Part shown: piece after piece, positions 1 through 64,000 of the stretch
Layout of the letters: each line of letters starts with the position of its first letter
How positions within the stretch are numbered: position 1 is the first letter of the stretch
Source: a virus
Direction: 5' to 3' (one strand)
DNA: 64,000 nucleotides
IMG/VR virus record: IMGVR_UViG_3300045988_165212
The notes under the pieces: generated by a model
What the model saw: the letters and a program-made list of their open reading frames with translations, nothing else
Told to the model about the DNA's origin: nothing
The model's database searches: none
Translations under genes and position numbers: made by a program

Positions 1-2312
1 GGAACAACGAGGCATGCGACAGCGTCTTTGTTGAAACCGAAGTGAAGAACTATTCCGACCATGAGCAGACCATCGAGGTAATCAGCAAACTGGCGCTGAG
101 CAGTGGCAAGACCGCTTTCCGCCAGACCGGAAAGATTACCCTGAAGGCAGGCGAGACCCAGGTGGTCCGTCATCAGGCAAAGGTCAGCGATGCCCATCTG
201 TGGAGCATCACGGATCCTTATCTCTATACCCTTTCCAGTATCATCAAACGAGAGGGCAAGACCATCGATGATGTGGCTACACCTTTCGGCATCCGCACCA
301 TCTCATGGCCGGTACTCCGACAGAAGCAGGCTGCGCTCCGTGGCGATTCAGCCCAGATGGATAAGAAAGACGGCAGATTCTATCTCAATGGCAGTCCGGT
401 TTTCATCAACGGAACCTGCGATTACGAGCACCTCTTCGGTCAGAGTCATGCCTTCTCTCACGAGCAGATTGCCTCCCGTGTCAAGATGATGCGTCAGGCA
501 GGTTTCAATGCCTTCCGTGAGGCTCATCAGCCACATAATCTCTATTATCAGCAGTTGCTGGATGAGCAGGGCATGCTGTTCTGGAGTCAGTTCTCGGCAC
601 ATGTCTGGTATGATACATCCGCCTTCCGCAAGAACTTCAAGCGTCTGCTGCGCCGTTGGATCAAGGAGCGCCGCAATTCGCCTAGCGTCATTCTCTGGGG
701 CATTCAGAACGAGAGTGTGATGCCGAAGGATTTCACCGAGGAGTGTGCTGCCATTATCCGGGAGATGGACCCTACCGCTCAGACCATGCGCGCCATCACG
801 ACCTGTAATGGAGGAGAGGGAAGCGACTGGAATGTGATTCAGAACTGGAGCGGAACCTACGGCGGAACAGCCGATAAATATGATCAGGAATTGAAGCAGC
901 CTAACCAGTTGCTGAATGGTGAATATGGTGCCTGGCGCACGCTCGGTTTCCGCAGTTCCGATGCAGAGAAACTGCATGCCGGTGATGCAAAGGCTCTGTC
1001 AAAAGCCTATACCGAAGATGCCTTTGTATCTCTTCTCGGCAAGAAGGCGATGCTGGCAGAGAGTGCCAGGGACAGCGTCTGCGGCCATTTCCAGTGGCTT
1101 TTCGTGTCGCATGAAAACCCGGGCAGAGTACAGCCGGATGAGGCTTACCGCCGTATCGACAAGGTGGGACCGTTCAATTACAAGGGACTTCTCACGCCTT
1201 GGGAACAGCCTACCGAAGGCTTCTACTGGTATCGCAATCATTATACTAAGGTGCAGCCTGATACGCTTATGCCTACAGCTGCCGACCGCAGCAGAAATCT
1301 TCTGAAACCAGCCGAGGGTTATACCTATCTGTATAGAGTGAACTGTGGCGGTGATGCCGTTACAGACAGTTATGGCAGCGAGTGGGAGCAGGACGACAGC
1401 GTCTATTCTCATTCCTGGGCAGAGCGTTTCGGCATGAATCCGTTTACGGCGAGTCAGGGACATATCACCTCCCGCATTCATGGCTTGAAATCATCATCTG
1501 CAGCCTCTCATCATGCTGCGGCTCATGATGCACAGCTCTTCCAGTATTTCCGTTGGGGCCGTCATGCGCTGAACTATCAGTTTGCCGTTCCGGATGGAGA
1601 ATATCGCGTAGAACTCTATTTTGCTGAGCCTTGGTTGGGCAAGCATGAGGGTGCCGGCATCGATTGTGAAGGCGAGCGCATCTTTGATGTAGCCATCAAC
1701 GATTCCGTGGTAGTAGATGACCTCGACCTTTGGGCTGAGGCTGGCTTTGCGGGAGCCTGCAAGAAGGTGATAGATATCAAGGTAAAGGGCGGTCTGCTGA
1801 CCATTTCTTTCCCGGAAGTAAAGGTGGGAGAGGCAATCATCTCTGCCATCGCCATTGCTGCCAAGGGAGAGATAGGAGATGCAGAAAAGTGGAATGTCGC
1901 CTTCAAGGGCAGCAAGCCTGAGAGCGGAATGAGCAAGACTTACTGGGCTGACCTGGATAAGGATGTGGTAGAGAAATATCCGAAGGAGCTGTTGCCTCAG
2001 GACAACGAAGTATTCCCGGCTGTGCGCTATAAGAGCAAGTCCTCAACCTGGACCATCAATCCTGGTGTAGCCCGCGAATACATGTTGCGTTTCCGCTATA
2101 AGAACACAACCGGTGAGCAACAGGTAGGCAGGTTGAAGATTGTGGACAGCAAGGGCATTGTCCTGCTGGATAGAGACATGACCTTCCCTGAAACGCCGAA
2201 TAAGTTCAAAACCATCGGTACCACTACTGATTCTCAGATCAATGCCGGTACCTATCAGATAATCCTCTCCGGTCTTCCGAACGTTTCGTTCGATTATCTG
2301 GAAGTGCAATAA
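1..2312 (+). CDS. Multidomain GH2-like glycosidase, C-terminal part only (5' end cut by window edge); inverted duplicate of 55813..58124
   Basis: 756-aa ORF identical to the C-terminal 756 aa of the 1329-aa ORF at 55813..59802. GH2-type TIM-barrel motifs (NAFREAHQPH, WGIQNES) and a malectin-like YRVNCGGD segment. Confidence 0.8.
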   Translation, partial: NNEACDSVFVETEVKNYSDHEQTIEVISKLALSSGKTAFRQTGKITLKAGETQVVRHQAKVSDAHLWSITDPYLYTLSSIIKREGKTIDDVATPFGIRTISWPVLRQKQAALRGDSAQMDKKDGRFYLNGSPVFINGTCDYEHLFGQSHAFSHEQIASRVKMMRQAGFNAFREAHQPHNLYYQQLLDEQGMLFWSQFSAHVWYDTSAFRKNFKRLLRRWIKERRNSPSVILWGIQNESVMPKDFTEECAAIIREMDPTAQTMRAITTCNGGEGSDWNVIQNWSGTYGGTADKYDQELKQPNQLLNGEYGAWRTLGFRSSDAEKLHAGDAKALSKAYTEDAFVSLLGKKAMLAESARDSVCGHFQWLFVSHENPGRVQPDEAYRRIDKVGPFNYKGLLTPWEQPTEGFYWYRNHYTKVQPDTLMPTAADRSRNLLKPAEGYTYLYRVNCGGDAVTDSYGSEWEQDDSVYSHSWAERFGMNPFTASQGHITSRIHGLKSSSAASHHAAAHDAQLFQYFRWGRHALNYQFAVPDGEYRVELYFAEPWLGKHEGAGIDCEGERIFDVAINDSVVVDDLDLWAEAGFAGACKKVIDIKVKGGLLTISFPEVKVGEAIISAIAIAAKGEIGDAEKWNVAFKGSKPESGMSKTYWADLDKDVVEKYPKELLPQDNEVFPAVRYKSKSSTWTINPGVAREYMLRFRYKNTTGEQQVGRLKIVDSKGIVLLDRDMTFPETPNKFKTIGTTTDSQINAGTYQIILSGLPNVSFDYLEVQ

Positions 2313-2485
2313 AAGGAAATCTGCGCCATTTGCGAAATCTGTGTGACTTAAGAATCTCACGCAGATGACGCAGATGGTGCAGATTTTTTTCTATCAGTAT
2401 GGTTAAAATCGTTCTGGTTAGTAAAATGACGTATTATAATTCATTTTAATACCATTATTATGTTTCGGTCTACCCCATACCTACT

Positions 2486-3628
2486 CTATTGCACATTTTC
2501 CCCTATAACTTTTGAATATGGAATCCCATTGACAAATAACGTAAATATCAAGTTTTTTTTATTGACATACCCTAAGTCTATAGCCATATTATACTTACCT
2601 TGTTTCTGTTTGCCTAATTTTCTATTTACCAAAAATATACCATCTTGGGTATAAACTCCATAAGAAATATTCGCATCGTCTAAAAGCGAGTAACTCAAAT
2701 TTACACCTGTATTATTAATATTTACTGAATAGTTATTTGCTTTCAATAAATTTTGGCCTCTATCTTGTTGTTGCAACTTTTGACATTTTCCTTCTTTTGT
2801 TATCTTTCTACGAATTTCCTCATTGATAGAATCATCCGACAATTCGTTTTGCATAAGAACAGAGCAATATAAAGCTGAAGAATTCAAAATACGATTTCTT
2901 CCATTACAGGAAGAGATTGTTTCTAATCTTAAAATAGGATAGCGGTATCCAGGAGCATACCATCTATAAACATCATTTCTAACCAAAGCAGTATCACTCT
3001 TCATAAGACTATCAACTTTGTTATAGGACAATTTAGGAATACTATCCAGTACACCATATTTTTGCAATTCTTTTTCCTTGCCATTAAACAATGAAGATAC
3101 TAATCTTTGATTATGAATCAACAATGTATTTGGCAGAGTATCTCTATCAATAGTTAGCAACGTACCTTTTCCTATGATTTTATACTTATATTTCCCACAA
3201 ATATGCACCAAATCACCATGCACATCGTCACCATGTGCTGAAAACCAACCTTTGCAGGAATCTTGTAAGCATAGGGGATAACGCAAGTCGATTTCGGCTT
3301 CATCATATTTAATTCTAGCTTGCTTATTTTGAAAGGCAACAAGATATAGTCCATCGCCTCGCTCATCATATAAGTATTTTGTTTTACCATCAAAACTGGC
3401 AATAAAAGCCTTTACTGTACTATCCCTATTTGAGAAAAAATGTAAATTTTGCTCATGTGAAAGTAGTTGAGCATCAGAAAAATCCCACATTTCTAGACTA
3501 TCAGAAAGGGAGAAATTTTCTGAAAGTAATAATTCCGAAAACTTTAGGTTATCCCCTATGCGAATTTCATTTTGTCCTAAAATATGTATAGGGAACAATA
3601 ACATAAGCAATAGTATCATTTTATCCAT
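2486..3628 (-). CDS. Secreted hypothetical protein with T9SS-type C-terminal sorting-domain-like tail
   Basis: 380-aa ORF with N-terminal signal peptide (MDKMILLLMLLFPIHILG). The last ~80 aa (NLSYSL..GVYTQDG..YNMAIDL..FTLFVNG) resemble Por/T9SS CTDs. AT-rich, host-like. Confidence 0.6.
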   Translation of the reverse strand: MDKMILLLMLLFPIHILGQNEIRIGDNLKFSELLLSENFSLSDSLEMWDFSDAQLLSHEQNLHFFSNRDSTVKAFIASFDGKTKYLYDERGDGLYLVAFQNKQARIKYDEAEIDLRYPLCLQDSCKGWFSAHGDDVHGDLVHICGKYKYKIIGKGTLLTIDRDTLPNTLLIHNQRLVSSLFNGKEKELQKYGVLDSIPKLSYNKVDSLMKSDTALVRNDVYRWYAPGYRYPILRLETISSCNGRNRILNSSALYCSVLMQNELSDDSINEEIRRKITKEGKCQKLQQQDRGQNLLKANNYSVNINNTGVNLSYSLLDDANISYGVYTQDGIFLVNRKLGKQKQGKYNMAIDLGYVNKKNLIFTLFVNGIPYSKVIGENVQ

Positions 3629-3651
3629 AACAACTATATGTAAAAGTAATT

Positions 3652-4014
3652 TTAATAATCCATAACCATACCTGTCTTTCGATAAAGTTGAATATAAACA
3701 GGCGATTCATAACTGTTACCATATACTTTCCAAGATTTTACATCCTTTACCACCTTTAAAGGATATTCATTCTTCTTCATGTATCCAAAATGAAGTTCAT
3801 CCAATAACATAGAAGCAACTTCTGCCACACACTTAGGTGTAGAAATTATTCCTTCATTGTAAGAATACACAGTATTATCAGACTCATACAATGAATCTGA
3901 TTTACTTTTAAACCACAATTTTTCATTTATTTTTCCTTTATAACAAAACTCAATATTATCAAAACTAAAACTATCTGCCTTAGTCGTAATACCTACTAGA
4001 TAACTACAAAACAT
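3652..4014 (-). CDS. Hypothetical protein (120 aa)
   Basis: ORF directly upstream of, and co-oriented with, 2486..3628. No recognisable motif. Confidence 0.45.
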   Translation of the reverse strand: MFCSYLVGITTKADSFSFDNIEFCYKGKINEKLWFKSKSDSLYESDNTVYSYNEGIISTPKCVAEVASMLLDELHFGYMKKNEYPLKVVKDVKSWKVYGNSYESPVYIQLYRKTGMVMDY

Positions 4015-4250
4015 CCCAATAATTAAAGGGCACAGAACGAAGCGTATATAAAGCCTTATGCCTAAATATCGGGTGAAGTATTTGAAATATAGTTAGTTAC
4101 GATAATCTTGCATGAATAGCGACACAAAACGAAACGTTTACATGGGTTTAATTTTGGTTTAATTCTGTGGCCTCCTGGCTTGCGTTTGAGGGCGGTAGGA
4201 TTGAATGAGGTTTACAAACGGCTTACATGAGGATGATGGGACTTGTGCAT

Positions 4251-4277
4251 GGGTGGCAATCGCTACCCTTTATTTTT
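4251..4277 (+). terminator. Orphan intrinsic terminator (7-bp stem gggtggc/gctaccc, loop aatc, T-run tttattttt)
   Basis: Hairpin and T-run read directly. No + strand ORF of 60 aa or more in 4015..4250. Confidence 0.5.
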
Positions 4278-4330
4278 GCCCTTTTATGATTATTTAAAAT
4301 GCAAAATTATTCCATATAATTATTATTTGG

Positions 4331-4338
4331 TATATTTG
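4331..4338 (+). promoter_or_regulatory. Bacteroidota -7 promoter box TATATTTG for the 80-aa gene
   Basis: Matches the TAnnTTTG consensus, 24 nt upstream of the ATG at 4362. Confidence 0.5.
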
Positions 4339-4361
4339 CACCGAAATTTAAATGAATAGAT

Positions 4362-4604
4362 ATGGCAAAAGTTATACACGTCCATCTTATTGTGGGCAAA
4401 CATAATGGCTTGAAAGACTTCTACTTTTCAAGCATATCGGCGGTTTACACCGTGCTGACCTCTGAGGAGGTTGGTTGTACCAAGAGTTACTTGCTTCATG
4501 CTGGTCTGTCTGGCAATGGGTCAATAATCACGAAACGAGCTATTATAAAGCAATCTACGCTCATTTCTGGCACTCGCCAAGGGTCTATGAAGGATGATGG
4601 TTAA
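4362..4604 (+). CDS. Small hypothetical protein (80 aa), just outside the phage end
   Basis: ORF with its own -7 box upstream and a hairpin terminator downstream. Confidence 0.55.
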   Translation: MAKVIHVHLIVGKHNGLKDFYFSSISAVYTVLTSEEVGCTKSYLLHAGLSGNGSIITKRAIIKQSTLISGTRQGSMKDDG

Positions 4605-4607
4605 AAT

Positions 4608-4627
4608 GCCGTTAGAACGGCTTATTT
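4608..4627 (+). terminator. Hairpin gccgt-taga-acggc followed by ttattt
   Basis: Read directly, 4 nt after the stop of 4362..4604. Confidence 0.45.
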
Positions 4628-4703
4628 ACGGTGTTCAAACCGAATGTTAACGAGGGGGCTTCACGGCTCCCTTTTTTCATGCTCAAAAGTGGTGATTTTT
4701 GGG

Positions 4704-4761
4704 TAAGGGTTACACTAAGGGTTACAGTTAAGGGTTACACTTTCGAGAATTAAGGGTTACA
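4704..4761 (+). repeat. Four direct copies of TAAGGGTTACA (4704, 4716, 4729, 4751): putative transposase-binding sites of the phage left end
   Basis: Read directly. They sit between host-like DNA and the 3' end of the repressor gene, as the L1-L3 sites do in Mu attL. Confidence 0.6.
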
Positions 4762-4915
4762 AAAGTGGGGTCGTTGGCATACAAAAAGCTGAACGAAGAA
4801 ACTAACCACTTTTTGCGGTTAATTGTGAGGAAACTACCCCTTTCGGAGCAACGATTTTTGAAGTTTACACCTTATTATATATAATATATAGGGCTTTTTG
4901 GGCGATAAAGAGGGG

Positions 4916-4951
4916 GTGACACCCCACTTGGAGTGCCAAAGGGGGTGTCAC
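4916..4951 (-). terminator. Terminator-like hairpin after the repressor gene (10-bp stem gtgacacccc/ggggtgtcac, 16-nt loop)
   Basis: Perfect 10-bp inverted repeat read directly, 8 nt downstream of the repressor stop. The T-tract is weak. Confidence 0.45.
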
Positions 4952-4958
4952 TATGGGG

Positions 4959-5669
4959 TTAAAAGAACTTGCTTATGCTACCAATGACCTCAAAGATATT
5001 CAATATCCTTGATTTCGGGTATTCTTGTTCATCGTATTCTTGCAAGTTGATTGGGATGAAACGGAACTTGTCAGGATCATCAGACTTGCGCAATATCTTG
5101 ATGGTTCGTATCGTGTCAAGCACAACAGCGTATATTTCGCCATACTGAACATCATCCAGCGTACATTGGCGAAGAGCAATGATGTCGCCATGATTGATTT
5201 TTGGCTCCATTGAATGGCCAGTGACATTGCACCATAAATCAGCTTTCTCAAAACCACGGATGACAATGTTGGTTGCAGGAACACTAACCTGAGAGTTTAG
5301 TATCTCTGTGAAGCCACCAATGAAATCTACATCATAGTATGGCTTACCAACATCTGGATCATCAGCGAGCTTTGGAGTGTTGAGTGTTAAACTTTCTTTA
5401 TTGTGCGAAATGTTTTGCTCATTTTCTTTGCAGATAGATTCAAAATGCTTATCTGAACACCTATTTCTAAACATTTCGCCCTCTCCAGTGAGAAGCCAAT
5501 CGCCTGAGATATATTCGCATTTTGAATATATCAACTCCGTATCAAAAGAACCTCTAAGCAACCAAGTATTGATTGTTTGAGGCTTAACGCCTATCTTTTC
5601 GGCAAATTTCGCCTTTATTCCACCAGAATAGTAGTCTATCAAAGCGTTTAATATCTCTATCTTATTCAT
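4959..5669 (-). CDS. Phage repressor: HTH plus LexA/CI-type S24 autopeptidase
   Basis: 236 aa. N-terminal HTH (AKFAEKIGVKPQTINTWL) and C-terminal S24 motifs (GHSMEP..GDIIAL, ..IKILRK). Divergent from the early operon. Confidence 0.85.
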   Translation of the reverse strand: MNKIEILNALIDYYSGGIKAKFAEKIGVKPQTINTWLLRGSFDTELIYSKCEYISGDWLLTGEGEMFRNRCSDKHFESICKENEQNISHNKESLTLNTPKLADDPDVGKPYYDVDFIGGFTEILNSQVSVPATNIVIRGFEKADLWCNVTGHSMEPKINHGDIIALRQCTLDDVQYGEIYAVVLDTIRTIKILRKSDDPDKFRFIPINLQEYDEQEYPKSRILNIFEVIGSISKFF

Positions 5670-5716
5670 ATTGCGTATAAATTATATTCATTACGCGAAA
5701 ATAATCGCTTTAAAAT

Positions 5717-5747
5717 TTTGCAGATATATTCAAAATGCTTATCTTTG
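5717..5747 (+). promoter_or_regulatory. Early promoter/operator: 28-nt operator-like repeat overlapping a -7 box TATCTTTG (5740..5747)
   Basis: The sequence tttgcagatatattcaaaatgcttatct recurs at 5427..5454 with one mismatch. The TAnnTTTG match lies about 105 nt upstream of the first early gene. Confidence 0.5.
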
Positions 5748-5852
5748 CACCGTGTTACTAAAGGAACACAGCGCCAAAGATACAAAAAAGGCGTGAGAAA
5801 GACGAATTTTGCATCTTAAAAAGATAAAACAAGATTTGTATAACGATTAAAA

Positions 5853-6302
5853 ATGGAAGCAATGAAAAAGTACATTGACGTAACAAGAGAAGTTCGCCAG
5901 GACATCATGGCAGCGTTCAACGTTACAGGGAAAATGGTTTATTATGCCCTGAACTTTGATGCGAAGCGTGGCGAAAGTGACAAGGCAAAGCGCATCCGTG
6001 TATATGCCAAGCAGAAAGGTGGCATTGTGATGATAGTTGCCCCAGAGGTTGAGACCATCCATGATGCAGATGGCTATATGCGCCAATACTTCCCCAATGG
6101 TGCAATGATTGAGTGCAACAAAGCCAATGGCAATGTGGATGTGTTCTACAAGGGCAAGATGATGAAGCAATACCAGGATGTGAAAATCAAGCAACTGGAA
6201 GAAATCCAAAGCATCTTTGCTGCATGGACACAGAGGGATGCCGACATCTTGACTACCCCAGAGCTTTACAAAAAGTACGCAAGACCTGTTTGTGCCGAAT
6301 AA
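5853..6302 (+). CDS. First early-operon protein (Ner/Cro position), hypothetical
   Basis: 149-aa ORF immediately upstream of the transposase and divergent from the repressor. Assignment is by position only. Confidence 0.5.
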   Translation: MEAMKKYIDVTREVRQDIMAAFNVTGKMVYYALNFDAKRGESDKAKRIRVYAKQKGGIVMIVAPEVETIHDADGYMRQYFPNGAMIECNKANGNVDVFYKGKMMKQYQDVKIKQLEEIQSIFAAWTQRDADILTTPELYKKYARPVCAE

Positions 6303-6317
6303 TCAAGGAGGTGAGAA

Positions 6318-8315
6318 ATGGAGTATTACGGTAACACACTTTGCATTTCAGCACGTGAGCTTGTTGACGGTGGCATAATGACTGCCTCGAACTACAAGCA
6401 GCTATCTGCCAGGAAGCGCATCAATGTGGTGCGTAGCGGTAAGGGGCAAGGACGTTATGCTCTGGTTGCCGTTGATAGCATTCCTACCATCTACCGCAAA
6501 ATGGTGGATGAACTTTATCCTGGTGGTGACACTGTGAGACTGGAGGGTTGGATAACGTCCAACTATGAGACCGACCAAGCAGCCGTTGCTTTCTTCAACG
6601 ACCGTGCCAAGACTGGGCTTGACCTCACACAAGAGAAAGTGAAGGAATATGTGGTGAATGCCTCTGTTCTGAACACTTGCATCAAGCTCTACAACCGTGC
6701 AAGCGCATCAAAGAAGCTGATGGGAGAAAAATACGACTGGGAAAAGATGGCAACCACCATCAAAACACTCAAAGAGAAATTTGGCCATACGCTACCTGCT
6801 TCAACCATGCGATTCAGAAAGAAAGTAGCCGAATACAAGAAGTTTGGCTATGCCTGTCTGATAAGTGGCAAGTTCGGAAACCAAAGCGCACGCAAGGTTG
6901 ATTACAAGACGGAACGCTTGATTTTGGGCTTGGCAGTACTTCCTAACAAGCCATTCAACACAAGTGTCTTGGAACTATACAATTCGTTTGTTTGTGGTGA
7001 AATAGAGGTCTATGATCCTGAAACTGGAGAACTATTCAACCCCGATGATTTCACAGACAAGAGCGGTGAACCAAAGGTTTTGAGTGAATCGACAATCACC
7101 AACTACTTGAACCGACCGAAAAACAAGGTGCTAATTGAACATGAACTTATGAGTTACACCACCTTCATGCACGAACAGATGCCGCACATGCACCGCCATG
7201 CAGGTGAGTTCTCTTTGAGCCAAATCACAATGGATGACGTGGACTTGACACGAAAGTTGAAAGACACCAAGCAGAGGGTTCACGCTTACTATGCTTATGA
7301 TGTGGTCAGCCAATGTGTGATTGGCGCATCTTACGCAAGGAAAAAGGATGAAATCCTGGTGCTTGACTGCTTTAGGGATATGTTCCGACTGATAGAACGC
7401 AATGGTTGGGGTATGCCAGCAGGTATTGAGGTTGAGAATCACTTGATGTCGCAATACAAGGACGGATTTCTGCAAGCAGGTGTCGCATTCCCATTCGTTC
7501 ATTTCTGTGCGCCTCAGAACTCGCAAGAGAAATATGCAGAGAACTTGAACGGTGCGAAGAAACGCAGCATCATCCACAAGAACCATGAAGGCATTGGCCG
7601 TTTCTATGGAAAAGGCAAGTGGCGCACGGAAAGCAAGAAAATCAGTGACGAAACCAACGAGCTTTATGAGGATAAGGAATATTTCAGCTATGATCAACTG
7701 ATAGCTGATGACCGCCAAGACAACTATGAGTGGAATCACAGCTTGCACCCGAATCAAAAGAAGTACCCTGGTATGAGCAGATGGGACGTTCTTGTTGCCA
7801 ACATCAATCCAACCCTTCAACCGCTTGACAAACTTACGCTTGCAAGATACATTGGTGAGAGAGTGGAAACAAGCATCAGAAGAAACTCCACCGTAAGAGT
7901 GGCATACGAAGATTGGTGGTTGAGCAAGACCGAAAAGCTGGAACGTCTGGAGCCAAACAACAATAAGGTGACGGCATACTACATTCCAGATGCAGACGGC
8001 AAGCCACAAGAGGTGTTCATCTTTCAAGGTGACAGATTCATTGACCAAGTGGAACGAGTGGAAACCTACAACCGTGTGATGGCAGAACAGACTGATGAAG
8101 ACTTGGAGAAATACCAAGCACAACAGAAGAAAGTTGCCTCGTTTACAAAATACGTCAAGGACAATGCCATTGGCAAGGTTGGAGTGATGAAGGTGGAAAA
8201 GAAACAGGAAGACATTGATGAATGTCTGGTGCTTCCACCGCCAAAGATAGAGGAACCCGATGAAGACCATCAAGAGGAAATGTCCATCGAGGAACGAGCT
8301 TTGGCCGACATTTAG
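6318..8315 (+). CDS. DDE transposase (MuA-like function)
   Basis: 665 aa. Candidate D,D,E triad (ITMDDVD, YAYDVVS, GIEVENH). It is followed by a MuB-like ATPase, giving Mu-type synteny. Confidence 0.75.
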   Translation: MEYYGNTLCISARELVDGGIMTASNYKQLSARKRINVVRSGKGQGRYALVAVDSIPTIYRKMVDELYPGGDTVRLEGWITSNYETDQAAVAFFNDRAKTGLDLTQEKVKEYVVNASVLNTCIKLYNRASASKKLMGEKYDWEKMATTIKTLKEKFGHTLPASTMRFRKKVAEYKKFGYACLISGKFGNQSARKVDYKTERLILGLAVLPNKPFNTSVLELYNSFVCGEIEVYDPETGELFNPDDFTDKSGEPKVLSESTITNYLNRPKNKVLIEHELMSYTTFMHEQMPHMHRHAGEFSLSQITMDDVDLTRKLKDTKQRVHAYYAYDVVSQCVIGASYARKKDEILVLDCFRDMFRLIERNGWGMPAGIEVENHLMSQYKDGFLQAGVAFPFVHFCAPQNSQEKYAENLNGAKKRSIIHKNHEGIGRFYGKGKWRTESKKISDETNELYEDKEYFSYDQLIADDRQDNYEWNHSLHPNQKKYPGMSRWDVLVANINPTLQPLDKLTLARYIGERVETSIRRNSTVRVAYEDWWLSKTEKLERLEPNNNKVTAYYIPDADGKPQEVFIFQGDRFIDQVERVETYNRVMAEQTDEDLEKYQAQQKKVASFTKYVKDNAIGKVGVMKVEKKQEDIDECLVLPPPKIEEPDEDHQEEMSIEERALADI

Positions 8316-8359
8316 ACATCATCCAAACATCATTATAATAACGATTAAAGATTACAGCT

Positions 8360-9235
8360 ATGATAATAACAGAAGCTACAAAGAAAAAGATATTGGCAGC
8401 GATAGCAGCCAACAGGTCAAACTATCCAAGTGACGCAAAGCACGCAACCGCCATTGGTATCTCTACATCCATCTACAGCATGTTGAAGAATGGCCAGACA
8501 GAGAAGGCTCTGAGTGATGCAAACTGGCTGAGCATTGCAAGAAAGTTGAATGTAGCCTTGCGTGATGAAATGGAATGGAAGGCAGCAGCAACGGAAACCT
8601 TCAAGTATATCACCAAGCAGATAGAGTTTTGCCAAGGCTCTGGACAAAGCAGCATCCTTTGTGATATACCCAACATAGGTAAAACGTTCACGGCACGCTA
8701 TTATGTGCAAGGACACAAGAACGCTGTTTATATCGACTGTTCACAGGTGAAAACCAAATTGAAGTTAGTTCGCAAAATAGCATCTGAGTTTGGCGTGGAT
8801 AGCAAAGGACATTATGCTGATGTGTATGAAGACTTGGTTTATTACCTTCGTTCCATCGAACACCCTCTTATCATCCTTGATGAAGCTGGTGATTTGCAGT
8901 ATGAGGCATTCTTGGAACTCAAAGCCCTTTGGAATGCAACGGAACGCTGTTGTGCTTGGTACATGATGGGAGCGGACGGATTGAAGGAAAAAATCAACCG
9001 TTCCATTGAGTGCAAGAAAGTTGGTTATACAGAAATGCTGAGCCGTTACGGTGGCAGGTATTCCAAGGTTACACCAGACGATGGCAAAGAACGTGATAAG
9101 TTCTTGCGACATCAAGCGGAAGTCGTTGCAAAGGTGAACGCTCCTGAGGGTGCTGACATCGCAACCATCGTAAGAAAAACAAACGGCGGTTTGCGCCGTG
9201 TCTATACTGAGATTGAGAAACTGAAACTTGCATGA
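8360..9235 (+). CDS. MuB-like AAA+ ATPase / transposition target-DNA activator
   Basis: 291 aa. N-terminal HTH-like region, Walker A (PNIGKTF) and Walker B (LIILDEAGD). Located directly after the transposase. Confidence 0.75.
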   Translation: MIITEATKKKILAAIAANRSNYPSDAKHATAIGISTSIYSMLKNGQTEKALSDANWLSIARKLNVALRDEMEWKAAATETFKYITKQIEFCQGSGQSSILCDIPNIGKTFTARYYVQGHKNAVYIDCSQVKTKLKLVRKIASEFGVDSKGHYADVYEDLVYYLRSIEHPLIILDEAGDLQYEAFLELKALWNATERCCAWYMMGADGLKEKINRSIECKKVGYTEMLSRYGGRYSKVTPDDGKERDKFLRHQAEVVAKVNAPEGADIATIVRKTNGGLRRVYTEIEKLKLA

Positions 9236-9483
9236 TTATGGGAAATAAGATAACGGTAACGTTCAATGATGGAAGCCGTAAGGTATTGAAATCACCAGAC
9301 ACATTGCAAAGCATTGATGAAAAACGTGAAGCTCGTTTTGTCATGGACAATTTAAAAGTATGCAGAGGATGGTGTGATGGTGAGGTTGATGAAGATGGTA
9401 ACTTTAGTGTATTTAGAACCATTCATGGTGTATCACTTCCGTTTGAACATTTGATGGGTTGGTGTTATATAAAAGGTAGATAA
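9232..9483 (+). CDS. Hypothetical early protein (83 aa)
   Basis: ORF with ATGA overlap to the preceding gene. Confidence 0.5.
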   Translation: MIMGNKITVTFNDGSRKVLKSPDTLQSIDEKREARFVMDNLKVCRGWCDGEVDEDGNFSVFRTIHGVSLPFEHLMGWCYIKGR

Positions 9484-9485
9484 TT

Positions 9486-10109
9486 ATGGCAAAGCGAGCA
9501 TATAGCCCCAGGGATATAGCTGCAAAGACATATATCACCATTCCCTGGGGTGAGAAGTGGAGCAAGGTATTTGGATTCCCTTCCATAACAGAAACATGGT
9601 TTGTGTCGGGGTCGAGCGCAAGTGGAAAGAGCAGCTTTGTGATGCAGCTTGCCAAAGAACTTTGCTCGTATGGTGGCGTTCTTTACCTGAGTTATGAGGA
9701 AGGTGTGAGCAAGAGCTTTCAAGACCGCATCAACCGCTACAAGATGAATGAGGTGCAAGGCAAGTTTCGTGTGGCAACAGACGACACCCTTGACGATCTG
9801 AGGGCAAGGCTTAAAAAACGCAAGAGTGCCAAGTTTGTCATCATTGACAGCTTCCAATATTCAAATTGGAGCTATGAGCAAGCCAAGACGCTTGCAGATG
9901 ACTTCCCTCGAAAGTGCTTCATATTCATCAGCCAGGAATACAAGGGGCAACCGCTTGGCAAACCAGCAGCCCGATTGAAGTACATGGCAGGTATGAAGGT
10001 GAGAGTGCAAGGATATAAGGCATATTGCCAAGGTCGTGCTATTGGTGAGGCAGGTGAGGCATTCACCGTATGGGAGGATGGAGTAATACAAACAAGCAAC
10101 GAAACATAA
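9486..10109 (+). CDS. RecA-fold P-loop NTPase (Sak4/KaiC/DnaB-C-like)
   Basis: 207 aa. Walker A (GSSASGKSS) and Walker B (FVIIDSF). Confidence 0.6.
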   Translation: MAKRAYSPRDIAAKTYITIPWGEKWSKVFGFPSITETWFVSGSSASGKSSFVMQLAKELCSYGGVLYLSYEEGVSKSFQDRINRYKMNEVQGKFRVATDDTLDDLRARLKKRKSAKFVIIDSFQYSNWSYEQAKTLADDFPRKCFIFISQEYKGQPLGKPAARLKYMAGMKVRVQGYKAYCQGRAIGEAGEAFTVWEDGVIQTSNET

Positions 10110-10114
10110 GGCGT

Positions 10115-10339
10115 ATGGACAAATACAAGGACGGTGATACCATTTTCGTCTTGATGACGGCAGAGCAATGCAAGTCGGTTATGAGAGAATGGCTTGAACG
10201 TGATTACGAGTGCGACTTGAATGTAATGCGCTCACAGAAGAATAAAGGCAAGTTTGTACTGAAAACAAAAAGTCTGATGTGGGCAAACAGAATCATCCAG
10301 TGGCATGGATATGAAAAAGTAACTTATCAAATAATATAG
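10115..10339 (+). CDS. Hypothetical early protein (74 aa from the internal ATG)
   Basis: Track ORF is 10070..10339. I chose the ATG at 10115, just past the upstream stop. Confidence 0.45.
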   Translation: MDKYKDGDTIFVLMTAEQCKSVMREWLERDYECDLNVMRSQKNKGKFVLKTKSLMWANRIIQWHGYEKVTYQII

Positions 10340-10342
10340 CTT

Positions 10343-10519
10343 ATGGAAGAAGTGATTGAAAGCCTGGTGGCAATCATCAAGGACAAGACAAAGGATTTTA
10401 CCTACTTGGATCAAGAACAGATGTTCAGAGACTTGTCTGGCAGATTAAACGATATGTCGCTTGATGCCATGAAATGTGAGTATCTTGGTGAGAGAAAGGA
10501 GGTGGCAGACAATGAGTAA
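10343..10519 (+). CDS. Small early ORF not in the supplied track (58 aa, MEEVIESLVAIIKDK...)
   Basis: Hand-translated. It fills the 10340..10511 gap and overlaps the next start by 8 nt. It falls below the 60-aa track cutoff. Confidence 0.45.
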   Translation: MEEVIESLVAIIKDKTKDFTYLDQEQMFRDLSGRLNDMSLDAMKCEYLGERKEVADNE

Positions 10520-10751
10520 AGAACGAAGGGTGTTAGAACTGGTTTCACCATCATGCCAAGTCACCCATGAGAAAATAGTGAGTCAAGGGCATGAATGTGG
10601 ATATTGCCACGGCAATGGTTACTTCTGGGGACGTGACGCCAATTGGGAAAGCGTGAAAGTTCCTTGCCCTATATGCCAAGGCAAGAAAGAAATGAAAGCC
10701 ATCATTGAAATAACATGGCTACCAAACAATGAAAAGACAACTAAAAAATAA
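10512..10751 (+). CDS. Small zinc-ribbon protein with DnaJ-type CxxCxGxG motif
   Basis: CGYCHGNG ... CPICQGKK. Start moved to the ATG at 10512 (MSKERRV). Confidence 0.55.
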   Translation: MSKERRVLELVSPSCQVTHEKIVSQGHECGYCHGNGYFWGRDANWESVKVPCPICQGKKEMKAIIEITWLPNNEKTTKK

Positions 10752-10757
10752 ACGAAT

Positions 10758-11027
10758 ATGAGTAAAATCAGTAATTGGTTCCATGCTATGCGTGAGAACT
10801 GCAAGAAAAAGGCTGAACAGAAACGTGCAGCGCAAGTGAGAGAAGAAGCCAGGTCAAGACTACAGGCAAGAGAGTTCAATGGCAAGATATTCCTATGCTT
10901 CGACAATGTGCCAATACTGGAGACGGAAGACTTGACCCTTGGCATGGCTGCAAGCGTGAAAGAGGCACGCCAGTATTTTATGACTTACAGAGGTGTCGGC
11001 CATGAAGCAGCAAGTAACGAACTTTAG
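10758..11027 (+). CDS. Hypothetical early protein (89 aa)
   Basis: ORF in the operon, closely spaced to its neighbours. Confidence 0.5.
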   Translation: MSKISNWFHAMRENCKKKAEQKRAAQVREEARSRLQAREFNGKIFLCFDNVPILETEDLTLGMAASVKEARQYFMTYRGVGHEAASNEL

Positions 11028-11469
11028 CCGTTTCTTTGCCTCATTCAACGAACTGCCTTGCTATTGTGGCAGTCGTGAAGAGTTCAAGAAGGAAATTGTC
11101 AGTCAATACACTTTCGGACGCACAGAGAGCTTGAAGGAAATGACTTGGCAAGAGTACAATGATTGTTGTGACGGTCTGGAGAAACTGAGCGGTCGAAAAG
11201 ATAGATTGAAACGCAATCGCAGCATCTGCCTAAAGCTGATACAAGAGATTGGCGTGGACACAACCGACTGGCAGCGCATCAATGAGTTCTGCAAGCATCC
11301 TCGAATTTGCGGAAAGGAGTTTGCCAGAATCCGACTTGACGAAATGGAAGATTTCCAAAGAAAACTCAGAGCAATCAAGAAGAAAGGCGGTTTGAAAGAG
11401 AAAGAAGACGTGAACAATCCTGGCAGGATGGTGATGTATATCCCTTTGGATGGAATCCCTCATGCCTAA
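11002..11469 (+). CDS. GemA/Mu gp16-like regulatory protein (putative)
   Basis: About 155 aa. Pattern (..SLKEMTWQEY..LIQEIGVDTTDWQRINEF..) and position resemble the DUF1018/GemA family. Judged from memory only. Confidence 0.45.
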   Translation: MKQQVTNFSRFFASFNELPCYCGSREEFKKEIVSQYTFGRTESLKEMTWQEYNDCCDGLEKLSGRKDRLKRNRSICLKLIQEIGVDTTDWQRINEFCKHPRICGKEFARIRLDEMEDFQRKLRAIKKKGGLKEKEDVNNPGRMVMYIPLDGIPHA

Positions 11470-11498
11470 AAATACAACCCATTTTAAACGACAAGACA

Positions 11499-12233
11499 AT
11501 GGAAGAGAACAAGAAACAGACAGTAGAAATGACAGCGGAAGAGGCAGAAGCCTTCAAGCAGTTCCAAGAGAAGCAAGCCAAGGAAAAGGCTGCTAAGAAG
11601 CGCAAGGAAGACCGTGAGGCTTACGCCCAGTTGGTGGACAACGAGATTGAGAGTGCCATCCCCGAACTTCGCAGCCTGTCAGAACAGATGCTTGCAGTGA
11701 AGAGCAAGGTTTATGAGAACTTTGCGGAAGTCATCAACATCAAGGCAAACGTGTTGAAGCTGACCAAGGACACCCAGCGCACACACACCTTCACCCATTC
11801 AAACGGAAAGATGCGCCTCACGCTTGGTTACAACTGCATTGATGACTACCGTGACACAGTGAATGACGGCATTGCCATCGTCAAGCAGTACATCGAGAGC
11901 CTTGCAACCGACACCAAAAGCAAGGAACTTGTGGCAACCATCCTACAGCTATTGAGCCGTGACGGAACAGGCAACTTGAAGGCAAGCCGTGTGTTGCAGC
12001 TTCGCAAACTGGCAGACAAGAGCGACAACGACCAATTCAAGGAAGGTGTGCAAATCATCGAAGAGGCTTATCAGCCATCGCTCACCAAACAGTTCATCAG
12101 AGCTGAGTGGAAGGACGAACACAACAAGTGGCACATCATCCCATTGAGTGTGACAGATGTAGAACAAACAGAAACTAAACAAGAAGCCAATGAAGACAAC
12201 GACAACCAAGGCACCCAAGGTGGCACTGTGTAG
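11499..12233 (+). CDS. Hypothetical protein (244 aa), coiled-coil N-terminus
   Basis: Long ORF with good coding appearance and no diagnostic motif. Confidence 0.55.
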   Translation: MEENKKQTVEMTAEEAEAFKQFQEKQAKEKAAKKRKEDREAYAQLVDNEIESAIPELRSLSEQMLAVKSKVYENFAEVINIKANVLKLTKDTQRTHTFTHSNGKMRLTLGYNCIDDYRDTVNDGIAIVKQYIESLATDTKSKELVATILQLLSRDGTGNLKASRVLQLRKLADKSDNDQFKEGVQIIEEAYQPSLTKQFIRAEWKDEHNKWHIIPLSVTDVEQTETKQEANEDNDNQGTQGGTV

Positions 12234-12372
12234 AATGTGCCACGGCACTGGGAGAAAGGGCGAGGAAATTTGCCCACAATGTGAAGGAAGTGGACGTGTG
12301 ACAGTGAGCTGTGAAATGACACTTGACATCCGTCCATATCATCCAAAGGTTAAACATACAACAAACAATTAG
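12190..12372 (+). CDS. Mini zinc-ribbon protein (60 aa) with two CxxCxGxG motifs
   Basis: CRMCHGTG ... CPQCEGSG. Overlaps the end of the upstream gene. Confidence 0.5.
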   Translation: MKTTTTKAPKVALCRMCHGTGRKGEEICPQCEGSGRVTVSCEMTLDIRPYHPKVKHTTNN

Positions 12373-12376
12373 CCCC

Positions 12377-12628
12377 ATGGGAAAGCGACGCGGACTAAGT
12401 TATCAGAAACGTGTTGCTGACATCAACAGGATATATGACCGGCATATCAAGGACGGTGTTCCAAACCGTGAGATATGGCGCAGGTTCATATATCCTGAGT
12501 ATGCTATCAGTGAGCGTCAATTTTACAATATATTGAAAGCGTCTGCTGAATCAAAGAATGAGATTCCAGCAGACGCTCAACCGTATCTTGATTTTTGGAA
12601 TGATGAGCAAGGAAAAGACTATTATTAA
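12377..12628 (+). CDS. Hypothetical small basic protein (possible middle/late regulator by position)
   Basis: ATG at 12377 (MGKRRGLSYQ) lies 5 nt after the upstream stop. The functional guess rests on position only. Confidence 0.45.
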   Translation: MGKRRGLSYQKRVADINRIYDRHIKDGVPNREIWRRFIYPEYAISERQFYNILKASAESKNEIPADAQPYLDFWNDEQGKDYY

Positions 12629-13175
12629 GAGGATTCTGAATGACATCCGCGTTGACCTAAGTGACGAGTTTGACCAGAACTTTGAGCGAGAGGCATTTTT
12701 CAGCGAGGCATGGGAACGGCACAGAAGCCCCCTTCGACCAGGTGGGCATATTCTTGTTGATACAGGCACGCTGAGGAGAAGCGTCAGAAGCGAGATGAAG
12801 GAAACGAGCATCCGCTTCTTCACTGATTTGCCATACGCCGACATTCACAATGAAGGCGGTGAGATAGTGGTGACAAAACGAATGAAAGGCTATTTCTGGC
12901 ACAAGTACATGGATGCCGCAGGTGCATTGACCTTTGCAAGGCGCAAGGACGGCACGCAGCGCAAGGACAAAAAGACACGGCACATCAGTGACGTGGCAGA
13001 GTTCTGGAAGTTCATGGCCTTGAAGAAGGAAGGCACGACAATCAAGATACCAAAGAGGCAGTTTCTGGGTTTGTCACCAGAGGTGGAAAAGGCAGTTACG
13101 GACATCATCGAGGATAATTTGCAAGAATACCTCGGAAAGGAAATGGAACATTTTGAAAAACGATTGAAGAAATGA
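12600..13175 (+). CDS. Mu G-like virion morphogenesis protein
   Basis: LPYADIHNEGG motif, typical of the Mu gpG / Phage_tail_S family. Start chosen at MMSKEK. Confidence 0.6.
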   Translation: MMSKEKTIIKRILNDIRVDLSDEFDQNFEREAFFSEAWERHRSPLRPGGHILVDTGTLRRSVRSEMKETSIRFFTDLPYADIHNEGGEIVVTKRMKGYFWHKYMDAAGALTFARRKDGTQRKDKKTRHISDVAEFWKFMALKKEGTTIKIPKRQFLGLSPEVEKAVTDIIEDNLQEYLGKEMEHFEKRLKK

Positions 13176-13615
13176 GAAAAGAGATTTACAAGATGCTTTG
13201 TGAGCGTCTGGGCAATATACCAGAAATCAAGTATATTGACCTTTGGAACCACAATGTGGAGTTCATTGAACAAGAAGACAACTGGGAACGTCCAGCGGTG
13301 TTTGTGGAGCTTTGCCCAATCAACTGGGAGGCTACGGTGGCAGGTATGCGCTATGTGACAGAAGCGAAAGTGAACTTGCACGTGGTGACAGACTGGTTGG
13401 GCAGCAGTGCAGCCAACAGCGACCAAAGAGAAGAGAGTTTGACCGTGTTTGACCTCTTGGAAAAGATTCACACAGCCCTGGCAGATGTGGACGGTGAACA
13501 TTTCAAGGAGTTCGACATCAGCAATTCGACAACCAACCACAACCATGAGGATATTTTGGAAAACATTGAAACTTATAGTTATGTGGGTTACAGAGAACTT
13601 GGCCAGTCCAAGTAA
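13172..13615 (+). CDS. Hypothetical virion-associated protein (147 aa)
   Basis: ATGA-coupled to the Mu G-like gene. Confidence 0.5.
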   Translation: MRKEIYKMLCERLGNIPEIKYIDLWNHNVEFIEQEDNWERPAVFVELCPINWEATVAGMRYVTEAKVNLHVVTDWLGSSAANSDQREESLTVFDLLEKIHTALADVDGEHFKEFDISNSTTNHNHEDILENIETYSYVGYRELGQSK

Positions 13616-13623
13616 ATATAATT

Positions 13624-13661
13624 AAAGCATCCGATGCCTTGACAGCTTCGGATGCTTTTTT
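13624..13661. terminator. Bidirectional intrinsic terminator (11-bp stem aaagcatccga/tcggatgcttt)
   Basis: Perfect stem with an A-run before and a T-run after. It lies between the convergent genes 13172..13615 and 13688..14170. Confidence 0.75.
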
Positions 13662-13687
13662 AATGTCCTTCGGATGTCGTTTGACCC

Positions 13688-14170
13688 TTACTGATACAAG
13701 CTCAAATCAAAAGCATCCTTCTTCTTCCATCCCTCAGCCAAGGTGTTTTGCACATATTCGGTGGCTTTCAGATAAAAGTCGGCGAGTTCTTCAAGTGTGT
13801 CAAACGTATGGTATGACGGTTCATCCTCAGTTCCAAACTTGAACGTTACTGGCAGCGTCTTTCCTTCCGTTTGCACGGCAAGGTCATAAGCAGCCTTATA
13901 GTTGAACTGGTTTTCAGTGGATAGCCACACTGCCTGACCCTTATATGTGAAGCCAGAAATGATGGCTTGGTCAGTCTGTTCGTTGTACCAGTCCAAGACG
14001 GTTCGCTTGATGTCATCCACAGAAGGCTTGCCATTGGTAAACTCTGCCTCCATGTAGTTGGCCGAACCGTCCTCTTTAACTATGACATCCCAACGGATGC
14101 GCCATTTGTTCTTGACGGGGTTCACGCATTCAAGCAGTTTCACCACCGCACTTCCTTCTGTTCGTTTCAT
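13688..14170 (-). CDS. DUF4376-like protein translationally coupled to the DGR RT
   Basis: 160 aa, acidic. The segment ISGFTYKGQAVWLSTENQFNYKAA..LPVTFKFGTEDE..LEELADF resembles the DUF4376 / tail-fibre-associated family. The RT stop and this start overlap (TAATG). Confidence 0.55.
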   Translation of the reverse strand: MKRTEGSAVVKLLECVNPVKNKWRIRWDVIVKEDGSANYMEAEFTNGKPSVDDIKRTVLDWYNEQTDQAIISGFTYKGQAVWLSTENQFNYKAAYDLAVQTEGKTLPVTFKFGTEDEPSYHTFDTLEELADFYLKATEYVQNTLAEGWKKKDAFDLSLYQ

Positions 14171-15471
14171 TAGCTAAATACGTATTTGGTTCTACCTTTG
14201 CCAAATGTCTCTGTTCTGATAGTTGTCTCAAAAGGCAAGCCATCTGGCAGTTCACTAATCTGTTGGAGAATATTCTTCATTTCCTCCGAATTGGTGAAAA
14301 ACTTCTTTGCCTCACCGTTCTGTTCGATGGAGACAATGCAGCGGTCTTCGCCTTGCTCAGTCTTGATGCCAAGCTCGAAGTCCTTCACGATGATTGGTAA
14401 GTTCACTAATTCCCTGATGCTTACCACTGACCCAGGGAAACGCTTCTTGCCATCCGCTGGCTTATAAGAAACGTTCAAATCTTTAAATGATCTCATTGTT
14501 TTGCCTGTTAATTTATTAAACAATCTATTACAGTCGGCGTGCTTTGTCATGCCATAGAAACTGGCAATCAGCTCACGCCTTCTTTTCCTCGATTTAACCT
14601 CGTGCATTTTTCGGGCAAACTTCTGCTTGATACGCTTGCGTATCGCCACATGGTCGGGATATATGACATATCCCAAGAAGTCAATGCCCTCATCCACTGG
14701 GAACACCCTTTCATTTGGCTTTATCTCCAAATCAATCTGGTTCACCTGAGAGTGGATAATTTCACGAATCACCCATAATTCCGCTTTCGTTTTACCAAGC
14801 ACAAGGCCGTCATCACAATATCTGTAGAAATGAGCGACCCCACACTTATCTTTCAAATAGTGGTCTAAAAATACAGACAACAACAAGTTGCCAGTGGCTT
14901 GCGAGCTTCTTAGTCCAAAGCTGATGCCTCTGTCCAGCATGGTAACAAAGGATTCCAACATAACGAGCAGCTTCTGGTCTTTGAACACACGGCGGTAGCA
15001 CCACATGGCAAAGTCTTGACGAACATTCTCATAGAAATGTCTGATGTCAAACTTGTAGGCATATAGCGTGCCTTCTGGGTCATGCTGCATATCTTGACGA
15101 ATTACCTTCATAAGGTCGTGCGTGCCACGTTCCTTGATGGATGCTGCTGTTGTGCGTATGTAACGTCTTTGCAGATGTCTGTCCACCACGGACATTATAG
15201 CATGGACACCTATGCGGTCTTTCATCGAAAGAATCTGCAAGTTCCTTTCTTTGCCGTATTCGTGGATTGTGCGCTCACGGTAGCCACTCACACGGAAAGA
15301 GCCATTGGCAATTTGCTCTGTTAGCTCCTTAATCACCTCTTCACGATGCGCAAGCAAGTAGCGTCCCTGACGTGAGCGTTTCCGCTTCTTGCCACGGAGA
15401 ACTTCATCAAACGACTCTGACATATTGGAGTAGTCAATGATTTCTTCTATGATGTAACCTTCTCTACGCAT
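14170..15471 (-). CDS. DGR-type reverse transcriptase with ~110-aa C-terminal extension
   Basis: 433 aa. RT motifs YAYKFDIRHFYENV, FGLRSSQ (DGR-type GxxxSQ), YCDDG (YxDD), IDFLGYVIY. Adjacent to an AAY-rich template-like repeat. Confidence 0.9.
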   Translation of the reverse strand: MRREGYIIEEIIDYSNMSESFDEVLRGKKRKRSRQGRYLLAHREEVIKELTEQIANGSFRVSGYRERTIHEYGKERNLQILSMKDRIGVHAIMSVVDRHLQRRYIRTTAASIKERGTHDLMKVIRQDMQHDPEGTLYAYKFDIRHFYENVRQDFAMWCYRRVFKDQKLLVMLESFVTMLDRGISFGLRSSQATGNLLLSVFLDHYLKDKCGVAHFYRYCDDGLVLGKTKAELWVIREIIHSQVNQIDLEIKPNERVFPVDEGIDFLGYVIYPDHVAIRKRIKQKFARKMHEVKSRKRRRELIASFYGMTKHADCNRLFNKLTGKTMRSFKDLNVSYKPADGKKRFPGSVVSIRELVNLPIIVKDFELGIKTEQGEDRCIVSIEQNGEAKKFFTNSEEMKNILQQISELPDGLPFETTIRTETFGKGRTKYVFS

Positions 15472-15621
15472 TGTTAATAATTTTATGGCCTTTTGGCCTT
15501 CCTGTCTCTGGGCCTGACTTCTTCGAGCCGTAAGAACGGCCTACCAAACTCCACCCAACACTTGATTTTTCAGCTTTCCCATATTGGTAGTTTGCTGAGG
15601 TTCGTTTCCCTCGGCTCCATG
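15472..15621 (-). other. 150-nt spacer between the TR/VR-like element and the RT (copy in the left arm)
   Basis: Non-coding, with small hairpins. Exact mirror of 42504..42653. Confidence 0.6.
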
Positions 15622-15788
15622 TTAGGAATCACGTCCCTGGTATGGTAGGCCGATTGATGGTGTAATCAGTTTGTCCAGGCGTGAGCCGACATTCGCATTC
15701 GCATTCGCTGCATCGTTATTCGCATTCGCATTCACGACACCGCCATTCGCATTCGCGTTGTTGTACCCACGATAAACCACACGGCTTA
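15622..15788 (-). repeat. DGR variable-repeat position at the 3' end of the fibre gene; the sequence is identical to the TR-like copy at 42337..42503
   Basis: Encodes SRVVYRGYNNANANGGVVNANANNDAANANANVGSRL...*. The tract 15691..15762 has 11 AAY codons in 24. Confidence 0.75.
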
Positions 15789-18700
15789 CTGATGTGCTTA
15801 TCCAATATATATCACTATAATATGTACTGGACGAACCGCTGACATTACCAACAGGCACAACATCCATGTATTTGCCATGATAAACGGCTGTTACCCAGTT
15901 TCCGCTGTTAGTCGTACCTTTTACCATTCGTGTGCTTCCGTCTGGCATCCAAATGCGCCACTTGCCAGCATTGCCACTGTCATTTGGCAAATCCACATTG
16001 TCCATCATATCGTACTTGTTGCCGAATATGTCTTCATAACCCAAACAACAAGTATTATTTACTTGCTTGACATCTACGGCTCCATATTCACCATTAACCT
16101 TGTACCAAGCGTATTGGTTCACCAAGTTGTCAATGAGCGAATTTGTGACATTTGCGTTGATTGCCTTTGCAGCCTTGTAGCCAATGGTGTCAGTCATACC
16201 GTATGCCATTGTTCCGCCTGTAGTTCTCATGTTGGTGTGCTGACCTGCTCCACATTGATCTTGGGCATCCCTACGACCATACTTGGCAAAGAACAAGTTG
16301 GCAATGGCACTGTGCATACTTGCGTCAATCTGCTGCATACCACGTTGAACACTGTAATAATGGAAGTCGCTCCATGCCATGTTTGCTGTGGTGCTGCCAC
16401 CAGTAACCACAGCCCTAAGTTTATCACCCACAACGGAACTTCCAACAGTTGCACACAAACAATCATCCTCATTGACCCAATCGGGTTCCATATCCTCAAT
16501 CTTGTCGCTGTTGCTCAATACCACCTTGTCAAACTCAGCGGTCTGCAATACAGTAAAGTTGAGGTATGTCGCATCAGAAGGAATGTCGGAAATCAAGTAC
16601 ATACCTGCCTCAAACTTATTGCTAAGTGTTGGCACAACGATGGTTTTGACTACCTTTCCCGAATCATCCGTGAAAATGCTTCCAACAAGATTGCTGCCTG
16701 GCACAGAAGGAAAACGAACACGCTTATAGCCTGATACAGACACACGACAAACGGCATAGCTGCTATCTGCTGTATATGAGTTTTGCAAGGTGTTCTTGCC
16801 ACTCATTACCTTATATCCTTTGCGATAATTGCCACCATTTTGTATTTCACTCAGCAAAATGACTGTTGCTTTCGGAACAGATGGCATGGCAACATTACTA
16901 CTGTAGCAGCTATAATGCTTACCATTCAGGTAGTCATTGATTCCCTTGATCCATCTGTGAGGCTCGAACATCATAATGTCGCCCTCTGAGCCATCCAACT
17001 TTGCTGCGGTGCAATTAGCCACCTCTGCTGCATCTGCATAATAATTGGAGTTCTCATCATGCAATGGATATATGGTGACAATGCCATCAAGATTGTTTGC
17101 AATGGTATCAACACCAGCTATCTTGATGTTTCTTGTTGTAGGCTTCTTTGTAACCTTGGCAAGAACACGATGACGCTTCTTCAAAAGTGCCGTGATATGA
17201 CCACTTGGCACATAGTCATTGCCATACTTATAGCCAGTCTTATTGTCAAGGTTGGACACATTGGCATCATCCGCAACAGTGTCATCAAACTCAATCATCG
17301 TGTATTCTGGTTGAATGATGTTCAGCTCTGGGAAATGTTCTTGCCACTTCTTGTATTCTTCATCAGCTATGTATGAAGTGAGGCGATAAGTGCCAACCAG
17401 ACGGCATGAATCCACATTGCCACCGTTTTCATCAACACCACCCATCGAAAGCATATTCTTTAGCATGGTTCCGTCACCTTCCATGTCTATGCCTGTAATT
17501 CGTAGATACTTCACTTTGCTGCATCTGCTGTAAAGTGTCTGCCAATTTATCAATGGGCAATTATCCACAACCAGACGTGTGACATTTGAGGTTCCTTCAA
17601 GTGTGAGACCACTGTTTGTGAGCTTGCTCAGATAGCGGAGTTCCAAGGTTTGCAGCGTTGAAGGCAACACAACTGTCTTCAATGGTGAACCTTGTGCGAA
17701 GCTCACGCCTGTCAAAGCACTCTTCCCTGCACGGAATGTTTCCAGCTTGGTGTTTGCGCTCAAATCAATGCCTGTGAAGCTGGTGGATTTCAAACCAGTC
17801 ATATTGAGCGTGCGAAGGTTCTTGCATCCGTTCACAAGCAATGCGTTGAGCGTTGTCTGTGTCGCAGCACAACTTACATCAAGCGTGCGAAGTGCCGAAC
17901 AGTTGTTGAGGTTCAACGTCTGCAAGATGGCATGGCTCACGTCCGTAAGGTCAAGCCCCATGATGCGACTTGCACCATACACGTATTGTGGATCATTCAC
18001 AATCAAGTCGGTGTCAAGTGTCAGTTGCACCATACTGCCTGTGTCTTCTGCCAGGACTGCACTCTGATGCGGTGTGCCACTCGTATAGCCATAACCGAAA
18101 TAATAACGCTCACTTGACGTTATCTTTATCTTTCGGTTGTCGCTACCGAACTTATAGCCAAAGTAAGCAGCAAAGCTATCCTTGCGGTATGTACCACACA
18201 CATATTGGCTATCCAGCAGCGCAAAACGGTTTTGGATGGTGAACGTGCGGTGTGCGTAACGGCTTCCCTGCAAGGCATAGAGGTAATTGTAATAATTCGT
18301 TCCATCCGCTGATGTCACGCCTTCCGTCAAAGGAGTGATATACTTGTATATGCCATCCTTGTTGTAGATTCGTTCACACCAGTTGCCCATCTGTTCCACA
18401 TTGAACATATTAAGCACATATTCGAGGCTCATGTTTGAGCGAATCTTGTCAGCCACCTCTCTCAATTTGTCTGGGCATCCTCTGACAAGTTCCCAAAGAA
18501 CGCTGTCATGTCCAGCAAAGGCATAGGAGCCAATGCTTTCATCCAAGGTTTCCCATGTAATGGTATAGTCATACTTCAAGACGGAATCATTGCGCTCACC
18601 AAAGATGGTGTCCATGTCGTATGGAATGAACTGCCAGTGAAGACCGTCCCATGTGACAAGCATCATGTTCTTGGCACGGTTATCCACCGCCATGAAATAG

Positions 18701-21700
18701 TCCGTTATCACATACCATGCAAATGGGCTGTCATTGTCAAAGTAATCATTGTACTCTGCATAGAACTTGCTTGGATTTCCCTTGCATGAGAGAATCCACG
18801 ACCAAAGACGCTTGACCGCTGCCTTGTCTTCCTCATTGGCGGTTTCCCAAGTGTCATCAGCCTTGAAACGGAACTCCAGGGCATCGGCAAATGAAGTCAT
18901 GTCAGCCGTACCAAACAAGCAAAGTGTCTCAGAGTTGTTCAAGAACTCCAAGCAGATACATTTGTTTCGCTGTCCGTTCAAAGCTGCTGCATCATTGAAG
19001 CCCTCAATGCCCTCAAAGCCATAGATGGCTGCACTGCCACTTTTCTCATTGTTGAAATTGTACTTGCCAAGGTAGATGTTTTCACCAGTATTGTCATTGT
19101 CATAGAACAAATCAATAGGGAAACCATCCACACCAATACGGACATCATAGTTGCCTGTATATGTCTTTTGTGGTGGTGTGAGCCATCCGCAACGCTTCCA
19201 GATGTCATTGACTATCTTCACGGCTCCAGTGTTATGAGTGGAAGAGGAATCTGAGAAATCCGCTTTCAAACAGAAAATATTTATTGGACGTGCGCCTGGC
19301 TTGAATGAATAGGTACATTCAGGAACTTCCACACCATTCACATACAGCTTGGTTCCATACTTGCTTGAACGGCTGAAATACAAGCGGTAGTTCTTTCTTG
19401 GATAAGTGGTTGATGATGTTCCCTGTATGCGCAATCCGCACTGGTATATGATGAAATCATATTCCTTGCCATAGGCAGAATAGAAATAGATGTCAACAGG
19501 CACTTCAAACTTCTTGTTGTTGGTCTGATTCACAAGATTCACATCGCCCACAATGCGCATCACGCTCTTGCCCTTGGCTCTGAGCTTATCCATATCAACG
19601 TCCGTACCTTCATCATTCATCACCTGATTGTTCTCGAACAGCACAACCATTTCATCAGTAGTAGGACGATCCACCATGTAGTTGGCAAGTTCTTCATCAT
19701 CGCCAAGCGCACGGTTATAGACACGGATGTTTCTCAGTTCCACATCTGCACTATCGCTTCCAACCTTGATGTTGACAGGTGTCGATTGCAAAAGACTGTC
19801 GGTGTTGGCATACTGCTTCGCACCGCAAAGAATACCGTTTACATAGAGTTCCAACAGACGGTTGCCAGACTTCTCTTGCACGACAAAGGCAATTTTCAAG
19901 TTCAAGCCACTCGCAAAAAGCGTATTGACCTCCGTTCCTGCCCCTGTTCTCATTATAGCCTCTTGTGTGGTCAGCTTGAAGCCGACATTGCCATTCATGC
20001 AATCAATGACAACACCGTTTCTGTCTGTCACATTGGAACACATCAGTTCCATTTCATAAGTGGCTCCATTGGTTGTGGCATCGCTCTTGAATGGTGTGTA
20101 ACCGATTTCGATGTTTGCCCCATTGGTCAGTTTCAAAGCGTCACCAGTCCATCCGTTGCTTTTCCAGTCAAAGCCATTGAACGTGGTTCTAATGCCGTTA
20201 TAAGTCCATTCGGACGGTGTACTTTCACTGTTGCTTCTGCCTGATGCTGTAAGTTTCAGTTGCAAGCCAGATGTTGTCTCATTCAGGTCAATGCCACTTT
20301 CATTCACATCAATGTAGAAATTGTATTCAGTGACACCACACTTGAATTTCATTTGGTTTGTTCCCTTTTCAAGGAATCGGTTTGTGTAAATCTGTGTGGT
20401 TCTTGGCACACTTACATTCTGCGTCTTGATGTCATTGCGATATACAGACACATCCGCTGGTGTCGCTGTTGGGTCATAGGCAACGAACTCAAATTTTACT
20501 TGCTCATATTGTCCAGCTTCCAAAGTTGGTGCCAAATGGTCTTTTGTAAAGATACGACCATCCGAGTGCGTCATCATGGTTCCGATAAAAGGCGAATTGC
20601 TGCCTGTTTTCAGAATATCCATATAGATGCTATCGCTCTTCAAGGTCAAGTCTGCACTTGCCTCCATTTCTGCCACCATTTGGATGGTGTGCCTTCCCAC
20701 ACTGAATGCGGTCATTGACAACGAGAAACTGCTGTTGGTCGTTCCGCTTCGTGTTATGGTGTGGGCATTCTGCTGTTTGCCATCCACATAAAGCGTCACC
20801 ACCTTGGTTCCCGAGCCACTTATTGCGTATGGAATACTGATGGTCTCGTTTGTCCCATAGCCACCCTTTGCAATGGCTTCTGCAAGGTTGAAACTGCTTG
20901 CCAGGGATAACGTCACGACCTTTACGCTCACATAGCTCTGTTTCATCTGCTTCTTGCCAGTTGTCGGATCAGTAGTGGATGCTTTTACATATATGTCGGT
21001 TGTACCAACCTGCAAGTATTTGGAGAGGTCAAGCGTATAACTTCCCTTGCTCACATCCTCGATGGTGTCATGGTACATGGTGATTGAACCACGTTTCATT
21101 TCAATCTCAATGGTTGCTTTCTGGCCTGTTGACGTACCTTTCTCATCACCGCTGCTATATTGGTGGTCGTAAGAGTATGTGAGTTGCGCACTGCCACCTT
21201 CCTTGATGACACTGTTGTTGACGGATGCGCCCAATACAATCTTTGTGGTGGAAGTTTCACCACCACCGCCACCTTTTCCTGCTGGTATGTCCAAGCCCAC
21301 GACTTCCGCACCACTCTTGTTGGTTAAGGTAAGATGTACCGTGCTTTCATCCTCACTAAGTTCAGCATTGCCACCAAAGATGGTGTTTGCCTCCACCTCA
21401 TTGAGCTTCGCCGTCACTGCTGAGTTCTGCACAGGGTTCGTGCTGTTTGCGTCAAGACTTTCATCAACCTCAGTTTCCTTGATGGTCACATTCACGTTGC
21501 CAGTGGAATCAGGTGTTTGCTTCGTGCCATTTACCGTTATACTCTTGACAGTCCCTGCACCGCCGAAATCTTCCCAACTTGAAATTGATTCCCAGCTTGA
21601 AAGATTCGTGCCAATGAATTGCTTGGTCTCCCACTTGCCTTGTGATACCTCATAAGTTATGCAACGTCCCTTGGCACGCTGCTTTTCCTCCACTGCTTTG

Positions 21701-22446
21701 ATGGCAGTGGCAAGCGTATAGTAACCGTTTTCAAGCGGAACTTGCTCAGTCACATTGTACGTGTTACCGCCACCGCTGCCACTGATTTCAACAAGGTCAT
21801 TTTCTTCATCGCTCCAAACATAGAGAACATCACCACAAAGATAAACCTTGTTTTTCTGTATGCTTGAAACATCCTCACCACGGTACAATTCCGCATTGGG
21901 AACACCTTCAACAGCCCAGTTGCCGTAATACTTGCCACCCACATAATAGGCAAATTGCTTTTGGCTCTGCACATAGACGATTACACCGCCCTTGGCAATG
22001 GATGATTGAAGTTGTATTGTGGCAGATTCCACCATATAGGAAAAACGTGCCGTTGCACCATTGAAAGCAGCCTTGGCTACATTCTCGTATTTAGCCACAA
22101 CCTCAGATGCAGCAGCCACAGCACTATTAGCTTCTTCCGCTGCATCAGAAGCTGCTGACGCGGCTGCATTGGCTGCACTTGCAGCAGAATTTGCGACCTG
22201 TGTGATAGAATACACGGTTTGCGCTGCTTCCGTTGCTCGATTTGCTGCACTTACTGCATTTGCCACAGCATCCTCCGCTGGTTTGGTCAGCAGCTTTATT
22301 GGCGCACTCACTACTTCCTCACCTCGTAAGGCTGGAAGGCTCATAATACCGTCCAAGCTATCTACTTGCTCCAGTTCATCTACACCTTGCGATTCAGCTT
22401 TCATCGCATTGAGTAGTTCTTGCTTCTCTTCGTTTGTCAATGCCAT
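15622..22446 (-). CDS. Giant tail fibre / receptor-binding protein (2274 aa), the DGR target
   Basis: Ala-rich coiled-coil N-terminus, Ig-like repeats, LamG-like segment (~19700..20250), CotH-like domain (GTSSTTYPRKNYRLYF..PYDMDTIFG, ~18400..19450), LRRs (~17470..17960), and a C-type-lectin/FGE-like C-terminus carrying the AAY tract. Confidence 0.85.
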   Translation of the reverse strand: MALTNEEKQELLNAMKAESQGVDELEQVDSLDGIMSLPALRGEEVVSAPIKLLTKPAEDAVANAVSAANRATEAAQTVYSITQVANSAASAANAAASAASDAAEEANSAVAAASEVVAKYENVAKAAFNGATARFSYMVESATIQLQSSIAKGGVIVYVQSQKQFAYYVGGKYYGNWAVEGVPNAELYRGEDVSSIQKNKVYLCGDVLYVWSDEENDLVEISGSGGGNTYNVTEQVPLENGYYTLATAIKAVEEKQRAKGRCITYEVSQGKWETKQFIGTNLSSWESISSWEDFGGAGTVKSITVNGTKQTPDSTGNVNVTIKETEVDESLDANSTNPVQNSAVTAKLNEVEANTIFGGNAELSEDESTVHLTLTNKSGAEVVGLDIPAGKGGGGGETSTTKIVLGASVNNSVIKEGGSAQLTYSYDHQYSSGDEKGTSTGQKATIEIEMKRGSITMYHDTIEDVSKGSYTLDLSKYLQVGTTDIYVKASTTDPTTGKKQMKQSYVSVKVVTLSLASSFNLAEAIAKGGYGTNETISIPYAISGSGTKVVTLYVDGKQQNAHTITRSGTTNSSFSLSMTAFSVGRHTIQMVAEMEASADLTLKSDSIYMDILKTGSNSPFIGTMMTHSDGRIFTKDHLAPTLEAGQYEQVKFEFVAYDPTATPADVSVYRNDIKTQNVSVPRTTQIYTNRFLEKGTNQMKFKCGVTEYNFYIDVNESGIDLNETTSGLQLKLTASGRSNSESTPSEWTYNGIRTTFNGFDWKSNGWTGDALKLTNGANIEIGYTPFKSDATTNGATYEMELMCSNVTDRNGVVIDCMNGNVGFKLTTQEAIMRTGAGTEVNTLFASGLNLKIAFVVQEKSGNRLLELYVNGILCGAKQYANTDSLLQSTPVNIKVGSDSADVELRNIRVYNRALGDDEELANYMVDRPTTDEMVVLFENNQVMNDEGTDVDMDKLRAKGKSVMRIVGDVNLVNQTNNKKFEVPVDIYFYSAYGKEYDFIIYQCGLRIQGTSSTTYPRKNYRLYFSRSSKYGTKLYVNGVEVPECTYSFKPGARPINIFCLKADFSDSSSTHNTGAVKIVNDIWKRCGWLTPPQKTYTGNYDVRIGVDGFPIDLFYDNDNTGENIYLGKYNFNNEKSGSAAIYGFEGIEGFNDAAALNGQRNKCICLEFLNNSETLCLFGTADMTSFADALEFRFKADDTWETANEEDKAAVKRLWSWILSCKGNPSKFYAEYNDYFDNDSPFAWYVITDYFMAVDNRAKNMMLVTWDGLHWQFIPYDMDTIFGERNDSVLKYDYTITWETLDESIGSYAFAGHDSVLWELVRGCPDKLREVADKIRSNMSLEYVLNMFNVEQMGNWCERIYNKDGIYKYITPLTEGVTSADGTNYYNYLYALQGSRYAHRTFTIQNRFALLDSQYVCGTYRKDSFAAYFGYKFGSDNRKIKITSSERYYFGYGYTSGTPHQSAVLAEDTGSMVQLTLDTDLIVNDPQYVYGASRIMGLDLTDVSHAILQTLNLNNCSALRTLDVSCAATQTTLNALLVNGCKNLRTLNMTGLKSTSFTGIDLSANTKLETFRAGKSALTGVSFAQGSPLKTVVLPSTLQTLELRYLSKLTNSGLTLEGTSNVTRLVVDNCPLINWQTLYSRCSKVKYLRITGIDMEGDGTMLKNMLSMGGVDENGGNVDSCRLVGTYRLTSYIADEEYKKWQEHFPELNIIQPEYTMIEFDDTVADDANVSNLDNKTGYKYGNDYVPSGHITALLKKRHRVLAKVTKKPTTRNIKIAGVDTIANNLDGIVTIYPLHDENSNYYADAAEVANCTAAKLDGSEGDIMMFEPHRWIKGINDYLNGKHYSCYSSNVAMPSVPKATVILLSEIQNGGNYRKGYKVMSGKNTLQNSYTADSSYAVCRVSVSGYKRVRFPSVPGSNLVGSIFTDDSGKVVKTIVVPTLSNKFEAGMYLISDIPSDATYLNFTVLQTAEFDKVVLSNSDKIEDMEPDWVNEDDCLCATVGSSVVGDKLRAVVTGGSTTANMAWSDFHYYSVQRGMQQIDASMHSAIANLFFAKYGRRDAQDQCGAGQHTNMRTTGGTMAYGMTDTIGYKAAKAINANVTNSLIDNLVNQYAWYKVNGEYGAVDVKQVNNTCCLGYEDIFGNKYDMMDNVDLPNDSGNAGKWRIWMPDGSTRMVKGTTNSGNWVTAVYHGKYMDVVPVGNVSGSSSTYYSDIYWISTSVSRVVYRGYNNANANGGVVNANANNDAANANANVGSRLDKLITPSIGLPYQGRDS

Positions 22447-22448
22447 AG

Positions 22449-22733
22449 TTATTCGTTTTTATCCGTTTGACAATTTAGTTGCTCATTCAAAGCGTCTATG
22501 ATACTTGGAAAACAATAGTGTTCCACAAGTTCTTTTATGAGATTGACTTCATCATCGGAAAATTCCGTTGCACCATTGCTCTCATATATTTTGAAAGCCA
22601 AATGATGTGCTTTTATTCCCATGGAACGAGTGTAAACCAAATTTGCAATGGTTTCACGAGCGTCACCTGTTTGCTTTCTTTTTTTACTAATCCCTACAGG
22701 AATAGTGAAATTTTGAAAATCTATTTTTGCCAT
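22449..22733 (-). CDS. Hypothetical tail-module protein (94 aa)
   Basis: ORF packed tightly between the Tal-like and fibre genes. Confidence 0.5.
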   Translation of the reverse strand: MAKIDFQNFTIPVGISKKRKQTGDARETIANLVYTRSMGIKAHHLAFKIYESNGATEFSDDEVNLIKELVEHYCFPSIIDALNEQLNCQTDKNE

Positions 22734-22743
22734 ATCTTGTTTT

Positions 22744-25700
22744 TTAACGGTTTATGTCTAATACTTGACCATAATAGGAGCCACTAACATAAGTAAGGGC
22801 TATGCTTACACTGTCACCTTTTCCTAAGCAAAGTTGGTCTGTGTTTCTGTTATCATCACGCCAATGTCCTCCATCATGGTTTAGCAAATCGCCATCACCA
22901 TTTATTTTAACATAAACATTGTTAGAACTCTTTGAGCTATTTATGATTTTAACAGGGACACAAAAGGTTTTACTTTCTTCTATTCCAAGCTGCAATCGTA
23001 TTTCATCCAATTTTGGCAAGGAAACCCATGTGTTACCAGAAGAATTATTAAAAGCGGTCAATGTCGTACCATGGTCGAGTGTTATGATGTAAGCTGTACC
23101 TGCTTTTGTTGTATTGATAATTCTACCAATTTCTAAGAATCCTCCATCACATACAATAGCTCCTTTTGTATAAAGTGCAACATCACGACTCAAGACATTA
23201 TCACTTATTATTTTCACTGCTGGCAAATAACAGTCACCAGGATCAGGATTCATCTGCCGATAAAAATAACCAGCACAATTGCACCAGGAAGTTGATTCTG
23301 TCTGTTGTGGGTCTGCACCATTGCCAATAGCAACCTTTATGTTAGCCACATCACCTGGCTTGAATACTCCTACTTGTGATTGTAACTTAATCAGTCCTGG
23401 TCTAATTGCCGCTAAATCTTGTTTATAACTATTATCTGTCCATTTTGCTGGGTCGCCATAATACAAGCCTTGGTTGTCTATCAGGAAATATCCTATTTTG
23501 CCTTCATAAGCCTCAATTTTACCTTTTATCTTGGCATTTTGTGCCTCAATGCTACCATCCTCCAATATTTTGAAATTTTCGTTGGCAGTCACAAGTCCTT
23601 CCAGCTTGATGTTGTCGGCACAGATATGCACACCGCTTTCCAAATTTCCATTTTCATCTTTTGTGACGAATGCGGAAATGTCTGCCTGTTTGACAATGTT
23701 CTTGTCTTCATCTACCGCTGTGGCAAACATACCAGCAAAAGCCTCGATGCTGACATAATTGCCAATTTTCTCATTCAATCCCATCATGTCAGAATTGTAC
23801 TGTTGCAACCATTCTGCATAGTCTGTAGCTGTCACAAGTCCAGCTTGGTTCTTTAGACTTCCGTCCTCATTGAACCTTTGGCTGATAAGTTCATTATACT
23901 TTGCTGTTGTTATGATGTCGCTTTCAGACAAAACATTGCCGTCCTTATCAAAATTTTGGGCTGCAATCTTTACAAGTGTTTCACTTTGTTCAAACAGCGT
24001 CTTATACTTGTATGCCAATGATTCCACACGGTCAGTTGAAAGAATGAGCATATACAGATAGATGTCGCCTGTGAAGCTCAGTTTGAAGTCACCAGTACCA
24101 TTCCAAAGGCCATTGCAAGAATATTGCTTGTAGCCATCAGTCTCAGCAATTTCCTCTTCAACGTGCATGGAGTTGAAATTTTCAAAGCCAGTCTTATCAA
24201 CATTCTCAAACTCCACGGTCAATGTGCCAGCCTTGGCACATCTGTAGAAGAACGTGAGGAAAACAGGAATTGCCTCTTTGGTTCCGTCTTCTCTTGTGGT
24301 CATTGGTGGAATGCTCTGCAAATTGGTGTTCTTCTGGCTGATGTACTTGTTTCTGATGCGTACAACAGTTCTGCCCATGTCCTTACAGACACTTGCGCTG
24401 TTGCCACGTTTGGACAAAGCCTTTCCGTTAGTCCATATCCAACGATTGCCAGCGAGGAAGAAAACCGTTTCGTTCTCTGTAGCCCATTTGTCCATGCCAT
24501 CAGAAAAGGCTGGATTGTTCAAATAGCCTCGATCACTTGCAAAGTCCTGTCTCAGTCCCTCAACAGCGGATTCAATCTTTCCTTCCGTTATCTCGAACTT
24601 GGTCTTGATGTCTTCACCAGTCACCAAGAGAAATGTACCACGTAAGTAGGCATTATCTGAATAAAGACCGTTTCCATGTGGTTGGTTGTTGGACGGAAAC
24701 CAATCATCCTTGATTCCGTCAAGATTGCCAAGTCTTGCACGCAAGGCATTGGTGAAACTCTTGCCATTCACACCATCCATGACATCAATCCTGGGCTGTC
24801 CGTCTTCTGTCGCTGATATGAGTATGAGGTTTTGGCGATTGCTGTTTGTGGTGTTGCCCATCAATACACATTCATCGCCTTCTGCTGGTTCCGTCTTGTC
24901 AAACTCTTCCTTGGCTACAAGAATGCCATCACCGTTCACACCTGCGACCTCGACCCAATAACTTTTCAGATTTGCACCCGTGAAGGTTTGACATCGCATC
25001 AAGTCATGTGCAACAAAAGTGTTTTCTTGCTCGAAGCGAATGAGGTAATAACCATCTTGCTCTTCAACACTCTTTATCTTGCCATTGGCTGCACTTACGC
25101 AAATCTGACCGCCGACACTCCTAATCTTATTTATCAAGAGTTCAAAGATGGTCATTATCTGGCGCACGGTCAGTTTGTCAACAGTAAGATTGGAAAGACC
25201 ACTTTCATCAATCCAAAGCTGCCATCCCTCACCATTGAAGCCATCAACAAACTTGGCACTTCCCAAAAATTGGCGCACCACCATTGTCAGCAGTTCACCA
25301 TTGCCTTTGCCATCCAAGTGACCACCTGCAACGCCCTCCACAAAGTCACCGAGGTCAATACCCTCATCAAAGATGATTTTCTTTTTCGCTCGATCAATTT
25401 TCTTCTTACTAAGAAATTCCCTTTGGCTTCTTCGAGCTGAGAACAGATTTGTGTCAGTTGGCAAAGTGTTGTCCCATGTACGGATGATGTCTGGCAAACT
25501 TCCAGATGTGCGCTCACGTGTATAGTTCTTGATGTTGACCAAGCTGTCATTCACCTGATCCAATGTGCCACTTTGGAGTGCATCACTGATTTCCAAGTCC
25601 ACTTGTGAAGGCAAGACAACCTTTCTTGTTATCTTGGTTATTCGGCTGCTTCTATACCCAGTATCAAGGAAAAACTTCTCACTTTCAAGCCTTACCCTAC

Positions 25701-26970
25701 GACCAACGAACAAGTCTGCATTGTTCTGTTCCACCCAAACATGGTCGGTCTTGCCTTTGTAGATGCTGATGTCTTGCCAGTGTTCCGCATTATATTGGTC
25801 AACAGCCGTGCGGAACTCTTCTTCAGCAAGGGTGTAATATTCATCTGGCATTCTGATGTTCCAGAGAATGTAATGGTTGCCCTCTTTGGGAACAAGATTA
25901 CCACCAGGCAGTTGCGTGTCATCATCGTATGGCCATATCGTGATAATTTCAAACTCACGTGTCTTGCTGTCGAAATTCACCTCAAAGTAATGATCATCAT
26001 CTGTTCCAAGACCTGCGAGTTCACCATCTTGGAAGGAAACACGCTTTACCTCATTGGCAAGCTCGTATTCATTTGGGTCGAAATTGAGCGTATCATCCTT
26101 GAAGTAATAGATGATGAAAGGATTGCCGTCATCATCCGTCTTTGTCTCAGAGCGCACGCTGCTGACCAACCCTAAACGCCGTGGGTATATGCCGGAAAAG
26201 GCATCTTGCTCATAATGGTCATATATGCCGTATTCCTCAGTATGAAGTTCGATGTATTTCAAGCCACCAGGCAACATCAAGCGATTATGACCATATTTCT
26301 CTGGGTCGATGTTTCGTGTGCTGCCAATCGGGAACAGACGTGTGTAGAACTTGGCTGTGTTGCTGGTGTCTCGCTCCAGTTCTGTCAATCCATTGCCATA
26401 GCCAATGGCAAGTTCCTCACCATGTTCACAACGGCAAATGTTTACAGTTTGCCCCTCAATCCACCATTCGGCCTTTCCACCTACCTTTTCAGCGATTTCC
26501 TTCAAGGCTTCATCGCAATACTTACCATCATAGTCAATGACAATGTTATCAGTGCCATCCACTTGGCCAATCTTCCAGTCAGTAGTATGATCCAAGCCAT
26601 TATTGATGCACTTCACTATCATCTTCACATGGTCACGTGGTGGAGCCGTGAGAGTGAACACTGGTTCTGCGTTGCCGTCAGTGGTTTCAAGCACCAGGAA
26701 ACGTTTGATGATGCTCTCAATGCCATATAGCTTCAAGTCATACACCCATTCTGTTTCACTGTTCTGCTTTGGGGCATACTTTTCCATCAGCCAATAACGT
26801 TCGCCCTCAAAGTCCGTGTAATCATTCACGTCAAGGGTAATGTTGGCATAATGGGTGAATGAAAGGGTGAGGATGTTGTCACCCTGCACCTCCTTCACTT
26901 GTGTTGAGCTGTCATCAGGGGCAATCTCAGCCTTTGCATAGCCTGTTTTGTCGTATATTGTTTGAACCAT
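22744..26970 (-). CDS. Tal-like tail tip / baseplate hub protein (phage minor structural protein)
   Basis: 1408 aa, two genes downstream of the tape measure. The N-terminal ~350 aa resemble the siphophage Prophage_tail / minor structural protein N-terminal region. Confidence 0.65.
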   Translation of the reverse strand: MVQTIYDKTGYAKAEIAPDDSSTQVKEVQGDNILTLSFTHYANITLDVNDYTDFEGERYWLMEKYAPKQNSETEWVYDLKLYGIESIIKRFLVLETTDGNAEPVFTLTAPPRDHVKMIVKCINNGLDHTTDWKIGQVDGTDNIVIDYDGKYCDEALKEIAEKVGGKAEWWIEGQTVNICRCEHGEELAIGYGNGLTELERDTSNTAKFYTRLFPIGSTRNIDPEKYGHNRLMLPGGLKYIELHTEEYGIYDHYEQDAFSGIYPRRLGLVSSVRSETKTDDDGNPFIIYYFKDDTLNFDPNEYELANEVKRVSFQDGELAGLGTDDDHYFEVNFDSKTREFEIITIWPYDDDTQLPGGNLVPKEGNHYILWNIRMPDEYYTLAEEEFRTAVDQYNAEHWQDISIYKGKTDHVWVEQNNADLFVGRRVRLESEKFFLDTGYRSSRITKITRKVVLPSQVDLEISDALQSGTLDQVNDSLVNIKNYTRERTSGSLPDIIRTWDNTLPTDTNLFSARRSQREFLSKKKIDRAKKKIIFDEGIDLGDFVEGVAGGHLDGKGNGELLTMVVRQFLGSAKFVDGFNGEGWQLWIDESGLSNLTVDKLTVRQIMTIFELLINKIRSVGGQICVSAANGKIKSVEEQDGYYLIRFEQENTFVAHDLMRCQTFTGANLKSYWVEVAGVNGDGILVAKEEFDKTEPAEGDECVLMGNTTNSNRQNLILISATEDGQPRIDVMDGVNGKSFTNALRARLGNLDGIKDDWFPSNNQPHGNGLYSDNAYLRGTFLLVTGEDIKTKFEITEGKIESAVEGLRQDFASDRGYLNNPAFSDGMDKWATENETVFFLAGNRWIWTNGKALSKRGNSASVCKDMGRTVVRIRNKYISQKNTNLQSIPPMTTREDGTKEAIPVFLTFFYRCAKAGTLTVEFENVDKTGFENFNSMHVEEEIAETDGYKQYSCNGLWNGTGDFKLSFTGDIYLYMLILSTDRVESLAYKYKTLFEQSETLVKIAAQNFDKDGNVLSESDIITTAKYNELISQRFNEDGSLKNQAGLVTATDYAEWLQQYNSDMMGLNEKIGNYVSIEAFAGMFATAVDEDKNIVKQADISAFVTKDENGNLESGVHICADNIKLEGLVTANENFKILEDGSIEAQNAKIKGKIEAYEGKIGYFLIDNQGLYYGDPAKWTDNSYKQDLAAIRPGLIKLQSQVGVFKPGDVANIKVAIGNGADPQQTESTSWCNCAGYFYRQMNPDPGDCYLPAVKIISDNVLSRDVALYTKGAIVCDGGFLEIGRIINTTKAGTAYIITLDHGTTLTAFNNSSGNTWVSLPKLDEIRLQLGIEESKTFCVPVKIINSSKSSNNVYVKINGDGDLLNHDGGHWRDDNRNTDQLCLGKGDSVSIALTYVSGSYYGQVLDINR

Positions 26971-26994
26971 GTTTCAATACTGTTGTAATGTCAT

Positions 26995-27459
26995 TTAAAT
27001 GATGGGGACTGGCTCACGGAATTTCACTTTGAACTTGCTTGCCTGCACACCATCTTTCCATATATAGGTCAGAGGCTTAAACTTTCCACAATCCAAGAAT
27101 CTCATGTGCAATGTCAAGTCAAGGTCAGGAAAAGCGAAGTCAAGCCAACCGTTTTTGCCTTGCTTCAGGAACTTGATGAAATCAGCATACGATTTCAACC
27201 ATCCTTCCTTGGTCTTGTTATACATGGCAAAATACAGTTCCACGTCACGAGCTTCATTCTTTGGTGTCAATACGTCAGAGTATTTTTCACCATCCTCCTC
27301 TCTAATGTTCACTGCCGTTTCATCCTTTGTCTTGCTTGGTGTAAGTATGGCGGTCAGATTGGCCATGTCGCCCTTTTTGTCTTCTGTCAGAAAAACACCA
27401 TATTCTTTCCAGATGTCAGTGCCATTGACCAGTACCTGGCCACTAAGTATTTCATCCAT
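26995..27459 (-). CDS. Distal tail protein (Dit)-position protein
   Basis: 154-aa ORF directly after the tape measure gene. Assignment is by position only. Confidence 0.4.
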   Translation of the reverse strand: MDEILSGQVLVNGTDIWKEYGVFLTEDKKGDMANLTAILTPSKTKDETAVNIREEDGEKYSDVLTPKNEARDVELYFAMYNKTKEGWLKSYADFIKFLKQGKNGWLDFAFPDLDLTLHMRFLDCGKFKPLTYIWKDGVQASKFKVKFREPVPII

Positions 27460-27460
27460 A

Positions 27461-30400
27461 TTATTTCATTTTAAGTCCATCACGAATAATCTTTCTTATT
27501 TCCTCCTTGATGTCGTTCAGATGCGTGACACTCATTCCTGTGTTTTCGGCAATGCGTGCCAGATGGCTTTCAGCCACATTCATCTTCTCGACCACGTTTT
27601 CAAGTTGGTCATCCATGCTTGACCAATGTTGCAAGCCACTGGTGAACATACCTTCGAGCTTTGTGCCTTGATCTTGTGCCATGGCTGAGAAACCGCCACT
27701 TTTACCACTTTGGCTTGTGCTGCTGTTACCAGTGTACCCAGTGGCTTCTGCAAGTTTGTCACGCAAGGCAATGGCATCTTTTACATAGCCCATGTATTCC
27801 TCTTGGAGTGCATTGCGCTCTGCCTCTGTCAGGTCATTGTCTTCCATAGCAGCACCAAACTTCTTCCACCATTCCTTTAGCTTGTCAGCATAGATTTCAC
27901 CAATCTGGTTTGAAAGCATGGCACGCATGAAGTATTCTGACAGATCATCAGCCATATCTTCAGCCGTGGCATTCATATCCATAAGGGTGTCCACAAAGCT
28001 GTCATACATGGAATCGAAGGAAATGCCAGTCAATCCCTCATAGAGTTCATCGGTCAGTTCCTCCAGTTTGCCAGCCTGGTCTATGTAGTCATTCAGCTTG
28101 TCAGCAACGTCATTTCCATAACCACCCTTGCCAGTGTTCTTGATATATTCCCAAATACCGACATTGGAGCGAAGTTTCTTCATTTCCTCTGGGCTAAGAC
28201 TCCAGAGATCACCATTGAAGTCTTCTTTTACGTTCTGCTTGATCCAGGCAGTTTGGTCATTGTTGAAGCCATTCCAATAGTAGTTCCAACTATGATGCTT
28301 TTTCCAATAACCGGCTTGCGCCTTTGCCATATCCAGATAATTCTGGTTGGCTTCTTGCTGGTTGGCGTATGCCTGTTGATAGGCTACTACTGATTTTGTT
28401 CCCTTGCTTGCCTTGATTTCGTCTGTCAAATCCTCGATGGCATATTGCAGAAGCTCGTTGCGCTTGGTCAAGTCGTCAATGGTCTTTTGCACCTTGGCTT
28501 CATTGCCATTCAAACCGAAAAGGTCAAGGTCATCAATGCCAAACCAACTGCCAATGCCACTGACCAAACCTTGCAAGATGTTGCCCACATCCTTGATGAT
28601 GGACAAAACGATTTCAGGCAAATCCTCAACAATTTTTTCCACACAATCGGCGATTTTGTTCAAGAGGTCATCAATGAAGCCCTTTGGATCATCACCAAGC
28701 GCATCAATGATTTGAAGGATTGCGCCAATGATACCGCCTATCTTGCCACCAAGCTCATTCAATGACTTGCCTATTCCGTCTGAGCCTTTTCCAAGTGAGG
28801 TAATGAGTTTGCTCATACCATTGGCAAAGCCATACAGGGAACCATTTGACATTTCATTCAGATAGTTGGTGAAGTTCTGAATGCCTTGCGCTGCTGCATT
28901 GGTGTTGTCCGTGAGCGTCTGGCGTGCCTTGTTGCTTTCATCCTGTGCCTCCGTTTGCTCAGTGGCAGTGGCATCGACCTTTCCTTGTGCAATATCAACC
29001 GCTTTCTGGGCAATTTCCTTTGAGGTGTCATCAGTAGCAGCAGCCAAGTTTGCTTGCGCCTTTTCCAGTTCATCGACCGCCCTTGTGTGGGCATCCGTCT
29101 TGTTTTGGAGATTTCGCACGCTTTCTTGGTATGCCGTGACATTCTTGGAGATTGTACCCCATATCTTGAAGTTGAACGGACTGGTGCTTTCCGCACCTGT
29201 CTCTTGCTTCAACTTGGCTTGCAAGTCAGTGTAAGTCTTTTTGTTTTCAGCAGACAAAGCCTTGAACTCAGCCGTCTTCATGTACGTCTCCACCTTGCCA
29301 AGTGTCTCTTTTGCCACATCTTTCAGCACATTGCCCACGCCCTCAAAGGTAGTACCCCAGTCTATATCCAGGGCAAGGCTCTTGGCATCCACTTGGCTCA
29401 TGGCGGTGTCACGCTGCTTTTCGAGTGCCTTCACCTTCCACTGTTTTTCATCAGCAGTGCCAGCACCCTCATTCACCTCCTTAATCTTTTCAGCATATTC
29501 CTTGGCAATGGCATACTTTTGTTCTTGTATGGTTCCATACTCCTTCAAATAGTCTGTCATGGCAAGCAACTCATCCTTCAAGGCTTCCTTGTTGGCTTCC
29601 TCGATGGCCTTAGTTCTGCTTTTCTCGTTCAAGGCGTGCGCCTCGTTAATGGCATCGGTCTGTTCCGTGGTAAGTCCATTTGTACCAGTGGCAATGCCTG
29701 CTTTCTTGTTATCTCGTTTCCATGCGGTTTCTTGCTTGTTTATCTCGTTCTTCTGAGCCTGATAGTCGTTTTCTATCTGGCGAAGTTTCTTTTCCAAGCC
29801 TTCTTGCATGGTATTAATTTCTTCCTCGTCATTTTTACGTTGCAGTTCTGCAAGTTCCTGACCCACCTTTTCCTTGGTCTGCTTGCGGCGTTCTTCCGCT
29901 GCTTCTTCCTTGGCTCTTGCAGCTTCCGCCTTGGCTGCTGCCTTTTGTGCTTTCTCGCTGTCTTTGTCCGAACCAGGTTTGCGTGAATCATATTCCTTTT
30001 TGGCAAGTTCCATTTTTTCCTTTAGTTCCTTTGCCTTTTTGTCATATTCTTCTTTGGTTAGGTTGTTTGAGCCTTTGCTGATGAAGTCGTTGTATTTCTT
30101 CAATGCTACTTGATAAGCCCTCTTGTCGGCTGCGCCCCAATCAGAACTTGATTTTCTTGGTTCATTACGGCGGTTCTGCTCAGATTTCAATTTGTTGAGT
30201 TGATACTGCAATTCATCCTTGGTGTATGTGCCACGGATATTTTTGCCGTCATTGGTTGTATAGCCATATTTATGACCAGACATATTCATTCGGGCAATGA
30301 GGCTTTCGCGCTCCTTTATCTGCTTTTTCAGATCGTTGTTGCTGACCCTTGTGAGATTGTCAAAGTAAGCGTTCACAGAATCCTTGCGCACCTGCTTGTT

Positions 30401-31945
30401 TAGGTTCTGTTGCTTCTTTTGAAGGTTTTTGAGTTCGGCTTCCTCTTTCTTGCTCAAACCTCCGACTTTCTTCATACTTGTACCAGAGCTATTGCTTTCA
30501 ACCCACTTTTCCGTGCGCTGTTTTGCTTCAAGCTCTTTGATGCGTTTGTTTACGCTGTTGAGTTCGTTCTTTGGCTTTGTTATGCTTTGCCCAGCCTCCA
30601 ACTCAGCAATCTCCAACTTGATTTTCTTGATGTTTTTCAGCTTCTCATACTCTGTGTCATATTTGGCAAAGATAGCAGGGTATTTCTGTTCGAGGCGATT
30701 CAATGCCTCACGTCTTGTGTCGGTGCTGAGAGCTTCATCACCAGCAATGGAACAAAGCTCTTCCATCTTGCGTTTGTGTTCTTCCTCAGCCTCAATGACC
30801 TTTTGTTTTTGCGCCTCATAGTCTTCATCGGCTGCTTGCATCAGTTCTGTTTCCGTCTTCATGGAAACCATTACGGCGATAACACTTGCAATGGCTGTGG
30901 CAACCAATACGTATGGATTGCTTAGCATGGTAGCGTTAAGCAGCTTCTGCGCTTTCTCCACCATGACAATCCAACCGTAGTGAATGGCTTCCGCTGCGGT
31001 CATGCCACCAATACCAACCGTTATGAGACTGTGGACTGCTGCCACCGTCATGCAAGCCGTGCGGTATGTTCCATAAGTGGCAACCAATCCCATCAGAACA
31101 CGTCCGAATTGCTCATAATGTTCCACGATATAGGAGACACCGCTAAGTGTTGTATTGATAACACCCTCGCTTTGCTTACCTAAGTCGTTGAACATTGTTG
31201 AAATAGCATCTTCGATGTTGCTTATCTGTCCTGATATGGTCTTGCTCTGTTCCTCCATCAAGCCACCGAACTTACTGCCTTCACCAGTAAGGTTCTCTAT
31301 GACTTTCTGCACTTCTGGGAATCCCACCTTGCCAGCCTCCACCAAGTCCTTCACCTTGCTTTCTGCCACACCAAACACCTTGGCGAGTTCCTGGATCATC
31401 GGAATGCCACGACCTGTGAACTGGTTAAGGTCTTGCGTGTAAAGTCTGCCTTGCGCCATCGTTGTTCCGTACAGATAAACGAGTTCATTCAATGGCATAC
31501 TAAGACCTGCGGCAATGTCACCCAGACGAATCAAGGTTTCGTTCACCTTCTCTGCCTCCATGCCATACGCCAAGAGTTGTTTCGCACCCTGTGCCACACC
31601 TTCAAGGCCATACGGTGTCGTGGCTGCTGTATGAATCAGCTGAGCCATCAGATTATCGGCTTTGTCTGCACTGCCAAGCATGACATTGAAAGCCACCTCC
31701 AATTTCTGGAACTCGCCCCTGACAGTAGCGACCTCCGTAATAACCTGCTTCATGGAAAAAGCCATGCCAAGCCCCATGAGCGACTTTTTCACCCTGTCGC
31801 TCATGTTCTCCAGTCCACTCAATCCTTTCTTGGCTTCATCGGTGTAACCCTTCAAGGCATCCATCTTCTTGTTTACCCTGTCAAGTCCACCGCTGATGCG
31901 GTCAAGGAGTTCAATTTCTATTGCTACCGTCTTGCCTTTGCTCAT
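27461..31945 (-). CDS. Tail tape measure protein
   Basis: 1494 aa. Conserved TMP N-terminal core (..LNELVYLYGTTMAQGRLYTQDLNQFTGRGIPMIQELAKVFG..), TM segment, long coiled coils. Preceded by the chaperone pair. Confidence 0.9.
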   Translation of the reverse strand: MSKGKTVAIEIELLDRISGGLDRVNKKMDALKGYTDEAKKGLSGLENMSDRVKKSLMGLGMAFSMKQVITEVATVRGEFQKLEVAFNVMLGSADKADNLMAQLIHTAATTPYGLEGVAQGAKQLLAYGMEAEKVNETLIRLGDIAAGLSMPLNELVYLYGTTMAQGRLYTQDLNQFTGRGIPMIQELAKVFGVAESKVKDLVEAGKVGFPEVQKVIENLTGEGSKFGGLMEEQSKTISGQISNIEDAISTMFNDLGKQSEGVINTTLSGVSYIVEHYEQFGRVLMGLVATYGTYRTACMTVAAVHSLITVGIGGMTAAEAIHYGWIVMVEKAQKLLNATMLSNPYVLVATAIASVIAVMVSMKTETELMQAADEDYEAQKQKVIEAEEEHKRKMEELCSIAGDEALSTDTRREALNRLEQKYPAIFAKYDTEYEKLKNIKKIKLEIAELEAGQSITKPKNELNSVNKRIKELEAKQRTEKWVESNSSGTSMKKVGGLSKKEEAELKNLQKKQQNLNKQVRKDSVNAYFDNLTRVSNNDLKKQIKERESLIARMNMSGHKYGYTTNDGKNIRGTYTKDELQYQLNKLKSEQNRRNEPRKSSSDWGAADKRAYQVALKKYNDFISKGSNNLTKEEYDKKAKELKEKMELAKKEYDSRKPGSDKDSEKAQKAAAKAEAARAKEEAAEERRKQTKEKVGQELAELQRKNDEEEINTMQEGLEKKLRQIENDYQAQKNEINKQETAWKRDNKKAGIATGTNGLTTEQTDAINEAHALNEKSRTKAIEEANKEALKDELLAMTDYLKEYGTIQEQKYAIAKEYAEKIKEVNEGAGTADEKQWKVKALEKQRDTAMSQVDAKSLALDIDWGTTFEGVGNVLKDVAKETLGKVETYMKTAEFKALSAENKKTYTDLQAKLKQETGAESTSPFNFKIWGTISKNVTAYQESVRNLQNKTDAHTRAVDELEKAQANLAAATDDTSKEIAQKAVDIAQGKVDATATEQTEAQDESNKARQTLTDNTNAAAQGIQNFTNYLNEMSNGSLYGFANGMSKLITSLGKGSDGIGKSLNELGGKIGGIIGAILQIIDALGDDPKGFIDDLLNKIADCVEKIVEDLPEIVLSIIKDVGNILQGLVSGIGSWFGIDDLDLFGLNGNEAKVQKTIDDLTKRNELLQYAIEDLTDEIKASKGTKSVVAYQQAYANQQEANQNYLDMAKAQAGYWKKHHSWNYYWNGFNNDQTAWIKQNVKEDFNGDLWSLSPEEMKKLRSNVGIWEYIKNTGKGGYGNDVADKLNDYIDQAGKLEELTDELYEGLTGISFDSMYDSFVDTLMDMNATAEDMADDLSEYFMRAMLSNQIGEIYADKLKEWWKKFGAAMEDNDLTEAERNALQEEYMGYVKDAIALRDKLAEATGYTGNSSTSQSGKSGGFSAMAQDQGTKLEGMFTSGLQHWSSMDDQLENVVEKMNVAESHLARIAENTGMSVTHLNDIKEEIRKIIRDGLKMK

Positions 31946-32382
31946 TTCAATTTACTTTGGAAAAATCCTACAATGTCATCGGCTTCCTCCTTGGCACTTC
32001 TTTCGTCCTTGGGCTTGCCGTTCTTTTTCTTGCTAACATAATGTGGGGCATCACTCAGCATCATAATCAAGGTTTGGTAATTGACACCATTAAGGATATA
32101 GTCAACGCTCCAACCTGTTTCGCTTGCTATCTGCCACACAAAACCGAAAGGGCTATGGGAACCTTCGAATTCGCTCGTTAACTCCCTTTCTTCTTTTGGC
32201 TCTTCCTCAGCTTCATCGGATTCACCGCTTCTGCCGATTTGATAATATCTGTAAAACTGTCCGTTCCCATCAGCCCGACAAATTTCTTTATCACGCTGAC
32301 AAGATACTTGTTTTCCATCCAGTTTCTCACAACCCATGCCGTTAAGCCAACAAACAGATGTCGGCTTATCCAGCCACGACAA
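31942..32382 (-). CDS. Tail assembly chaperone, -1 frame extension (gpT-like part)
   Basis: Overlaps 32178..32669 by ~205 nt in the -1 frame (287 mod 3 = 2). It lies between the major tail and tape measure genes. Confidence 0.55.
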   Translation of the reverse strand: MSWLDKPTSVCWLNGMGCEKLDGKQVSCQRDKEICRADGNGQFYRYYQIGRSGESDEAEEEPKEERELTSEFEGSHSPFGFVWQIASETGWSVDYILNGVNYQTLIMMLSDAPHYVSKKKNGKPKDERSAKEEADDIVGFFQSKLK

Positions 32383-32669
32383 AGGGTGTAAGCTATCATG
32401 CGACTGATTTTCTTGCCATGATCAGCAAGGAATCTCATTTCTTCCTCCTTGGAGAAATGCCACATTTCTTCACTGGTCACGCCCATTGCCAGCCATTCCC
32501 TTGCAATTCTGATTTGTCCTGCCAAGGTAGGTCGGCGCATGGTCACACGTAAATGAATGGACTTTTTGCAAAAAGGAAGGTGCAACTCCTTCAATGGCAC
32601 TGAAAGACCAGTGTCCAAAAGGGCTTCCGCACCTTCCTTTTCTATTAGTCTGATGGTGTTCTCATCCAT
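32178..32669 (-). CDS. Tail assembly chaperone (gpG-like)
   Basis: 163 aa in the canonical position. The 3' end is Lys-rich (CAA AAG AAG AAA GGG), offering slip-prone A-runs. Confidence 0.6.
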   Translation of the reverse strand: MDENTIRLIEKEGAEALLDTGLSVPLKELHLPFCKKSIHLRVTMRRPTLAGQIRIAREWLAMGVTSEEMWHFSKEEEMRFLADHGKKISRMIAYTLCRGWISRHLFVGLTAWVVRNWMENKYLVSVIKKFVGLMGTDSFTDIIKSAEAVNPMKLRKSQKKKGS

Positions 32670-32672
32670 ACA

Positions 32673-33200
32673 CTAAACCTTCACGCTGTTTGCCTGGCTG
32701 GTGGATGATGCACTTAATGGATTGGCCGTGTCATTGATTTCGTATGGCGCACTACCATCAGAAGGCTTGTTCACCTTCAACTGACATTCCAGCTTCGATA
32801 CCTCTGTAAGTGTGAGCTTGCCACCGAGATTGGCCAAGATTGTTGCATTCGGTATGGTGCAAGTCTGGCCTGAAACAAAGTCAATAGTCCATTTGCCAGA
32901 AAGATGCACAAGGCTTGTTGGTGCTTTCCAGCCTGTGTACTTCCCAGTAGTTCCTACGAGAGTACCACCAAGCACCATCTGAATGTTCTCGTAGTTCAAC
33001 TGTATTATGTTGAATGTTGGCGAGATTGTTGCATTTTTAGTTGGAATTGTCAGCACTGGCGCATCGGGAACTTGCTCTGCATCAATGTCAGTACTCTCAG
33101 GCTTTGTGCCGCCCCAGTCCCATGAACCTTTCTCAATGTAGCCAATGGTCTTTTCACCAAACTTTACGGCTCCAATGCCGTACATGAAATTCTTATTCAT
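32673..33200 (-). CDS. Major tail protein (putative)
   Basis: 175 aa, beta-rich, immediately upstream of the chaperone pair. Confidence 0.55.
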   Translation of the reverse strand: MNKNFMYGIGAVKFGEKTIGYIEKGSWDWGGTKPESTDIDAEQVPDAPVLTIPTKNATISPTFNIIQLNYENIQMVLGGTLVGTTGKYTGWKAPTSLVHLSGKWTIDFVSGQTCTIPNATILANLGGKLTLTEVSKLECQLKVNKPSDGSAPYEINDTANPLSASSTSQANSVKV

Positions 33201-33706
33201 TTTTTTCTTGTTTTGATTGTGATTATTATGCCAGACACCAGTCCGACAATAAAACTGAATATTGCCACTTTAACAGGGTTTGAACATTGTTCTTTCTCTG
33301 TTTTAATGGTGTTAGAGAGTTCTGCGTTTTGCTTTGCCAGCTTCTTGTTTTGTTCCTCATAATAGAGGCACAACACTTGCAAGCTGTCACAAGAGGCATC
33401 AATGTATATCACATCTTTACCATCTTGCTTTCCAACGCTTGCCTTCACGTTGGCACGCCCTTGCTTGTTGCCAAAGGATGCACCAGACGGCAAACAGCCT
33501 ATGCTGTCAAGTGGAATGATCAGATGCACCTGGTCTTGTGGCACCTTTTCCATCCACATTATTTTTGTCGTGGTCTGTTTGCTTTCTACGCTGTCCCTTA
33601 CCACCTTTTCCTCTTCCTGGGTTGTCATCGTCTTCGTCGAGCGACAACTCACTGCTGACAGGGCAAGAATTGCGATGAGGACAAAGTTTGATAGCCTCGA
33701 TCGCAC
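33197..33706 (-). CDS. Lipoprotein with C-terminal TM helix (spanin-like); GTG start inside track ORF 33197..33910
   Basis: The GTG at 33706 gives MRSRLSNFVLIAILALSAVSC (lipobox). C-terminal TM is VAIFSFIVGLVSGIIITI. The first 200 nt overlap 33507..33965 in another frame. Confidence 0.5.
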   Translation of the reverse strand: MRSRLSNFVLIAILALSAVSCRSTKTMTTQEEEKVVRDSVESKQTTTKIMWMEKVPQDQVHLIIPLDSIGCLPSGASFGNKQGRANVKASVGKQDGKDVIYIDASCDSLQVLCLYYEEQNKKLAKQNAELSNTIKTEKEQCSNPVKVAIFSFIVGLVSGIIITIKTRKK

Positions 33707-33965
33707 GACTGAGCCGATTGATTGAAAGACGTATCCTGTGGTTTTCAGCCGTAAGCCCTTCCACGACCTTTGTAATGTCTTCATATTTCTGTTGTGTTTC
33801 CAACAGCACCTTTGAAATGTCTTCGTACATACCTTTATATGTGTCATGCACGACCTTGGCATTCTTGGCATTGTTGGCTTTTCTGTTGGCAAACCAAACG
33901 ATGGCAGCACCTATGCCGCCCGATGGTATTGCCCACTGGATGAATTGCAGTAAAAAGTCTGCCAT
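33507..33965 (-). CDS. N-terminal TM plus coiled-coil protein (i-spanin-like or holin-like)
   Basis: 152 aa. TM (FLLQFIQWAIPSGGIGAAIVWFA), then a heptad-rich segment and a highly charged tail. Directly downstream of the amidase gene. Confidence 0.5.
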   Translation of the reverse strand: MADFLLQFIQWAIPSGGIGAAIVWFANRKANNAKNAKVVHDTYKGMYEDISKVLLETQQKYEDITKVVEGLTAENHRIRLSINRLSRAIEAIKLCPHRNSCPVSSELSLDEDDDNPGRGKGGKGQRRKQTDHDKNNVDGKGATRPGASDHST

Positions 33966-33987
33966 CGTTATCTTTTGTTTTATGGGG

Positions 33988-34458
33988 TTAAACTTGCTTG
34001 ATACCTATTGAGCGCAACCACTCTTGCACGTTGAATGATGGGCAAGCCTTATGGCTGTTCAGCTCGTTGTGGCCAATGATGCGGATGGAAGGAAAACGTT
34101 CATGGAAGTTGCGCACATATTCGGTCAAAGCCTTTTTCTGTGCATCCGTTCTGGTGTCCTTGGCTGTCTTTCCATCAGAGGCAAGTCCACCGACATAAAC
34201 AACGTGACGGCTCACAGAGTTGAAACCTGCTGCACCATTGGTGATTTCCCATGGATCAACCTCAGCATCCTCATTGTTCTTCACAAGTCGCTCCACCTTT
34301 CCGTCAAGGTGTATCATGTCGGTATAGCCAACCTGCTTCCATCCACGACCGCCCTTGCTCACTGGGTCGGTGTGCCAGTGGCGAATTTCGTCACTGGACA
34401 CCTCACGACCTTCTTTTGTTGCGGTGCAATGCAGCACCAGATATTTCATTCGTGCCAT
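33988..34458 (-). CDS. N-acetylmuramoyl-L-alanine amidase (Amidase_2/PGRP-type endolysin)
   Basis: 156 aa. LHCTAT..H, GYTDMI, IIGHNEL..KACPSF motifs typical of T7-lysozyme-like amidases. Confidence 0.85.
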   Translation of the reverse strand: MARMKYLVLHCTATKEGREVSSDEIRHWHTDPVSKGGRGWKQVGYTDMIHLDGKVERLVKNNEDAEVDPWEITNGAAGFNSVSRHVVYVGGLASDGKTAKDTRTDAQKKALTEYVRNFHERFPSIRIIGHNELNSHKACPSFNVQEWLRSIGIKQV

Positions 34459-34460
34459 GA

Positions 34461-35522
34461 CTATGCAGCACTGTAGTCGCTCATCATTACGACACCTGCA
34501 TCAGCTTTCTTTGGCATACAGATGAAACGATGGCGGAAGTTGATTTTGTTTCGCTGGTACTCAGGATCGTTCTCTGATGCGCTCCAATACATCTTGGTCG
34601 AACCAGTGGCCTTGAATACACGAGGAACATAGAAGGCAAATGAGCATTGGAACTCACCAGTTTCAGCAGCCTTGCCCAAATCCTTCTTAACACCTGCTGT
34701 GGTATAGAGAGGATTGTTTGCAAACTCGTAGATGTCGAAGCCATACAAGCGGCCAACGGTTCCGTCATTGCGGTTGATGTTGTACTGTTCACGGAAGGTC
34801 TGCTCTGTTTCCAGAAGGTCATTGATGTGGTCAGAGCAAAGCACCGCTCTTCGTCCCATTGCTGGAACTCCCAAGGCATCCATCTTTCGCTTCATGTCGA
34901 GCAAGTCGTTCTTGGTCATCTTCAAGCGTCCTGTAGCTGCATCCCTCTCACCAGTGGTTTTCAGCACTGGTGTCTTAGCCGTGTTCTGCTTGGCACAGAG
35001 TGCATGGGCTGCTTTGGCAAACTTGGCATCATTGATGGCATTTCCGTGCGCTTCCTTCACACGTGCAATCTTGTCGTAGCTGATGGCATAAAGCTCATCA
35101 TCAGTGATTGGTGTAACCTTAGTCTGGAACTTATCAAGGCTGATGCTAATGTCCTTGTCATCCAGTTTCTGCAAGTCAATAGGATATGTGGTGTTGTTGA
35201 CCAATACATCAGGATCAACACCTACATCTACCAAGTGGATGACATCATTCTCCACCACGCTTGATGCGTCAGGAATGCCGTCAAGCCAAGTGGCTTCCAA
35301 GCCACGGCGAAGGTATTTCACCATTTCACCAGTCCACACCTCTTTATATACTCCAGCACGCAATGCGCCTTGAGCTACCTCACCGCCTATTACGGTGGCG
35401 ATACAGTTCATGCCCACGGCTCCCACTACAGGTGAAAAGCCAAGGACTGCACCGAAAACACTGCCAGTAATGCAGTTGAAAAGCACTGCCATTGTCAGTG
35501 CAAGTAATCTGTTCATTTTCAT
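34461..35522 (-). CDS. Major capsid protein (putative)
   Basis: 353 aa from the ATG at 35522 (MKMNRLL). The track ORF extends to 35690 and overlaps the upstream gene. Follows the protease/scaffold gene. Confidence 0.65.
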   Translation of the reverse strand: MKMNRLLALTMAVLFNCITGSVFGAVLGFSPVVGAVGMNCIATVIGGEVAQGALRAGVYKEVWTGEMVKYLRRGLEATWLDGIPDASSVVENDVIHLVDVGVDPDVLVNNTTYPIDLQKLDDKDISISLDKFQTKVTPITDDELYAISYDKIARVKEAHGNAINDAKFAKAAHALCAKQNTAKTPVLKTTGERDAATGRLKMTKNDLLDMKRKMDALGVPAMGRRAVLCSDHINDLLETEQTFREQYNINRNDGTVGRLYGFDIYEFANNPLYTTAGVKKDLGKAAETGEFQCSFAFYVPRVFKATGSTKMYWSASENDPEYQRNKINFRHRFICMPKKADAGVVMMSDYSAA

Positions 35523-35547
35523 TCTTCTTGTTTTATGGTTTGACTTT

Positions 35548-36486
35548 TTAGATTTCACACTCCATGCCATACTCAGCCTTGAAAAGACGCTTGTATTCAT
35601 CGGGATTCTCCGAGCGCATCTTTTCCAGCTCTTCGCCTGGCACTTCACTAAACTTTGAATAAGTGGTTTTCTGCTGAGTTGGCGAACCACCCTGATGGCC
35701 GACTACAGAACTGAGCTTCACCATCGGACTCATGGCTGCAAAAGTCTGCTTCAAGTCATCCACGCCAATCTTCTTGCCGAGGTTGATGAAATGCTCCTTC
35801 TTGTCTTCACTGATGCGTTTCTCAGTGATGGCAGTCTCCACGGTTGTTGTAATGGCAGAGAGTGTGAGCTGGGCTTTCTCCTTGGCAAGCGTCTCTTTCT
35901 CTGTCTCTGCTTCCTTCAGCGAATTGATTTTCTGAAGGATGGTCGCCTCGTCTGCCGTCTCAGGCAATCCGAGCTGTGCGCACAAAATTTTCTGTTCCAT
36001 TTGCTTGTTGTTTAAATTTTTGTTGTTACTGAGCAAGGTCAGCGGATTCTTTCCGTCCTTGCCTAATGTGATTTGTTCGCCGTTCTTTCTCATTACGATG
36101 GCATCGTCATTGGCTCCTATGTCCACAACTGACACTTCAAAGAGTTTGCTCTTGGTGATGGTCTTGTATTTCTGACCAGGAACAATCACCTCTGGGTCTT
36201 CACTCTCTTCAACGATGTCAATGCCCACACTCACCATTTTCAGGCTACCAAACTCCCATTGCTTCTTGCACTGCTTGGAGAGTGGTGTGGCTTCATCGAA
36301 CATCAGTTCACCAGTCACCTCATCGTTATCCACTTTGAGGTCTTTCACATAGCCAATCACATTGCCACGTTCGTGCATATAAAGAAGTACGGGATTGCGA
36401 CAATACTGTTGCACATCCATGCCCTCTGTCAGTACACGACCACCGTAACTGTTAAGGCTGTTGTTTGAAATTCTTACTCGTTTCAT
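35548..36486 (-). CDS. Prohead protease fused to a scaffold-like coiled coil (HK97 S78-like)
   Basis: Start at the ATG at 36486 (MKRVRISNN). N-terminal protease-like half (LLYMHERG.., SVGIDI.., EVSVVDIGAND). C-terminal helical half. Confidence 0.6.
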   Translation of the reverse strand: MKRVRISNNSLNSYGGRVLTEGMDVQQYCRNPVLLYMHERGNVIGYVKDLKVDNDEVTGELMFDEATPLSKQCKKQWEFGSLKMVSVGIDIVEESEDPEVIVPGQKYKTITKSKLFEVSVVDIGANDDAIVMRKNGEQITLGKDGKNPLTLLSNNKNLNNKQMEQKILCAQLGLPETADEATILQKINSLKEAETEKETLAKEKAQLTLSAITTTVETAITEKRISEDKKEHFINLGKKIGVDDLKQTFAAMSPMVKLSSVVGHQGGSPTQQKTTYSKFSEVPGEELEKMRSENPDEYKRLFKAEYGMECEI

Positions 36487-36550
36487 TTTCTCGCTTTTTG
36501 CGTTTTGCGCTGCAATATTACTGCTTAATTTACTGACCGCCAAAAAAGTG

Positions 36551-36588
36551 TGAAATGATTGCACACTTCTATGAAATGGTTGCACACT
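36551..36588 (+). promoter_or_regulatory. Two 17-nt direct repeats TGAAATG(A/G)TTGCACACT spaced 21 nt apart, in the divergent late control region
   Basis: Read directly at 36551..36567 and 36572..36588. The TTGCAC core recurs at 36620 and 36650. Confidence 0.5.
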
Positions 36589-36655
36589 ATTTTGGTGATG
36601 CTACCGAATTGTTGCAATTTTGCACTGCATTTGATTTTTTAATAAAGTATTGCAC

Positions 36656-37120
36656 ATGACAAAAGCTGAAATAGAAAAGAAACGTTCATTGGCTCGAACA
36701 CTGTTCATGTCGGGTATGGAACAGGCTGAGATTGCCGAAAAGGTAGGCATCTCACGTGTCACCATATCCAAGTGGTGTGTGGCTGATGGATGGAAGGAGG
36801 CACGTGCGGCCAAGAGTGTCACACGTCCCGAACTGGTCAATAAGCTGTTGTTGACCATTGATGCGCTCATAACGCAAGTGAATGAATCTGGTGATCCAAT
36901 GGCGATGGCTGGACTGGGTGACAAGCTCGCAAAGCTCTCTTCTGTCATTGAGAAACTTGACAAGAAAGCTAATGTGGTGGATGTCATCGAGGTGTCCATG
37001 ATGTTTAGCAAGTGGTTGGAGTTCCGTGCCAAGTCTGACCATACGATAACAACCGAGCTGATGAAGCAAATCAATCATCTGCAAGACTTGTTTATCATGG
37101 AACAGATGGGTGTCAAATAA
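36656..37120 (+). CDS. Terminase small subunit (Mu gp27/DUF1804-like)
   Basis: HTH (MEQAEIAEKVGISRVTISKW..DGW), directly upstream of the large terminase. ATG at 36656 preferred over the track's TTG at 36650. Confidence 0.7.
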   Translation: MTKAEIEKKRSLARTLFMSGMEQAEIAEKVGISRVTISKWCVADGWKEARAAKSVTRPELVNKLLLTIDALITQVNESGDPMAMAGLGDKLAKLSSVIEKLDKKANVVDVIEVSMMFSKWLEFRAKSDHTITTELMKQINHLQDLFIMEQMGVK

Positions 37121-37129
37121 TATAGGTAT

Positions 37130-38689
37130 ATGGCAACAGCAGCAGAAAAGAAACTCGCATACGAGCAATGGAAGGAACGGTGCAAGCAAGTTCAGTCTTT
37201 CACCGACACCTCTCTTATGCGCAAGGAAACGCCCATTGAGAAGGAAAAGCGTATTCGTAGGCTGCAATCCAATTATGCCGCATTTTGCGAGTATTACTTT
37301 CCACACTTCTTGCAGCTTCGTGACAAGACCACTGGTGAGGTGATTCGCACCATTCACAATGCTCCTTTTCACAACCAGGCTGCACAGAAGGTGAAGAACA
37401 CCCCAAACCTCAAAGCGGTGTTCATGTGGCCACGTGGCCACGCCAAGTCCACCCACATGGACATCTTTACCCCTTTGTGGCTGATGTTTCAGGCAAAGCG
37501 TCTGATTAACTTCATGGTGGTTGTGGGCAAGTCAGAGGATAGTGCCAACCGCTTGCTTGGCGACATTCAGGCTGAATTGGAGTACAACCAACGCATCATT
37601 GCCGACTTTGGCGCACAGAAGAACGCTGGTGACTGGCAAGAAGGTGAGTTCAAGACCAAGGACGGCGTGAAGTTCCTTGCTTGTGGTCGTGGACAATCAC
37701 CACGTGGTTTGCGTGATCGTGAGGCACGTCCAGACTACATTGTTATTGATGACCTTGACGATGATGAGCTTTGCCGTAATGAGAAGCGTGTGCATGACCT
37801 TACCGACTGGGTGAAAGAAGCCCTTTTCGGTTCGCTTGACGTGGGTCGTGGTCGCTTCATCATGGTGGGCAACCTCATTTCCAAGACATCAGTTCTCTTC
37901 AACCTGGCACATACCAAGGGTGTGTTTCTGTCTAAGATTGTGGCGGTTGATGCTAATGGTGAACCTGTCTGGCGTGAGAAATGGACAAAGGAAGAGGCTC
38001 AGGCATACGCCGACTTTGTGGGATTCCGTGCTTGGAACAAAGAAATGATGCACAATCCTATCAAGGATGGCACGATATTTCGCCATGACTGGATTCGCTA
38101 CAAGAAGGTTCTTCCACTCAATAAGTATGACCAACTTATTTGCTACACCGACCCTTCTTTCAAATCGACCACGGCAAACGACTATAAGGCTTCACGTTTC
38201 TGGGGAAAGATAGGCACTGAGTTTCATTTGATTGATTGCTATGTCCGTCAAGATACCGTTGGCGGTATGGTCAGATGGCTCTACAACCTTTATGAATCCT
38301 TGCCTGATGATGTCACGGTGTCGTTCTTCATGGAGGCGAACTTTCTGCAAGATACCATTCTTGATGAGTTCACGGAAGAGGGCAACCGCCGTGGCTACCA
38401 GTTGCCGATTACAGGCGACAAGCGCAAGAAGCCAGAAAAGTTGCAGCGCATTGAGGCCGTTTCTCCTTTATGGGAACGTGGCTTTGTGTTCTACAATGAG
38501 GCGTTGAAGGAATCTCCAGATATGCAAGTGGGCATCGAACAGACGCTTTCACTCGAACGTGGCAGTCGTGTGCATGATGATGCGCCCGATGCTGATGAGG
38601 GTGCTATATGGATGCTCCAGCGCAACACTCGACAAGTTATTTACAAACCGAGGTTTGGCAAGCGTCCGACCTCTAAAAACAGTTGGTAA
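37130..38689 (+). CDS. Terminase large subunit
   Basis: 519 aa. Walker A-like PRGHAKST, Walker B DYIVIDDLDDDE, and a C-terminal nuclease-like half ending ..HDDAPDADEG. Confidence 0.85.
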   Translation: MATAAEKKLAYEQWKERCKQVQSFTDTSLMRKETPIEKEKRIRRLQSNYAAFCEYYFPHFLQLRDKTTGEVIRTIHNAPFHNQAAQKVKNTPNLKAVFMWPRGHAKSTHMDIFTPLWLMFQAKRLINFMVVVGKSEDSANRLLGDIQAELEYNQRIIADFGAQKNAGDWQEGEFKTKDGVKFLACGRGQSPRGLRDREARPDYIVIDDLDDDELCRNEKRVHDLTDWVKEALFGSLDVGRGRFIMVGNLISKTSVLFNLAHTKGVFLSKIVAVDANGEPVWREKWTKEEAQAYADFVGFRAWNKEMMHNPIKDGTIFRHDWIRYKKVLPLNKYDQLICYTDPSFKSTTANDYKASRFWGKIGTEFHLIDCYVRQDTVGGMVRWLYNLYESLPDDVTVSFFMEANFLQDTILDEFTEEGNRRGYQLPITGDKRKKPEKLQRIEAVSPLWERGFVFYNEALKESPDMQVGIEQTLSLERGSRVHDDAPDADEGAIWMLQRNTRQVIYKPRFGKRPTSKNSW

Positions 38690-38690
38690 T

Positions 38691-38921
38691 ATGATTAGAC
38701 TATTCAAAGATTTGCTTTTCGCTTGGCGTTACAAGCGTGCCGTCAAAGAAGCCATCATGCTCTCCCAAGGCAGTGGCTTGAAGTATTATGTTCTTTACAT
38801 GAATGGTGGTTTGAAGGTTGTACCCAAGCAGACCATCAAGACGCTTGTGAAGCGTCATCGTTTCAAGAAGGGTACAAAGGTTGAAGACATTGAGCGGCGT
38901 GCCTTGTTTGTGACAAAGTAA
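38691..38921 (+). CDS. Hypothetical protein (76 aa)
   Basis: ATG at 38691, right after the TerL stop. The track ORF begins upstream, inside TerL. Confidence 0.45.
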   Translation: MIRLFKDLLFAWRYKRAVKEAIMLSQGSGLKYYVLYMNGGLKVVPKQTIKTLVKRHRFKKGTKVEDIERRALFVTK

Positions 38922-38932
38922 GGAGGTGAATC

Positions 38933-39352
38933 ATGTTTATAACAGAAGATGATTATAAGGTGGTTATCGGCGACACCGCCATGAAGGTGGTTTCTCAGGC
39001 TTCTGCCGAGAATCGTGCCAATGCCGAGCGTGAGGCACAGGAGGAAATTTCGGGCTATCTGCGTCCAAAGTACGATTGTGATGCGGTGTTTGCTGCGGAA
39101 GGCGAAAAGCGCAACCATCAGATTGTGATGTTCACTTGCGACATTGCCCTTTACCACATGGTTTCGGCTATGCCTCAAAAGATGGGTTCCGACATTCGTA
39201 AGGAACGCTATGAGCGTGCCATCAAGTGGTTAGAGGGTGTTCAGTCTGGCAAGATTGTTCCTGACCTGCCACTGGTGCTGGATGACAACGGTGAAATGGT
39301 TGGCAGTTCCATTGTCTATGGCTGTCAGCGTAAACTTAGACATAATTGGTAA
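38933..39352 (+). CDS. DUF1320 / Mu gp36-like head-tail connector protein
   Basis: 139 aa. The pattern (MFITEDDY..AEREAQEEISGYLRPKYD..DIALYHM..RYERAIKWLEGVQSGK) matches my memory of the DUF1320 family. Confidence 0.55.
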   Translation: MFITEDDYKVVIGDTAMKVVSQASAENRANAEREAQEEISGYLRPKYDCDAVFAAEGEKRNHQIVMFTCDIALYHMVSAMPQKMGSDIRKERYERAIKWLEGVQSGKIVPDLPLVLDDNGEMVGSSIVYGCQRKLRHNW

Positions 39353-40674
39353 ACGACATGGGATATATTCAGAATTTTATACAGAGCATAACAAGCAAGC
39401 CACGCATCTTGCACACCTCGCATGGTGATTTCAATCTTGCCAAGGCTTCTGGGCGCAAGAACGTCCAGAAAATAGTGGCACAGCTACAACGCACCACTGA
39501 GGCACTCACACGCTCTGATATGCAAGACTGGCGCAATGCCTGGCAGATGGCAATCAGTGTGGAAAGTCCAAACCGTCAACGTCTCTATGACATCTATCGG
39601 GACGCTGATGTTGATGCGCACCTTTCGGGATGCGTTGAACAGCGCAAGGGCTTTGTGATGGCTCGTTCCTTCAAGATCATTGACAAGAATGAGAATGTGA
39701 AGGATGATGCGCTGCACTATTTCAACCAGGCATGGTTTAAGCAACTTTTGCGCCTTGCCTTGGATTCCATCTATTGGGGTCACTCGCTCATTGAGCTTGG
39801 CGACATTACCACTGATGGTGACGGTTGTCCATGCTTCAATGGTGTGAAGCTGATAAACCGCAAGTATGTCATTCCTGAGTATGGGCGTGTTATCACAGAT
39901 CTTGGCATGGACTGGACTACTGGCATCGACTACCATCAGCCACCTTTCACAGACTGGCTCATTGAGGCAGGTCAGCCTGATGATTTGGGACTTTATTTGA
40001 AGGCTGCTGCACATACCATCCCGAAAAAGAACACGCTTGCCTTCTGGGACACATTTGGTGAAATATTTGGTATGCCTATGCGCATTGGCCACACCACCGT
40101 CCGTGACGAAAAGGAGCTTTCCAAGATGGAGAACATGATGGCTACCATGGGAACTGAGTTCTGGGCTTTGTTTCCAGAGGGTACTGACATTGAGGTGGTG
40201 GAAAGCACCAAGGGCGATGCGTTCAATGTGTATGACAAGCGTGTTGACCGTGCCAACTCCGAGCTGTCAAAGCTCATTATTGGTCAGACCATGACCATTG
40301 AGGATGGCAGTAGCCTTTCACAGTCGCAAACCCATCTTGAAGTGTTCCAGAACCTTGTGGAGAGTGATGCGGATATGTTGGCAGACCTTGTGAACAATCA
40401 GCTAATTCCTCGCATGGTGAAACTTGGCTTTCCTCTTCAAGGTTTGCGCTTTGCATGGGATGATGCAGTTGATTACACTCCAGAACAGCAATTCACATAC
40501 GAAAAGATGATTGCAGACCGCTATGAGGTCGATCCAAAGTATTTCGCCGACAAGTACAATATGCCAGTGGGTGAACGCCGGCAGCAACAGGTTCCTTCAC
40601 CAGACCCTGATGATGGTGGTGATAACGGCAAAGACCCAAAGAAGCAGCACAACGCACGTCCTTTTTTCGATTAA
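39346..40674 (+). CDS. Portal protein (Mu gp29/DUF935-like)
   Basis: 442 aa, between terminase and the Mu F-like gene. Acidic/Gly-rich C-terminus. Confidence 0.75.
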   Translation: MVNDMGYIQNFIQSITSKPRILHTSHGDFNLAKASGRKNVQKIVAQLQRTTEALTRSDMQDWRNAWQMAISVESPNRQRLYDIYRDADVDAHLSGCVEQRKGFVMARSFKIIDKNENVKDDALHYFNQAWFKQLLRLALDSIYWGHSLIELGDITTDGDGCPCFNGVKLINRKYVIPEYGRVITDLGMDWTTGIDYHQPPFTDWLIEAGQPDDLGLYLKAAAHTIPKKNTLAFWDTFGEIFGMPMRIGHTTVRDEKELSKMENMMATMGTEFWALFPEGTDIEVVESTKGDAFNVYDKRVDRANSELSKLIIGQTMTIEDGSSLSQSQTHLEVFQNLVESDADMLADLVNNQLIPRMVKLGFPLQGLRFAWDDAVDYTPEQQFTYEKMIADRYEVDPKYFADKYNMPVGERRQQQVPSPDPDDGGDNGKDPKKQHNARPFFD

Positions 40675-40688
40675 GCCCCACCGACTAT

Positions 40689-42140
40689 GTGGGGCTGCAC
40701 CAACGGTATGCCACCATCCTTGGAAACAAGACACTGACATTGGCTGCACCCATCAAGGATGAACTACGTGAGGAACTTTGCAAGAAGTTTGCAAAGATGA
40801 TGTCTGCACTCTTCAAGCAGAAGGGTGCAAACTTCGACATCAACATCATAGCCTCTGATGAGGCACAAGACTTTATCAATACGCACACCTCTGTTCTTGA
40901 CAGTTCTTTTCAAAAGGTAGAAATGTCCGACCTCATGCGCCAACGTCTTACACGCTCCAACTATATCTTTAGTGGAATGAAGACGTTCCATGAACTCAAT
41001 GAGGCTTTTCCATCCTTGCTTGATGAGAATGGCAATAAAAAGACGTTTGAACGCTTTTTGAACGATGTCCGAAAGATAGATGAAACGTATAACTCCAACT
41101 ATCTACGTGCTGAATACAACTTTGTTCAGGCATCAGCGGAAATGGCTGCAAAGTGGGAAAAGTTCATGGAGGATGGTGATCATTATTATCTCCAGTATCG
41201 AACCCAGCATGATGACAAGGTTCGACCAGAACACGCCTCGCTTGACCGTGTGACACTTCCACCGTCCGATTCATTCTGGGAATCATATTACCCACCTAAC
41301 GGATGGAATTGCCGTTGCACGGTGGTTCAGGTTCTTAAACGAAAGTATGAGCCTACACCGCACGATGAAGCCATGTCACTGGGTGAGGAAGCTTTGCAGA
41401 CTGATAAAAAAGGAATATTCCGTTTCAATTCGGGTAAGGAGCAAAAGACGGTTCCTGACTACAACCCTTATACCATCAAGCGGTGTCGTGACTGTGATAT
41501 TGCAAAGGGTAAGTTGAATCTTGACAGAAAGCCTGTTGCAGACAATGAACTTTGTGCTGCTTGCCGATTGGTACATAAATGCGCCAATGCGTACACTGAT
41601 TCAGGAAAAACAAATCTTTCTGTTGAAGACCGTGATGCGATACTTGCAAAGCCTTTGGATGAACAATATTTCACCAAATACATTGGCATCAAAGGAAAAG
41701 TATTGCAACATGAGTTGGCTTGCTCTACAGCAGAAGACTATAAACGTGTTTTGGATGTAGCTAAGGCTTTTGCTGATGAATTTGGTGATTGTTTACTAAA
41801 TCCTGAAATTCAATTCACCGCAACAAGTGGAAGAAGAAAGGTTTATGATATGCTTCCAGAAGACAGTAAAGCAAACCCAGATTTGAAAGTGGGCGAATTT
41901 GGATATATTGATGTGAAATCACCTGAAAAAGTTATGAACTGTTGTCGCAATGCGAACCATGCTTCTGATGCACAAAATGCTTGCGTTTGTCTGACAGACC
42001 ATTGCTTTAGAAAGCCAATTACGGAAAGACAAATTCAAGATAGGAACAAAGCTATTTGGGATAGTGAACAATATCACCATGACTACATCTTTTGGTATGT
42101 CAATGGTAAGCTCAGAAAATACAAGAGACCAATGGAATAA
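40689..42140 (+). CDS. Mu F-like minor head protein with ~230-aa Cys-rich C-terminal extension
   Basis: Hallmark DDKVRPEHASLD..FWESYYPPNGWNCRCTV (about 41230..41325). GTG start is uncertain. Extension spans ~41440..42140. Confidence 0.8.
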   Translation: MGLHQRYATILGNKTLTLAAPIKDELREELCKKFAKMMSALFKQKGANFDINIIASDEAQDFINTHTSVLDSSFQKVEMSDLMRQRLTRSNYIFSGMKTFHELNEAFPSLLDENGNKKTFERFLNDVRKIDETYNSNYLRAEYNFVQASAEMAAKWEKFMEDGDHYYLQYRTQHDDKVRPEHASLDRVTLPPSDSFWESYYPPNGWNCRCTVVQVLKRKYEPTPHDEAMSLGEEALQTDKKGIFRFNSGKEQKTVPDYNPYTIKRCRDCDIAKGKLNLDRKPVADNELCAACRLVHKCANAYTDSGKTNLSVEDRDAILAKPLDEQYFTKYIGIKGKVLQHELACSTAEDYKRVLDVAKAFADEFGDCLLNPEIQFTATSGRRKVYDMLPEDSKANPDLKVGEFGYIDVKSPEKVMNCCRNANHASDAQNACVCLTDHCFRKPITERQIQDRNKAIWDSEQYHHDYIFWYVNGKLRKYKRPME

Positions 42141-42303
42141 TCCGTTGGCCTCAGGTTCTGCAACGTCGCACGCTGCTTTCAGTGGTTATCAGTACTTCGC
42201 TCTCCACGCTGCAAAGATAGTAATAAATTTCAATATAGCAACTAAATTACAACATTTTTTAAGGTTATTCGTTATAAAATGTATAGCAACAGAGTTTTAT
42301 ACG

Positions 42304-42311
42304 TAACTTTG
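42304..42311 (+). promoter_or_regulatory. Bacteroidota -7 box TAACTTTG, 26 nt upstream of the TR-like element
   Basis: Exact TAnnTTTG match in the unique DNA just outside the inverted repeat. Confidence 0.5.
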
Positions 42312-42336
42312 CAGCCCAAAAGGTGGAATTTCCCAA

Positions 42337-42503
42337 TAAGCCGTGTGGTTTATCGTGGGTACAACAACGCGAATGCGAATGGCGGTGTCGTGAATGCGAA
42401 TGCGAATAACGATGCAGCGAATGCGAATGCGAATGTCGGCTCACGCCTGGACAAACTGATTACACCATCAATCGGCCTACCATACCAGGGACGTGATTCC
42501 TAA
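42337..42503 (+). repeat. DGR template repeat (TR)-like element; 3' boundary uncertain
   Basis: Non-genic context with a promoter upstream and the 150-nt spacer plus RT downstream. 11 AAY codons in 24 (42363..42434). The other codons are almost free of A. Confidence 0.75.
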
Positions 42504-42653
42504 CATGGAGCCGAGGGAAACGAACCTCAGCAAACTACCAATATGGGAAAGCTGAAAAATCAAGTGTTGGGTGGAGTTTGGTAGGCCGTTCTTACGGCTC
42601 GAAGAAGTCAGGCCCAGAGACAGGAAGGCCAAAAGGCCATAAAATTATTAACA
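42504..42653 (+). other. DGR spacer between TR and RT (structured RNA candidate)
   Basis: 10-nt perfect complementarity 42473..42482 / 42579..42588. Local hairpins gccgt-tctt-acggc (42585..42598) and ggcc-aaaa-ggcc (42627..42638). Confidence 0.55.
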
Positions 42654-43955
42654 ATGCGTAGAGAAGGTTACATCATAGAAGAAATCATTGACTACTCCAA
42701 TATGTCAGAGTCGTTTGATGAAGTTCTCCGTGGCAAGAAGCGGAAACGCTCACGTCAGGGACGCTACTTGCTTGCGCATCGTGAAGAGGTGATTAAGGAG
42801 CTAACAGAGCAAATTGCCAATGGCTCTTTCCGTGTGAGTGGCTACCGTGAGCGCACAATCCACGAATACGGCAAAGAAAGGAACTTGCAGATTCTTTCGA
42901 TGAAAGACCGCATAGGTGTCCATGCTATAATGTCCGTGGTGGACAGACATCTGCAAAGACGTTACATACGCACAACAGCAGCATCCATCAAGGAACGTGG
43001 CACGCACGACCTTATGAAGGTAATTCGTCAAGATATGCAGCATGACCCAGAAGGCACGCTATATGCCTACAAGTTTGACATCAGACATTTCTATGAGAAT
43101 GTTCGTCAAGACTTTGCCATGTGGTGCTACCGCCGTGTGTTCAAAGACCAGAAGCTGCTCGTTATGTTGGAATCCTTTGTTACCATGCTGGACAGAGGCA
43201 TCAGCTTTGGACTAAGAAGCTCGCAAGCCACTGGCAACTTGTTGTTGTCTGTATTTTTAGACCACTATTTGAAAGATAAGTGTGGGGTCGCTCATTTCTA
43301 CAGATATTGTGATGACGGCCTTGTGCTTGGTAAAACGAAAGCGGAATTATGGGTGATTCGTGAAATTATCCACTCTCAGGTGAACCAGATTGATTTGGAG
43401 ATAAAGCCAAATGAAAGGGTGTTCCCAGTGGATGAGGGCATTGACTTCTTGGGATATGTCATATATCCCGACCATGTGGCGATACGCAAGCGTATCAAGC
43501 AGAAGTTTGCCCGAAAAATGCACGAGGTTAAATCGAGGAAAAGAAGGCGTGAGCTGATTGCCAGTTTCTATGGCATGACAAAGCACGCCGACTGTAATAG
43601 ATTGTTTAATAAATTAACAGGCAAAACAATGAGATCATTTAAAGATTTGAACGTTTCTTATAAGCCAGCGGATGGCAAGAAGCGTTTCCCTGGGTCAGTG
43701 GTAAGCATCAGGGAATTAGTGAACTTACCAATCATCGTGAAGGACTTCGAGCTTGGCATCAAGACTGAGCAAGGCGAAGACCGCTGCATTGTCTCCATCG
43801 AACAGAACGGTGAGGCAAAGAAGTTTTTCACCAATTCGGAGGAAATGAAGAATATTCTCCAACAGATTAGTGAACTGCCAGATGGCTTGCCTTTTGAGAC
43901 AACTATCAGAACAGAGACATTTGGCAAAGGTAGAACCAAATACGTATTTAGCTAA
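42654..43955 (+). CDS. DGR-type reverse transcriptase (identical copy of 14170..15471)
   Basis: Identical 433-aa protein. GxxxSQ and YCDD motifs. Confidence 0.9.
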   Translation: MRREGYIIEEIIDYSNMSESFDEVLRGKKRKRSRQGRYLLAHREEVIKELTEQIANGSFRVSGYRERTIHEYGKERNLQILSMKDRIGVHAIMSVVDRHLQRRYIRTTAASIKERGTHDLMKVIRQDMQHDPEGTLYAYKFDIRHFYENVRQDFAMWCYRRVFKDQKLLVMLESFVTMLDRGISFGLRSSQATGNLLLSVFLDHYLKDKCGVAHFYRYCDDGLVLGKTKAELWVIREIIHSQVNQIDLEIKPNERVFPVDEGIDFLGYVIYPDHVAIRKRIKQKFARKMHEVKSRKRRRELIASFYGMTKHADCNRLFNKLTGKTMRSFKDLNVSYKPADGKKRFPGSVVSIRELVNLPIIVKDFELGIKTEQGEDRCIVSIEQNGEAKKFFTNSEEMKNILQQISELPDGLPFETTIRTETFGKGRTKYVFS

Positions 43956-44437
43956 TGAAACGAACAGAAGGAAGTGCGGTGGTGAAACTGCTTGAATGCG
44001 TGAACCCCGTCAAGAACAAATGGCGCATCCGTTGGGATGTCATAGTTAAAGAGGACGGTTCGGCCAACTACATGGAGGCAGAGTTTACCAATGGCAAGCC
44101 TTCTGTGGATGACATCAAGCGAACCGTCTTGGACTGGTACAACGAACAGACTGACCAAGCCATCATTTCTGGCTTCACATATAAGGGTCAGGCAGTGTGG
44201 CTATCCACTGAAAACCAGTTCAACTATAAGGCTGCTTATGACCTTGCCGTGCAAACGGAAGGAAAGACGCTGCCAGTAACGTTCAAGTTTGGAACTGAGG
44301 ATGAACCGTCATACCATACGTTTGACACACTTGAAGAACTCGCCGACTTTTATCTGAAAGCCACCGAATATGTGCAAAACACCTTGGCTGAGGGATGGAA
44401 GAAGAAGGATGCTTTTGATTTGAGCTTGTATCAGTAA
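43955..44437 (+). CDS. DUF4376-like protein coupled to the RT (copy of 13688..14170)
   Basis: Identical 160-aa protein with TAATG overlap at 43953..43957. Confidence 0.55.
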   Translation: MKRTEGSAVVKLLECVNPVKNKWRIRWDVIVKEDGSANYMEAEFTNGKPSVDDIKRTVLDWYNEQTDQAIISGFTYKGQAVWLSTENQFNYKAAYDLAVQTEGKTLPVTFKFGTEDEPSYHTFDTLEELADFYLKATEYVQNTLAEGWKKKDAFDLSLYQ

Positions 44438-44463
44438 GGGTCAAACGACATCCGAAGGACATT

Positions 44464-44501
44464 AAAAAAGCATCCGAAGCTGTCAAGGCATCGGATGCTT
44501 T
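44464..44501. terminator. Bidirectional terminator (mirror of 13624..13661)
   Basis: Exact inverted copy. Confidence 0.75.
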
Positions 44502-44509
44502 AATTATAT

Positions 44510-44953
44510 TTACTTGGACTGGCCAAGTTCTCTGTAACCCACATAACTATAAGTTTCAATGTTTTCCAAAATATCCTCATGGTTGTGGTTGGTTGTCGAA
44601 TTGCTGATGTCGAACTCCTTGAAATGTTCACCGTCCACATCTGCCAGGGCTGTGTGAATCTTTTCCAAGAGGTCAAACACGGTCAAACTCTCTTCTCTTT
44701 GGTCGCTGTTGGCTGCACTGCTGCCCAACCAGTCTGTCACCACGTGCAAGTTCACTTTCGCTTCTGTCACATAGCGCATACCTGCCACCGTAGCCTCCCA
44801 GTTGATTGGGCAAAGCTCCACAAACACCGCTGGACGTTCCCAGTTGTCTTCTTGTTCAATGAACTCCACATTGTGGTTCCAAAGGTCAATATACTTGATT
44901 TCTGGTATATTGCCCAGACGCTCACAAAGCATCTTGTAAATCTCTTTTCTCAT
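44510..44953 (-). CDS. Hypothetical virion-associated protein (copy of 13172..13615)
   Basis: Identical protein. Confidence 0.5.
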   Translation of the reverse strand: MRKEIYKMLCERLGNIPEIKYIDLWNHNVEFIEQEDNWERPAVFVELCPINWEATVAGMRYVTEAKVNLHVVTDWLGSSAANSDQREESLTVFDLLEKIHTALADVDGEHFKEFDISNSTTNHNHEDILENIETYSYVGYRELGQSK

Positions 44954-45525
44954 TTCTTCAATCGTTTTTCAAAATGTTCCATTTCCTTTCCGAGGTATTC
45001 TTGCAAATTATCCTCGATGATGTCCGTAACTGCCTTTTCCACCTCTGGTGACAAACCCAGAAACTGCCTCTTTGGTATCTTGATTGTCGTGCCTTCCTTC
45101 TTCAAGGCCATGAACTTCCAGAACTCTGCCACGTCACTGATGTGCCGTGTCTTTTTGTCCTTGCGCTGCGTGCCGTCCTTGCGCCTTGCAAAGGTCAATG
45201 CACCTGCGGCATCCATGTACTTGTGCCAGAAATAGCCTTTCATTCGTTTTGTCACCACTATCTCACCGCCTTCATTGTGAATGTCGGCGTATGGCAAATC
45301 AGTGAAGAAGCGGATGCTCGTTTCCTTCATCTCGCTTCTGACGCTTCTCCTCAGCGTGCCTGTATCAACAAGAATATGCCCACCTGGTCGAAGGGGGCTT
45401 CTGTGCCGTTCCCATGCCTCGCTGAAAAATGCCTCTCGCTCAAAGTTCTGGTCAAACTCGTCACTTAGGTCAACGCGGATGTCATTCAGAATCCTCTTAA
45501 TAATAGTCTTTTCCTTGCTCATCAT
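44950..45525 (-). CDS. Mu G-like virion morphogenesis protein (copy of 12600..13175)
   Basis: Identical protein with the YADIHNEGG motif. Confidence 0.6.
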   Translation of the reverse strand: MMSKEKTIIKRILNDIRVDLSDEFDQNFEREAFFSEAWERHRSPLRPGGHILVDTGTLRRSVRSEMKETSIRFFTDLPYADIHNEGGEIVVTKRMKGYFWHKYMDAAGALTFARRKDGTQRKDKKTRHISDVAEFWKFMALKKEGTTIKIPKRQFLGLSPEVEKAVTDIIEDNLQEYLGKEMEHFEKRLKK

Positions 45526-45748
45526 TCCAAAAATCAAGATACGGTTGAGCGTCTGCTGGAATCTCATTCTTTGATTCAGCAGACGCTTTCAATATATTGT
45601 AAAATTGACGCTCACTGATAGCATACTCAGGATATATGAACCTGCGCCATATCTCACGGTTTGGAACACCGTCCTTGATATGCCGGTCATATATCCTGTT
45701 GATGTCAGCAACACGTTTCTGATAACTTAGTCCGCGTCGCTTTCCCAT
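45497..45748 (-). CDS. Hypothetical small basic protein (copy of 12377..12628)
   Basis: Identical protein. Confidence 0.45.
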   Translation of the reverse strand: MGKRRGLSYQKRVADINRIYDRHIKDGVPNREIWRRFIYPEYAISERQFYNILKASAESKNEIPADAQPYLDFWNDEQGKDYY

Positions 45749-45752
45749 GGGG

Positions 45753-45935
45753 CTAATTGTTTGTTGTATGTTTAACCTTTGGATGATATGGACGGATGTC
45801 AAGTGTCATTTCACAGCTCACTGTCACACGTCCACTTCCTTCACATTGTGGGCAAATTTCCTCGCCCTTTCTCCCAGTGCCGTGGCACATTCTACACAGT
45901 GCCACCTTGGGTGCCTTGGTTGTCGTTGTCTTCAT
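45753..45935 (-). CDS. Mini zinc-ribbon protein (copy of 12190..12372)
   Basis: Identical protein. Confidence 0.5.
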   Translation of the reverse strand: MKTTTTKAPKVALCRMCHGTGRKGEEICPQCEGSGRVTVSCEMTLDIRPYHPKVKHTTNN

Positions 45936-46626
45936 TGGCTTCTTGTTTAGTTTCTGTTTGTTCTACATCTGTCACACTCAATGGGATGATGTGCCACTTG
46001 TTGTGTTCGTCCTTCCACTCAGCTCTGATGAACTGTTTGGTGAGCGATGGCTGATAAGCCTCTTCGATGATTTGCACACCTTCCTTGAATTGGTCGTTGT
46101 CGCTCTTGTCTGCCAGTTTGCGAAGCTGCAACACACGGCTTGCCTTCAAGTTGCCTGTTCCGTCACGGCTCAATAGCTGTAGGATGGTTGCCACAAGTTC
46201 CTTGCTTTTGGTGTCGGTTGCAAGGCTCTCGATGTACTGCTTGACGATGGCAATGCCGTCATTCACTGTGTCACGGTAGTCATCAATGCAGTTGTAACCA
46301 AGCGTGAGGCGCATCTTTCCGTTTGAATGGGTGAAGGTGTGTGTGCGCTGGGTGTCCTTGGTCAGCTTCAACACGTTTGCCTTGATGTTGATGACTTCCG
46401 CAAAGTTCTCATAAACCTTGCTCTTCACTGCAAGCATCTGTTCTGACAGGCTGCGAAGTTCGGGGATGGCACTCTCAATCTCGTTGTCCACCAACTGGGC
46501 GTAAGCCTCACGGTCTTCCTTGCGCTTCTTAGCAGCCTTTTCCTTGGCTTGCTTCTCTTGGAACTGCTTGAAGGCTTCTGCCTCTTCCGCTGTCATTTCT
46601 ACTGTCTGTTTCTTGTTCTCTTCCAT
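45892..46626 (-). CDS. Hypothetical protein, 244 aa (copy of 11499..12233)
   Basis: Identical protein. Confidence 0.55.
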   Translation of the reverse strand: MEENKKQTVEMTAEEAEAFKQFQEKQAKEKAAKKRKEDREAYAQLVDNEIESAIPELRSLSEQMLAVKSKVYENFAEVINIKANVLKLTKDTQRTHTFTHSNGKMRLTLGYNCIDDYRDTVNDGIAIVKQYIESLATDTKSKELVATILQLLSRDGTGNLKASRVLQLRKLADKSDNDQFKEGVQIIEEAYQPSLTKQFIRAEWKDEHNKWHIIPLSVTDVEQTETKQEANEDNDNQGTQGGTV

Positions 46627-46655
46627 TGTCTTGTCGTTTAAAATGGGTTGTATTT

Positions 46656-47123
46656 TTAGGCATGAGGGATTCCATCCAAAGGGATATACATCACCATCCT
46701 GCCAGGATTGTTCACGTCTTCTTTCTCTTTCAAACCGCCTTTCTTCTTGATTGCTCTGAGTTTTCTTTGGAAATCTTCCATTTCGTCAAGTCGGATTCTG
46801 GCAAACTCCTTTCCGCAAATTCGAGGATGCTTGCAGAACTCATTGATGCGCTGCCAGTCGGTTGTGTCCACGCCAATCTCTTGTATCAGCTTTAGGCAGA
46901 TGCTGCGATTGCGTTTCAATCTATCTTTTCGACCGCTCAGTTTCTCCAGACCGTCACAACAATCATTGTACTCTTGCCAAGTCATTTCCTTCAAGCTCTC
47001 TGTGCGTCCGAAAGTGTATTGACTGACAATTTCCTTCTTGAACTCTTCACGACTGCCACAATAGCAAGGCAGTTCGTTGAATGAGGCAAAGAAACGGCTA
47101 AAGTTCGTTACTTGCTGCTTCAT
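46656..47123 (-). CDS. GemA-like regulatory protein, putative (copy of 11002..11469)
   Basis: Identical protein. Confidence 0.45.
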   Translation of the reverse strand: MKQQVTNFSRFFASFNELPCYCGSREEFKKEIVSQYTFGRTESLKEMTWQEYNDCCDGLEKLSGRKDRLKRNRSICLKLIQEIGVDTTDWQRINEFCKHPRICGKEFARIRLDEMEDFQRKLRAIKKKGGLKEKEDVNNPGRMVMYIPLDGIPHA

Positions 47124-47367
47124 GGCCGACACCTCTGTAAGTCATAAAATACTGGCGTGCCTCTTTCACGCTTGCAGCCATGCCAAGGGTCAAGTCTTCC
47201 GTCTCCAGTATTGGCACATTGTCGAAGCATAGGAATATCTTGCCATTGAACTCTCTTGCCTGTAGTCTTGACCTGGCTTCTTCTCTCACTTGCGCTGCAC
47301 GTTTCTGTTCAGCCTTTTTCTTGCAGTTCTCACGCATAGCATGGAACCAATTACTGATTTTACTCAT
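47098..47367 (-). CDS. Hypothetical early protein (copy of 10758..11027)
   Basis: Identical protein. Confidence 0.5.
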   Translation of the reverse strand: MSKISNWFHAMRENCKKKAEQKRAAQVREEARSRLQAREFNGKIFLCFDNVPILETEDLTLGMAASVKEARQYFMTYRGVGHEAASNEL

Positions 47368-47373
47368 ATTCGT

Positions 47374-47613
47374 TTATTTTTTAGTTGTCTTTTCATTGTT
47401 TGGTAGCCATGTTATTTCAATGATGGCTTTCATTTCTTTCTTGCCTTGGCATATAGGGCAAGGAACTTTCACGCTTTCCCAATTGGCGTCACGTCCCCAG
47501 AAGTAACCATTGCCGTGGCAATATCCACATTCATGCCCTTGACTCACTATTTTCTCATGGGTGACTTGGCATGATGGTGAAACCAGTTCTAACACCCTTC
47601 GTTCTTTACTCAT
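47374..47613 (-). CDS. Zinc-ribbon protein (copy of 10512..10751)
   Basis: Identical protein. Confidence 0.55.
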   Translation of the reverse strand: MSKERRVLELVSPSCQVTHEKIVSQGHECGYCHGNGYFWGRDANWESVKVPCPICQGKKEMKAIIEITWLPNNEKTTKK

Positions 47614-47782
47614 TGTCTGCCACCTCCTTTCTCTCACCAAGATACTCACATTTCATGGCATCAAGCGACATATCGTTTAATCTGCCAGACAAGTCTCTGA
47701 ACATCTGTTCTTGATCCAAGTAGGTAAAATCCTTTGTCTTGTCCTTGATGATTGCCACCAGGCTTTCAATCACTTCTTCCAT
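47606..47782 (-). CDS. Small 58-aa early ORF (copy of 10343..10519)
   Basis: Mirror of the hand-translated ORF. Confidence 0.45.
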   Translation of the reverse strand: MEEVIESLVAIIKDKTKDFTYLDQEQMFRDLSGRLNDMSLDAMKCEYLGERKEVADNE

Positions 47783-47785
47783 AAG

Positions 47786-48010
47786 CTATATTATTTGATA
47801 AGTTACTTTTTCATATCCATGCCACTGGATGATTCTGTTTGCCCACATCAGACTTTTTGTTTTCAGTACAAACTTGCCTTTATTCTTCTGTGAGCGCATT
47901 ACATTCAAGTCGCACTCGTAATCACGTTCAAGCCATTCTCTCATAACCGACTTGCATTGCTCTGCCGTCATCAAGACGAAAATGGTATCACCGTCCTTGT
48001 ATTTGTCCAT
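47786..48010 (-). CDS. Hypothetical early protein (copy of 10115..10339)
   Basis: Identical protein. Confidence 0.45.
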   Translation of the reverse strand: MDKYKDGDTIFVLMTAEQCKSVMREWLERDYECDLNVMRSQKNKGKFVLKTKSLMWANRIIQWHGYEKVTYQII

Positions 48011-48015
48011 ACGCC

Positions 48016-48639
48016 TTATGTTTCGTTGCTTGTTTGTATTACTCCATCCTCCCATACGGTGAATGCCTCACCTGCCTCACCAATAGCACGACCTTGGCAA
48101 TATGCCTTATATCCTTGCACTCTCACCTTCATACCTGCCATGTACTTCAATCGGGCTGCTGGTTTGCCAAGCGGTTGCCCCTTGTATTCCTGGCTGATGA
48201 ATATGAAGCACTTTCGAGGGAAGTCATCTGCAAGCGTCTTGGCTTGCTCATAGCTCCAATTTGAATATTGGAAGCTGTCAATGATGACAAACTTGGCACT
48301 CTTGCGTTTTTTAAGCCTTGCCCTCAGATCGTCAAGGGTGTCGTCTGTTGCCACACGAAACTTGCCTTGCACCTCATTCATCTTGTAGCGGTTGATGCGG
48401 TCTTGAAAGCTCTTGCTCACACCTTCCTCATAACTCAGGTAAAGAACGCCACCATACGAGCAAAGTTCTTTGGCAAGCTGCATCACAAAGCTGCTCTTTC
48501 CACTTGCGCTCGACCCCGACACAAACCATGTTTCTGTTATGGAAGGGAATCCAAATACCTTGCTCCACTTCTCACCCCAGGGAATGGTGATATATGTCTT
48601 TGCAGCTATATCCCTGGGGCTATATGCTCGCTTTGCCAT
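48016..48639 (-). CDS. RecA-fold P-loop NTPase (copy of 9486..10109)
   Basis: Identical protein. Confidence 0.6.
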   Translation of the reverse strand: MAKRAYSPRDIAAKTYITIPWGEKWSKVFGFPSITETWFVSGSSASGKSSFVMQLAKELCSYGGVLYLSYEEGVSKSFQDRINRYKMNEVQGKFRVATDDTLDDLRARLKKRKSAKFVIIDSFQYSNWSYEQAKTLADDFPRKCFIFISQEYKGQPLGKPAARLKYMAGMKVRVQGYKAYCQGRAIGEAGEAFTVWEDGVIQTSNET

Positions 48640-48641
48640 AA

Positions 48642-48893
48642 TTATCTACCTTTTATATAACACCAACCCATCAAATGTTCAAACGGAAGTGATACACCAT
48701 GAATGGTTCTAAATACACTAAAGTTACCATCTTCATCAACCTCACCATCACACCATCCTCTGCATACTTTTAAATTGTCCATGACAAAACGAGCTTCACG
48801 TTTTTCATCAATGCTTTGCAATGTGTCTGGTGATTTCAATACCTTACGGCTTCCATCATTGAACGTTACCGTTATCTTATTTCCCATAATCAT
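48642..48893 (-). CDS. Hypothetical early protein (copy of 9232..9483)
   Basis: Identical protein. Confidence 0.5.
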   Translation of the reverse strand: MIMGNKITVTFNDGSRKVLKSPDTLQSIDEKREARFVMDNLKVCRGWCDGEVDEDGNFSVFRTIHGVSLPFEHLMGWCYIKGR

Positions 48894-49765
48894 GCAAGTT
48901 TCAGTTTCTCAATCTCAGTATAGACACGGCGCAAACCGCCGTTTGTTTTTCTTACGATGGTTGCGATGTCAGCACCCTCAGGAGCGTTCACCTTTGCAAC
49001 GACTTCCGCTTGATGTCGCAAGAACTTATCACGTTCTTTGCCATCGTCTGGTGTAACCTTGGAATACCTGCCACCGTAACGGCTCAGCATTTCTGTATAA
49101 CCAACTTTCTTGCACTCAATGGAACGGTTGATTTTTTCCTTCAATCCGTCCGCTCCCATCATGTACCAAGCACAACAGCGTTCCGTTGCATTCCAAAGGG
49201 CTTTGAGTTCCAAGAATGCCTCATACTGCAAATCACCAGCTTCATCAAGGATGATAAGAGGGTGTTCGATGGAACGAAGGTAATAAACCAAGTCTTCATA
49301 CACATCAGCATAATGTCCTTTGCTATCCACGCCAAACTCAGATGCTATTTTGCGAACTAACTTCAATTTGGTTTTCACCTGTGAACAGTCGATATAAACA
49401 GCGTTCTTGTGTCCTTGCACATAATAGCGTGCCGTGAACGTTTTACCTATGTTGGGTATATCACAAAGGATGCTGCTTTGTCCAGAGCCTTGGCAAAACT
49501 CTATCTGCTTGGTGATATACTTGAAGGTTTCCGTTGCTGCTGCCTTCCATTCCATTTCATCACGCAAGGCTACATTCAACTTTCTTGCAATGCTCAGCCA
49601 GTTTGCATCACTCAGAGCCTTCTCTGTCTGGCCATTCTTCAACATGCTGTAGATGGATGTAGAGATACCAATGGCGGTTGCGTGCTTTGCGTCACTTGGA
49701 TAGTTTGACCTGTTGGCTGCTATCGCTGCCAATATCTTTTTCTTTGTAGCTTCTGTTATTATCAT
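48890..49765 (-). CDS. MuB-like AAA+ ATPase (copy of 8360..9235)
   Basis: Identical protein. Confidence 0.75.
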   Translation of the reverse strand: MIITEATKKKILAAIAANRSNYPSDAKHATAIGISTSIYSMLKNGQTEKALSDANWLSIARKLNVALRDEMEWKAAATETFKYITKQIEFCQGSGQSSILCDIPNIGKTFTARYYVQGHKNAVYIDCSQVKTKLKLVRKIASEFGVDSKGHYADVYEDLVYYLRSIEHPLIILDEAGDLQYEAFLELKALWNATERCCAWYMMGADGLKEKINRSIECKKVGYTEMLSRYGGRYSKVTPDDGKERDKFLRHQAEVVAKVNAPEGADIATIVRKTNGGLRRVYTEIEKLKLA

Positions 49766-49809
49766 AGCTGTAATCTTTAATCGTTATTATAATGATGTTT
49801 GGATGATGT

Positions 49810-51807
49810 CTAAATGTCGGCCAAAGCTCGTTCCTCGATGGACATTTCCTCTTGATGGTCTTCATCGGGTTCCTCTATCTTTGGCGGTGGAAGCACCAGA
49901 CATTCATCAATGTCTTCCTGTTTCTTTTCCACCTTCATCACTCCAACCTTGCCAATGGCATTGTCCTTGACGTATTTTGTAAACGAGGCAACTTTCTTCT
50001 GTTGTGCTTGGTATTTCTCCAAGTCTTCATCAGTCTGTTCTGCCATCACACGGTTGTAGGTTTCCACTCGTTCCACTTGGTCAATGAATCTGTCACCTTG
50101 AAAGATGAACACCTCTTGTGGCTTGCCGTCTGCATCTGGAATGTAGTATGCCGTCACCTTATTGTTGTTTGGCTCCAGACGTTCCAGCTTTTCGGTCTTG
50201 CTCAACCACCAATCTTCGTATGCCACTCTTACGGTGGAGTTTCTTCTGATGCTTGTTTCCACTCTCTCACCAATGTATCTTGCAAGCGTAAGTTTGTCAA
50301 GCGGTTGAAGGGTTGGATTGATGTTGGCAACAAGAACGTCCCATCTGCTCATACCAGGGTACTTCTTTTGATTCGGGTGCAAGCTGTGATTCCACTCATA
50401 GTTGTCTTGGCGGTCATCAGCTATCAGTTGATCATAGCTGAAATATTCCTTATCCTCATAAAGCTCGTTGGTTTCGTCACTGATTTTCTTGCTTTCCGTG
50501 CGCCACTTGCCTTTTCCATAGAAACGGCCAATGCCTTCATGGTTCTTGTGGATGATGCTGCGTTTCTTCGCACCGTTCAAGTTCTCTGCATATTTCTCTT
50601 GCGAGTTCTGAGGCGCACAGAAATGAACGAATGGGAATGCGACACCTGCTTGCAGAAATCCGTCCTTGTATTGCGACATCAAGTGATTCTCAACCTCAAT
50701 ACCTGCTGGCATACCCCAACCATTGCGTTCTATCAGTCGGAACATATCCCTAAAGCAGTCAAGCACCAGGATTTCATCCTTTTTCCTTGCGTAAGATGCG
50801 CCAATCACACATTGGCTGACCACATCATAAGCATAGTAAGCGTGAACCCTCTGCTTGGTGTCTTTCAACTTTCGTGTCAAGTCCACGTCATCCATTGTGA
50901 TTTGGCTCAAAGAGAACTCACCTGCATGGCGGTGCATGTGCGGCATCTGTTCGTGCATGAAGGTGGTGTAACTCATAAGTTCATGTTCAATTAGCACCTT
51001 GTTTTTCGGTCGGTTCAAGTAGTTGGTGATTGTCGATTCACTCAAAACCTTTGGTTCACCGCTCTTGTCTGTGAAATCATCGGGGTTGAATAGTTCTCCA
51101 GTTTCAGGATCATAGACCTCTATTTCACCACAAACAAACGAATTGTATAGTTCCAAGACACTTGTGTTGAATGGCTTGTTAGGAAGTACTGCCAAGCCCA
51201 AAATCAAGCGTTCCGTCTTGTAATCAACCTTGCGTGCGCTTTGGTTTCCGAACTTGCCACTTATCAGACAGGCATAGCCAAACTTCTTGTATTCGGCTAC
51301 TTTCTTTCTGAATCGCATGGTTGAAGCAGGTAGCGTATGGCCAAATTTCTCTTTGAGTGTTTTGATGGTGGTTGCCATCTTTTCCCAGTCGTATTTTTCT
51401 CCCATCAGCTTCTTTGATGCGCTTGCACGGTTGTAGAGCTTGATGCAAGTGTTCAGAACAGAGGCATTCACCACATATTCCTTCACTTTCTCTTGTGTGA
51501 GGTCAAGCCCAGTCTTGGCACGGTCGTTGAAGAAAGCAACGGCTGCTTGGTCGGTCTCATAGTTGGACGTTATCCAACCCTCCAGTCTCACAGTGTCACC
51601 ACCAGGATAAAGTTCATCCACCATTTTGCGGTAGATGGTAGGAATGCTATCAACGGCAACCAGAGCATAACGTCCTTGCCCCTTACCGCTACGCACCACA
51701 TTGATGCGCTTCCTGGCAGATAGCTGCTTGTAGTTCGAGGCAGTCATTATGCCACCGTCAACAAGCTCACGTGCTGAAATGCAAAGTGTGTTACCGTAAT
51801 ACTCCAT
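49810..51807 (-). CDS. DDE transposase (copy of 6318..8315)
   Basis: Identical protein. Confidence 0.75.
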   Translation of the reverse strand: MEYYGNTLCISARELVDGGIMTASNYKQLSARKRINVVRSGKGQGRYALVAVDSIPTIYRKMVDELYPGGDTVRLEGWITSNYETDQAAVAFFNDRAKTGLDLTQEKVKEYVVNASVLNTCIKLYNRASASKKLMGEKYDWEKMATTIKTLKEKFGHTLPASTMRFRKKVAEYKKFGYACLISGKFGNQSARKVDYKTERLILGLAVLPNKPFNTSVLELYNSFVCGEIEVYDPETGELFNPDDFTDKSGEPKVLSESTITNYLNRPKNKVLIEHELMSYTTFMHEQMPHMHRHAGEFSLSQITMDDVDLTRKLKDTKQRVHAYYAYDVVSQCVIGASYARKKDEILVLDCFRDMFRLIERNGWGMPAGIEVENHLMSQYKDGFLQAGVAFPFVHFCAPQNSQEKYAENLNGAKKRSIIHKNHEGIGRFYGKGKWRTESKKISDETNELYEDKEYFSYDQLIADDRQDNYEWNHSLHPNQKKYPGMSRWDVLVANINPTLQPLDKLTLARYIGERVETSIRRNSTVRVAYEDWWLSKTEKLERLEPNNNKVTAYYIPDADGKPQEVFIFQGDRFIDQVERVETYNRVMAEQTDEDLEKYQAQQKKVASFTKYVKDNAIGKVGVMKVEKKQEDIDECLVLPPPKIEEPDEDHQEEMSIEERALADI

Positions 51808-51822
51808 TTCTCACCTCCTTGA

Positions 51823-52272
51823 TTATTCGGCACAAACAGGTCTTGCGTACTTTTTGTAAAGCTCTGGGGTAGTCAAGATGTCGGCATCCCTCTGTGTCCA
51901 TGCAGCAAAGATGCTTTGGATTTCTTCCAGTTGCTTGATTTTCACATCCTGGTATTGCTTCATCATCTTGCCCTTGTAGAACACATCCACATTGCCATTG
52001 GCTTTGTTGCACTCAATCATTGCACCATTGGGGAAGTATTGGCGCATATAGCCATCTGCATCATGGATGGTCTCAACCTCTGGGGCAACTATCATCACAA
52101 TGCCACCTTTCTGCTTGGCATATACACGGATGCGCTTTGCCTTGTCACTTTCGCCACGCTTCGCATCAAAGTTCAGGGCATAATAAACCATTTTCCCTGT
52201 AACGTTGAACGCTGCCATGATGTCCTGGCGAACTTCTCTTGTTACGTCAATGTACTTTTTCATTGCTTCCAT
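51823..52272 (-). CDS. First early-operon protein (copy of 5853..6302)
   Basis: Identical protein. Confidence 0.5.
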   Translation of the reverse strand: MEAMKKYIDVTREVRQDIMAAFNVTGKMVYYALNFDAKRGESDKAKRIRVYAKQKGGIVMIVAPEVETIHDADGYMRQYFPNGAMIECNKANGNVDVFYKGKMMKQYQDVKIKQLEEIQSIFAAWTQRDADILTTPELYKKYARPVCAE

Positions 52273-52377
52273 TTTTAATCGTTATACAAATCTTGTTTTA
52301 TCTTTTTAAGATGCAAAATTCGTCTTTCTCACGCCTTTTTTGTATCTTTGGCGCTGTGTTCCTTTAGTAACACGGTG

Positions 52378-52408
52378 CAAAGATAAGCATTTTGAATATA
52401 TCTGCAAA
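52378..52408 (-). promoter_or_regulatory. Early promoter/operator (mirror of 5717..5747)
   Basis: Exact inverted copy. Confidence 0.5.
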
Positions 52409-52455
52409 ATTTTAAAGCGATTATTTTCGCGTAATGAATATAATTTATACGCAAT

Positions 52456-53166
52456 ATGAATAAGATAGAGATATTAAACGCTTTGATAGACTACTATTCT
52501 GGTGGAATAAAGGCGAAATTTGCCGAAAAGATAGGCGTTAAGCCTCAAACAATCAATACTTGGTTGCTTAGAGGTTCTTTTGATACGGAGTTGATATATT
52601 CAAAATGCGAATATATCTCAGGCGATTGGCTTCTCACTGGAGAGGGCGAAATGTTTAGAAATAGGTGTTCAGATAAGCATTTTGAATCTATCTGCAAAGA
52701 AAATGAGCAAAACATTTCGCACAATAAAGAAAGTTTAACACTCAACACTCCAAAGCTCGCTGATGATCCAGATGTTGGTAAGCCATACTATGATGTAGAT
52801 TTCATTGGTGGCTTCACAGAGATACTAAACTCTCAGGTTAGTGTTCCTGCAACCAACATTGTCATCCGTGGTTTTGAGAAAGCTGATTTATGGTGCAATG
52901 TCACTGGCCATTCAATGGAGCCAAAAATCAATCATGGCGACATCATTGCTCTTCGCCAATGTACGCTGGATGATGTTCAGTATGGCGAAATATACGCTGT
53001 TGTGCTTGACACGATACGAACCATCAAGATATTGCGCAAGTCTGATGATCCTGACAAGTTCCGTTTCATCCCAATCAACTTGCAAGAATACGATGAACAA
53101 GAATACCCGAAATCAAGGATATTGAATATCTTTGAGGTCATTGGTAGCATAAGCAAGTTCTTTTAA
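52456..53166 (+). CDS. HTH plus S24 repressor (copy of 4959..5669)
   Basis: Identical protein. Confidence 0.85.
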   Translation: MNKIEILNALIDYYSGGIKAKFAEKIGVKPQTINTWLLRGSFDTELIYSKCEYISGDWLLTGEGEMFRNRCSDKHFESICKENEQNISHNKESLTLNTPKLADDPDVGKPYYDVDFIGGFTEILNSQVSVPATNIVIRGFEKADLWCNVTGHSMEPKINHGDIIALRQCTLDDVQYGEIYAVVLDTIRTIKILRKSDDPDKFRFIPINLQEYDEQEYPKSRILNIFEVIGSISKFF

Positions 53167-53173
53167 CCCCATA

Positions 53174-53209
53174 GTGACACCCCCTTTGGCACTCCAAGTG
53201 GGGTGTCAC
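53174..53209 (+). terminator. Repressor terminator hairpin (mirror of 4916..4951)
   Basis: Exact inverted copy. Confidence 0.45.
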
Positions 53210-53363
53210 CCCCTCTTTATCGCCCAAAAAGCCCTATATATTATATATAATAAGGTGTAAACTTCAAAAATCGTTGCTCCGAAAGGGGTAGTTTCCTCAC
53301 AATTAACCGCAAAAAGTGGTTAGTTTCTTCGTTCAGCTTTTTGTATGCCAACGACCCCACTTT

Positions 53364-53421
53364 TGTAACCCTTAATTCTCGAAAGTGTAACCCTTAACTG
53401 TAACCCTTAGTGTAACCCTTA
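53364..53421 (-). repeat. Four TAAGGGTTACA end repeats (mirror of 4704..4761)
   Basis: Read on the + strand as tgtaaccctta, four times. Confidence 0.6.
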
Positions 53422-53520
53422 CCCAAAAATCACCACTTTTGAGCATGAAAAAAGGGAGCCGTGAAGCCCCCTCGTTAACATTCGGTTTGAACACCGTAAA
53501 TAAGCCGTTCTAACGGCATT

Positions 53521-53763
53521 TTAACCATCATCCTTCATAGACCCTTGGCGAGTGCCAGAAATGAGCGTAGATTGCTTTATAATAGCTCGTTTCGTGATTA
53601 TTGACCCATTGCCAGACAGACCAGCATGAAGCAAGTAACTCTTGGTACAACCAACCTCCTCAGAGGTCAGCACGGTGTAAACCGCCGATATGCTTGAAAA
53701 GTAGAAGTCTTTCAAGCCATTATGTTTGCCCACAATAAGATGGACGTGTATAACTTTTGCCAT
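53521..53763 (-). CDS. Small hypothetical protein, 80 aa (copy of 4362..4604)
   Basis: Identical protein. Confidence 0.55.
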   Translation of the reverse strand: MAKVIHVHLIVGKHNGLKDFYFSSISAVYTVLTSEEVGCTKSYLLHAGLSGNGSIITKRAIIKQSTLISGTRQGSMKDDG

Positions 53764-53847
53764 ATCTATTCATTTAAATTTCGGTGCAAATATACCAAAT
53801 AATAATTATATGGAATAATTTTGCATTTTAAATAATCATAAAAGGGC

Positions 53848-53874
53848 AAAAATAAAGGGTAGCGATTGCCACCC
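53848..53874 (-). terminator. Orphan intrinsic terminator (mirror of 4251..4277)
   Basis: Exact inverted copy. Confidence 0.5.
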
Positions 53875-54110
53875 ATGCACAAGTCCCATCATCCTCATGT
53901 AAGCCGTTTGTAAACCTCATTCAATCCTACCGCCCTCAAACGCAAGCCAGGAGGCCACAGAATTAAACCAAAATTAAACCCATGTAAACGTTTCGTTTTG
54001 TGTCGCTATTCATGCAAGATTATCGTAACTAACTATATTTCAAATACTTCACCCGATATTTAGGCATAAGGCTTTATATACGCTTCGTTCTGTGCCCTTT
54101 AATTATTGGG

Positions 54111-54473
54111 ATGTTTTGTAGTTATCTAGTAGGTATTACGACTAAGGCAGATAGTTTTAGTTTTGATAATATTGAGTTTTGTTATAAAGGAAAAATAAAT
54201 GAAAAATTGTGGTTTAAAAGTAAATCAGATTCATTGTATGAGTCTGATAATACTGTGTATTCTTACAATGAAGGAATAATTTCTACACCTAAGTGTGTGG
54301 CAGAAGTTGCTTCTATGTTATTGGATGAACTTCATTTTGGATACATGAAGAAGAATGAATATCCTTTAAAGGTGGTAAAGGATGTAAAATCTTGGAAAGT
54401 ATATGGTAACAGTTATGAATCGCCTGTTTATATTCAACTTTATCGAAAGACAGGTATGGTTATGGATTATTAA
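54111..54473 (+). CDS. Hypothetical protein, 120 aa (copy of 3652..4014)
   Basis: Identical protein. Confidence 0.45.
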   Translation: MFCSYLVGITTKADSFSFDNIEFCYKGKINEKLWFKSKSDSLYESDNTVYSYNEGIISTPKCVAEVASMLLDELHFGYMKKNEYPLKVVKDVKSWKVYGNSYESPVYIQLYRKTGMVMDY

Positions 54474-54496
54474 AATTACTTTTACATATAGTTGTT

Positions 54497-55639
54497 ATGG
54501 ATAAAATGATACTATTGCTTATGTTATTGTTCCCTATACATATTTTAGGACAAAATGAAATTCGCATAGGGGATAACCTAAAGTTTTCGGAATTATTACT
54601 TTCAGAAAATTTCTCCCTTTCTGATAGTCTAGAAATGTGGGATTTTTCTGATGCTCAACTACTTTCACATGAGCAAAATTTACATTTTTTCTCAAATAGG
54701 GATAGTACAGTAAAGGCTTTTATTGCCAGTTTTGATGGTAAAACAAAATACTTATATGATGAGCGAGGCGATGGACTATATCTTGTTGCCTTTCAAAATA
54801 AGCAAGCTAGAATTAAATATGATGAAGCCGAAATCGACTTGCGTTATCCCCTATGCTTACAAGATTCCTGCAAAGGTTGGTTTTCAGCACATGGTGACGA
54901 TGTGCATGGTGATTTGGTGCATATTTGTGGGAAATATAAGTATAAAATCATAGGAAAAGGTACGTTGCTAACTATTGATAGAGATACTCTGCCAAATACA
55001 TTGTTGATTCATAATCAAAGATTAGTATCTTCATTGTTTAATGGCAAGGAAAAAGAATTGCAAAAATATGGTGTACTGGATAGTATTCCTAAATTGTCCT
55101 ATAACAAAGTTGATAGTCTTATGAAGAGTGATACTGCTTTGGTTAGAAATGATGTTTATAGATGGTATGCTCCTGGATACCGCTATCCTATTTTAAGATT
55201 AGAAACAATCTCTTCCTGTAATGGAAGAAATCGTATTTTGAATTCTTCAGCTTTATATTGCTCTGTTCTTATGCAAAACGAATTGTCGGATGATTCTATC
55301 AATGAGGAAATTCGTAGAAAGATAACAAAAGAAGGAAAATGTCAAAAGTTGCAACAACAAGATAGAGGCCAAAATTTATTGAAAGCAAATAACTATTCAG
55401 TAAATATTAATAATACAGGTGTAAATTTGAGTTACTCGCTTTTAGACGATGCGAATATTTCTTATGGAGTTTATACCCAAGATGGTATATTTTTGGTAAA
55501 TAGAAAATTAGGCAAACAGAAACAAGGTAAGTATAATATGGCTATAGACTTAGGGTATGTCAATAAAAAAAACTTGATATTTACGTTATTTGTCAATGGG
55601 ATTCCATATTCAAAAGTTATAGGGGAAAATGTGCAATAG
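54497..55639 (+). CDS. Secreted protein with T9SS-CTD-like tail (copy of 2486..3628)
   Basis: Identical protein. Confidence 0.6.
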   Translation: MDKMILLLMLLFPIHILGQNEIRIGDNLKFSELLLSENFSLSDSLEMWDFSDAQLLSHEQNLHFFSNRDSTVKAFIASFDGKTKYLYDERGDGLYLVAFQNKQARIKYDEAEIDLRYPLCLQDSCKGWFSAHGDDVHGDLVHICGKYKYKIIGKGTLLTIDRDTLPNTLLIHNQRLVSSLFNGKEKELQKYGVLDSIPKLSYNKVDSLMKSDTALVRNDVYRWYAPGYRYPILRLETISSCNGRNRILNSSALYCSVLMQNELSDDSINEEIRRKITKEGKCQKLQQQDRGQNLLKANNYSVNINNTGVNLSYSLLDDANISYGVYTQDGIFLVNRKLGKQKQGKYNMAIDLGYVNKKNLIFTLFVNGIPYSKVIGENVQ

Positions 55640-55812
55640 AGTAGGTATGGGGTAGACCGAAACATAATAATGGTATTAAAATGAATTATAATACGTCATT
55701 TTACTAACCAGAACGATTTTAACCATACTGATAGAAAAAAATCTGCACCATCTGCGTCATCTGCGTGAGATTCTTAAGTCACACAGATTTCGCAAATGGC
55801 GCAGATTTCCTT

Positions 55813-58800
55813 TTATTGCACTTCCAGATAATCGAACGAAACGTTCGGAAGACCGGAGAGGATTATCTGATAGGTACCGGCATTGATCTGAGAATCAGTA
55901 GTGGTACCGATGGTTTTGAACTTATTCGGCGTTTCAGGGAAGGTCATGTCTCTATCCAGCAGGACAATGCCCTTGCTGTCCACAATCTTCAACCTGCCTA
56001 CCTGTTGCTCACCGGTTGTGTTCTTATAGCGGAAACGCAACATGTATTCGCGGGCTACACCAGGATTGATGGTCCAGGTTGAGGACTTGCTCTTATAGCG
56101 CACAGCCGGGAATACTTCGTTGTCCTGAGGCAACAGCTCCTTCGGATATTTCTCTACCACATCCTTATCCAGGTCAGCCCAGTAAGTCTTGCTCATTCCG
56201 CTCTCAGGCTTGCTGCCCTTGAAGGCGACATTCCACTTTTCTGCATCTCCTATCTCTCCCTTGGCAGCAATGGCGATGGCAGAGATGATTGCCTCTCCCA
56301 CCTTTACTTCCGGGAAAGAAATGGTCAGCAGACCGCCCTTTACCTTGATATCTATCACCTTCTTGCAGGCTCCCGCAAAGCCAGCCTCAGCCCAAAGGTC
56401 GAGGTCATCTACTACCACGGAATCGTTGATGGCTACATCAAAGATGCGCTCGCCTTCACAATCGATGCCGGCACCCTCATGCTTGCCCAACCAAGGCTCA
56501 GCAAAATAGAGTTCTACGCGATATTCTCCATCCGGAACGGCAAACTGATAGTTCAGCGCATGACGGCCCCAACGGAAATACTGGAAGAGCTGTGCATCAT
56601 GAGCCGCAGCATGATGAGAGGCTGCAGATGATGATTTCAAGCCATGAATGCGGGAGGTGATATGTCCCTGACTCGCCGTAAACGGATTCATGCCGAAACG
56701 CTCTGCCCAGGAATGAGAATAGACGCTGTCGTCCTGCTCCCACTCGCTGCCATAACTGTCTGTAACGGCATCACCGCCACAGTTCACTCTATACAGATAG
56801 GTATAACCCTCGGCTGGTTTCAGAAGATTTCTGCTGCGGTCGGCAGCTGTAGGCATAAGCGTATCAGGCTGCACCTTAGTATAATGATTGCGATACCAGT
56901 AGAAGCCTTCGGTAGGCTGTTCCCAAGGCGTGAGAAGTCCCTTGTAATTGAACGGTCCCACCTTGTCGATACGGCGGTAAGCCTCATCCGGCTGTACTCT
57001 GCCCGGGTTTTCATGCGACACGAAAAGCCACTGGAAATGGCCGCAGACGCTGTCCCTGGCACTCTCTGCCAGCATCGCCTTCTTGCCGAGAAGAGATACA
57101 AAGGCATCTTCGGTATAGGCTTTTGACAGAGCCTTTGCATCACCGGCATGCAGTTTCTCTGCATCGGAACTGCGGAAACCGAGCGTGCGCCAGGCACCAT
57201 ATTCACCATTCAGCAACTGGTTAGGCTGCTTCAATTCCTGATCATATTTATCGGCTGTTCCGCCGTAGGTTCCGCTCCAGTTCTGAATCACATTCCAGTC
57301 GCTTCCCTCTCCTCCATTACAGGTCGTGATGGCGCGCATGGTCTGAGCGGTAGGGTCCATCTCCCGGATAATGGCAGCACACTCCTCGGTGAAATCCTTC
57401 GGCATCACACTCTCGTTCTGAATGCCCCAGAGAATGACGCTAGGCGAATTGCGGCGCTCCTTGATCCAACGGCGCAGCAGACGCTTGAAGTTCTTGCGGA
57501 AGGCGGATGTATCATACCAGACATGTGCCGAGAACTGACTCCAGAACAGCATGCCCTGCTCATCCAGCAACTGCTGATAATAGAGATTATGTGGCTGATG
57601 AGCCTCACGGAAGGCATTGAAACCTGCCTGACGCATCATCTTGACACGGGAGGCAATCTGCTCGTGAGAGAAGGCATGACTCTGACCGAAGAGGTGCTCG
57701 TAATCGCAGGTTCCGTTGATGAAAACCGGACTGCCATTGAGATAGAATCTGCCGTCTTTCTTATCCATCTGGGCTGAATCGCCACGGAGCGCAGCCTGCT
57801 TCTGTCGGAGTACCGGCCATGAGATGGTGCGGATGCCGAAAGGTGTAGCCACATCATCGATGGTCTTGCCCTCTCGTTTGATGATACTGGAAAGGGTATA
57901 GAGATAAGGATCCGTGATGCTCCACAGATGGGCATCGCTGACCTTTGCCTGATGACGGACCACCTGGGTCTCGCCTGCCTTCAGGGTAATCTTTCCGGTC
58001 TGGCGGAAAGCGGTCTTGCCACTGCTCAGCGCCAGTTTGCTGATTACCTCGATGGTCTGCTCATGGTCGGAATAGTTCTTCACTTCGGTTTCAACAAAGA
58101 CGCTGTCGCATGCCTCGTTGTTCCAGACGTGTACTCCGAAAGGCTCCACCCTCACCTCATCGGTTTCGATGAGCGATACCGGACGGAAGATGCCGAAAGG
58201 CTGACTGCCCTCCGAGAATCCCCATTCTGATGAACAGCCGCCGCAAGGCCAAGGATTATTGGTCTGCATGGCAGGATGTTCTACCTTGACATTCAATACA
58301 TTATCGCCCTCACGAAGTACATCCGAGATATCGAGCGTAAAGCTGGTTCTGCCTACCAGTTCCTTCGGATAACTCTTGCGGTTCACCTTGACCGTAGCAA
58401 AGGTTCCCACACCTTCCAACTGCAGGAAGTAGCGTTTTCCGGTCTGTTTATGAACGGAGAAATGCTTCTCGTAGGTGGCGGTACCATGCAGGTTGCCGTG
58501 CTTCAGCTGGCGGTAACCGTAATAATCGTCCAGATTACTAGGCACATTCACCCGGAAGGTTCCCATCTTCTTCGTGATGCTGTCTTCCGAAGTCTTGCCG
58601 AAGGTTACCTGCCAATCCTGATTCAGACTCACAATCTGTCGTTTTCCCTTCTTTTCGGGTGTCGGGAAAGAAACCTGCGAACGTCCCATCGGCACACTCG
58701 TAGCCACGGCGATGCCTCGCTGTCCGGCATGGTTCACGGCACAATAGAAATGGTATACCACGCCCTGATGCTTCAGCACATAACTCTTATGGGCGAACAT

Positions 58801-59802
58801 ATCATCATAAGGTTTGGAAGGATAAACCAGGTCGGCTCCATCCCAGTCCTGCCAGTTCACCAGGTCCCGGCTTACGGCAAATGTATTGTAGGCATTGTAT
58901 TTTCTCTCCGGATTATAGGCAGAGAAATAGAACATGACATAATAATGCGGGAACTTCACGATCTGTGCATCTCCCGTAATGATGCCCGGAGCCTCATGGA
59001 AGAACACCGGATTGCCAGTCTTTCGCTTGGCTGTGCGGAGAGGCAGACGGCGCCAGGAAGTCATATTGCTGGAGAGGGCGATACCGATACGCTCTGCCTT
59101 CAGCTGGTTGGCAGGGTTGATGCCACCGGCATTATAGAACATGACGAAAGGTTTGCCCAACGTCTTGTTCTTATCCCAGTAGACGGTGCTTTTATAATGG
59201 GTGAGTTTTTCCCACCACTGTGCACTTTTGTCGTTGATAGAGAGAACAGGCGAAGGGAATGTTTCCCAAGGATGTGCCTGGGTGATATCGCCTTTGGTAG
59301 AAGCCATACCCATATTGAGCGGCTTGCGGATGGCCTCATAGCCCGTACCTTCTCCACCGAAATAGCTCATCCAGTGGCGACCTTTGTATTTTGCCATCTC
59401 ATAAGATCCGTTCCAGGTCCAGTCTATCAGCGCCGGATATCCAGCACGCTGGTTCATGTCCCATCCCTTGTCGGCATAGCAGAGCAGTCTGCCCAGGGTT
59501 TTCCATTGCAGCAGGTCATCGCTGGTAGCGAGCCATGTTTCATACCCTCTGCCATCCGTTCCGTCCTTGCCGTTGTATACCACATAGGTCATATACCACT
59601 TGCCGCCCTCCCTGTACACCATCGGACAGTCTATCTGGTGGTAGTTGTCCTTAGGAGCTACTACCATACCGTATTTATAAGGTGTCTTCACCTCGTCGTA
59701 TATCTTCTGCATCACGTTTTTGCTGATTTTCTGTGCAAAAGCGGTGATGCCGCCAAAGATAAGAAGAGATAAGAGTACCAGTCTCTTTCTTTCGATTTTC
59801 AT
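55813..59802 (-). CDS. Multidomain glycosidase: signal peptide, N-terminal beta-propeller-type GH-like domain, GH2 module, malectin-like and C-terminal CBM-like domains
   Basis: 1329 aa. Signal peptide (LVLLSLLIFGGITAFA), GH2 motifs (NAFREAHQPH, WGIQNES), malectin-like YRVNCGGDAVTDSYGSEWEQDD. Confidence 0.85.
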   Translation of the reverse strand: MKIERKRLVLLSLLIFGGITAFAQKISKNVMQKIYDEVKTPYKYGMVVAPKDNYHQIDCPMVYREGGKWYMTYVVYNGKDGTDGRGYETWLATSDDLLQWKTLGRLLCYADKGWDMNQRAGYPALIDWTWNGSYEMAKYKGRHWMSYFGGEGTGYEAIRKPLNMGMASTKGDITQAHPWETFPSPVLSINDKSAQWWEKLTHYKSTVYWDKNKTLGKPFVMFYNAGGINPANQLKAERIGIALSSNMTSWRRLPLRTAKRKTGNPVFFHEAPGIITGDAQIVKFPHYYVMFYFSAYNPERKYNAYNTFAVSRDLVNWQDWDGADLVYPSKPYDDMFAHKSYVLKHQGVVYHFYCAVNHAGQRGIAVATSVPMGRSQVSFPTPEKKGKRQIVSLNQDWQVTFGKTSEDSITKKMGTFRVNVPSNLDDYYGYRQLKHGNLHGTATYEKHFSVHKQTGKRYFLQLEGVGTFATVKVNRKSYPKELVGRTSFTLDISDVLREGDNVLNVKVEHPAMQTNNPWPCGGCSSEWGFSEGSQPFGIFRPVSLIETDEVRVEPFGVHVWNNEACDSVFVETEVKNYSDHEQTIEVISKLALSSGKTAFRQTGKITLKAGETQVVRHQAKVSDAHLWSITDPYLYTLSSIIKREGKTIDDVATPFGIRTISWPVLRQKQAALRGDSAQMDKKDGRFYLNGSPVFINGTCDYEHLFGQSHAFSHEQIASRVKMMRQAGFNAFREAHQPHNLYYQQLLDEQGMLFWSQFSAHVWYDTSAFRKNFKRLLRRWIKERRNSPSVILWGIQNESVMPKDFTEECAAIIREMDPTAQTMRAITTCNGGEGSDWNVIQNWSGTYGGTADKYDQELKQPNQLLNGEYGAWRTLGFRSSDAEKLHAGDAKALSKAYTEDAFVSLLGKKAMLAESARDSVCGHFQWLFVSHENPGRVQPDEAYRRIDKVGPFNYKGLLTPWEQPTEGFYWYRNHYTKVQPDTLMPTAADRSRNLLKPAEGYTYLYRVNCGGDAVTDSYGSEWEQDDSVYSHSWAERFGMNPFTASQGHITSRIHGLKSSSAASHHAAAHDAQLFQYFRWGRHALNYQFAVPDGEYRVELYFAEPWLGKHEGAGIDCEGERIFDVAINDSVVVDDLDLWAEAGFAGACKKVIDIKVKGGLLTISFPEVKVGEAIISAIAIAAKGEIGDAEKWNVAFKGSKPESGMSKTYWADLDKDVVEKYPKELLPQDNEVFPAVRYKSKSSTWTINPGVAREYMLRFRYKNTTGEQQVGRLKIVDSKGIVLLDRDMTFPETPNKFKTIGTTTDSQINAGTYQIILSGLPNVSFDYLEVQ

Positions 59803-59804
59803 AT

Positions 59805-59904
59805 TTTTATTTTAGTACAAATTAATTTTAAATCTTACAAATACAAAGACGTTTGGAGATAGTTTTTGTAACTATTTGCATAAAGTTTATGTGTTTTAGA
59901 ATTA
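59805..59904 (+). repeat. 100-bp perfect direct repeat, copy 1 (immediately upstream of the GH2 start codon)
   Basis: ttttattttagtacaaattaattttaaatcttacaaatacaaagacg...gtgttttagaatta is identical at 61729..61828 (hand-aligned). Confidence 0.9.
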
Positions 59905-59981
59905 CAAAACATGAAATGATAAAGATTTAGAAGAAGTAACCCTAAATATAATGAAGTAATTACGAATATTACTTCATTATA

Positions 59982-61235
59982 TTATAGGTTAAGTTTAAAT
60001 CTCTCCTTAAACATAGCCATTTCTCTTGCAGGAATCTGAAGCTGAATCGCCAAATTTTCCCATAGATCAACGGCCGTTTGAACCTCCTGAATAATGTTTT
60101 CTGCCTCCTCCCTCTTAATCATATAACTCTCGCACGAATCAAGCAGAACATGGATATCAGCCTTGTTTGAAGATTCATTGATCAGAAGACTCTGATATTC
60201 ATTAAGAGTAGGGTTCATATCATAGGCAGGAGAGAGAGTCCATCCTTTTGGTGTCAGCAGAAAGCCATGGTTTCTGAAGTGGTCATCAGAATTACCAATA
60301 CAAATGTTGAAGGCAACCCTTCTGTAGAGTTCCTGAAGATTTTTCTCTACGTTGCAACAACCTTGGAGTATGAAATCAACTATATCAAGATAACCATAAC
60401 CACCTTGGGCATTATCACCATCCTTTAATCCTAGCAGAGACATGGATGACGCAAAATGTATTCTCTTGGCTTCATCTGTTCTGTCAAAGCGTCTGGACAG
60501 GAGTGTGTGATATTTTCCTAGTCCTCCCAATGTCCTGGTTTGAGCAGCCTGGATTCCTGCTTTTTGGGCAAGAAGATGAGAAAAATGCTCCCAAAGTCCT
60601 ATGTCATAGTCATCCTTTCGTGAAGGGAACTTAGCAATACATAGATTGCCTTTTTCATCCAACACACCAGCTTTAGGTCTTGCGCCACCCAATGAGGTAC
60701 CAGGTTGGATAAGCTGTGCTATCCATTTTTTCTCGGGCAACACATCATTCTCTTCGGATTTTTCCACTTCCTGACTGGCATGAATCAATTCTCTAATCTC
60801 TGTTAATGGGGGAATCTTGAAAGATGGTGACATATTGATATAATCACCTTCCAATTCCCTTTTAAATCTAAAGCCACCCATTCTGGAGAAGTCATCTATG
60901 CCCATGAGGTAATCGAATGAAGAAAGTGTTCTGACAGCTCTTTTTTCTTCAGCGGCCTGTATCTGTTCTCTTCTTTTAAGCAAGGTACGTCCCCATCTAT
61001 CTGGCAATGCATCAGAAAAACATCCGAAAATATCACTTCCTGGTTGGGTGTATTGCATGCCTGGATAGTTATTGATGTCCTCCGAAAGCTTAATTCCGCC
61101 ATAAATCTTAAGCCAGTTTTCATCAAACTTAAAGGCATAACTATCAGAGCCGCGCAATTTCTCATAACACAACTCCCCTATCAACTCCGCTTTGTCGAGC
61201 CAGTTAAAATCTGCGAAAACAAACAGTCGTTCCAT
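59982..61235 (-). CDS. hipA: HipA-family serine/threonine kinase toxin
   Basis: 417 aa. HipA N-terminal coupling region, GGARPKAGV, and the catalytic-loop motif NSDDHFRNHGFLL. Confidence 0.85.
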   Translation of the reverse strand: MERLFVFADFNWLDKAELIGELCYEKLRGSDSYAFKFDENWLKIYGGIKLSEDINNYPGMQYTQPGSDIFGCFSDALPDRWGRTLLKRREQIQAAEEKRAVRTLSSFDYLMGIDDFSRMGGFRFKRELEGDYINMSPSFKIPPLTEIRELIHASQEVEKSEENDVLPEKKWIAQLIQPGTSLGGARPKAGVLDEKGNLCIAKFPSRKDDYDIGLWEHFSHLLAQKAGIQAAQTRTLGGLGKYHTLLSRRFDRTDEAKRIHFASSMSLLGLKDGDNAQGGYGYLDIVDFILQGCCNVEKNLQELYRRVAFNICIGNSDDHFRNHGFLLTPKGWTLSPAYDMNPTLNEYQSLLINESSNKADIHVLLDSCESYMIKREEAENIIQEVQTAVDLWENLAIQLQIPAREMAMFKERFKLNL

Positions 61236-61237
61236 TT

Positions 61238-61558
61238 CTATCCTTTTTTAGTTGCTCTTTGTCGGTTCTTCAGTCCTATATCCTGCAATGCCCTTCCGAG
61301 TTTGTCATCCTTTGCCAAGAGCAAGATGTCATCATCCAACTGAAGTGCATAGAGTACACGCAGGTAGATTCCGATGGAAACCGTTGGCAATCCCTTCTCC
61401 ACCTTGCAAAGTGTAACTTCTGAGCAGGTTGCTCTTTCTGCAACTTGTGCCATGCTCAGGTTGCGGCGTAATCTGGCAAGCTTGATCTGCTCCCCCACGA
61501 TTTCCATTTTCTGTATCAACTTCCTTGGAAGTTTGTTAGCCATTGTATTCTTTGACAT
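61238..61558 (-). CDS. hipB: XRE-family HTH antitoxin (HipB-like)
   Basis: HTH (IKLARLRRNLSMAQVAERATCSEVTLCKVEKG). Its stop lies 3 nt from the hipA start. ATG at 61558 preferred over the track's TTG at 61585. Confidence 0.75.
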   Translation of the reverse strand: MSKNTMANKLPRKLIQKMEIVGEQIKLARLRRNLSMAQVAERATCSEVTLCKVEKGLPTVSIGIYLRVLYALQLDDDILLLAKDDKLGRALQDIGLKNRQRATKKG

Positions 61559-61728
61559 AATCTTAATCCAAATTATAATATGCAAATATAAACAATATAC
61601 TTCATTTTAAGATGGGTTAGTCCAAAGTTTTATAGATAATTAAGAATATATTTTCAAAGAAACAGGTCCACTTATCCTACTCAACTCTTAATACAAAGAA
61701 AACAGCACCAGTTTTTCTTTTGAATTCA

Positions 61729-61828
61729 TTTTATTTTAGTACAAATTAATTTTAAATCTTACAAATACAAAGACGTTTGGAGATAGTTTTTGTAACTATT
61801 TGCATAAAGTTTATGTGTTTTAGAATTA
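61729..61828 (+). repeat. 100-bp perfect direct repeat, copy 2
   Basis: Identical to 59805..59904. Confidence 0.9.
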
Positions 61829-61897
61829 TTAACCATGAAAAAACATACATTACAAAAGGAAAAGGCTATATTTGCAGCAACTTAAAAATTACAACAC

Positions 61898-62302
61898 ATG
61901 AAAAATAGAACATTATTTATAATAGGAATTGTACTGATGGCACTTTCTTCTTGTAACAACAAATGCAAGAATGTGCCTTGTCAAATTATTGTTTATGACC
62001 AAGCATCTACGACTAAAGCTTATCTCATAAGTTATAATGGAAAAGATTCTATTGAAACTATATGTGGAGGACTTTCTTTCGATATTATTAGAAGATTACA
62101 CTATAATCAAAAAATCAACACTGAGGATATTTCATTTAGAGAAATTTATCTTCACAAATCTCAAAAGATAACCAGAAAGCAGAACGATAGTTTACAAACT
62201 ATAATCTGCCAACTTTTATCAAATCCCACAACAGATACCATACCACTTTTAGTAAAGGATGCCACCTATATATATATATGGGGCTTAAAAATCAGTATAT
62301 AA
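61898..62302 (+). CDS. Lipoprotein, hypothetical (134 aa)
   Basis: Signal peptide with lipobox (IVLMALSSC). Confidence 0.6.
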   Translation: MKNRTLFIIGIVLMALSSCNNKCKNVPCQIIVYDQASTTKAYLISYNGKDSIETICGGLSFDIIRRLHYNQKINTEDISFREIYLHKSQKITRKQNDSLQTIICQLLSNPTTDTIPLLVKDATYIYIWGLKISI

Positions 62303-62539
62303 ACTTACCTAGAGGACATATAAAAGACAAAAATATAATAAATATTTCTGAAAAACTTATAGAGTATTCACCCCTATATATCAATACTTATAGTTGGTTT
62401 TGAATGGGGCCAGAAATAGAAGAGCAGATAATACAAGAATACAAGCAATATTTAAGAGAATTTTCTGTAATGGATTAAGGCGTAAACATACAACATAAGT
62501 TTAAGTTATATTATAAAATTCTTTTCAAAATAAATAAAT

Positions 62540-63148
62540 ATGAAACATTTGTTATTAATATTTATTGCATTACTCTTTTGTCAATGTACAAACAAAAAGA
62601 ACGATGCACTTTTAGAAATTAAAGAAATAGAATCGTCTTATATTGATGATTCTATCAAGGATATTATTAAGCAATACATGCAAGAGTATCCACAAGATAG
62701 CAGTATGGTCTTATTTTTTAATTTGCCAGTTGATTCTATTCGAAATCAAGAATACGGACTTGCAGACTACTTCACTTTAGGAGAATTTGATATCCCTAGG
62801 TTCGAAGCAGAGATTTCAAAATCTTATGCTTATATACCATCATGTTATTTTGTACTAAACGGCAGAAAGATTTTCATTGTTCCCAAAAGCAATGTTCTAC
62901 TAACACCCAAATTTACAAAGGATATATTTACAAGCAATCCATGGTTGAAAGATTATTTTGATTGCACAAGACATAAGGCATGGCTAATTCAACACAAGAT
63001 TAACCACGATAAAATCCATGAAACAAATAAAGAATACACTGTCATCAACAAACATGTCGAAACTCTATTAGGTATAACCATAATTGAAGAAACAGAAACT
63101 TTCCAGCAAATTCTCAAAAGAAACAAAAACGTACACAATGAAGAATAG
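62540..63148 (+). CDS. Lipoprotein family member 1 (202 aa)
   Basis: Lipobox (ALLFCQC). Paralogous to 63263..63787 (shared ..YP.DS..V.FFNL....Y.T.GEF.IP.FEA.. pattern). Confidence 0.65.
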   Translation: MKHLLLIFIALLFCQCTNKKNDALLEIKEIESSYIDDSIKDIIKQYMQEYPQDSSMVLFFNLPVDSIRNQEYGLADYFTLGEFDIPRFEAEISKSYAYIPSCYFVLNGRKIFIVPKSNVLLTPKFTKDIFTSNPWLKDYFDCTRHKAWLIQHKINHDKIHETNKEYTVINKHVETLLGITIIEETETFQQILKRNKNVHNEE

Positions 63149-63262
63149 AATTATAACCGAATTTTCGTAAGTGGTTCAAATACGGCTAGGAGCTTTTGCC
63201 CTTTTAGGGAATGTGGAGCTTACTTGCCAAAAATCTGTTAATCCATTTAAACATCATAAGAA

Positions 63263-63787
63263 ATGAAACATATCTTATTTATCACTTTCGTTTTATCCAT
63301 TTGTTTCTGTTCATGCAACAAAAACAAAAGTACTACTCGTCTTAAAGAATTAGAGCTTACAAACATCGACAAGTCCTTTTTAAATATTATAAAAGAATAT
63401 GAAACAGCTTATCCTAACGATAGCAATATTGTGGTTTTCTTTAATTTAGAGTCAGATCTTTCCACATACTATGGCAATGGTATATATTTCACCATTGGAG
63501 AATTTAGCATTCCACATTTTGAAGCTAACGATATGTTCAAAAACAAGTTCTTACCATCCTTTTACTTTCTTTTAAAAAACAAAAAAGTATATGTAGTATC
63601 CTCATCAAACACAATATTACATCCCAATTATCCAAGTAAGGTTCTTGCACAAGACAAATGGCTGAACCATTTTTTTGATAAAACCAAACATACCGGATGG
63701 TTAGTCAAATATGATTATAAAAACGGATATAAAATAATCAATAAACAGTGTGACGTTTCTACAGGTGCACAATATAAACCATTTTAA
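63263..63787 (+). CDS. Lipoprotein family member 2 (174 aa)
   Basis: Lipobox (LSICFCSC). Paralog of the previous gene. Confidence 0.65.
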   Translation: MKHILFITFVLSICFCSCNKNKSTTRLKELELTNIDKSFLNIIKEYETAYPNDSNIVVFFNLESDLSTYYGNGIYFTIGEFSIPHFEANDMFKNKFLPSFYFLLKNKKVYVVSSSNTILHPNYPSKVLAQDKWLNHFFDKTKHTGWLVKYDYKNGYKIINKQCDVSTGAQYKPF

Positions 63788-63798
63788 AGACAAAAGAT

Positions 63799-63990
63799 AT
63801 GAACTATAAGAAAATTATCGTAACCGTACTAATGATACATTTGCTTTGCCAATGTACATTGAATAATCGTCATTATGAAAGAGTGGCTACAGAATTAAAT
63901 TCTTCTGACATTGACCAATCTCTCATAAATATCATAAAATTATATACTAAAGTTTCGCAAGTGAAAATTCACAAGCGTGATTTAACGTAA
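63799..63990 (+). CDS. Lipoprotein family member 3, short (63 aa); possibly truncated or a pseudogene
   Basis: N-terminus aligns with the paralogs (..SSDIDQSLINIIKLY..) but stops early, at 63990. Confidence 0.4.
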   Translation: MNYKKIIVTVLMIHLLCQCTLNNRHYERVATELNSSDIDQSLINIIKLYTKVSQVKIHKRDLT

Positions 63991-64000
63991 TTTTGGAATA

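Follow-up and report, generated by a model that had tools for sequence, protein, structure and literature searches.

Introduction

The hankyphage is a Mu-like DGR prophage of Bacteroides/Phocaeicola (PMC6199706, PMC12135933), with a genome of 43 kb and a template repeat (TR) of 117 nt, and it has been described with its RT and two adjacent repeats. It is transposable, inserts at random with a short target duplication, encodes a CI-like S24 repressor, and has a DGR that varies the C-terminal end of a tail fibre at AAY (Asn) codons. In the DGR of Bordetella phage BPP-1 (mtd-avd-TR-brt), an RT and an invariant TR generate adenine-specific differences in a VR at the 3' end of the receptor-binding gene. 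Mu and P1 carry invertible G/C segments (Gin/Cin), in which inverted repeats bracket tail-fibre DNA. Contigs that are palindromic have been reported as an assembly error (PMC9455707). In the "hairpin" contigs that graph assemblers make at inverted repeats, identical arms enclose a unique core within an inverted repeat pair and one true flank is lost.

The DNA analyzed here (the window, the whole stretch of 64,000 nt) presents a 58-kb palindrome that we judge, with a probability of about 0.88, to be an assembly error and thus a property of the contig and of no DNA molecule. What underlies it is a 38.7-kb Mu-like transposable prophage of ordinary type, which resides in the gut bacterium Segatella copri and carries a DGR. 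It shares with the hankyphage its mode of life in gut Bacteroidota, its random insertion with a short target duplication, its S24 repressor and the AAY-directed diversification of the fibre C-terminus. It differs in host, in genome length (38.7 kb vs 43 kb), in TR length (114 nt vs 117 nt), in a portal protein at most 70% identical to any record, and in having the TR-RT module inverted and 26.5 kb away from the VR. No DNA match for the window phage was found in the phage collection. Within a group of distant relatives, which is not identified with the hankyphage, fibre (VR), TR and RT lie adjacent on one strand.

The prophage and its host

The Mu-like assignment follows from matches to phrog_310, phrog_296, Portal_Mu (2e-75), Phage_Mu_F and Mu-like_Pro, and the S24 repressor and the tape measure were confirmed as well. 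The genes and boundaries that place the prophage in its chromosome are as follows.

48890..49765, - strand: MuB-like ATPase (phrog_296, 5.5e-40; AAA_22)
49810..51807, - strand: Mu-type transposase, 665 aa (phrog_310, 1.8e-57), mirrored at 6318..8315 on the + strand
54075..54101, + strand: phage left end, with its tip at 54101 (mirror 4024), where contigs with different insertion sites diverge
54102..64000: S. copri host left flank, with a truncated 134-aa gene, a 380-aa ORF, GH2/malectin, hipBA and small ORFs

Insertion sites are many, as host flanks differ at both ends between contigs, and insertion is accompanied by a 4-5 bp duplication, (A)TAAT. Beyond the phage left tip, S. copri DNA extends for 4,023 nt on the left side of the window and for 9,899 nt on the right. 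With its last 48 nt the window crosses into an IS that encodes a DDE_5 transposase; it ends 10 nt past a 63-aa ORF, and other assemblies stop 8 nt past that ORF.

Geometry of the palindrome

Direct sequence comparison shows that 1..15788 and 42337..58124 are reverse complements of each other without a single mismatch, which divides the window into three parts.

1..15788: left arm, the mirror image of the right arm and a spurious second use of the same DNA, running off the window start
15789..42336: core of phage late genes, 26,548 nt, unique, with Pfam and PHROG matches
42337..58124: right arm, the native copy, with TR, RT, accessory gene, early genes, MuB, MuA, repressor, phage left end and host left flank

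The core encodes the fibre, a 1408-aa tail protein, tape measure, capsid and protease on the - strand, and terminase, gp36, Mu portal and Mu F on the + strand. The preliminary description had reported both the perfect palindrome and its exact limits at 15788/42337, and these hold: position 15789 is c and 42336 is a, and in the palindromic register mismatches start at 15789, beyond which identity falls to the random level of ~25%. Also borne out is its placement of the inner breakpoints at the 5' edge of the TR/VR homology, to within 1 nt when compared with ~26 genuine VRs from other contigs; the first base of that homology is T or C depending on the fibre allele. The breakpoints therefore lie on an inverted repeat pair of the true genome, at the TR 5' edge (42337) and the VR position (15788). 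From this inner edge, as had also been stated, 26 nt of shared sequence (TAAGCCGTGTGGTTTATCGTGGGTAC) precede the AAY tract, which begins AACAAC GCG AAT. Its account of arm gene content stands for the GH2/malectin host gene, the phage early genes and the RT, and is not confirmed for a "T9SS-CTD gene": the 380-aa and 120-aa host ORFs have no Pfam or NCBIfam match.

Three known structures had been dismissed in the same description, in each case rightly. Phage terminal inverted repeats are rejected because the arms contain host chromosome beyond the phage left tip, and not phage DNA alone at the termini. An invertible tail-fibre segment of the Mu/P1 kind would likewise place inverted repeats around tail-fibre DNA in a Mu-like phage, but here the arms span at least 15.8 kb including at least 4 kb of host DNA, no role for an invertase is indicated, and the repeat is the DGR TR/VR pair and not a gix site. 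The exclusion of an inversion product of Mu replicative transposition holds as well.

The arms are probably longer than the window displays. A 69,876-bp JGI contig carries the exact GH2 and 380-aa host proteins of the window, and the exact GH2 protein occurs in three places on two contigs. The length of the JGI contig equals 64,000 + 5,876, as would be obtained if the palindrome were complete to both ends with arms of 21,664 nt. From this coincidence of lengths, we infer that it is the fully palindromic source of the window.

Organization of the DGR

The DGR is recognized by an RT gene beside a TR and by a TR/VR pair that differs at TR adenines. Its native components lie at the inner end of the right arm.

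42304..42311, + strand: TAACTTTG, putative Bacteroidetes-type -7 box, read from the sequence
42337..42450, + strand: TR, 114 nt including 29 adenines, at its native site between Mu F and RT
42654..43955, + strand: DGR reverse transcriptase, 433 aa (RVT_1, 1.1e-12; phrog_1423, 1.6e-108), mirrored at 14170..15471 on the - strand
43955..44437, + strand: DUF4376 protein, 160 aa (PF14301, 1.8e-07), directly after the RT, mirrored at 13688..14170 on the - strand

The Bacteroidetes -7 promoter consensus is TAnnTTTG. The TAACTTTG box, correctly located by the preliminary description 26 nt upstream of the TR and breakpoint, is a putative promoter from which transcription of the TR likely begins. The RT gene starts 204 nt downstream of the TR. 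Among the ENA and IMG/VR contigs examined, the TR was identical in 21, carried a single C32T SNP in 9, was adenine-eroded in 2 and had a 6-nt deletion in 1. VRs depart from the TR almost exclusively at TR adenines, with 5-14 differences per VR in eight IMG/VR contigs, and TR and VR agree fully over their first 26-27 nt.

In the collection, 3,228 blocks list the exact RT protein. As in BPP-1, RT, invariant TR and adenine-specific differences occur together and the VR closes the receptor-binding gene; unlike in BPP-1, TR and VR are far apart on opposite strands and the module has no Avd homologue, with DUF4376 following the RT instead. No match to an Avd-type accessory protein was found among the DGR neighbour proteins, and the conserved neighbour is the DUF4376 protein, which adjoins the RT in every case, distant relatives included, making it a candidate DGR accessory protein. 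With the TR-RT module beside Mu F and inverted relative to the VR at the fibre 3' end 26.5 kb away, the two repeats form an imperfect inverted repeat that brackets the late genes.

The hybrid junction and the same strain assembled without it

At the inner end of the left arm, the window joins sequences that are separate in the native order.

15622..22446, - strand: chimeric fibre ORF, 2274 aa; the native gene encodes 2279 aa and its last 22 residues are different
15675..15788, - strand: second unmutated TR copy, fused to the fibre body in place of the true VR, with the chimeric junction at 15788/15789

The repeat that follows the fibre body retains all 29 adenines. Where the homology stops on its 3' side, TR-flanking DNA (ACAAACTG...) comes next and not the VR tail CCTTCCGCGG, and the window then reads outward through RT, early genes, left end and host DNA. 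No record of the exact 2274-aa product was found anywhere, and the junction from fibre through TR to TR flank was not found in IMG/VR, JGI metagenomes or GTDB genomes. Native 2279-aa fibre genes are present in three contigs (L021-L023). The native order MuF-TR-RT, continuing as early genes-MuB-MuA-repressor, occurs in 20/20 contigs among the matches listed in a look-up of the exact MuF and RT proteins, and in 14 IMG/VR contigs besides. The order fibre-VR-right end occurs in ~26 contigs, and both native junctions share one contig in eight IMG/VR cases.

An independent contig (ENA ERZ27229799 k119_275841, 67,910 bp) contains the same host genes, insertion site and phage. It is 100% identical to 15789..64000, core and collinear right arm included. 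Over 48,326 nt it shows only 11 mismatches, all at 15692-15761 and all on TR adenines; these are the 11/11 differences of its VR, which itself lies outside the window. In place of the left arm, this contig continues from the fibre into a genuine A-mutated VR, the VR tail, the phage right end (...GCGGATTATA) and the host right flank, and the 4-5 bp target duplication (A)TAAT flanks its prophage. None of these (VR, VR tail, right end, target duplication, host right flank) is in the window, where the right-end motif has zero occurrences. The loss of the DNA 3' of the fibre, including the phage right end, had been anticipated by the preliminary description, and the sister contig now supplies it. 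In at least 12 prophage-free S. copri contigs, the host right flank (Imm-NTF2-2 etc.) adjoins the left flank (380 aa, GH2).

This bears directly on a second reading offered in that description, a real chromosomal duplication in which template switching or recombination at TR/VR doubled the host left flank and the early phage half. The sequence as given does have that structure, with breakpoints on an inverted repeat, and in yeast, replication template exchange at nearby inverted repeats makes palindromic chromosomes, which counts in its favour. Such an event would, however, have taken the place of the phage right end and of the entire host right flank, and in all empty-site genomes that flank runs directly into the left one. 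An unduplicated form of the same strain exists, with an ordinary prophage and its target-site duplication, the hybrid junction is absent from the other collections searched, no outer junction is visible within the window, and the contig is predicted to be symmetric to both ends. We consider a real duplication highly improbable.

Origin of the palindrome

The evidence agrees in nearly every detail with the other reading of the preliminary description, a fold-back that leaves the fibre VR for the inverted TR and retraces the same arm: the arms are base-identical, the breakpoints lie on inverted repeats, and the true continuation exists elsewhere and is missing here. Almost certainly, the assembler turned round at the TR/VR repeat, so that it used one flank a second time and dropped the true right end of the phage. 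Graph traversal would be the step that made the error. After its shared 5' stretch the VR differs at adenines and is prone to within-sample heterogeneity; in lysogen cultures of the related hankyphage, DGR activity gives mixed VRs (PMC12135933). We infer that the assembler left the fibre body via the shared stretch and followed the TR, which is invariant and well covered, rather than the VR. The path would then return outward through RT, early genes, phage left end and host left flank, to halt at the same IS edge as the other contig end. Assemblies do break inside the VR, where 11/80 IMG/VR contigs end, as do two others (L024 and L025).

The window thus resembles other graph-assembler palindromes in its identical arms, its unique core within an inverted repeat pair, its one lost flank and the prediction that both contig ends stop at the same place. 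It differs in that the repeat is not a generic IS or rRNA but a DGR TR/VR pair, exact over 26-27 nt and with one hypervariable copy. In the sister contig, TR and VR are exactly identical over only 27 nt, less than the final k used by most assemblers, so the error requires something more: a small-k stage, VR variants whose TR-like prefixes are longer, or chimeric reads.

As to how the fold-back arose, the preliminary description had allowed both a graph error and an MDA-type event. A path error at the inverted repeat fits better, because the turn falls exactly on a repeat pair 26.5 kb apart and not at an arbitrary point. Fold-back in vitro on physical molecules, faithfully assembled (an MDA chimera, a TR-VR template switch in library PCR, or a long-read fold-back), is improbable by our estimate. 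PCR and MDA template switching would favour homology such as the 114-nt, ~85-95% identical TR/VR, and even a small share of chimeric fragments could create graph edges when depth is high. Typical MDA and nanopore fold-backs, though, turn at arbitrary points with little or no unique loop, whereas the loop here is 26.5 kb and repeat-bounded; a consensus contig also requires many concordant chimeric molecules, and nothing points to amplification of the sample.

Possible exchange between TR and VR

A further possibility is that the fibre-TR junction is real and that the 26.5-kb core is inverted in part of the lysogens by homologous recombination of the TR with the oppositely oriented VR. With both orientations sampled, the assembler would have joined the arm to both core ends, so that the palindrome would still correspond to no molecule. 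In an independent contig (IMG/VR 3300045988_151757), the Mu F spacer is followed by an A-mutated VR with its tail, the right end and host DNA, and the fibre body leads into 77 nt of pure TR; these two junctions match the reciprocal products of an inversion. The TR slots of two further contigs have lost 11 and 7 adenines to the exact bases of their own VRs, interleaved too finely for a k-mer path mosaic, which suggests VR-to-TR sequence transfer in both.

We nonetheless regard such inversion as unlikely. Reciprocal junctions occur in only 1 of ~15 IMG/VR contigs, which could itself be mis-oriented, and none was found in JGI metagenomes; k119_275841, of the same strain, crosses both native junctions without a break. 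A crossover would have a perfect match of only 26-27 nt to work with, and the resulting fibre would carry an Asn-rich tip without variation and a C-terminal tail foreign to it.

Exchange between TR and VR at the DNA level may be real in this phage group all the same, because of the reciprocal-junction contig and the two TRs with substitutions of their own VRs. It is a tentative proposal, and one we would not expect to prevail, that the TR and VR of this lineage exchange DNA, a crossover flipping the core and a non-crossover transfer eroding TR adenines, with the palindrome still a product of assembly. If this were true, the fibre body would become fused to the unmutated template while the mutated VR moved behind Mu F, and the fibre-TR junction in the window would come from a subpopulation with the core inverted.

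A perfect palindrome that turns at the DGR repeats

When the window was aligned with itself, 1..15788 and the reverse complement of 42337..58124 matched with 0 mismatches, so that the giant perfect palindrome claimed in the preliminary description is borne out across 15,788-nt arms, and a chance origin of a perfect 15.8-kb repeat is excluded. From 15789 towards the centre, identity is at the 25% of random sequence, and the core (15789..42336; 26,548 nt) is unique. Reading both breakpoints returned the same bases as had been given before. The source names of both host and phage proteins point to Segatella copri as the host, and the window carries the following features:

1..15788 (left) and 42337..58124 (right), inverted copies: arms with GH2/malectin, a 380-aa ORF, a 120-aa ORF, an S24 CI-like repressor, early genes, a Mu-type transposase (665 aa; phrog_310, 1.8e-57), a MuB-like ATPase (phrog_296, AAA_22) and a reverse transcriptase (RT, 433 aa)
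43955-44437, mirrored at 13688-14170: DUF4376 protein (phrog_19239)
15789..42336, minus strand: core genes for a 2274-aa fibre ORF, a 1408-aa tail protein, tape measure, capsid and protease
15789..42336, plus strand: core genes for terminase, gp36, Mu portal (2e-75) and Mu F
42208-42227 and 42296-42315: 20-nt inverted repeat, 80% complementary, in the spacer between Mu F and the template repeat (TR)
59982..61585: hipB/hipA toxin-antitoxin pair
59767-59916 and 61697-61840: two direct copies of a ~150-nt element, ~91% identical, flanking hipB/hipA

The inner edges of the two arms share a 114-nt sequence with 29 adenines, TAAGCCGTGTGGTTTATCGTGGGTAC AAC AAC GCG AAT GCG AAT ... GTCGGCTCACGCCTGG. 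Its right-hand copy sits in the spacer between Mu F and the RT, 26 nt past a TAACTTTG box, which is the distance from a -7 box reported earlier, while its left-hand copy makes up the C-terminal end of the fibre ORF. The fibre of the window ends in TR sequence and then continues beyond the 3' limit of homology into TR-flanking DNA. The right arm of the spacer inverted repeat overlaps the TAACTTTG -7 box, and the repeat may be a terminator or regulatory hairpin for transcription of the TR RNA.

Native order of the repeats in other contigs

Human gut assemblies contain the phage very often: an exact-protein look-up gives 3,228 collection blocks with the RT. Among the matches listed, 20 of 20 have the order Mu F, spacer, TR, RT, DUF4376, early genes, MuB, MuA, repressor and an 80-aa gene, beyond which the host flank is different each time; since all 20 keep the order Mu F-TR-RT, the right junction of the window is native. 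In contigs found by the 1408-aa protein the fibre has 2279 aa and is followed by different host DNA within ~300 nt. There, the same 40-nt stretch of the fibre body leads into a sequence matching the TR except at TR adenines, then into a different tail, CCTTCCGCGG...TAA, and a conserved end, ...CATTTCGTTTTGCGGATTATA, past which the contigs diverge. All but one of ~26 independent fibre ends of the lineage carry 5-17 adenine substitutions and this tail of the variable repeat (VR), so the fibre of the window ends in template, not in a variable repeat. The exception is IMG/VR 3300045988_151757, where the fibre body runs on pure TR. The native spacer-TR junction occurs in 14 IMG/VR contigs, 8 of which also have the native fibre-VR junction. 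The repeats vary in length as well: one VR (loci L033/L035) is short of ~15 nt, and the TR of locus L146 (IMGVR 3300045988_179394) has lost one 6-nt GCGAAT unit.

The same strain in linear form

The exact GH2 protein is also found on a 67,910-bp contig, ENA ERZ27229799 k119_275841, whose sequence we rebuilt from three loci. The gap-free alignment of window 15675..64000 to it spans 48,326 nt and has 11 mismatches, all of them at 15692-15761, where T on the plus strand of the window is A in the sense of the TR. Judged by their sequences, contig and window hold the same phage at the same insertion site of the same host, and are identical outside the repeat. The prophage of k119_275841 measures 38,710 bp from its left tip TAAAGGGCACAGAACGAAGCG, which lies at 4024 and 54101 in the window, to its right tip; a 4-5 bp duplication, (A)TAAT, borders it on both sides. 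Downstream of the VR and its tail, the right-end sequence ...GCGGATTATA leads into an Imm-NTF2-2 gene. This motif has zero occurrences in the 64,000-nt window and is present in k119_275841, in line with the fold-back reading of the preliminary description, under which the true DNA past the fibre gene, including the phage right end, would be missing.

At least 12 S. copri contigs that lack the prophage show the empty site: in them the host right flank of k119_275841, with the Imm-NTF2-2 gene and the genes around it, lies immediately next to the host left flank. We reached these contigs through the 380-aa and HipA proteins, after an exact 36-nt pattern of the empty site had given no match in GTDB genomes. 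The insertion splits a 134-aa host gene beside an RHS-toxin / Imm-NTF2-2 immunity locus, and the 120-aa ORF at the phage left tip (3652-4014, mirrored at 54111-54473) is its truncated remnant.

The exact GH2 and 380-aa proteins also lie together on one JGI/IMG contig of 69,876 bp, and the palindrome continued to the mirror of position 64000 would measure 64,000 + 5,876 = 69,876 bp. GH2 turned up at three positions across two contigs, which is what a contig with two copies of it would produce. The last 48 nt of the window (63953-64000) fall inside an insertion sequence (IS; locus L029, 4281-5850) with a 479-aa DDE_5 transposase, absent from IS-free relatives, comparison with which set its edge. 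The IS splits a 178-aa host gene and leaves a 63-aa ORF at 63799..63990; two other assemblies stop 8 nt past this ORF, and the window ends 10 nt past it. Our inference is that the window makes up the final 64,000 nt of a contig composed of arm (21,664), core (26,548) and arm.

Origin of the palindrome

We consider the palindrome an assembly artefact, not a real feature, with a probability of about 0.88. In this lineage TR and VR form an inverted pair 26.5 kb apart, with 26-27 exact shared bases at the 5' end and ~85-95% identity overall, and it is the inverted and distant TR that makes a fold-back possible. Contigs are highly prone to break at the VR: 11 of 80 IMG/VR contigs, and the ENA contigs L024 and L025, end inside its 114 nt. 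The DGR of the related hankyphage is active in lysogen cultures (PMC12135933). The assembly path would have exited the fibre body into the invariant TR in place of the VR, and would then have run outward along the sole available arm. The fold-back chimera, one of two readings in the preliminary description, is most likely a path error at TR/VR; its other form, a turn of the MDA type, or one made in nanopore sequencing, is less likely, as the turn falls exactly on the repeat pair with a 26.5-kb loop. A true palindromic duplication is, in our estimate, highly improbable. Phage terminal repeats are rejected given the host DNA inside the arms, a Gin-type invertible segment given its size and content, and the inversion product of Mu replicative transposition because it would double the whole phage rather than one flank and half the phage. 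Nor can retrohoming have made the junction, since the junction copy is unmutated and does not stop at the end of the TR but goes on for 15 kb, as far as host DNA.

A subpopulation with a real inversion between TR and VR could have supplied the fibre-TR junction, which we regard as unlikely. An inversion of this kind would account for IMGVR_UViG_3300045988_151757 (L034, L036, L125; 48,911 bp), whose phage is 94-96% identical and which has both reciprocal junctions, one from the Mu F spacer into an A-mutated VR, its tail, the right end and host DNA, the other from the fibre body into pure TR, 77 nt of which are present before the contig stops. With its core in swapped orientation, this contig has either undergone inversion between TR and VR or been assembled with the core the wrong way round. 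However, the chimeric junction of fibre, TR and TR flank was not found elsewhere: an exact look-up has no record of the 2274-aa fibre, a pattern of fibre body, 108-120 nt and TR flank gave 0 matches in IMG/VR, GTDB genomes and JGI metagenomes, and a looser pattern of fibre body and 73 nt of pure TR matched only 151757 in IMG/VR and nothing in JGI metagenomes.

Exchange between the repeats is also suggested by two of the 8 IMG/VR contigs with both native junctions, 3300045988_135853 (L134/L051) and 3300045988_100013 (L138/L050), whose TR slots have lost 11 and 7 of 29 adenines, each replaced base being the base in that contig's own VR. Their VRs differ further from their TR solely at remaining adenines (6). 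A mosaic of k-mer paths fits poorly because the interleaving is too fine, position 57 being VR-only and position 58 shared. These eroded TRs are possibly real VR-to-TR transfer (template erosion), the alternative being consensus cross-talk.

Relation to known elements

The element works like hankyphage of Bacteroides, a Mu-like prophage that makes a 5-bp duplication and whose DGR acts on its fibre (PMC6199706), but is not the same phage by sequence. By megablast, the fibre 3' region and the terminase-to-RT block had no match in the phage collection and no named genome was tied to the window by DNA; by tblastn, the portal is at most 70% identical, to unannotated faecal fragments. Distant relatives in IMG/VR (L094, L101, L108, L071, L098, L085, L090, L064), with ~75% aa identity in the fibre C-terminus and 72-82% in the RT, keep the canonical arrangement, in which fibre(VR), TR, RT and DUF4376 share a strand close to the right end, with ~650 nt between fibre(VR) and RT and 2.3 kb more phage DNA after DUF4376 before the contigs diverge. 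The lineage of the window, by contrast, has both its TR-RT-DUF4376 module and its terminase-portal-Mu F block inverted with respect to the head and tail genes. In the distant relatives as well as in this lineage, the gene after the RT is always that of the DUF4376 protein; no Avd homologue was found, and the DUF4376 protein may be an accessory factor of this DGR type.

Implications

The palindrome is of little biological interest and is useful as a warning; we found little literature on palindromic contigs. A DGR with inverted, far-apart TR and VR can lead an assembler to a contig whose inverted terminal repeats are very long, and tools that treat such repeats as a sign of viral-genome completeness could be misled. 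The fold-back removes the true VR as well as the phage right end and its junction with the host; DGR finders would find an RT and two 'TRs' with no target, prophage boundaries would be wrong, and all arm genes would be tallied twice. Because the element is so common, the same error may recur in catalogues. If TR x VR inversion is real, DGR repeats would drive large inversions and template erosion in the prophage, which would be a modest but new point on the cost of carrying a DGR.

Follow-up and report, generated by a model that had tools for sequence, protein, structure and literature searches.

A tail-fibre VR identical to its DGR template repeat in a Mu-like prophage contig is very probably the product of a chimeric assembly

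The DGR of Hankyphage, with its invariant template repeat (TR) and a VR that varies at Asn codons, has been described previously (Benler et al. 2018, PMC6199706; PMC12135933), and its activity in culture has been reported (PMC12135933). By analogy with this phage and with the Bordetella phage BPP-1, a DGR of the kind considered here would act through a TR RNA that is reverse-transcribed with errors opposite adenines. The cDNA would then replace the VR at the 3′ end of the fibre gene and recode its AAY codons.

The window, i.e. the whole stretch of DNA that was analysed (64,000 nt, IMG/VR record IMGVR_UViG_3300045988_165212), contains a prophage whose reverse transcriptase (RT) was found by protein-level search to be 81.6% identical to the RT of Bacteroides phage p00/jmh72_hp (Hankyphage). 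Neither the TR/RT region nor the fibre 3′ region gave a megablast match among GenBank phages. The phage is a Mu-like relative of Hankyphage that does not belong to the same species, and its DGR is of an already known kind. The first-pass annotation had noticed that the putative VR at the end of a 2274-aa fibre ORF is identical to the TR, and it had offered three readings: the true VR has been replaced by the TR in this assembly, the VR is naive and the DGR has not acted, or heterogeneity at the VR broke the assembly.

Sequence comparison within the window confirmed that 15622..15788 is the exact reverse complement of 42337..42503, with the inner boundary that the annotation gave. The identity of this 167-nt repeat stands, but its extent does not: it is the tip of a 15.8-kb repeat, of which only 114 nt are true TR/VR homology. 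In a whole-window repeat search, 1..15788 was the reverse complement of 42337..58124 with 0 mismatches in 15,788 nt. This perfect inverted repeat touches the left edge of the window (position 1), so that its length is a lower bound and may in truth be greater. At its inner boundary, 15789 and 42336 are mismatched and similarity is gone beyond 15791; this edge coincides with the 5′ edge of the TR/VR homology. The 15.8-kb block holds the TR, a spacer, the RT gene, Mu-like prophage early genes, the left end of the prophage and some 4 kb of host DNA, and chance is of no concern for an exact match of this size. The host DNA, which bears a GH2/malectin hydrolase gene, comprises 54105-58124 and its mirror, 1-4027. 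Arm A, the left copy, is the mirror of arm B, the right copy, and abuts the 3′ end of the 2274-aa fibre ORF (15622..22446, minus strand). The window is laid out as follows.

1..15788, unstranded: arm A, taken to be a spurious inverted copy of 42337..58124 (0 mismatches), with host X, prophage left end, early genes, DUF4376, RT, spacer and TR; it includes host DNA that belongs across the prophage
about 4024-4027, unstranded: mirror of the left-end junction in arm A, with host homology from 4027
15792..42333, unstranded: unique segment M, 26.5 kb, with fibre body, tail, head and lysis genes on the minus strand, TerS/TerL, portal and MuF on the plus strand, and the non-coding region U; locus L123 of an independent assembly (see below) matches window 15762-36970 exactly
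37130-38689, plus strand: TerL
39346-40674, plus strand: Mu portal (Portal_Mu)
40689-42140, plus strand: Mu F (Phage_Mu_F)
42337..58124, unstranded: arm B, the genuine arm, which runs MuF-U-TR-spacer-RT-DUF4376 and then through early genes and left end to host X
54098..54104, unstranded: prophage left end/host junction; homology to 10 other lysogens stops at 54101-54104, and host homology starts at 54098
54105..64000, unstranded: host X flank, with the 120-aa remainder of an interrupted gene, a 380-aa protein, a GH2/malectin hydrolase and hipA

In arm B, an RT gene adjoins an invariant template repeat, as is characteristic of a DGR. The annotation had rightly taken the element for a DGR template repeat: the RT gene begins 204 nt downstream of it, and the TR sequence is identical in nine of 10 RT-linked loci. 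The parts of this locus are given below.

42141..42336, plus strand: non-coding region U, AT-rich, 196 nt, upstream of the TR
42337..42450, plus strand: template repeat (TR), 114 nt, 27 adenines after the first 3 nt
42451..42653, plus strand: TR 3′ flank, the spacer between TR and RT, 203 nt, kept downstream of all TRs
42654..43955, plus strand: DGR reverse transcriptase, 433 aa (RVT_1, E = 1.1e-12), starting 204 nt after the TR
43955..44437, plus strand: DUF4376 protein, 160 aa, whose homologue is labelled 'Avd' in the Hankyphage record PV107408.1

U contains TAACTTTG at 42304-42311, 26 nt upstream of the TR. This motif fits the Bacteroidota -7 promoter consensus, TAnnTTTG, and it is a candidate promoter element or start for the TR RNA. 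Judging from BPP-1, the spacer 42451..42653 is probably part of the DGR RNA. The classical Avd family (Pfam) was not detected, and the 160-aa protein after the RT matches DUF4376 only. Beyond DUF4376, the opposite strand encodes a Phage_tail_S protein, DUF3164, an AAA_22 protein, a 665-aa protein and an S24 repressor. The 665-aa protein occupies the position of a MuA-like transposase, and the counterpart of the AAA_22 protein is annotated as MuB-like in PV107408.1.

Public assemblies contain the exact RT protein very often. In 10/10 independent contigs it was found in the order TerS, TerL, portal, MuF, about 500 nt, RT, DUF4376, early genes and repressor, and the host gene after the repressor differs in each of them; some are bacterial contigs of 240-357 kb. 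Since this order recurs in 10 independent contigs, arm B is the real TR locus. Ten fibre-side contigs were located through the 94-aa gene that precedes the fibre. In nine of these the fibre measures 2278-2279 aa, and in the remaining one it was called as two genes. All 10 carry different host genes within 100-400 nt after the fibre, and never the RT.

The 3′ part of the fibre ORF in the window divides into three segments.

15789..22446, minus strand: genuine part of the tail-fibre gene, the DGR target (chimeric ORF of 2274 aa here; full gene 2279 aa elsewhere)
15675..15788, minus strand: putative 'VR', a second TR copy fused to the fibre body and identical to the TR (0/114 differences)
15622..15674, minus strand: copy of the TR-specific 3′ flank, 53 nt, read through as 17 spurious codons and a stop (DKLITPSIGLPYQGRDS*)

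The tract 15691..15762 encodes NNANANGGVVNANANNDAANANAN, in which 11 of the 24 codons are Asn; this translation agrees with the AAY count of the annotation. The attribution of all 54 last codons to the fibre did not hold, however. The 53 nt at 15622..15674 are TR-type flank, which no genuine VR has, and the final 17 residues (DKLITPSIGLPYQGRDS*) are read-through into it. In the 2279-aa fibre, 22 codons lie between the end of a genuine VR and the stop, and the true C-terminus is AFRGQIVWAQSVSAFKSISEVA*. After this VR tail follow about 250 nt of Mu-like end sequence closing in ...TTTTGCGGATTATA. The C-type-lectin context that the annotation had matched to the fibre end found no confirmation in sequence searches, as the genuine fibre C-terminus gave neither a Pfam match nor a PDB sequence match. 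A motif search detected the VR-tail and right-end motifs nowhere in the window. The conserved 20-mer of the repeat, GCCGTGTGGTTTATCGTGGG, occurs just twice in it; there is no third, adenine-substituted copy, in agreement with the annotation.

Repeat loci were collected via this conserved 20-mer in the fetched loci, IMG/VR and GTDB genomes, and they were sorted by their flanks. Across 10 TR loci and more than 30 VR loci, the true TR/VR homology is 114 nt long (42337..42450, mirror 15675..15788) and ends in ...GTCGGCTCACGCCTGG. Downstream of this shared end, TRs read ACAAACTGATTACACC... and VRs read CCTTCC(G/A)CGG.... The sorting gave four classes.

36 loci: U on the 5′ side and spacer on the 3′ side (TR loci)
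31 loci: fibre body on the 5′ side and CCTTCC(G/A)CGG... (VR tail) on the 3′ side (VR loci)
1 locus: fibre body on the 5′ side and spacer on the 3′ side (the window)
1 locus: U on the 5′ side and VR tail on the 3′ side (L025)

With the exception of the window and a cut contig end (L083), all loci anchored in the fibre body have an A-substituted VR and the VR-specific tail. When 26 unique VRs were compared with the matching TR allele, 292/682 A sites (43%) were changed, as against 9/2204 non-A sites (0.4%). Genuine VRs thus differ from the TR almost only at adenines, as the annotation had stated for a used VR. Within the window this adenine-confined difference is absent, the two copies being identical and the second having TR flanks; it is present in the same phage assembled elsewhere (11/11 at A; 26 unique VRs). 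Across this phage lineage the DGR is real, active and marked by the classical adenine signature. In a related prophage (L037 ~1280-1400; DCJC01000038.1, Prevotellaceae UBA1710), the VR interior is stored as a run of N, which makes this VR unreadable.

The absence of any difference from the TR (0/114) is what one would see if the true VR were equal to the TR, i.e. if it were naive or had been reset, the DGR not having acted yet or the last homing having been free of errors. This second reading of the annotation has almost no probability left and is refuted. On the 3′ side of a naive VR one should find the flank that is specific to VRs (CCTTCCGCGG...), a tail of 22 codons, the right end and host Y, all of which are missing. 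Instead, the 3′ flank in the window is the TR spacer, followed by the RT and 15.6 kb of further TR-side sequence, and it is this type of 3′ flank that excludes a naive VR. Moreover, genuine VRs have on average 43% of their A sites changed, and the same lysogen carries 11 A substitutions.

That lysogen is found in contig k119_275841 (67,910 nt) of ENA ERZ27229799, which has both the 120-aa junction protein and the 1408-aa tail protein in exact form. Over 19,890 nt, its left part (L119) matches window 44111-64000 without a single mismatch (100.000% identity). The fibre part (L123) equals window 36970..15675 except at 11 sites, all of which lie in 15692-15761; at 11/11 of these, a TR adenine in the window corresponds to G or T in L123. 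Past CTGG, L123 runs through the VR tail with its stop codon and the right end, ...TTTTGCGGATTATA, into TAATGAAACTTGCTATGAACAAGAC... (host Y). The order fibre, VR, VR tail was also seen in 5/5 informative contigs with an identical 1408-aa neighbour protein. It is all but proven that the real VR of this prophage is diversified and lies at the right end.

In uninfected relatives, the empty site (L111) has genes for an Rhs toxin and for Imm-NTF2-2 immunity, then a 134-aa gene, a 380-aa gene and a GH2 gene. Host X and host Y are the two halves of the one 134-aa gene. The TAATGAAACTTGCTATGAACAAGAC... sequence is the 5′ half of this interrupted gene, with Imm-NTF2-2 next to it, and is absent from the window; a truncated 120-aa host ORF (54111-54473) adjoins the left end. 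Window homology to L111 begins at L111 position 7646, and the part upstream of it (host Y) is missing: the window has host X twice, inverted, and host Y zero times. The host sequence ATTA(T) was seen at both prophage junctions (54098-54111, mirror 4024-4027; L123 ~21640-21660), which is consistent with a short target duplication of the Mu type.

The prophage interrupts the 134-aa host gene beside an Rhs toxin/Imm-NTF2-2 immunity locus. Elsewhere in the host flank, two direct repeats of 123 nt (59805-59927 and 61729-61851, 93% identical) flank hipA (59982-61235) and a small HTH gene. The related host contig L111 has a single copy of the 123-nt repeat and lacks the intervening ~1.9 kb, which suggests insertion or deletion of a toxin-antitoxin cassette.

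Taken as given, the window shows exactly the arrangement of a genuine chromosomal inverted duplication, in which the left half of the prophage and host X would truly be present twice and would flank the structural module. We regard such a duplication as highly improbable. Its arms would have to be 100.000% identical over 15.8 kb, and its boundary lies at the sole internal repeat of the phage rather than at the end of a transposon. Both the right end and host Y are lacking, although the empty site and the same lysogen elsewhere place them there. Furthermore, no other assembly shows this structure, and the same lysogen exists without the duplication. Two other candidates were rejected. Aberrant DGR retrohoming with an over-long cDNA does not apply to a block of 15.8 kb that holds host DNA and lies 3′ of the TR, outside the cDNA, and for intramolecular replicative transposition of the Mu type the boundary of the duplication is in the wrong place, at the TR/VR and not at the phage end.

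The true layout of the lysogen is shown to be host Y, right end, VR tail, VR, fibre, tail and head genes, TerL, portal and MuF, continuing after MuF with U, TR, spacer, RT, DUF4376, early genes, left end and host X. In it, the 114-nt repeats VR and TR are inverted relative to each other, at a distance of 26.5 kb. The VR-TR identity of the window is very probably an assembly chimera at the DGR repeat, with inverted re-traversal of the TR side. The place of the switch is given by one further feature.

15762..15788, minus strand: switch interval, 27 nt, TAAGCCGTGTGGTTTATCGTGGGTACA, common to the VR and the TR of the lysogen

On one side it is limited by the point where fibre and U diverge (15789), on the other by the first A-to-G substitution (15761). 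Since the VR and TR contexts share exactly 27 nt, the join is located inside 15762-15788. The contig left the fibre gene, switched from VR to TR within these 27 nt and re-walked the TR side in reverse. Through the switch it lost the real VR, the final 22 fibre codons, the right end and host Y, and it gained an exact inverted duplication of at least 15.8 kb. The flagged TR-identical VR is the TR itself in a chimeric contig and no biological feature of the phage. The first reading of the annotation, replacement of the true VR by the TR in the assembly, is the one that was borne out: the same lysogen has a diversified VR and a VR tail elsewhere.

Heterogeneity at the VR, the third reading, is the most likely cause of the chimera. 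The DGR would diversify the VR in the sampled population, or coverage there would be low. Many VR variants, each at low depth, as an active DGR should produce them, would yield weak fibre-to-VR edges in the assembly graph, and these would be pruned. Because VR and TR are mutually inverted, both ends of segment M enter the same node of the bidirected graph. The ends of M would then be linked solely to the invariant TR path, and the sole remaining walk would be TR-side′ - M - TR-side. The structure of the window matches this walk exactly. The assembler, the coverage and the pruning step are inferred. Public contigs often break in or beside this repeat: the sorting by flanks also gave loci cut off at a contig end, the SPAdes contig NODE_51 is 26,544 nt long, roughly the length of M, and scaffold_594 stops 17 nt past the VR. 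Such frequent breaks fit pruned edges as the cause.

Some observations count against an artefact. A stretch of 27 shared nt is short for a mis-join at a final k of 119-141, a pair of reciprocal junctions in another contig, described below, would also result from a real inversion, and the fibre-to-TR-flank join, when scanned for, was found zero times elsewhere in IMG/VR and zero times in JGI metagenome contigs. The error is therefore rare and not systematic. An exact look-up of the chimeric 2274-aa protein gave no match on record, and a literature search on misassembly caused by DGRs found nothing specific.

The contig in question, IMG/VR 3300045988_151757, contains both reciprocal junctions. 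At the first (L025 2027-2440), MuF and U lead into a VR with heavy A substitution, behind which come the VR tail and the right end. At the second (L083 11195-11309), the fibre body runs into TR-type sequence without substitutions, of which at least 75 nt are present before the contig ends. The short switch interval is identical in this contig and in the window. These junctions could come from a real inversion isomer: recombination between TR and VR in the 27-nt stretch would have flipped the 26.5-kb module in a subpopulation, which would create true fibre-TR-RT and MuF-U-VR-right end junctions, and the assembler would have merged the isomers and thereby produced the duplicated arms. We consider this unlikely. 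The picture in contig 151757 also results if M is wrongly oriented in the graph, and an inversion cannot by itself duplicate 15.8 kb or delete host Y, so that an assembly error would be needed anyway. The Segatella copri isolates HDE04 and HDD05, the two that were checked for junction type, are unflipped, as is the same lysogen in k119_275841, and no flipped junctions occur in the other 30-plus loci anchored in the fibre or in the 36 anchored in U. Around 27 nt lies the lower limit for homologous recombination, for which the stretch is only marginal. Finally, the flipped form truncates the fibre and parts the TR from its promoter-side context. If the inversion were true, the DGR's own repeats would form a switch that disables the fibre, and contig 3300045988_151757 would be a second instance of it.

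Three of the 36 TR loci, with U on one side and spacer and RT on the other, are adenine-substituted instead of having the canonical TR. They are L028 ~6799-6912 (NZ_CP152346.1, the complete chromosome of Segatella copri HDE04), L046 (IMGVR_UViG_3300045988_135853) and L059 (IMGVR_UViG_3300045988_100013). The TR substitutions in L046 and L059 are a subset of those in the contig's own VR and could reflect an assembly mosaic or gene conversion. In HDE04 they are no subset, as A persists in the VR at sites where the 'TR' carries T or G; either self-homing or conversion into the TR could really have taken place, or polishing could have introduced an error.

Read literally, the window would put three artefacts on record: an unmutated or inactive DGR target, a 2274-aa fibre with 17 non-existent residues, and a prophage bearing a 15.8-kb inverted repeat. 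Virus catalogues and DGR finders should be wary here, since a remote, inverted TR/VR pair with a hypervariable VR can make an assembler insert the TR. Such a substitution re-traverses single-copy DNA, inflates the length of the contig and duplicates host DNA, and a TR/VR pair with zero mismatches is a reason to check how far the identity runs. The underlying biology, an active tail-fibre DGR of the Hankyphage type with named relatives in Segatella/Prevotella, is already known; residual interest lies in the possible TR/VR-mediated flip, the A-substituted TR loci and the relocated cassette.

As a graph problem, the window resembles the LSC-IR-SSC-IR graphs of plastids, whose topology leads assemblers to output IR-SSC-IR, and contigs with spurious long inverted terminal duplications. 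Both ends of M enter the same sequence in opposite orientation, the contig emits sequence twice as a perfect inverted repeat, and the orientation of M is ambiguous and flipped in contig 151757. In contrast to plastids, the true repeat here is 114 nt long and imperfect, with 27 nt exact, and the long arms are single-copy DNA walked twice and no biological repeats.

As a DGR, the locus shares several features with that of the Bordetella phage BPP-1 (mtd-avd-TR-brt), the paradigm of these elements: adenine-specific mutagenesis of AAY codons, a VR at the 3′ end of a gene for a receptor-binding protein, and an invariant TR adjoining the RT. TR and VR also share a GC-rich 3′ end and then diverge like IMH/IMH*, and by this analogy the VR may carry an IMH and the TR an IMH*, a pair that would make transfer one-way. 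Unlike in BPP-1, no classical Avd (Pfam) was detected, the target fibre exceeds 2000 aa, and TR and VR lie far apart on opposite strands.

The closest resemblance is to Hankyphage. Both are Mu-like transposable prophages of gut Bacteroidales with MuA/MuB-like genes, an S24/CI-type repressor, a Mu portal, Mu F, a tape measure, a very long fibre with a 3′ VR (2279 aa here; 6.7 kb in jmh72_hp), an AAY-rich TR and, behind the RT, a DUF4376 protein. In both, moreover, the VR varies among lysogens in an adenine-specific way (as PMC6199706 and PMC12135933 report). The Mu-type transposition module, the varied host sites, the apparent short target duplication, the Mu-like head genes and the fibre DGR place the phage in the Hankyphage lineage. 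With p00 itself there is no nucleotide-level match and no colinear VR-TR-RT cassette, which sets the two apart as species. The named relatives found here are in Segatella copri and Prevotella, and not in Bacteroides or Phocaeicola; a literature search on Hankyphage relatives in copri found nothing specific. The genome is ~38.7 kb long, compared to 42.8 kb for Hankyphage. The main difference lies in the arrangement of the cassette. In Hankyphage (PV107408.1, L110 38051-40518), fibre, VR, hp41, TR, RT and 'Avd' are colinear at the right end, and the starts of VR and TR are ~370 nt apart; in several IMG/VR relatives, VR and TR are likewise ~340 nt apart. In the lineage of the window (42337-44437), TR, RT and DUF4376 lie between MuF and the neck/early genes, on the opposite strand and 26.5 kb from the VR, which is left alone at the right end. 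Remote targets on the opposite strand are known for DGRs generally.
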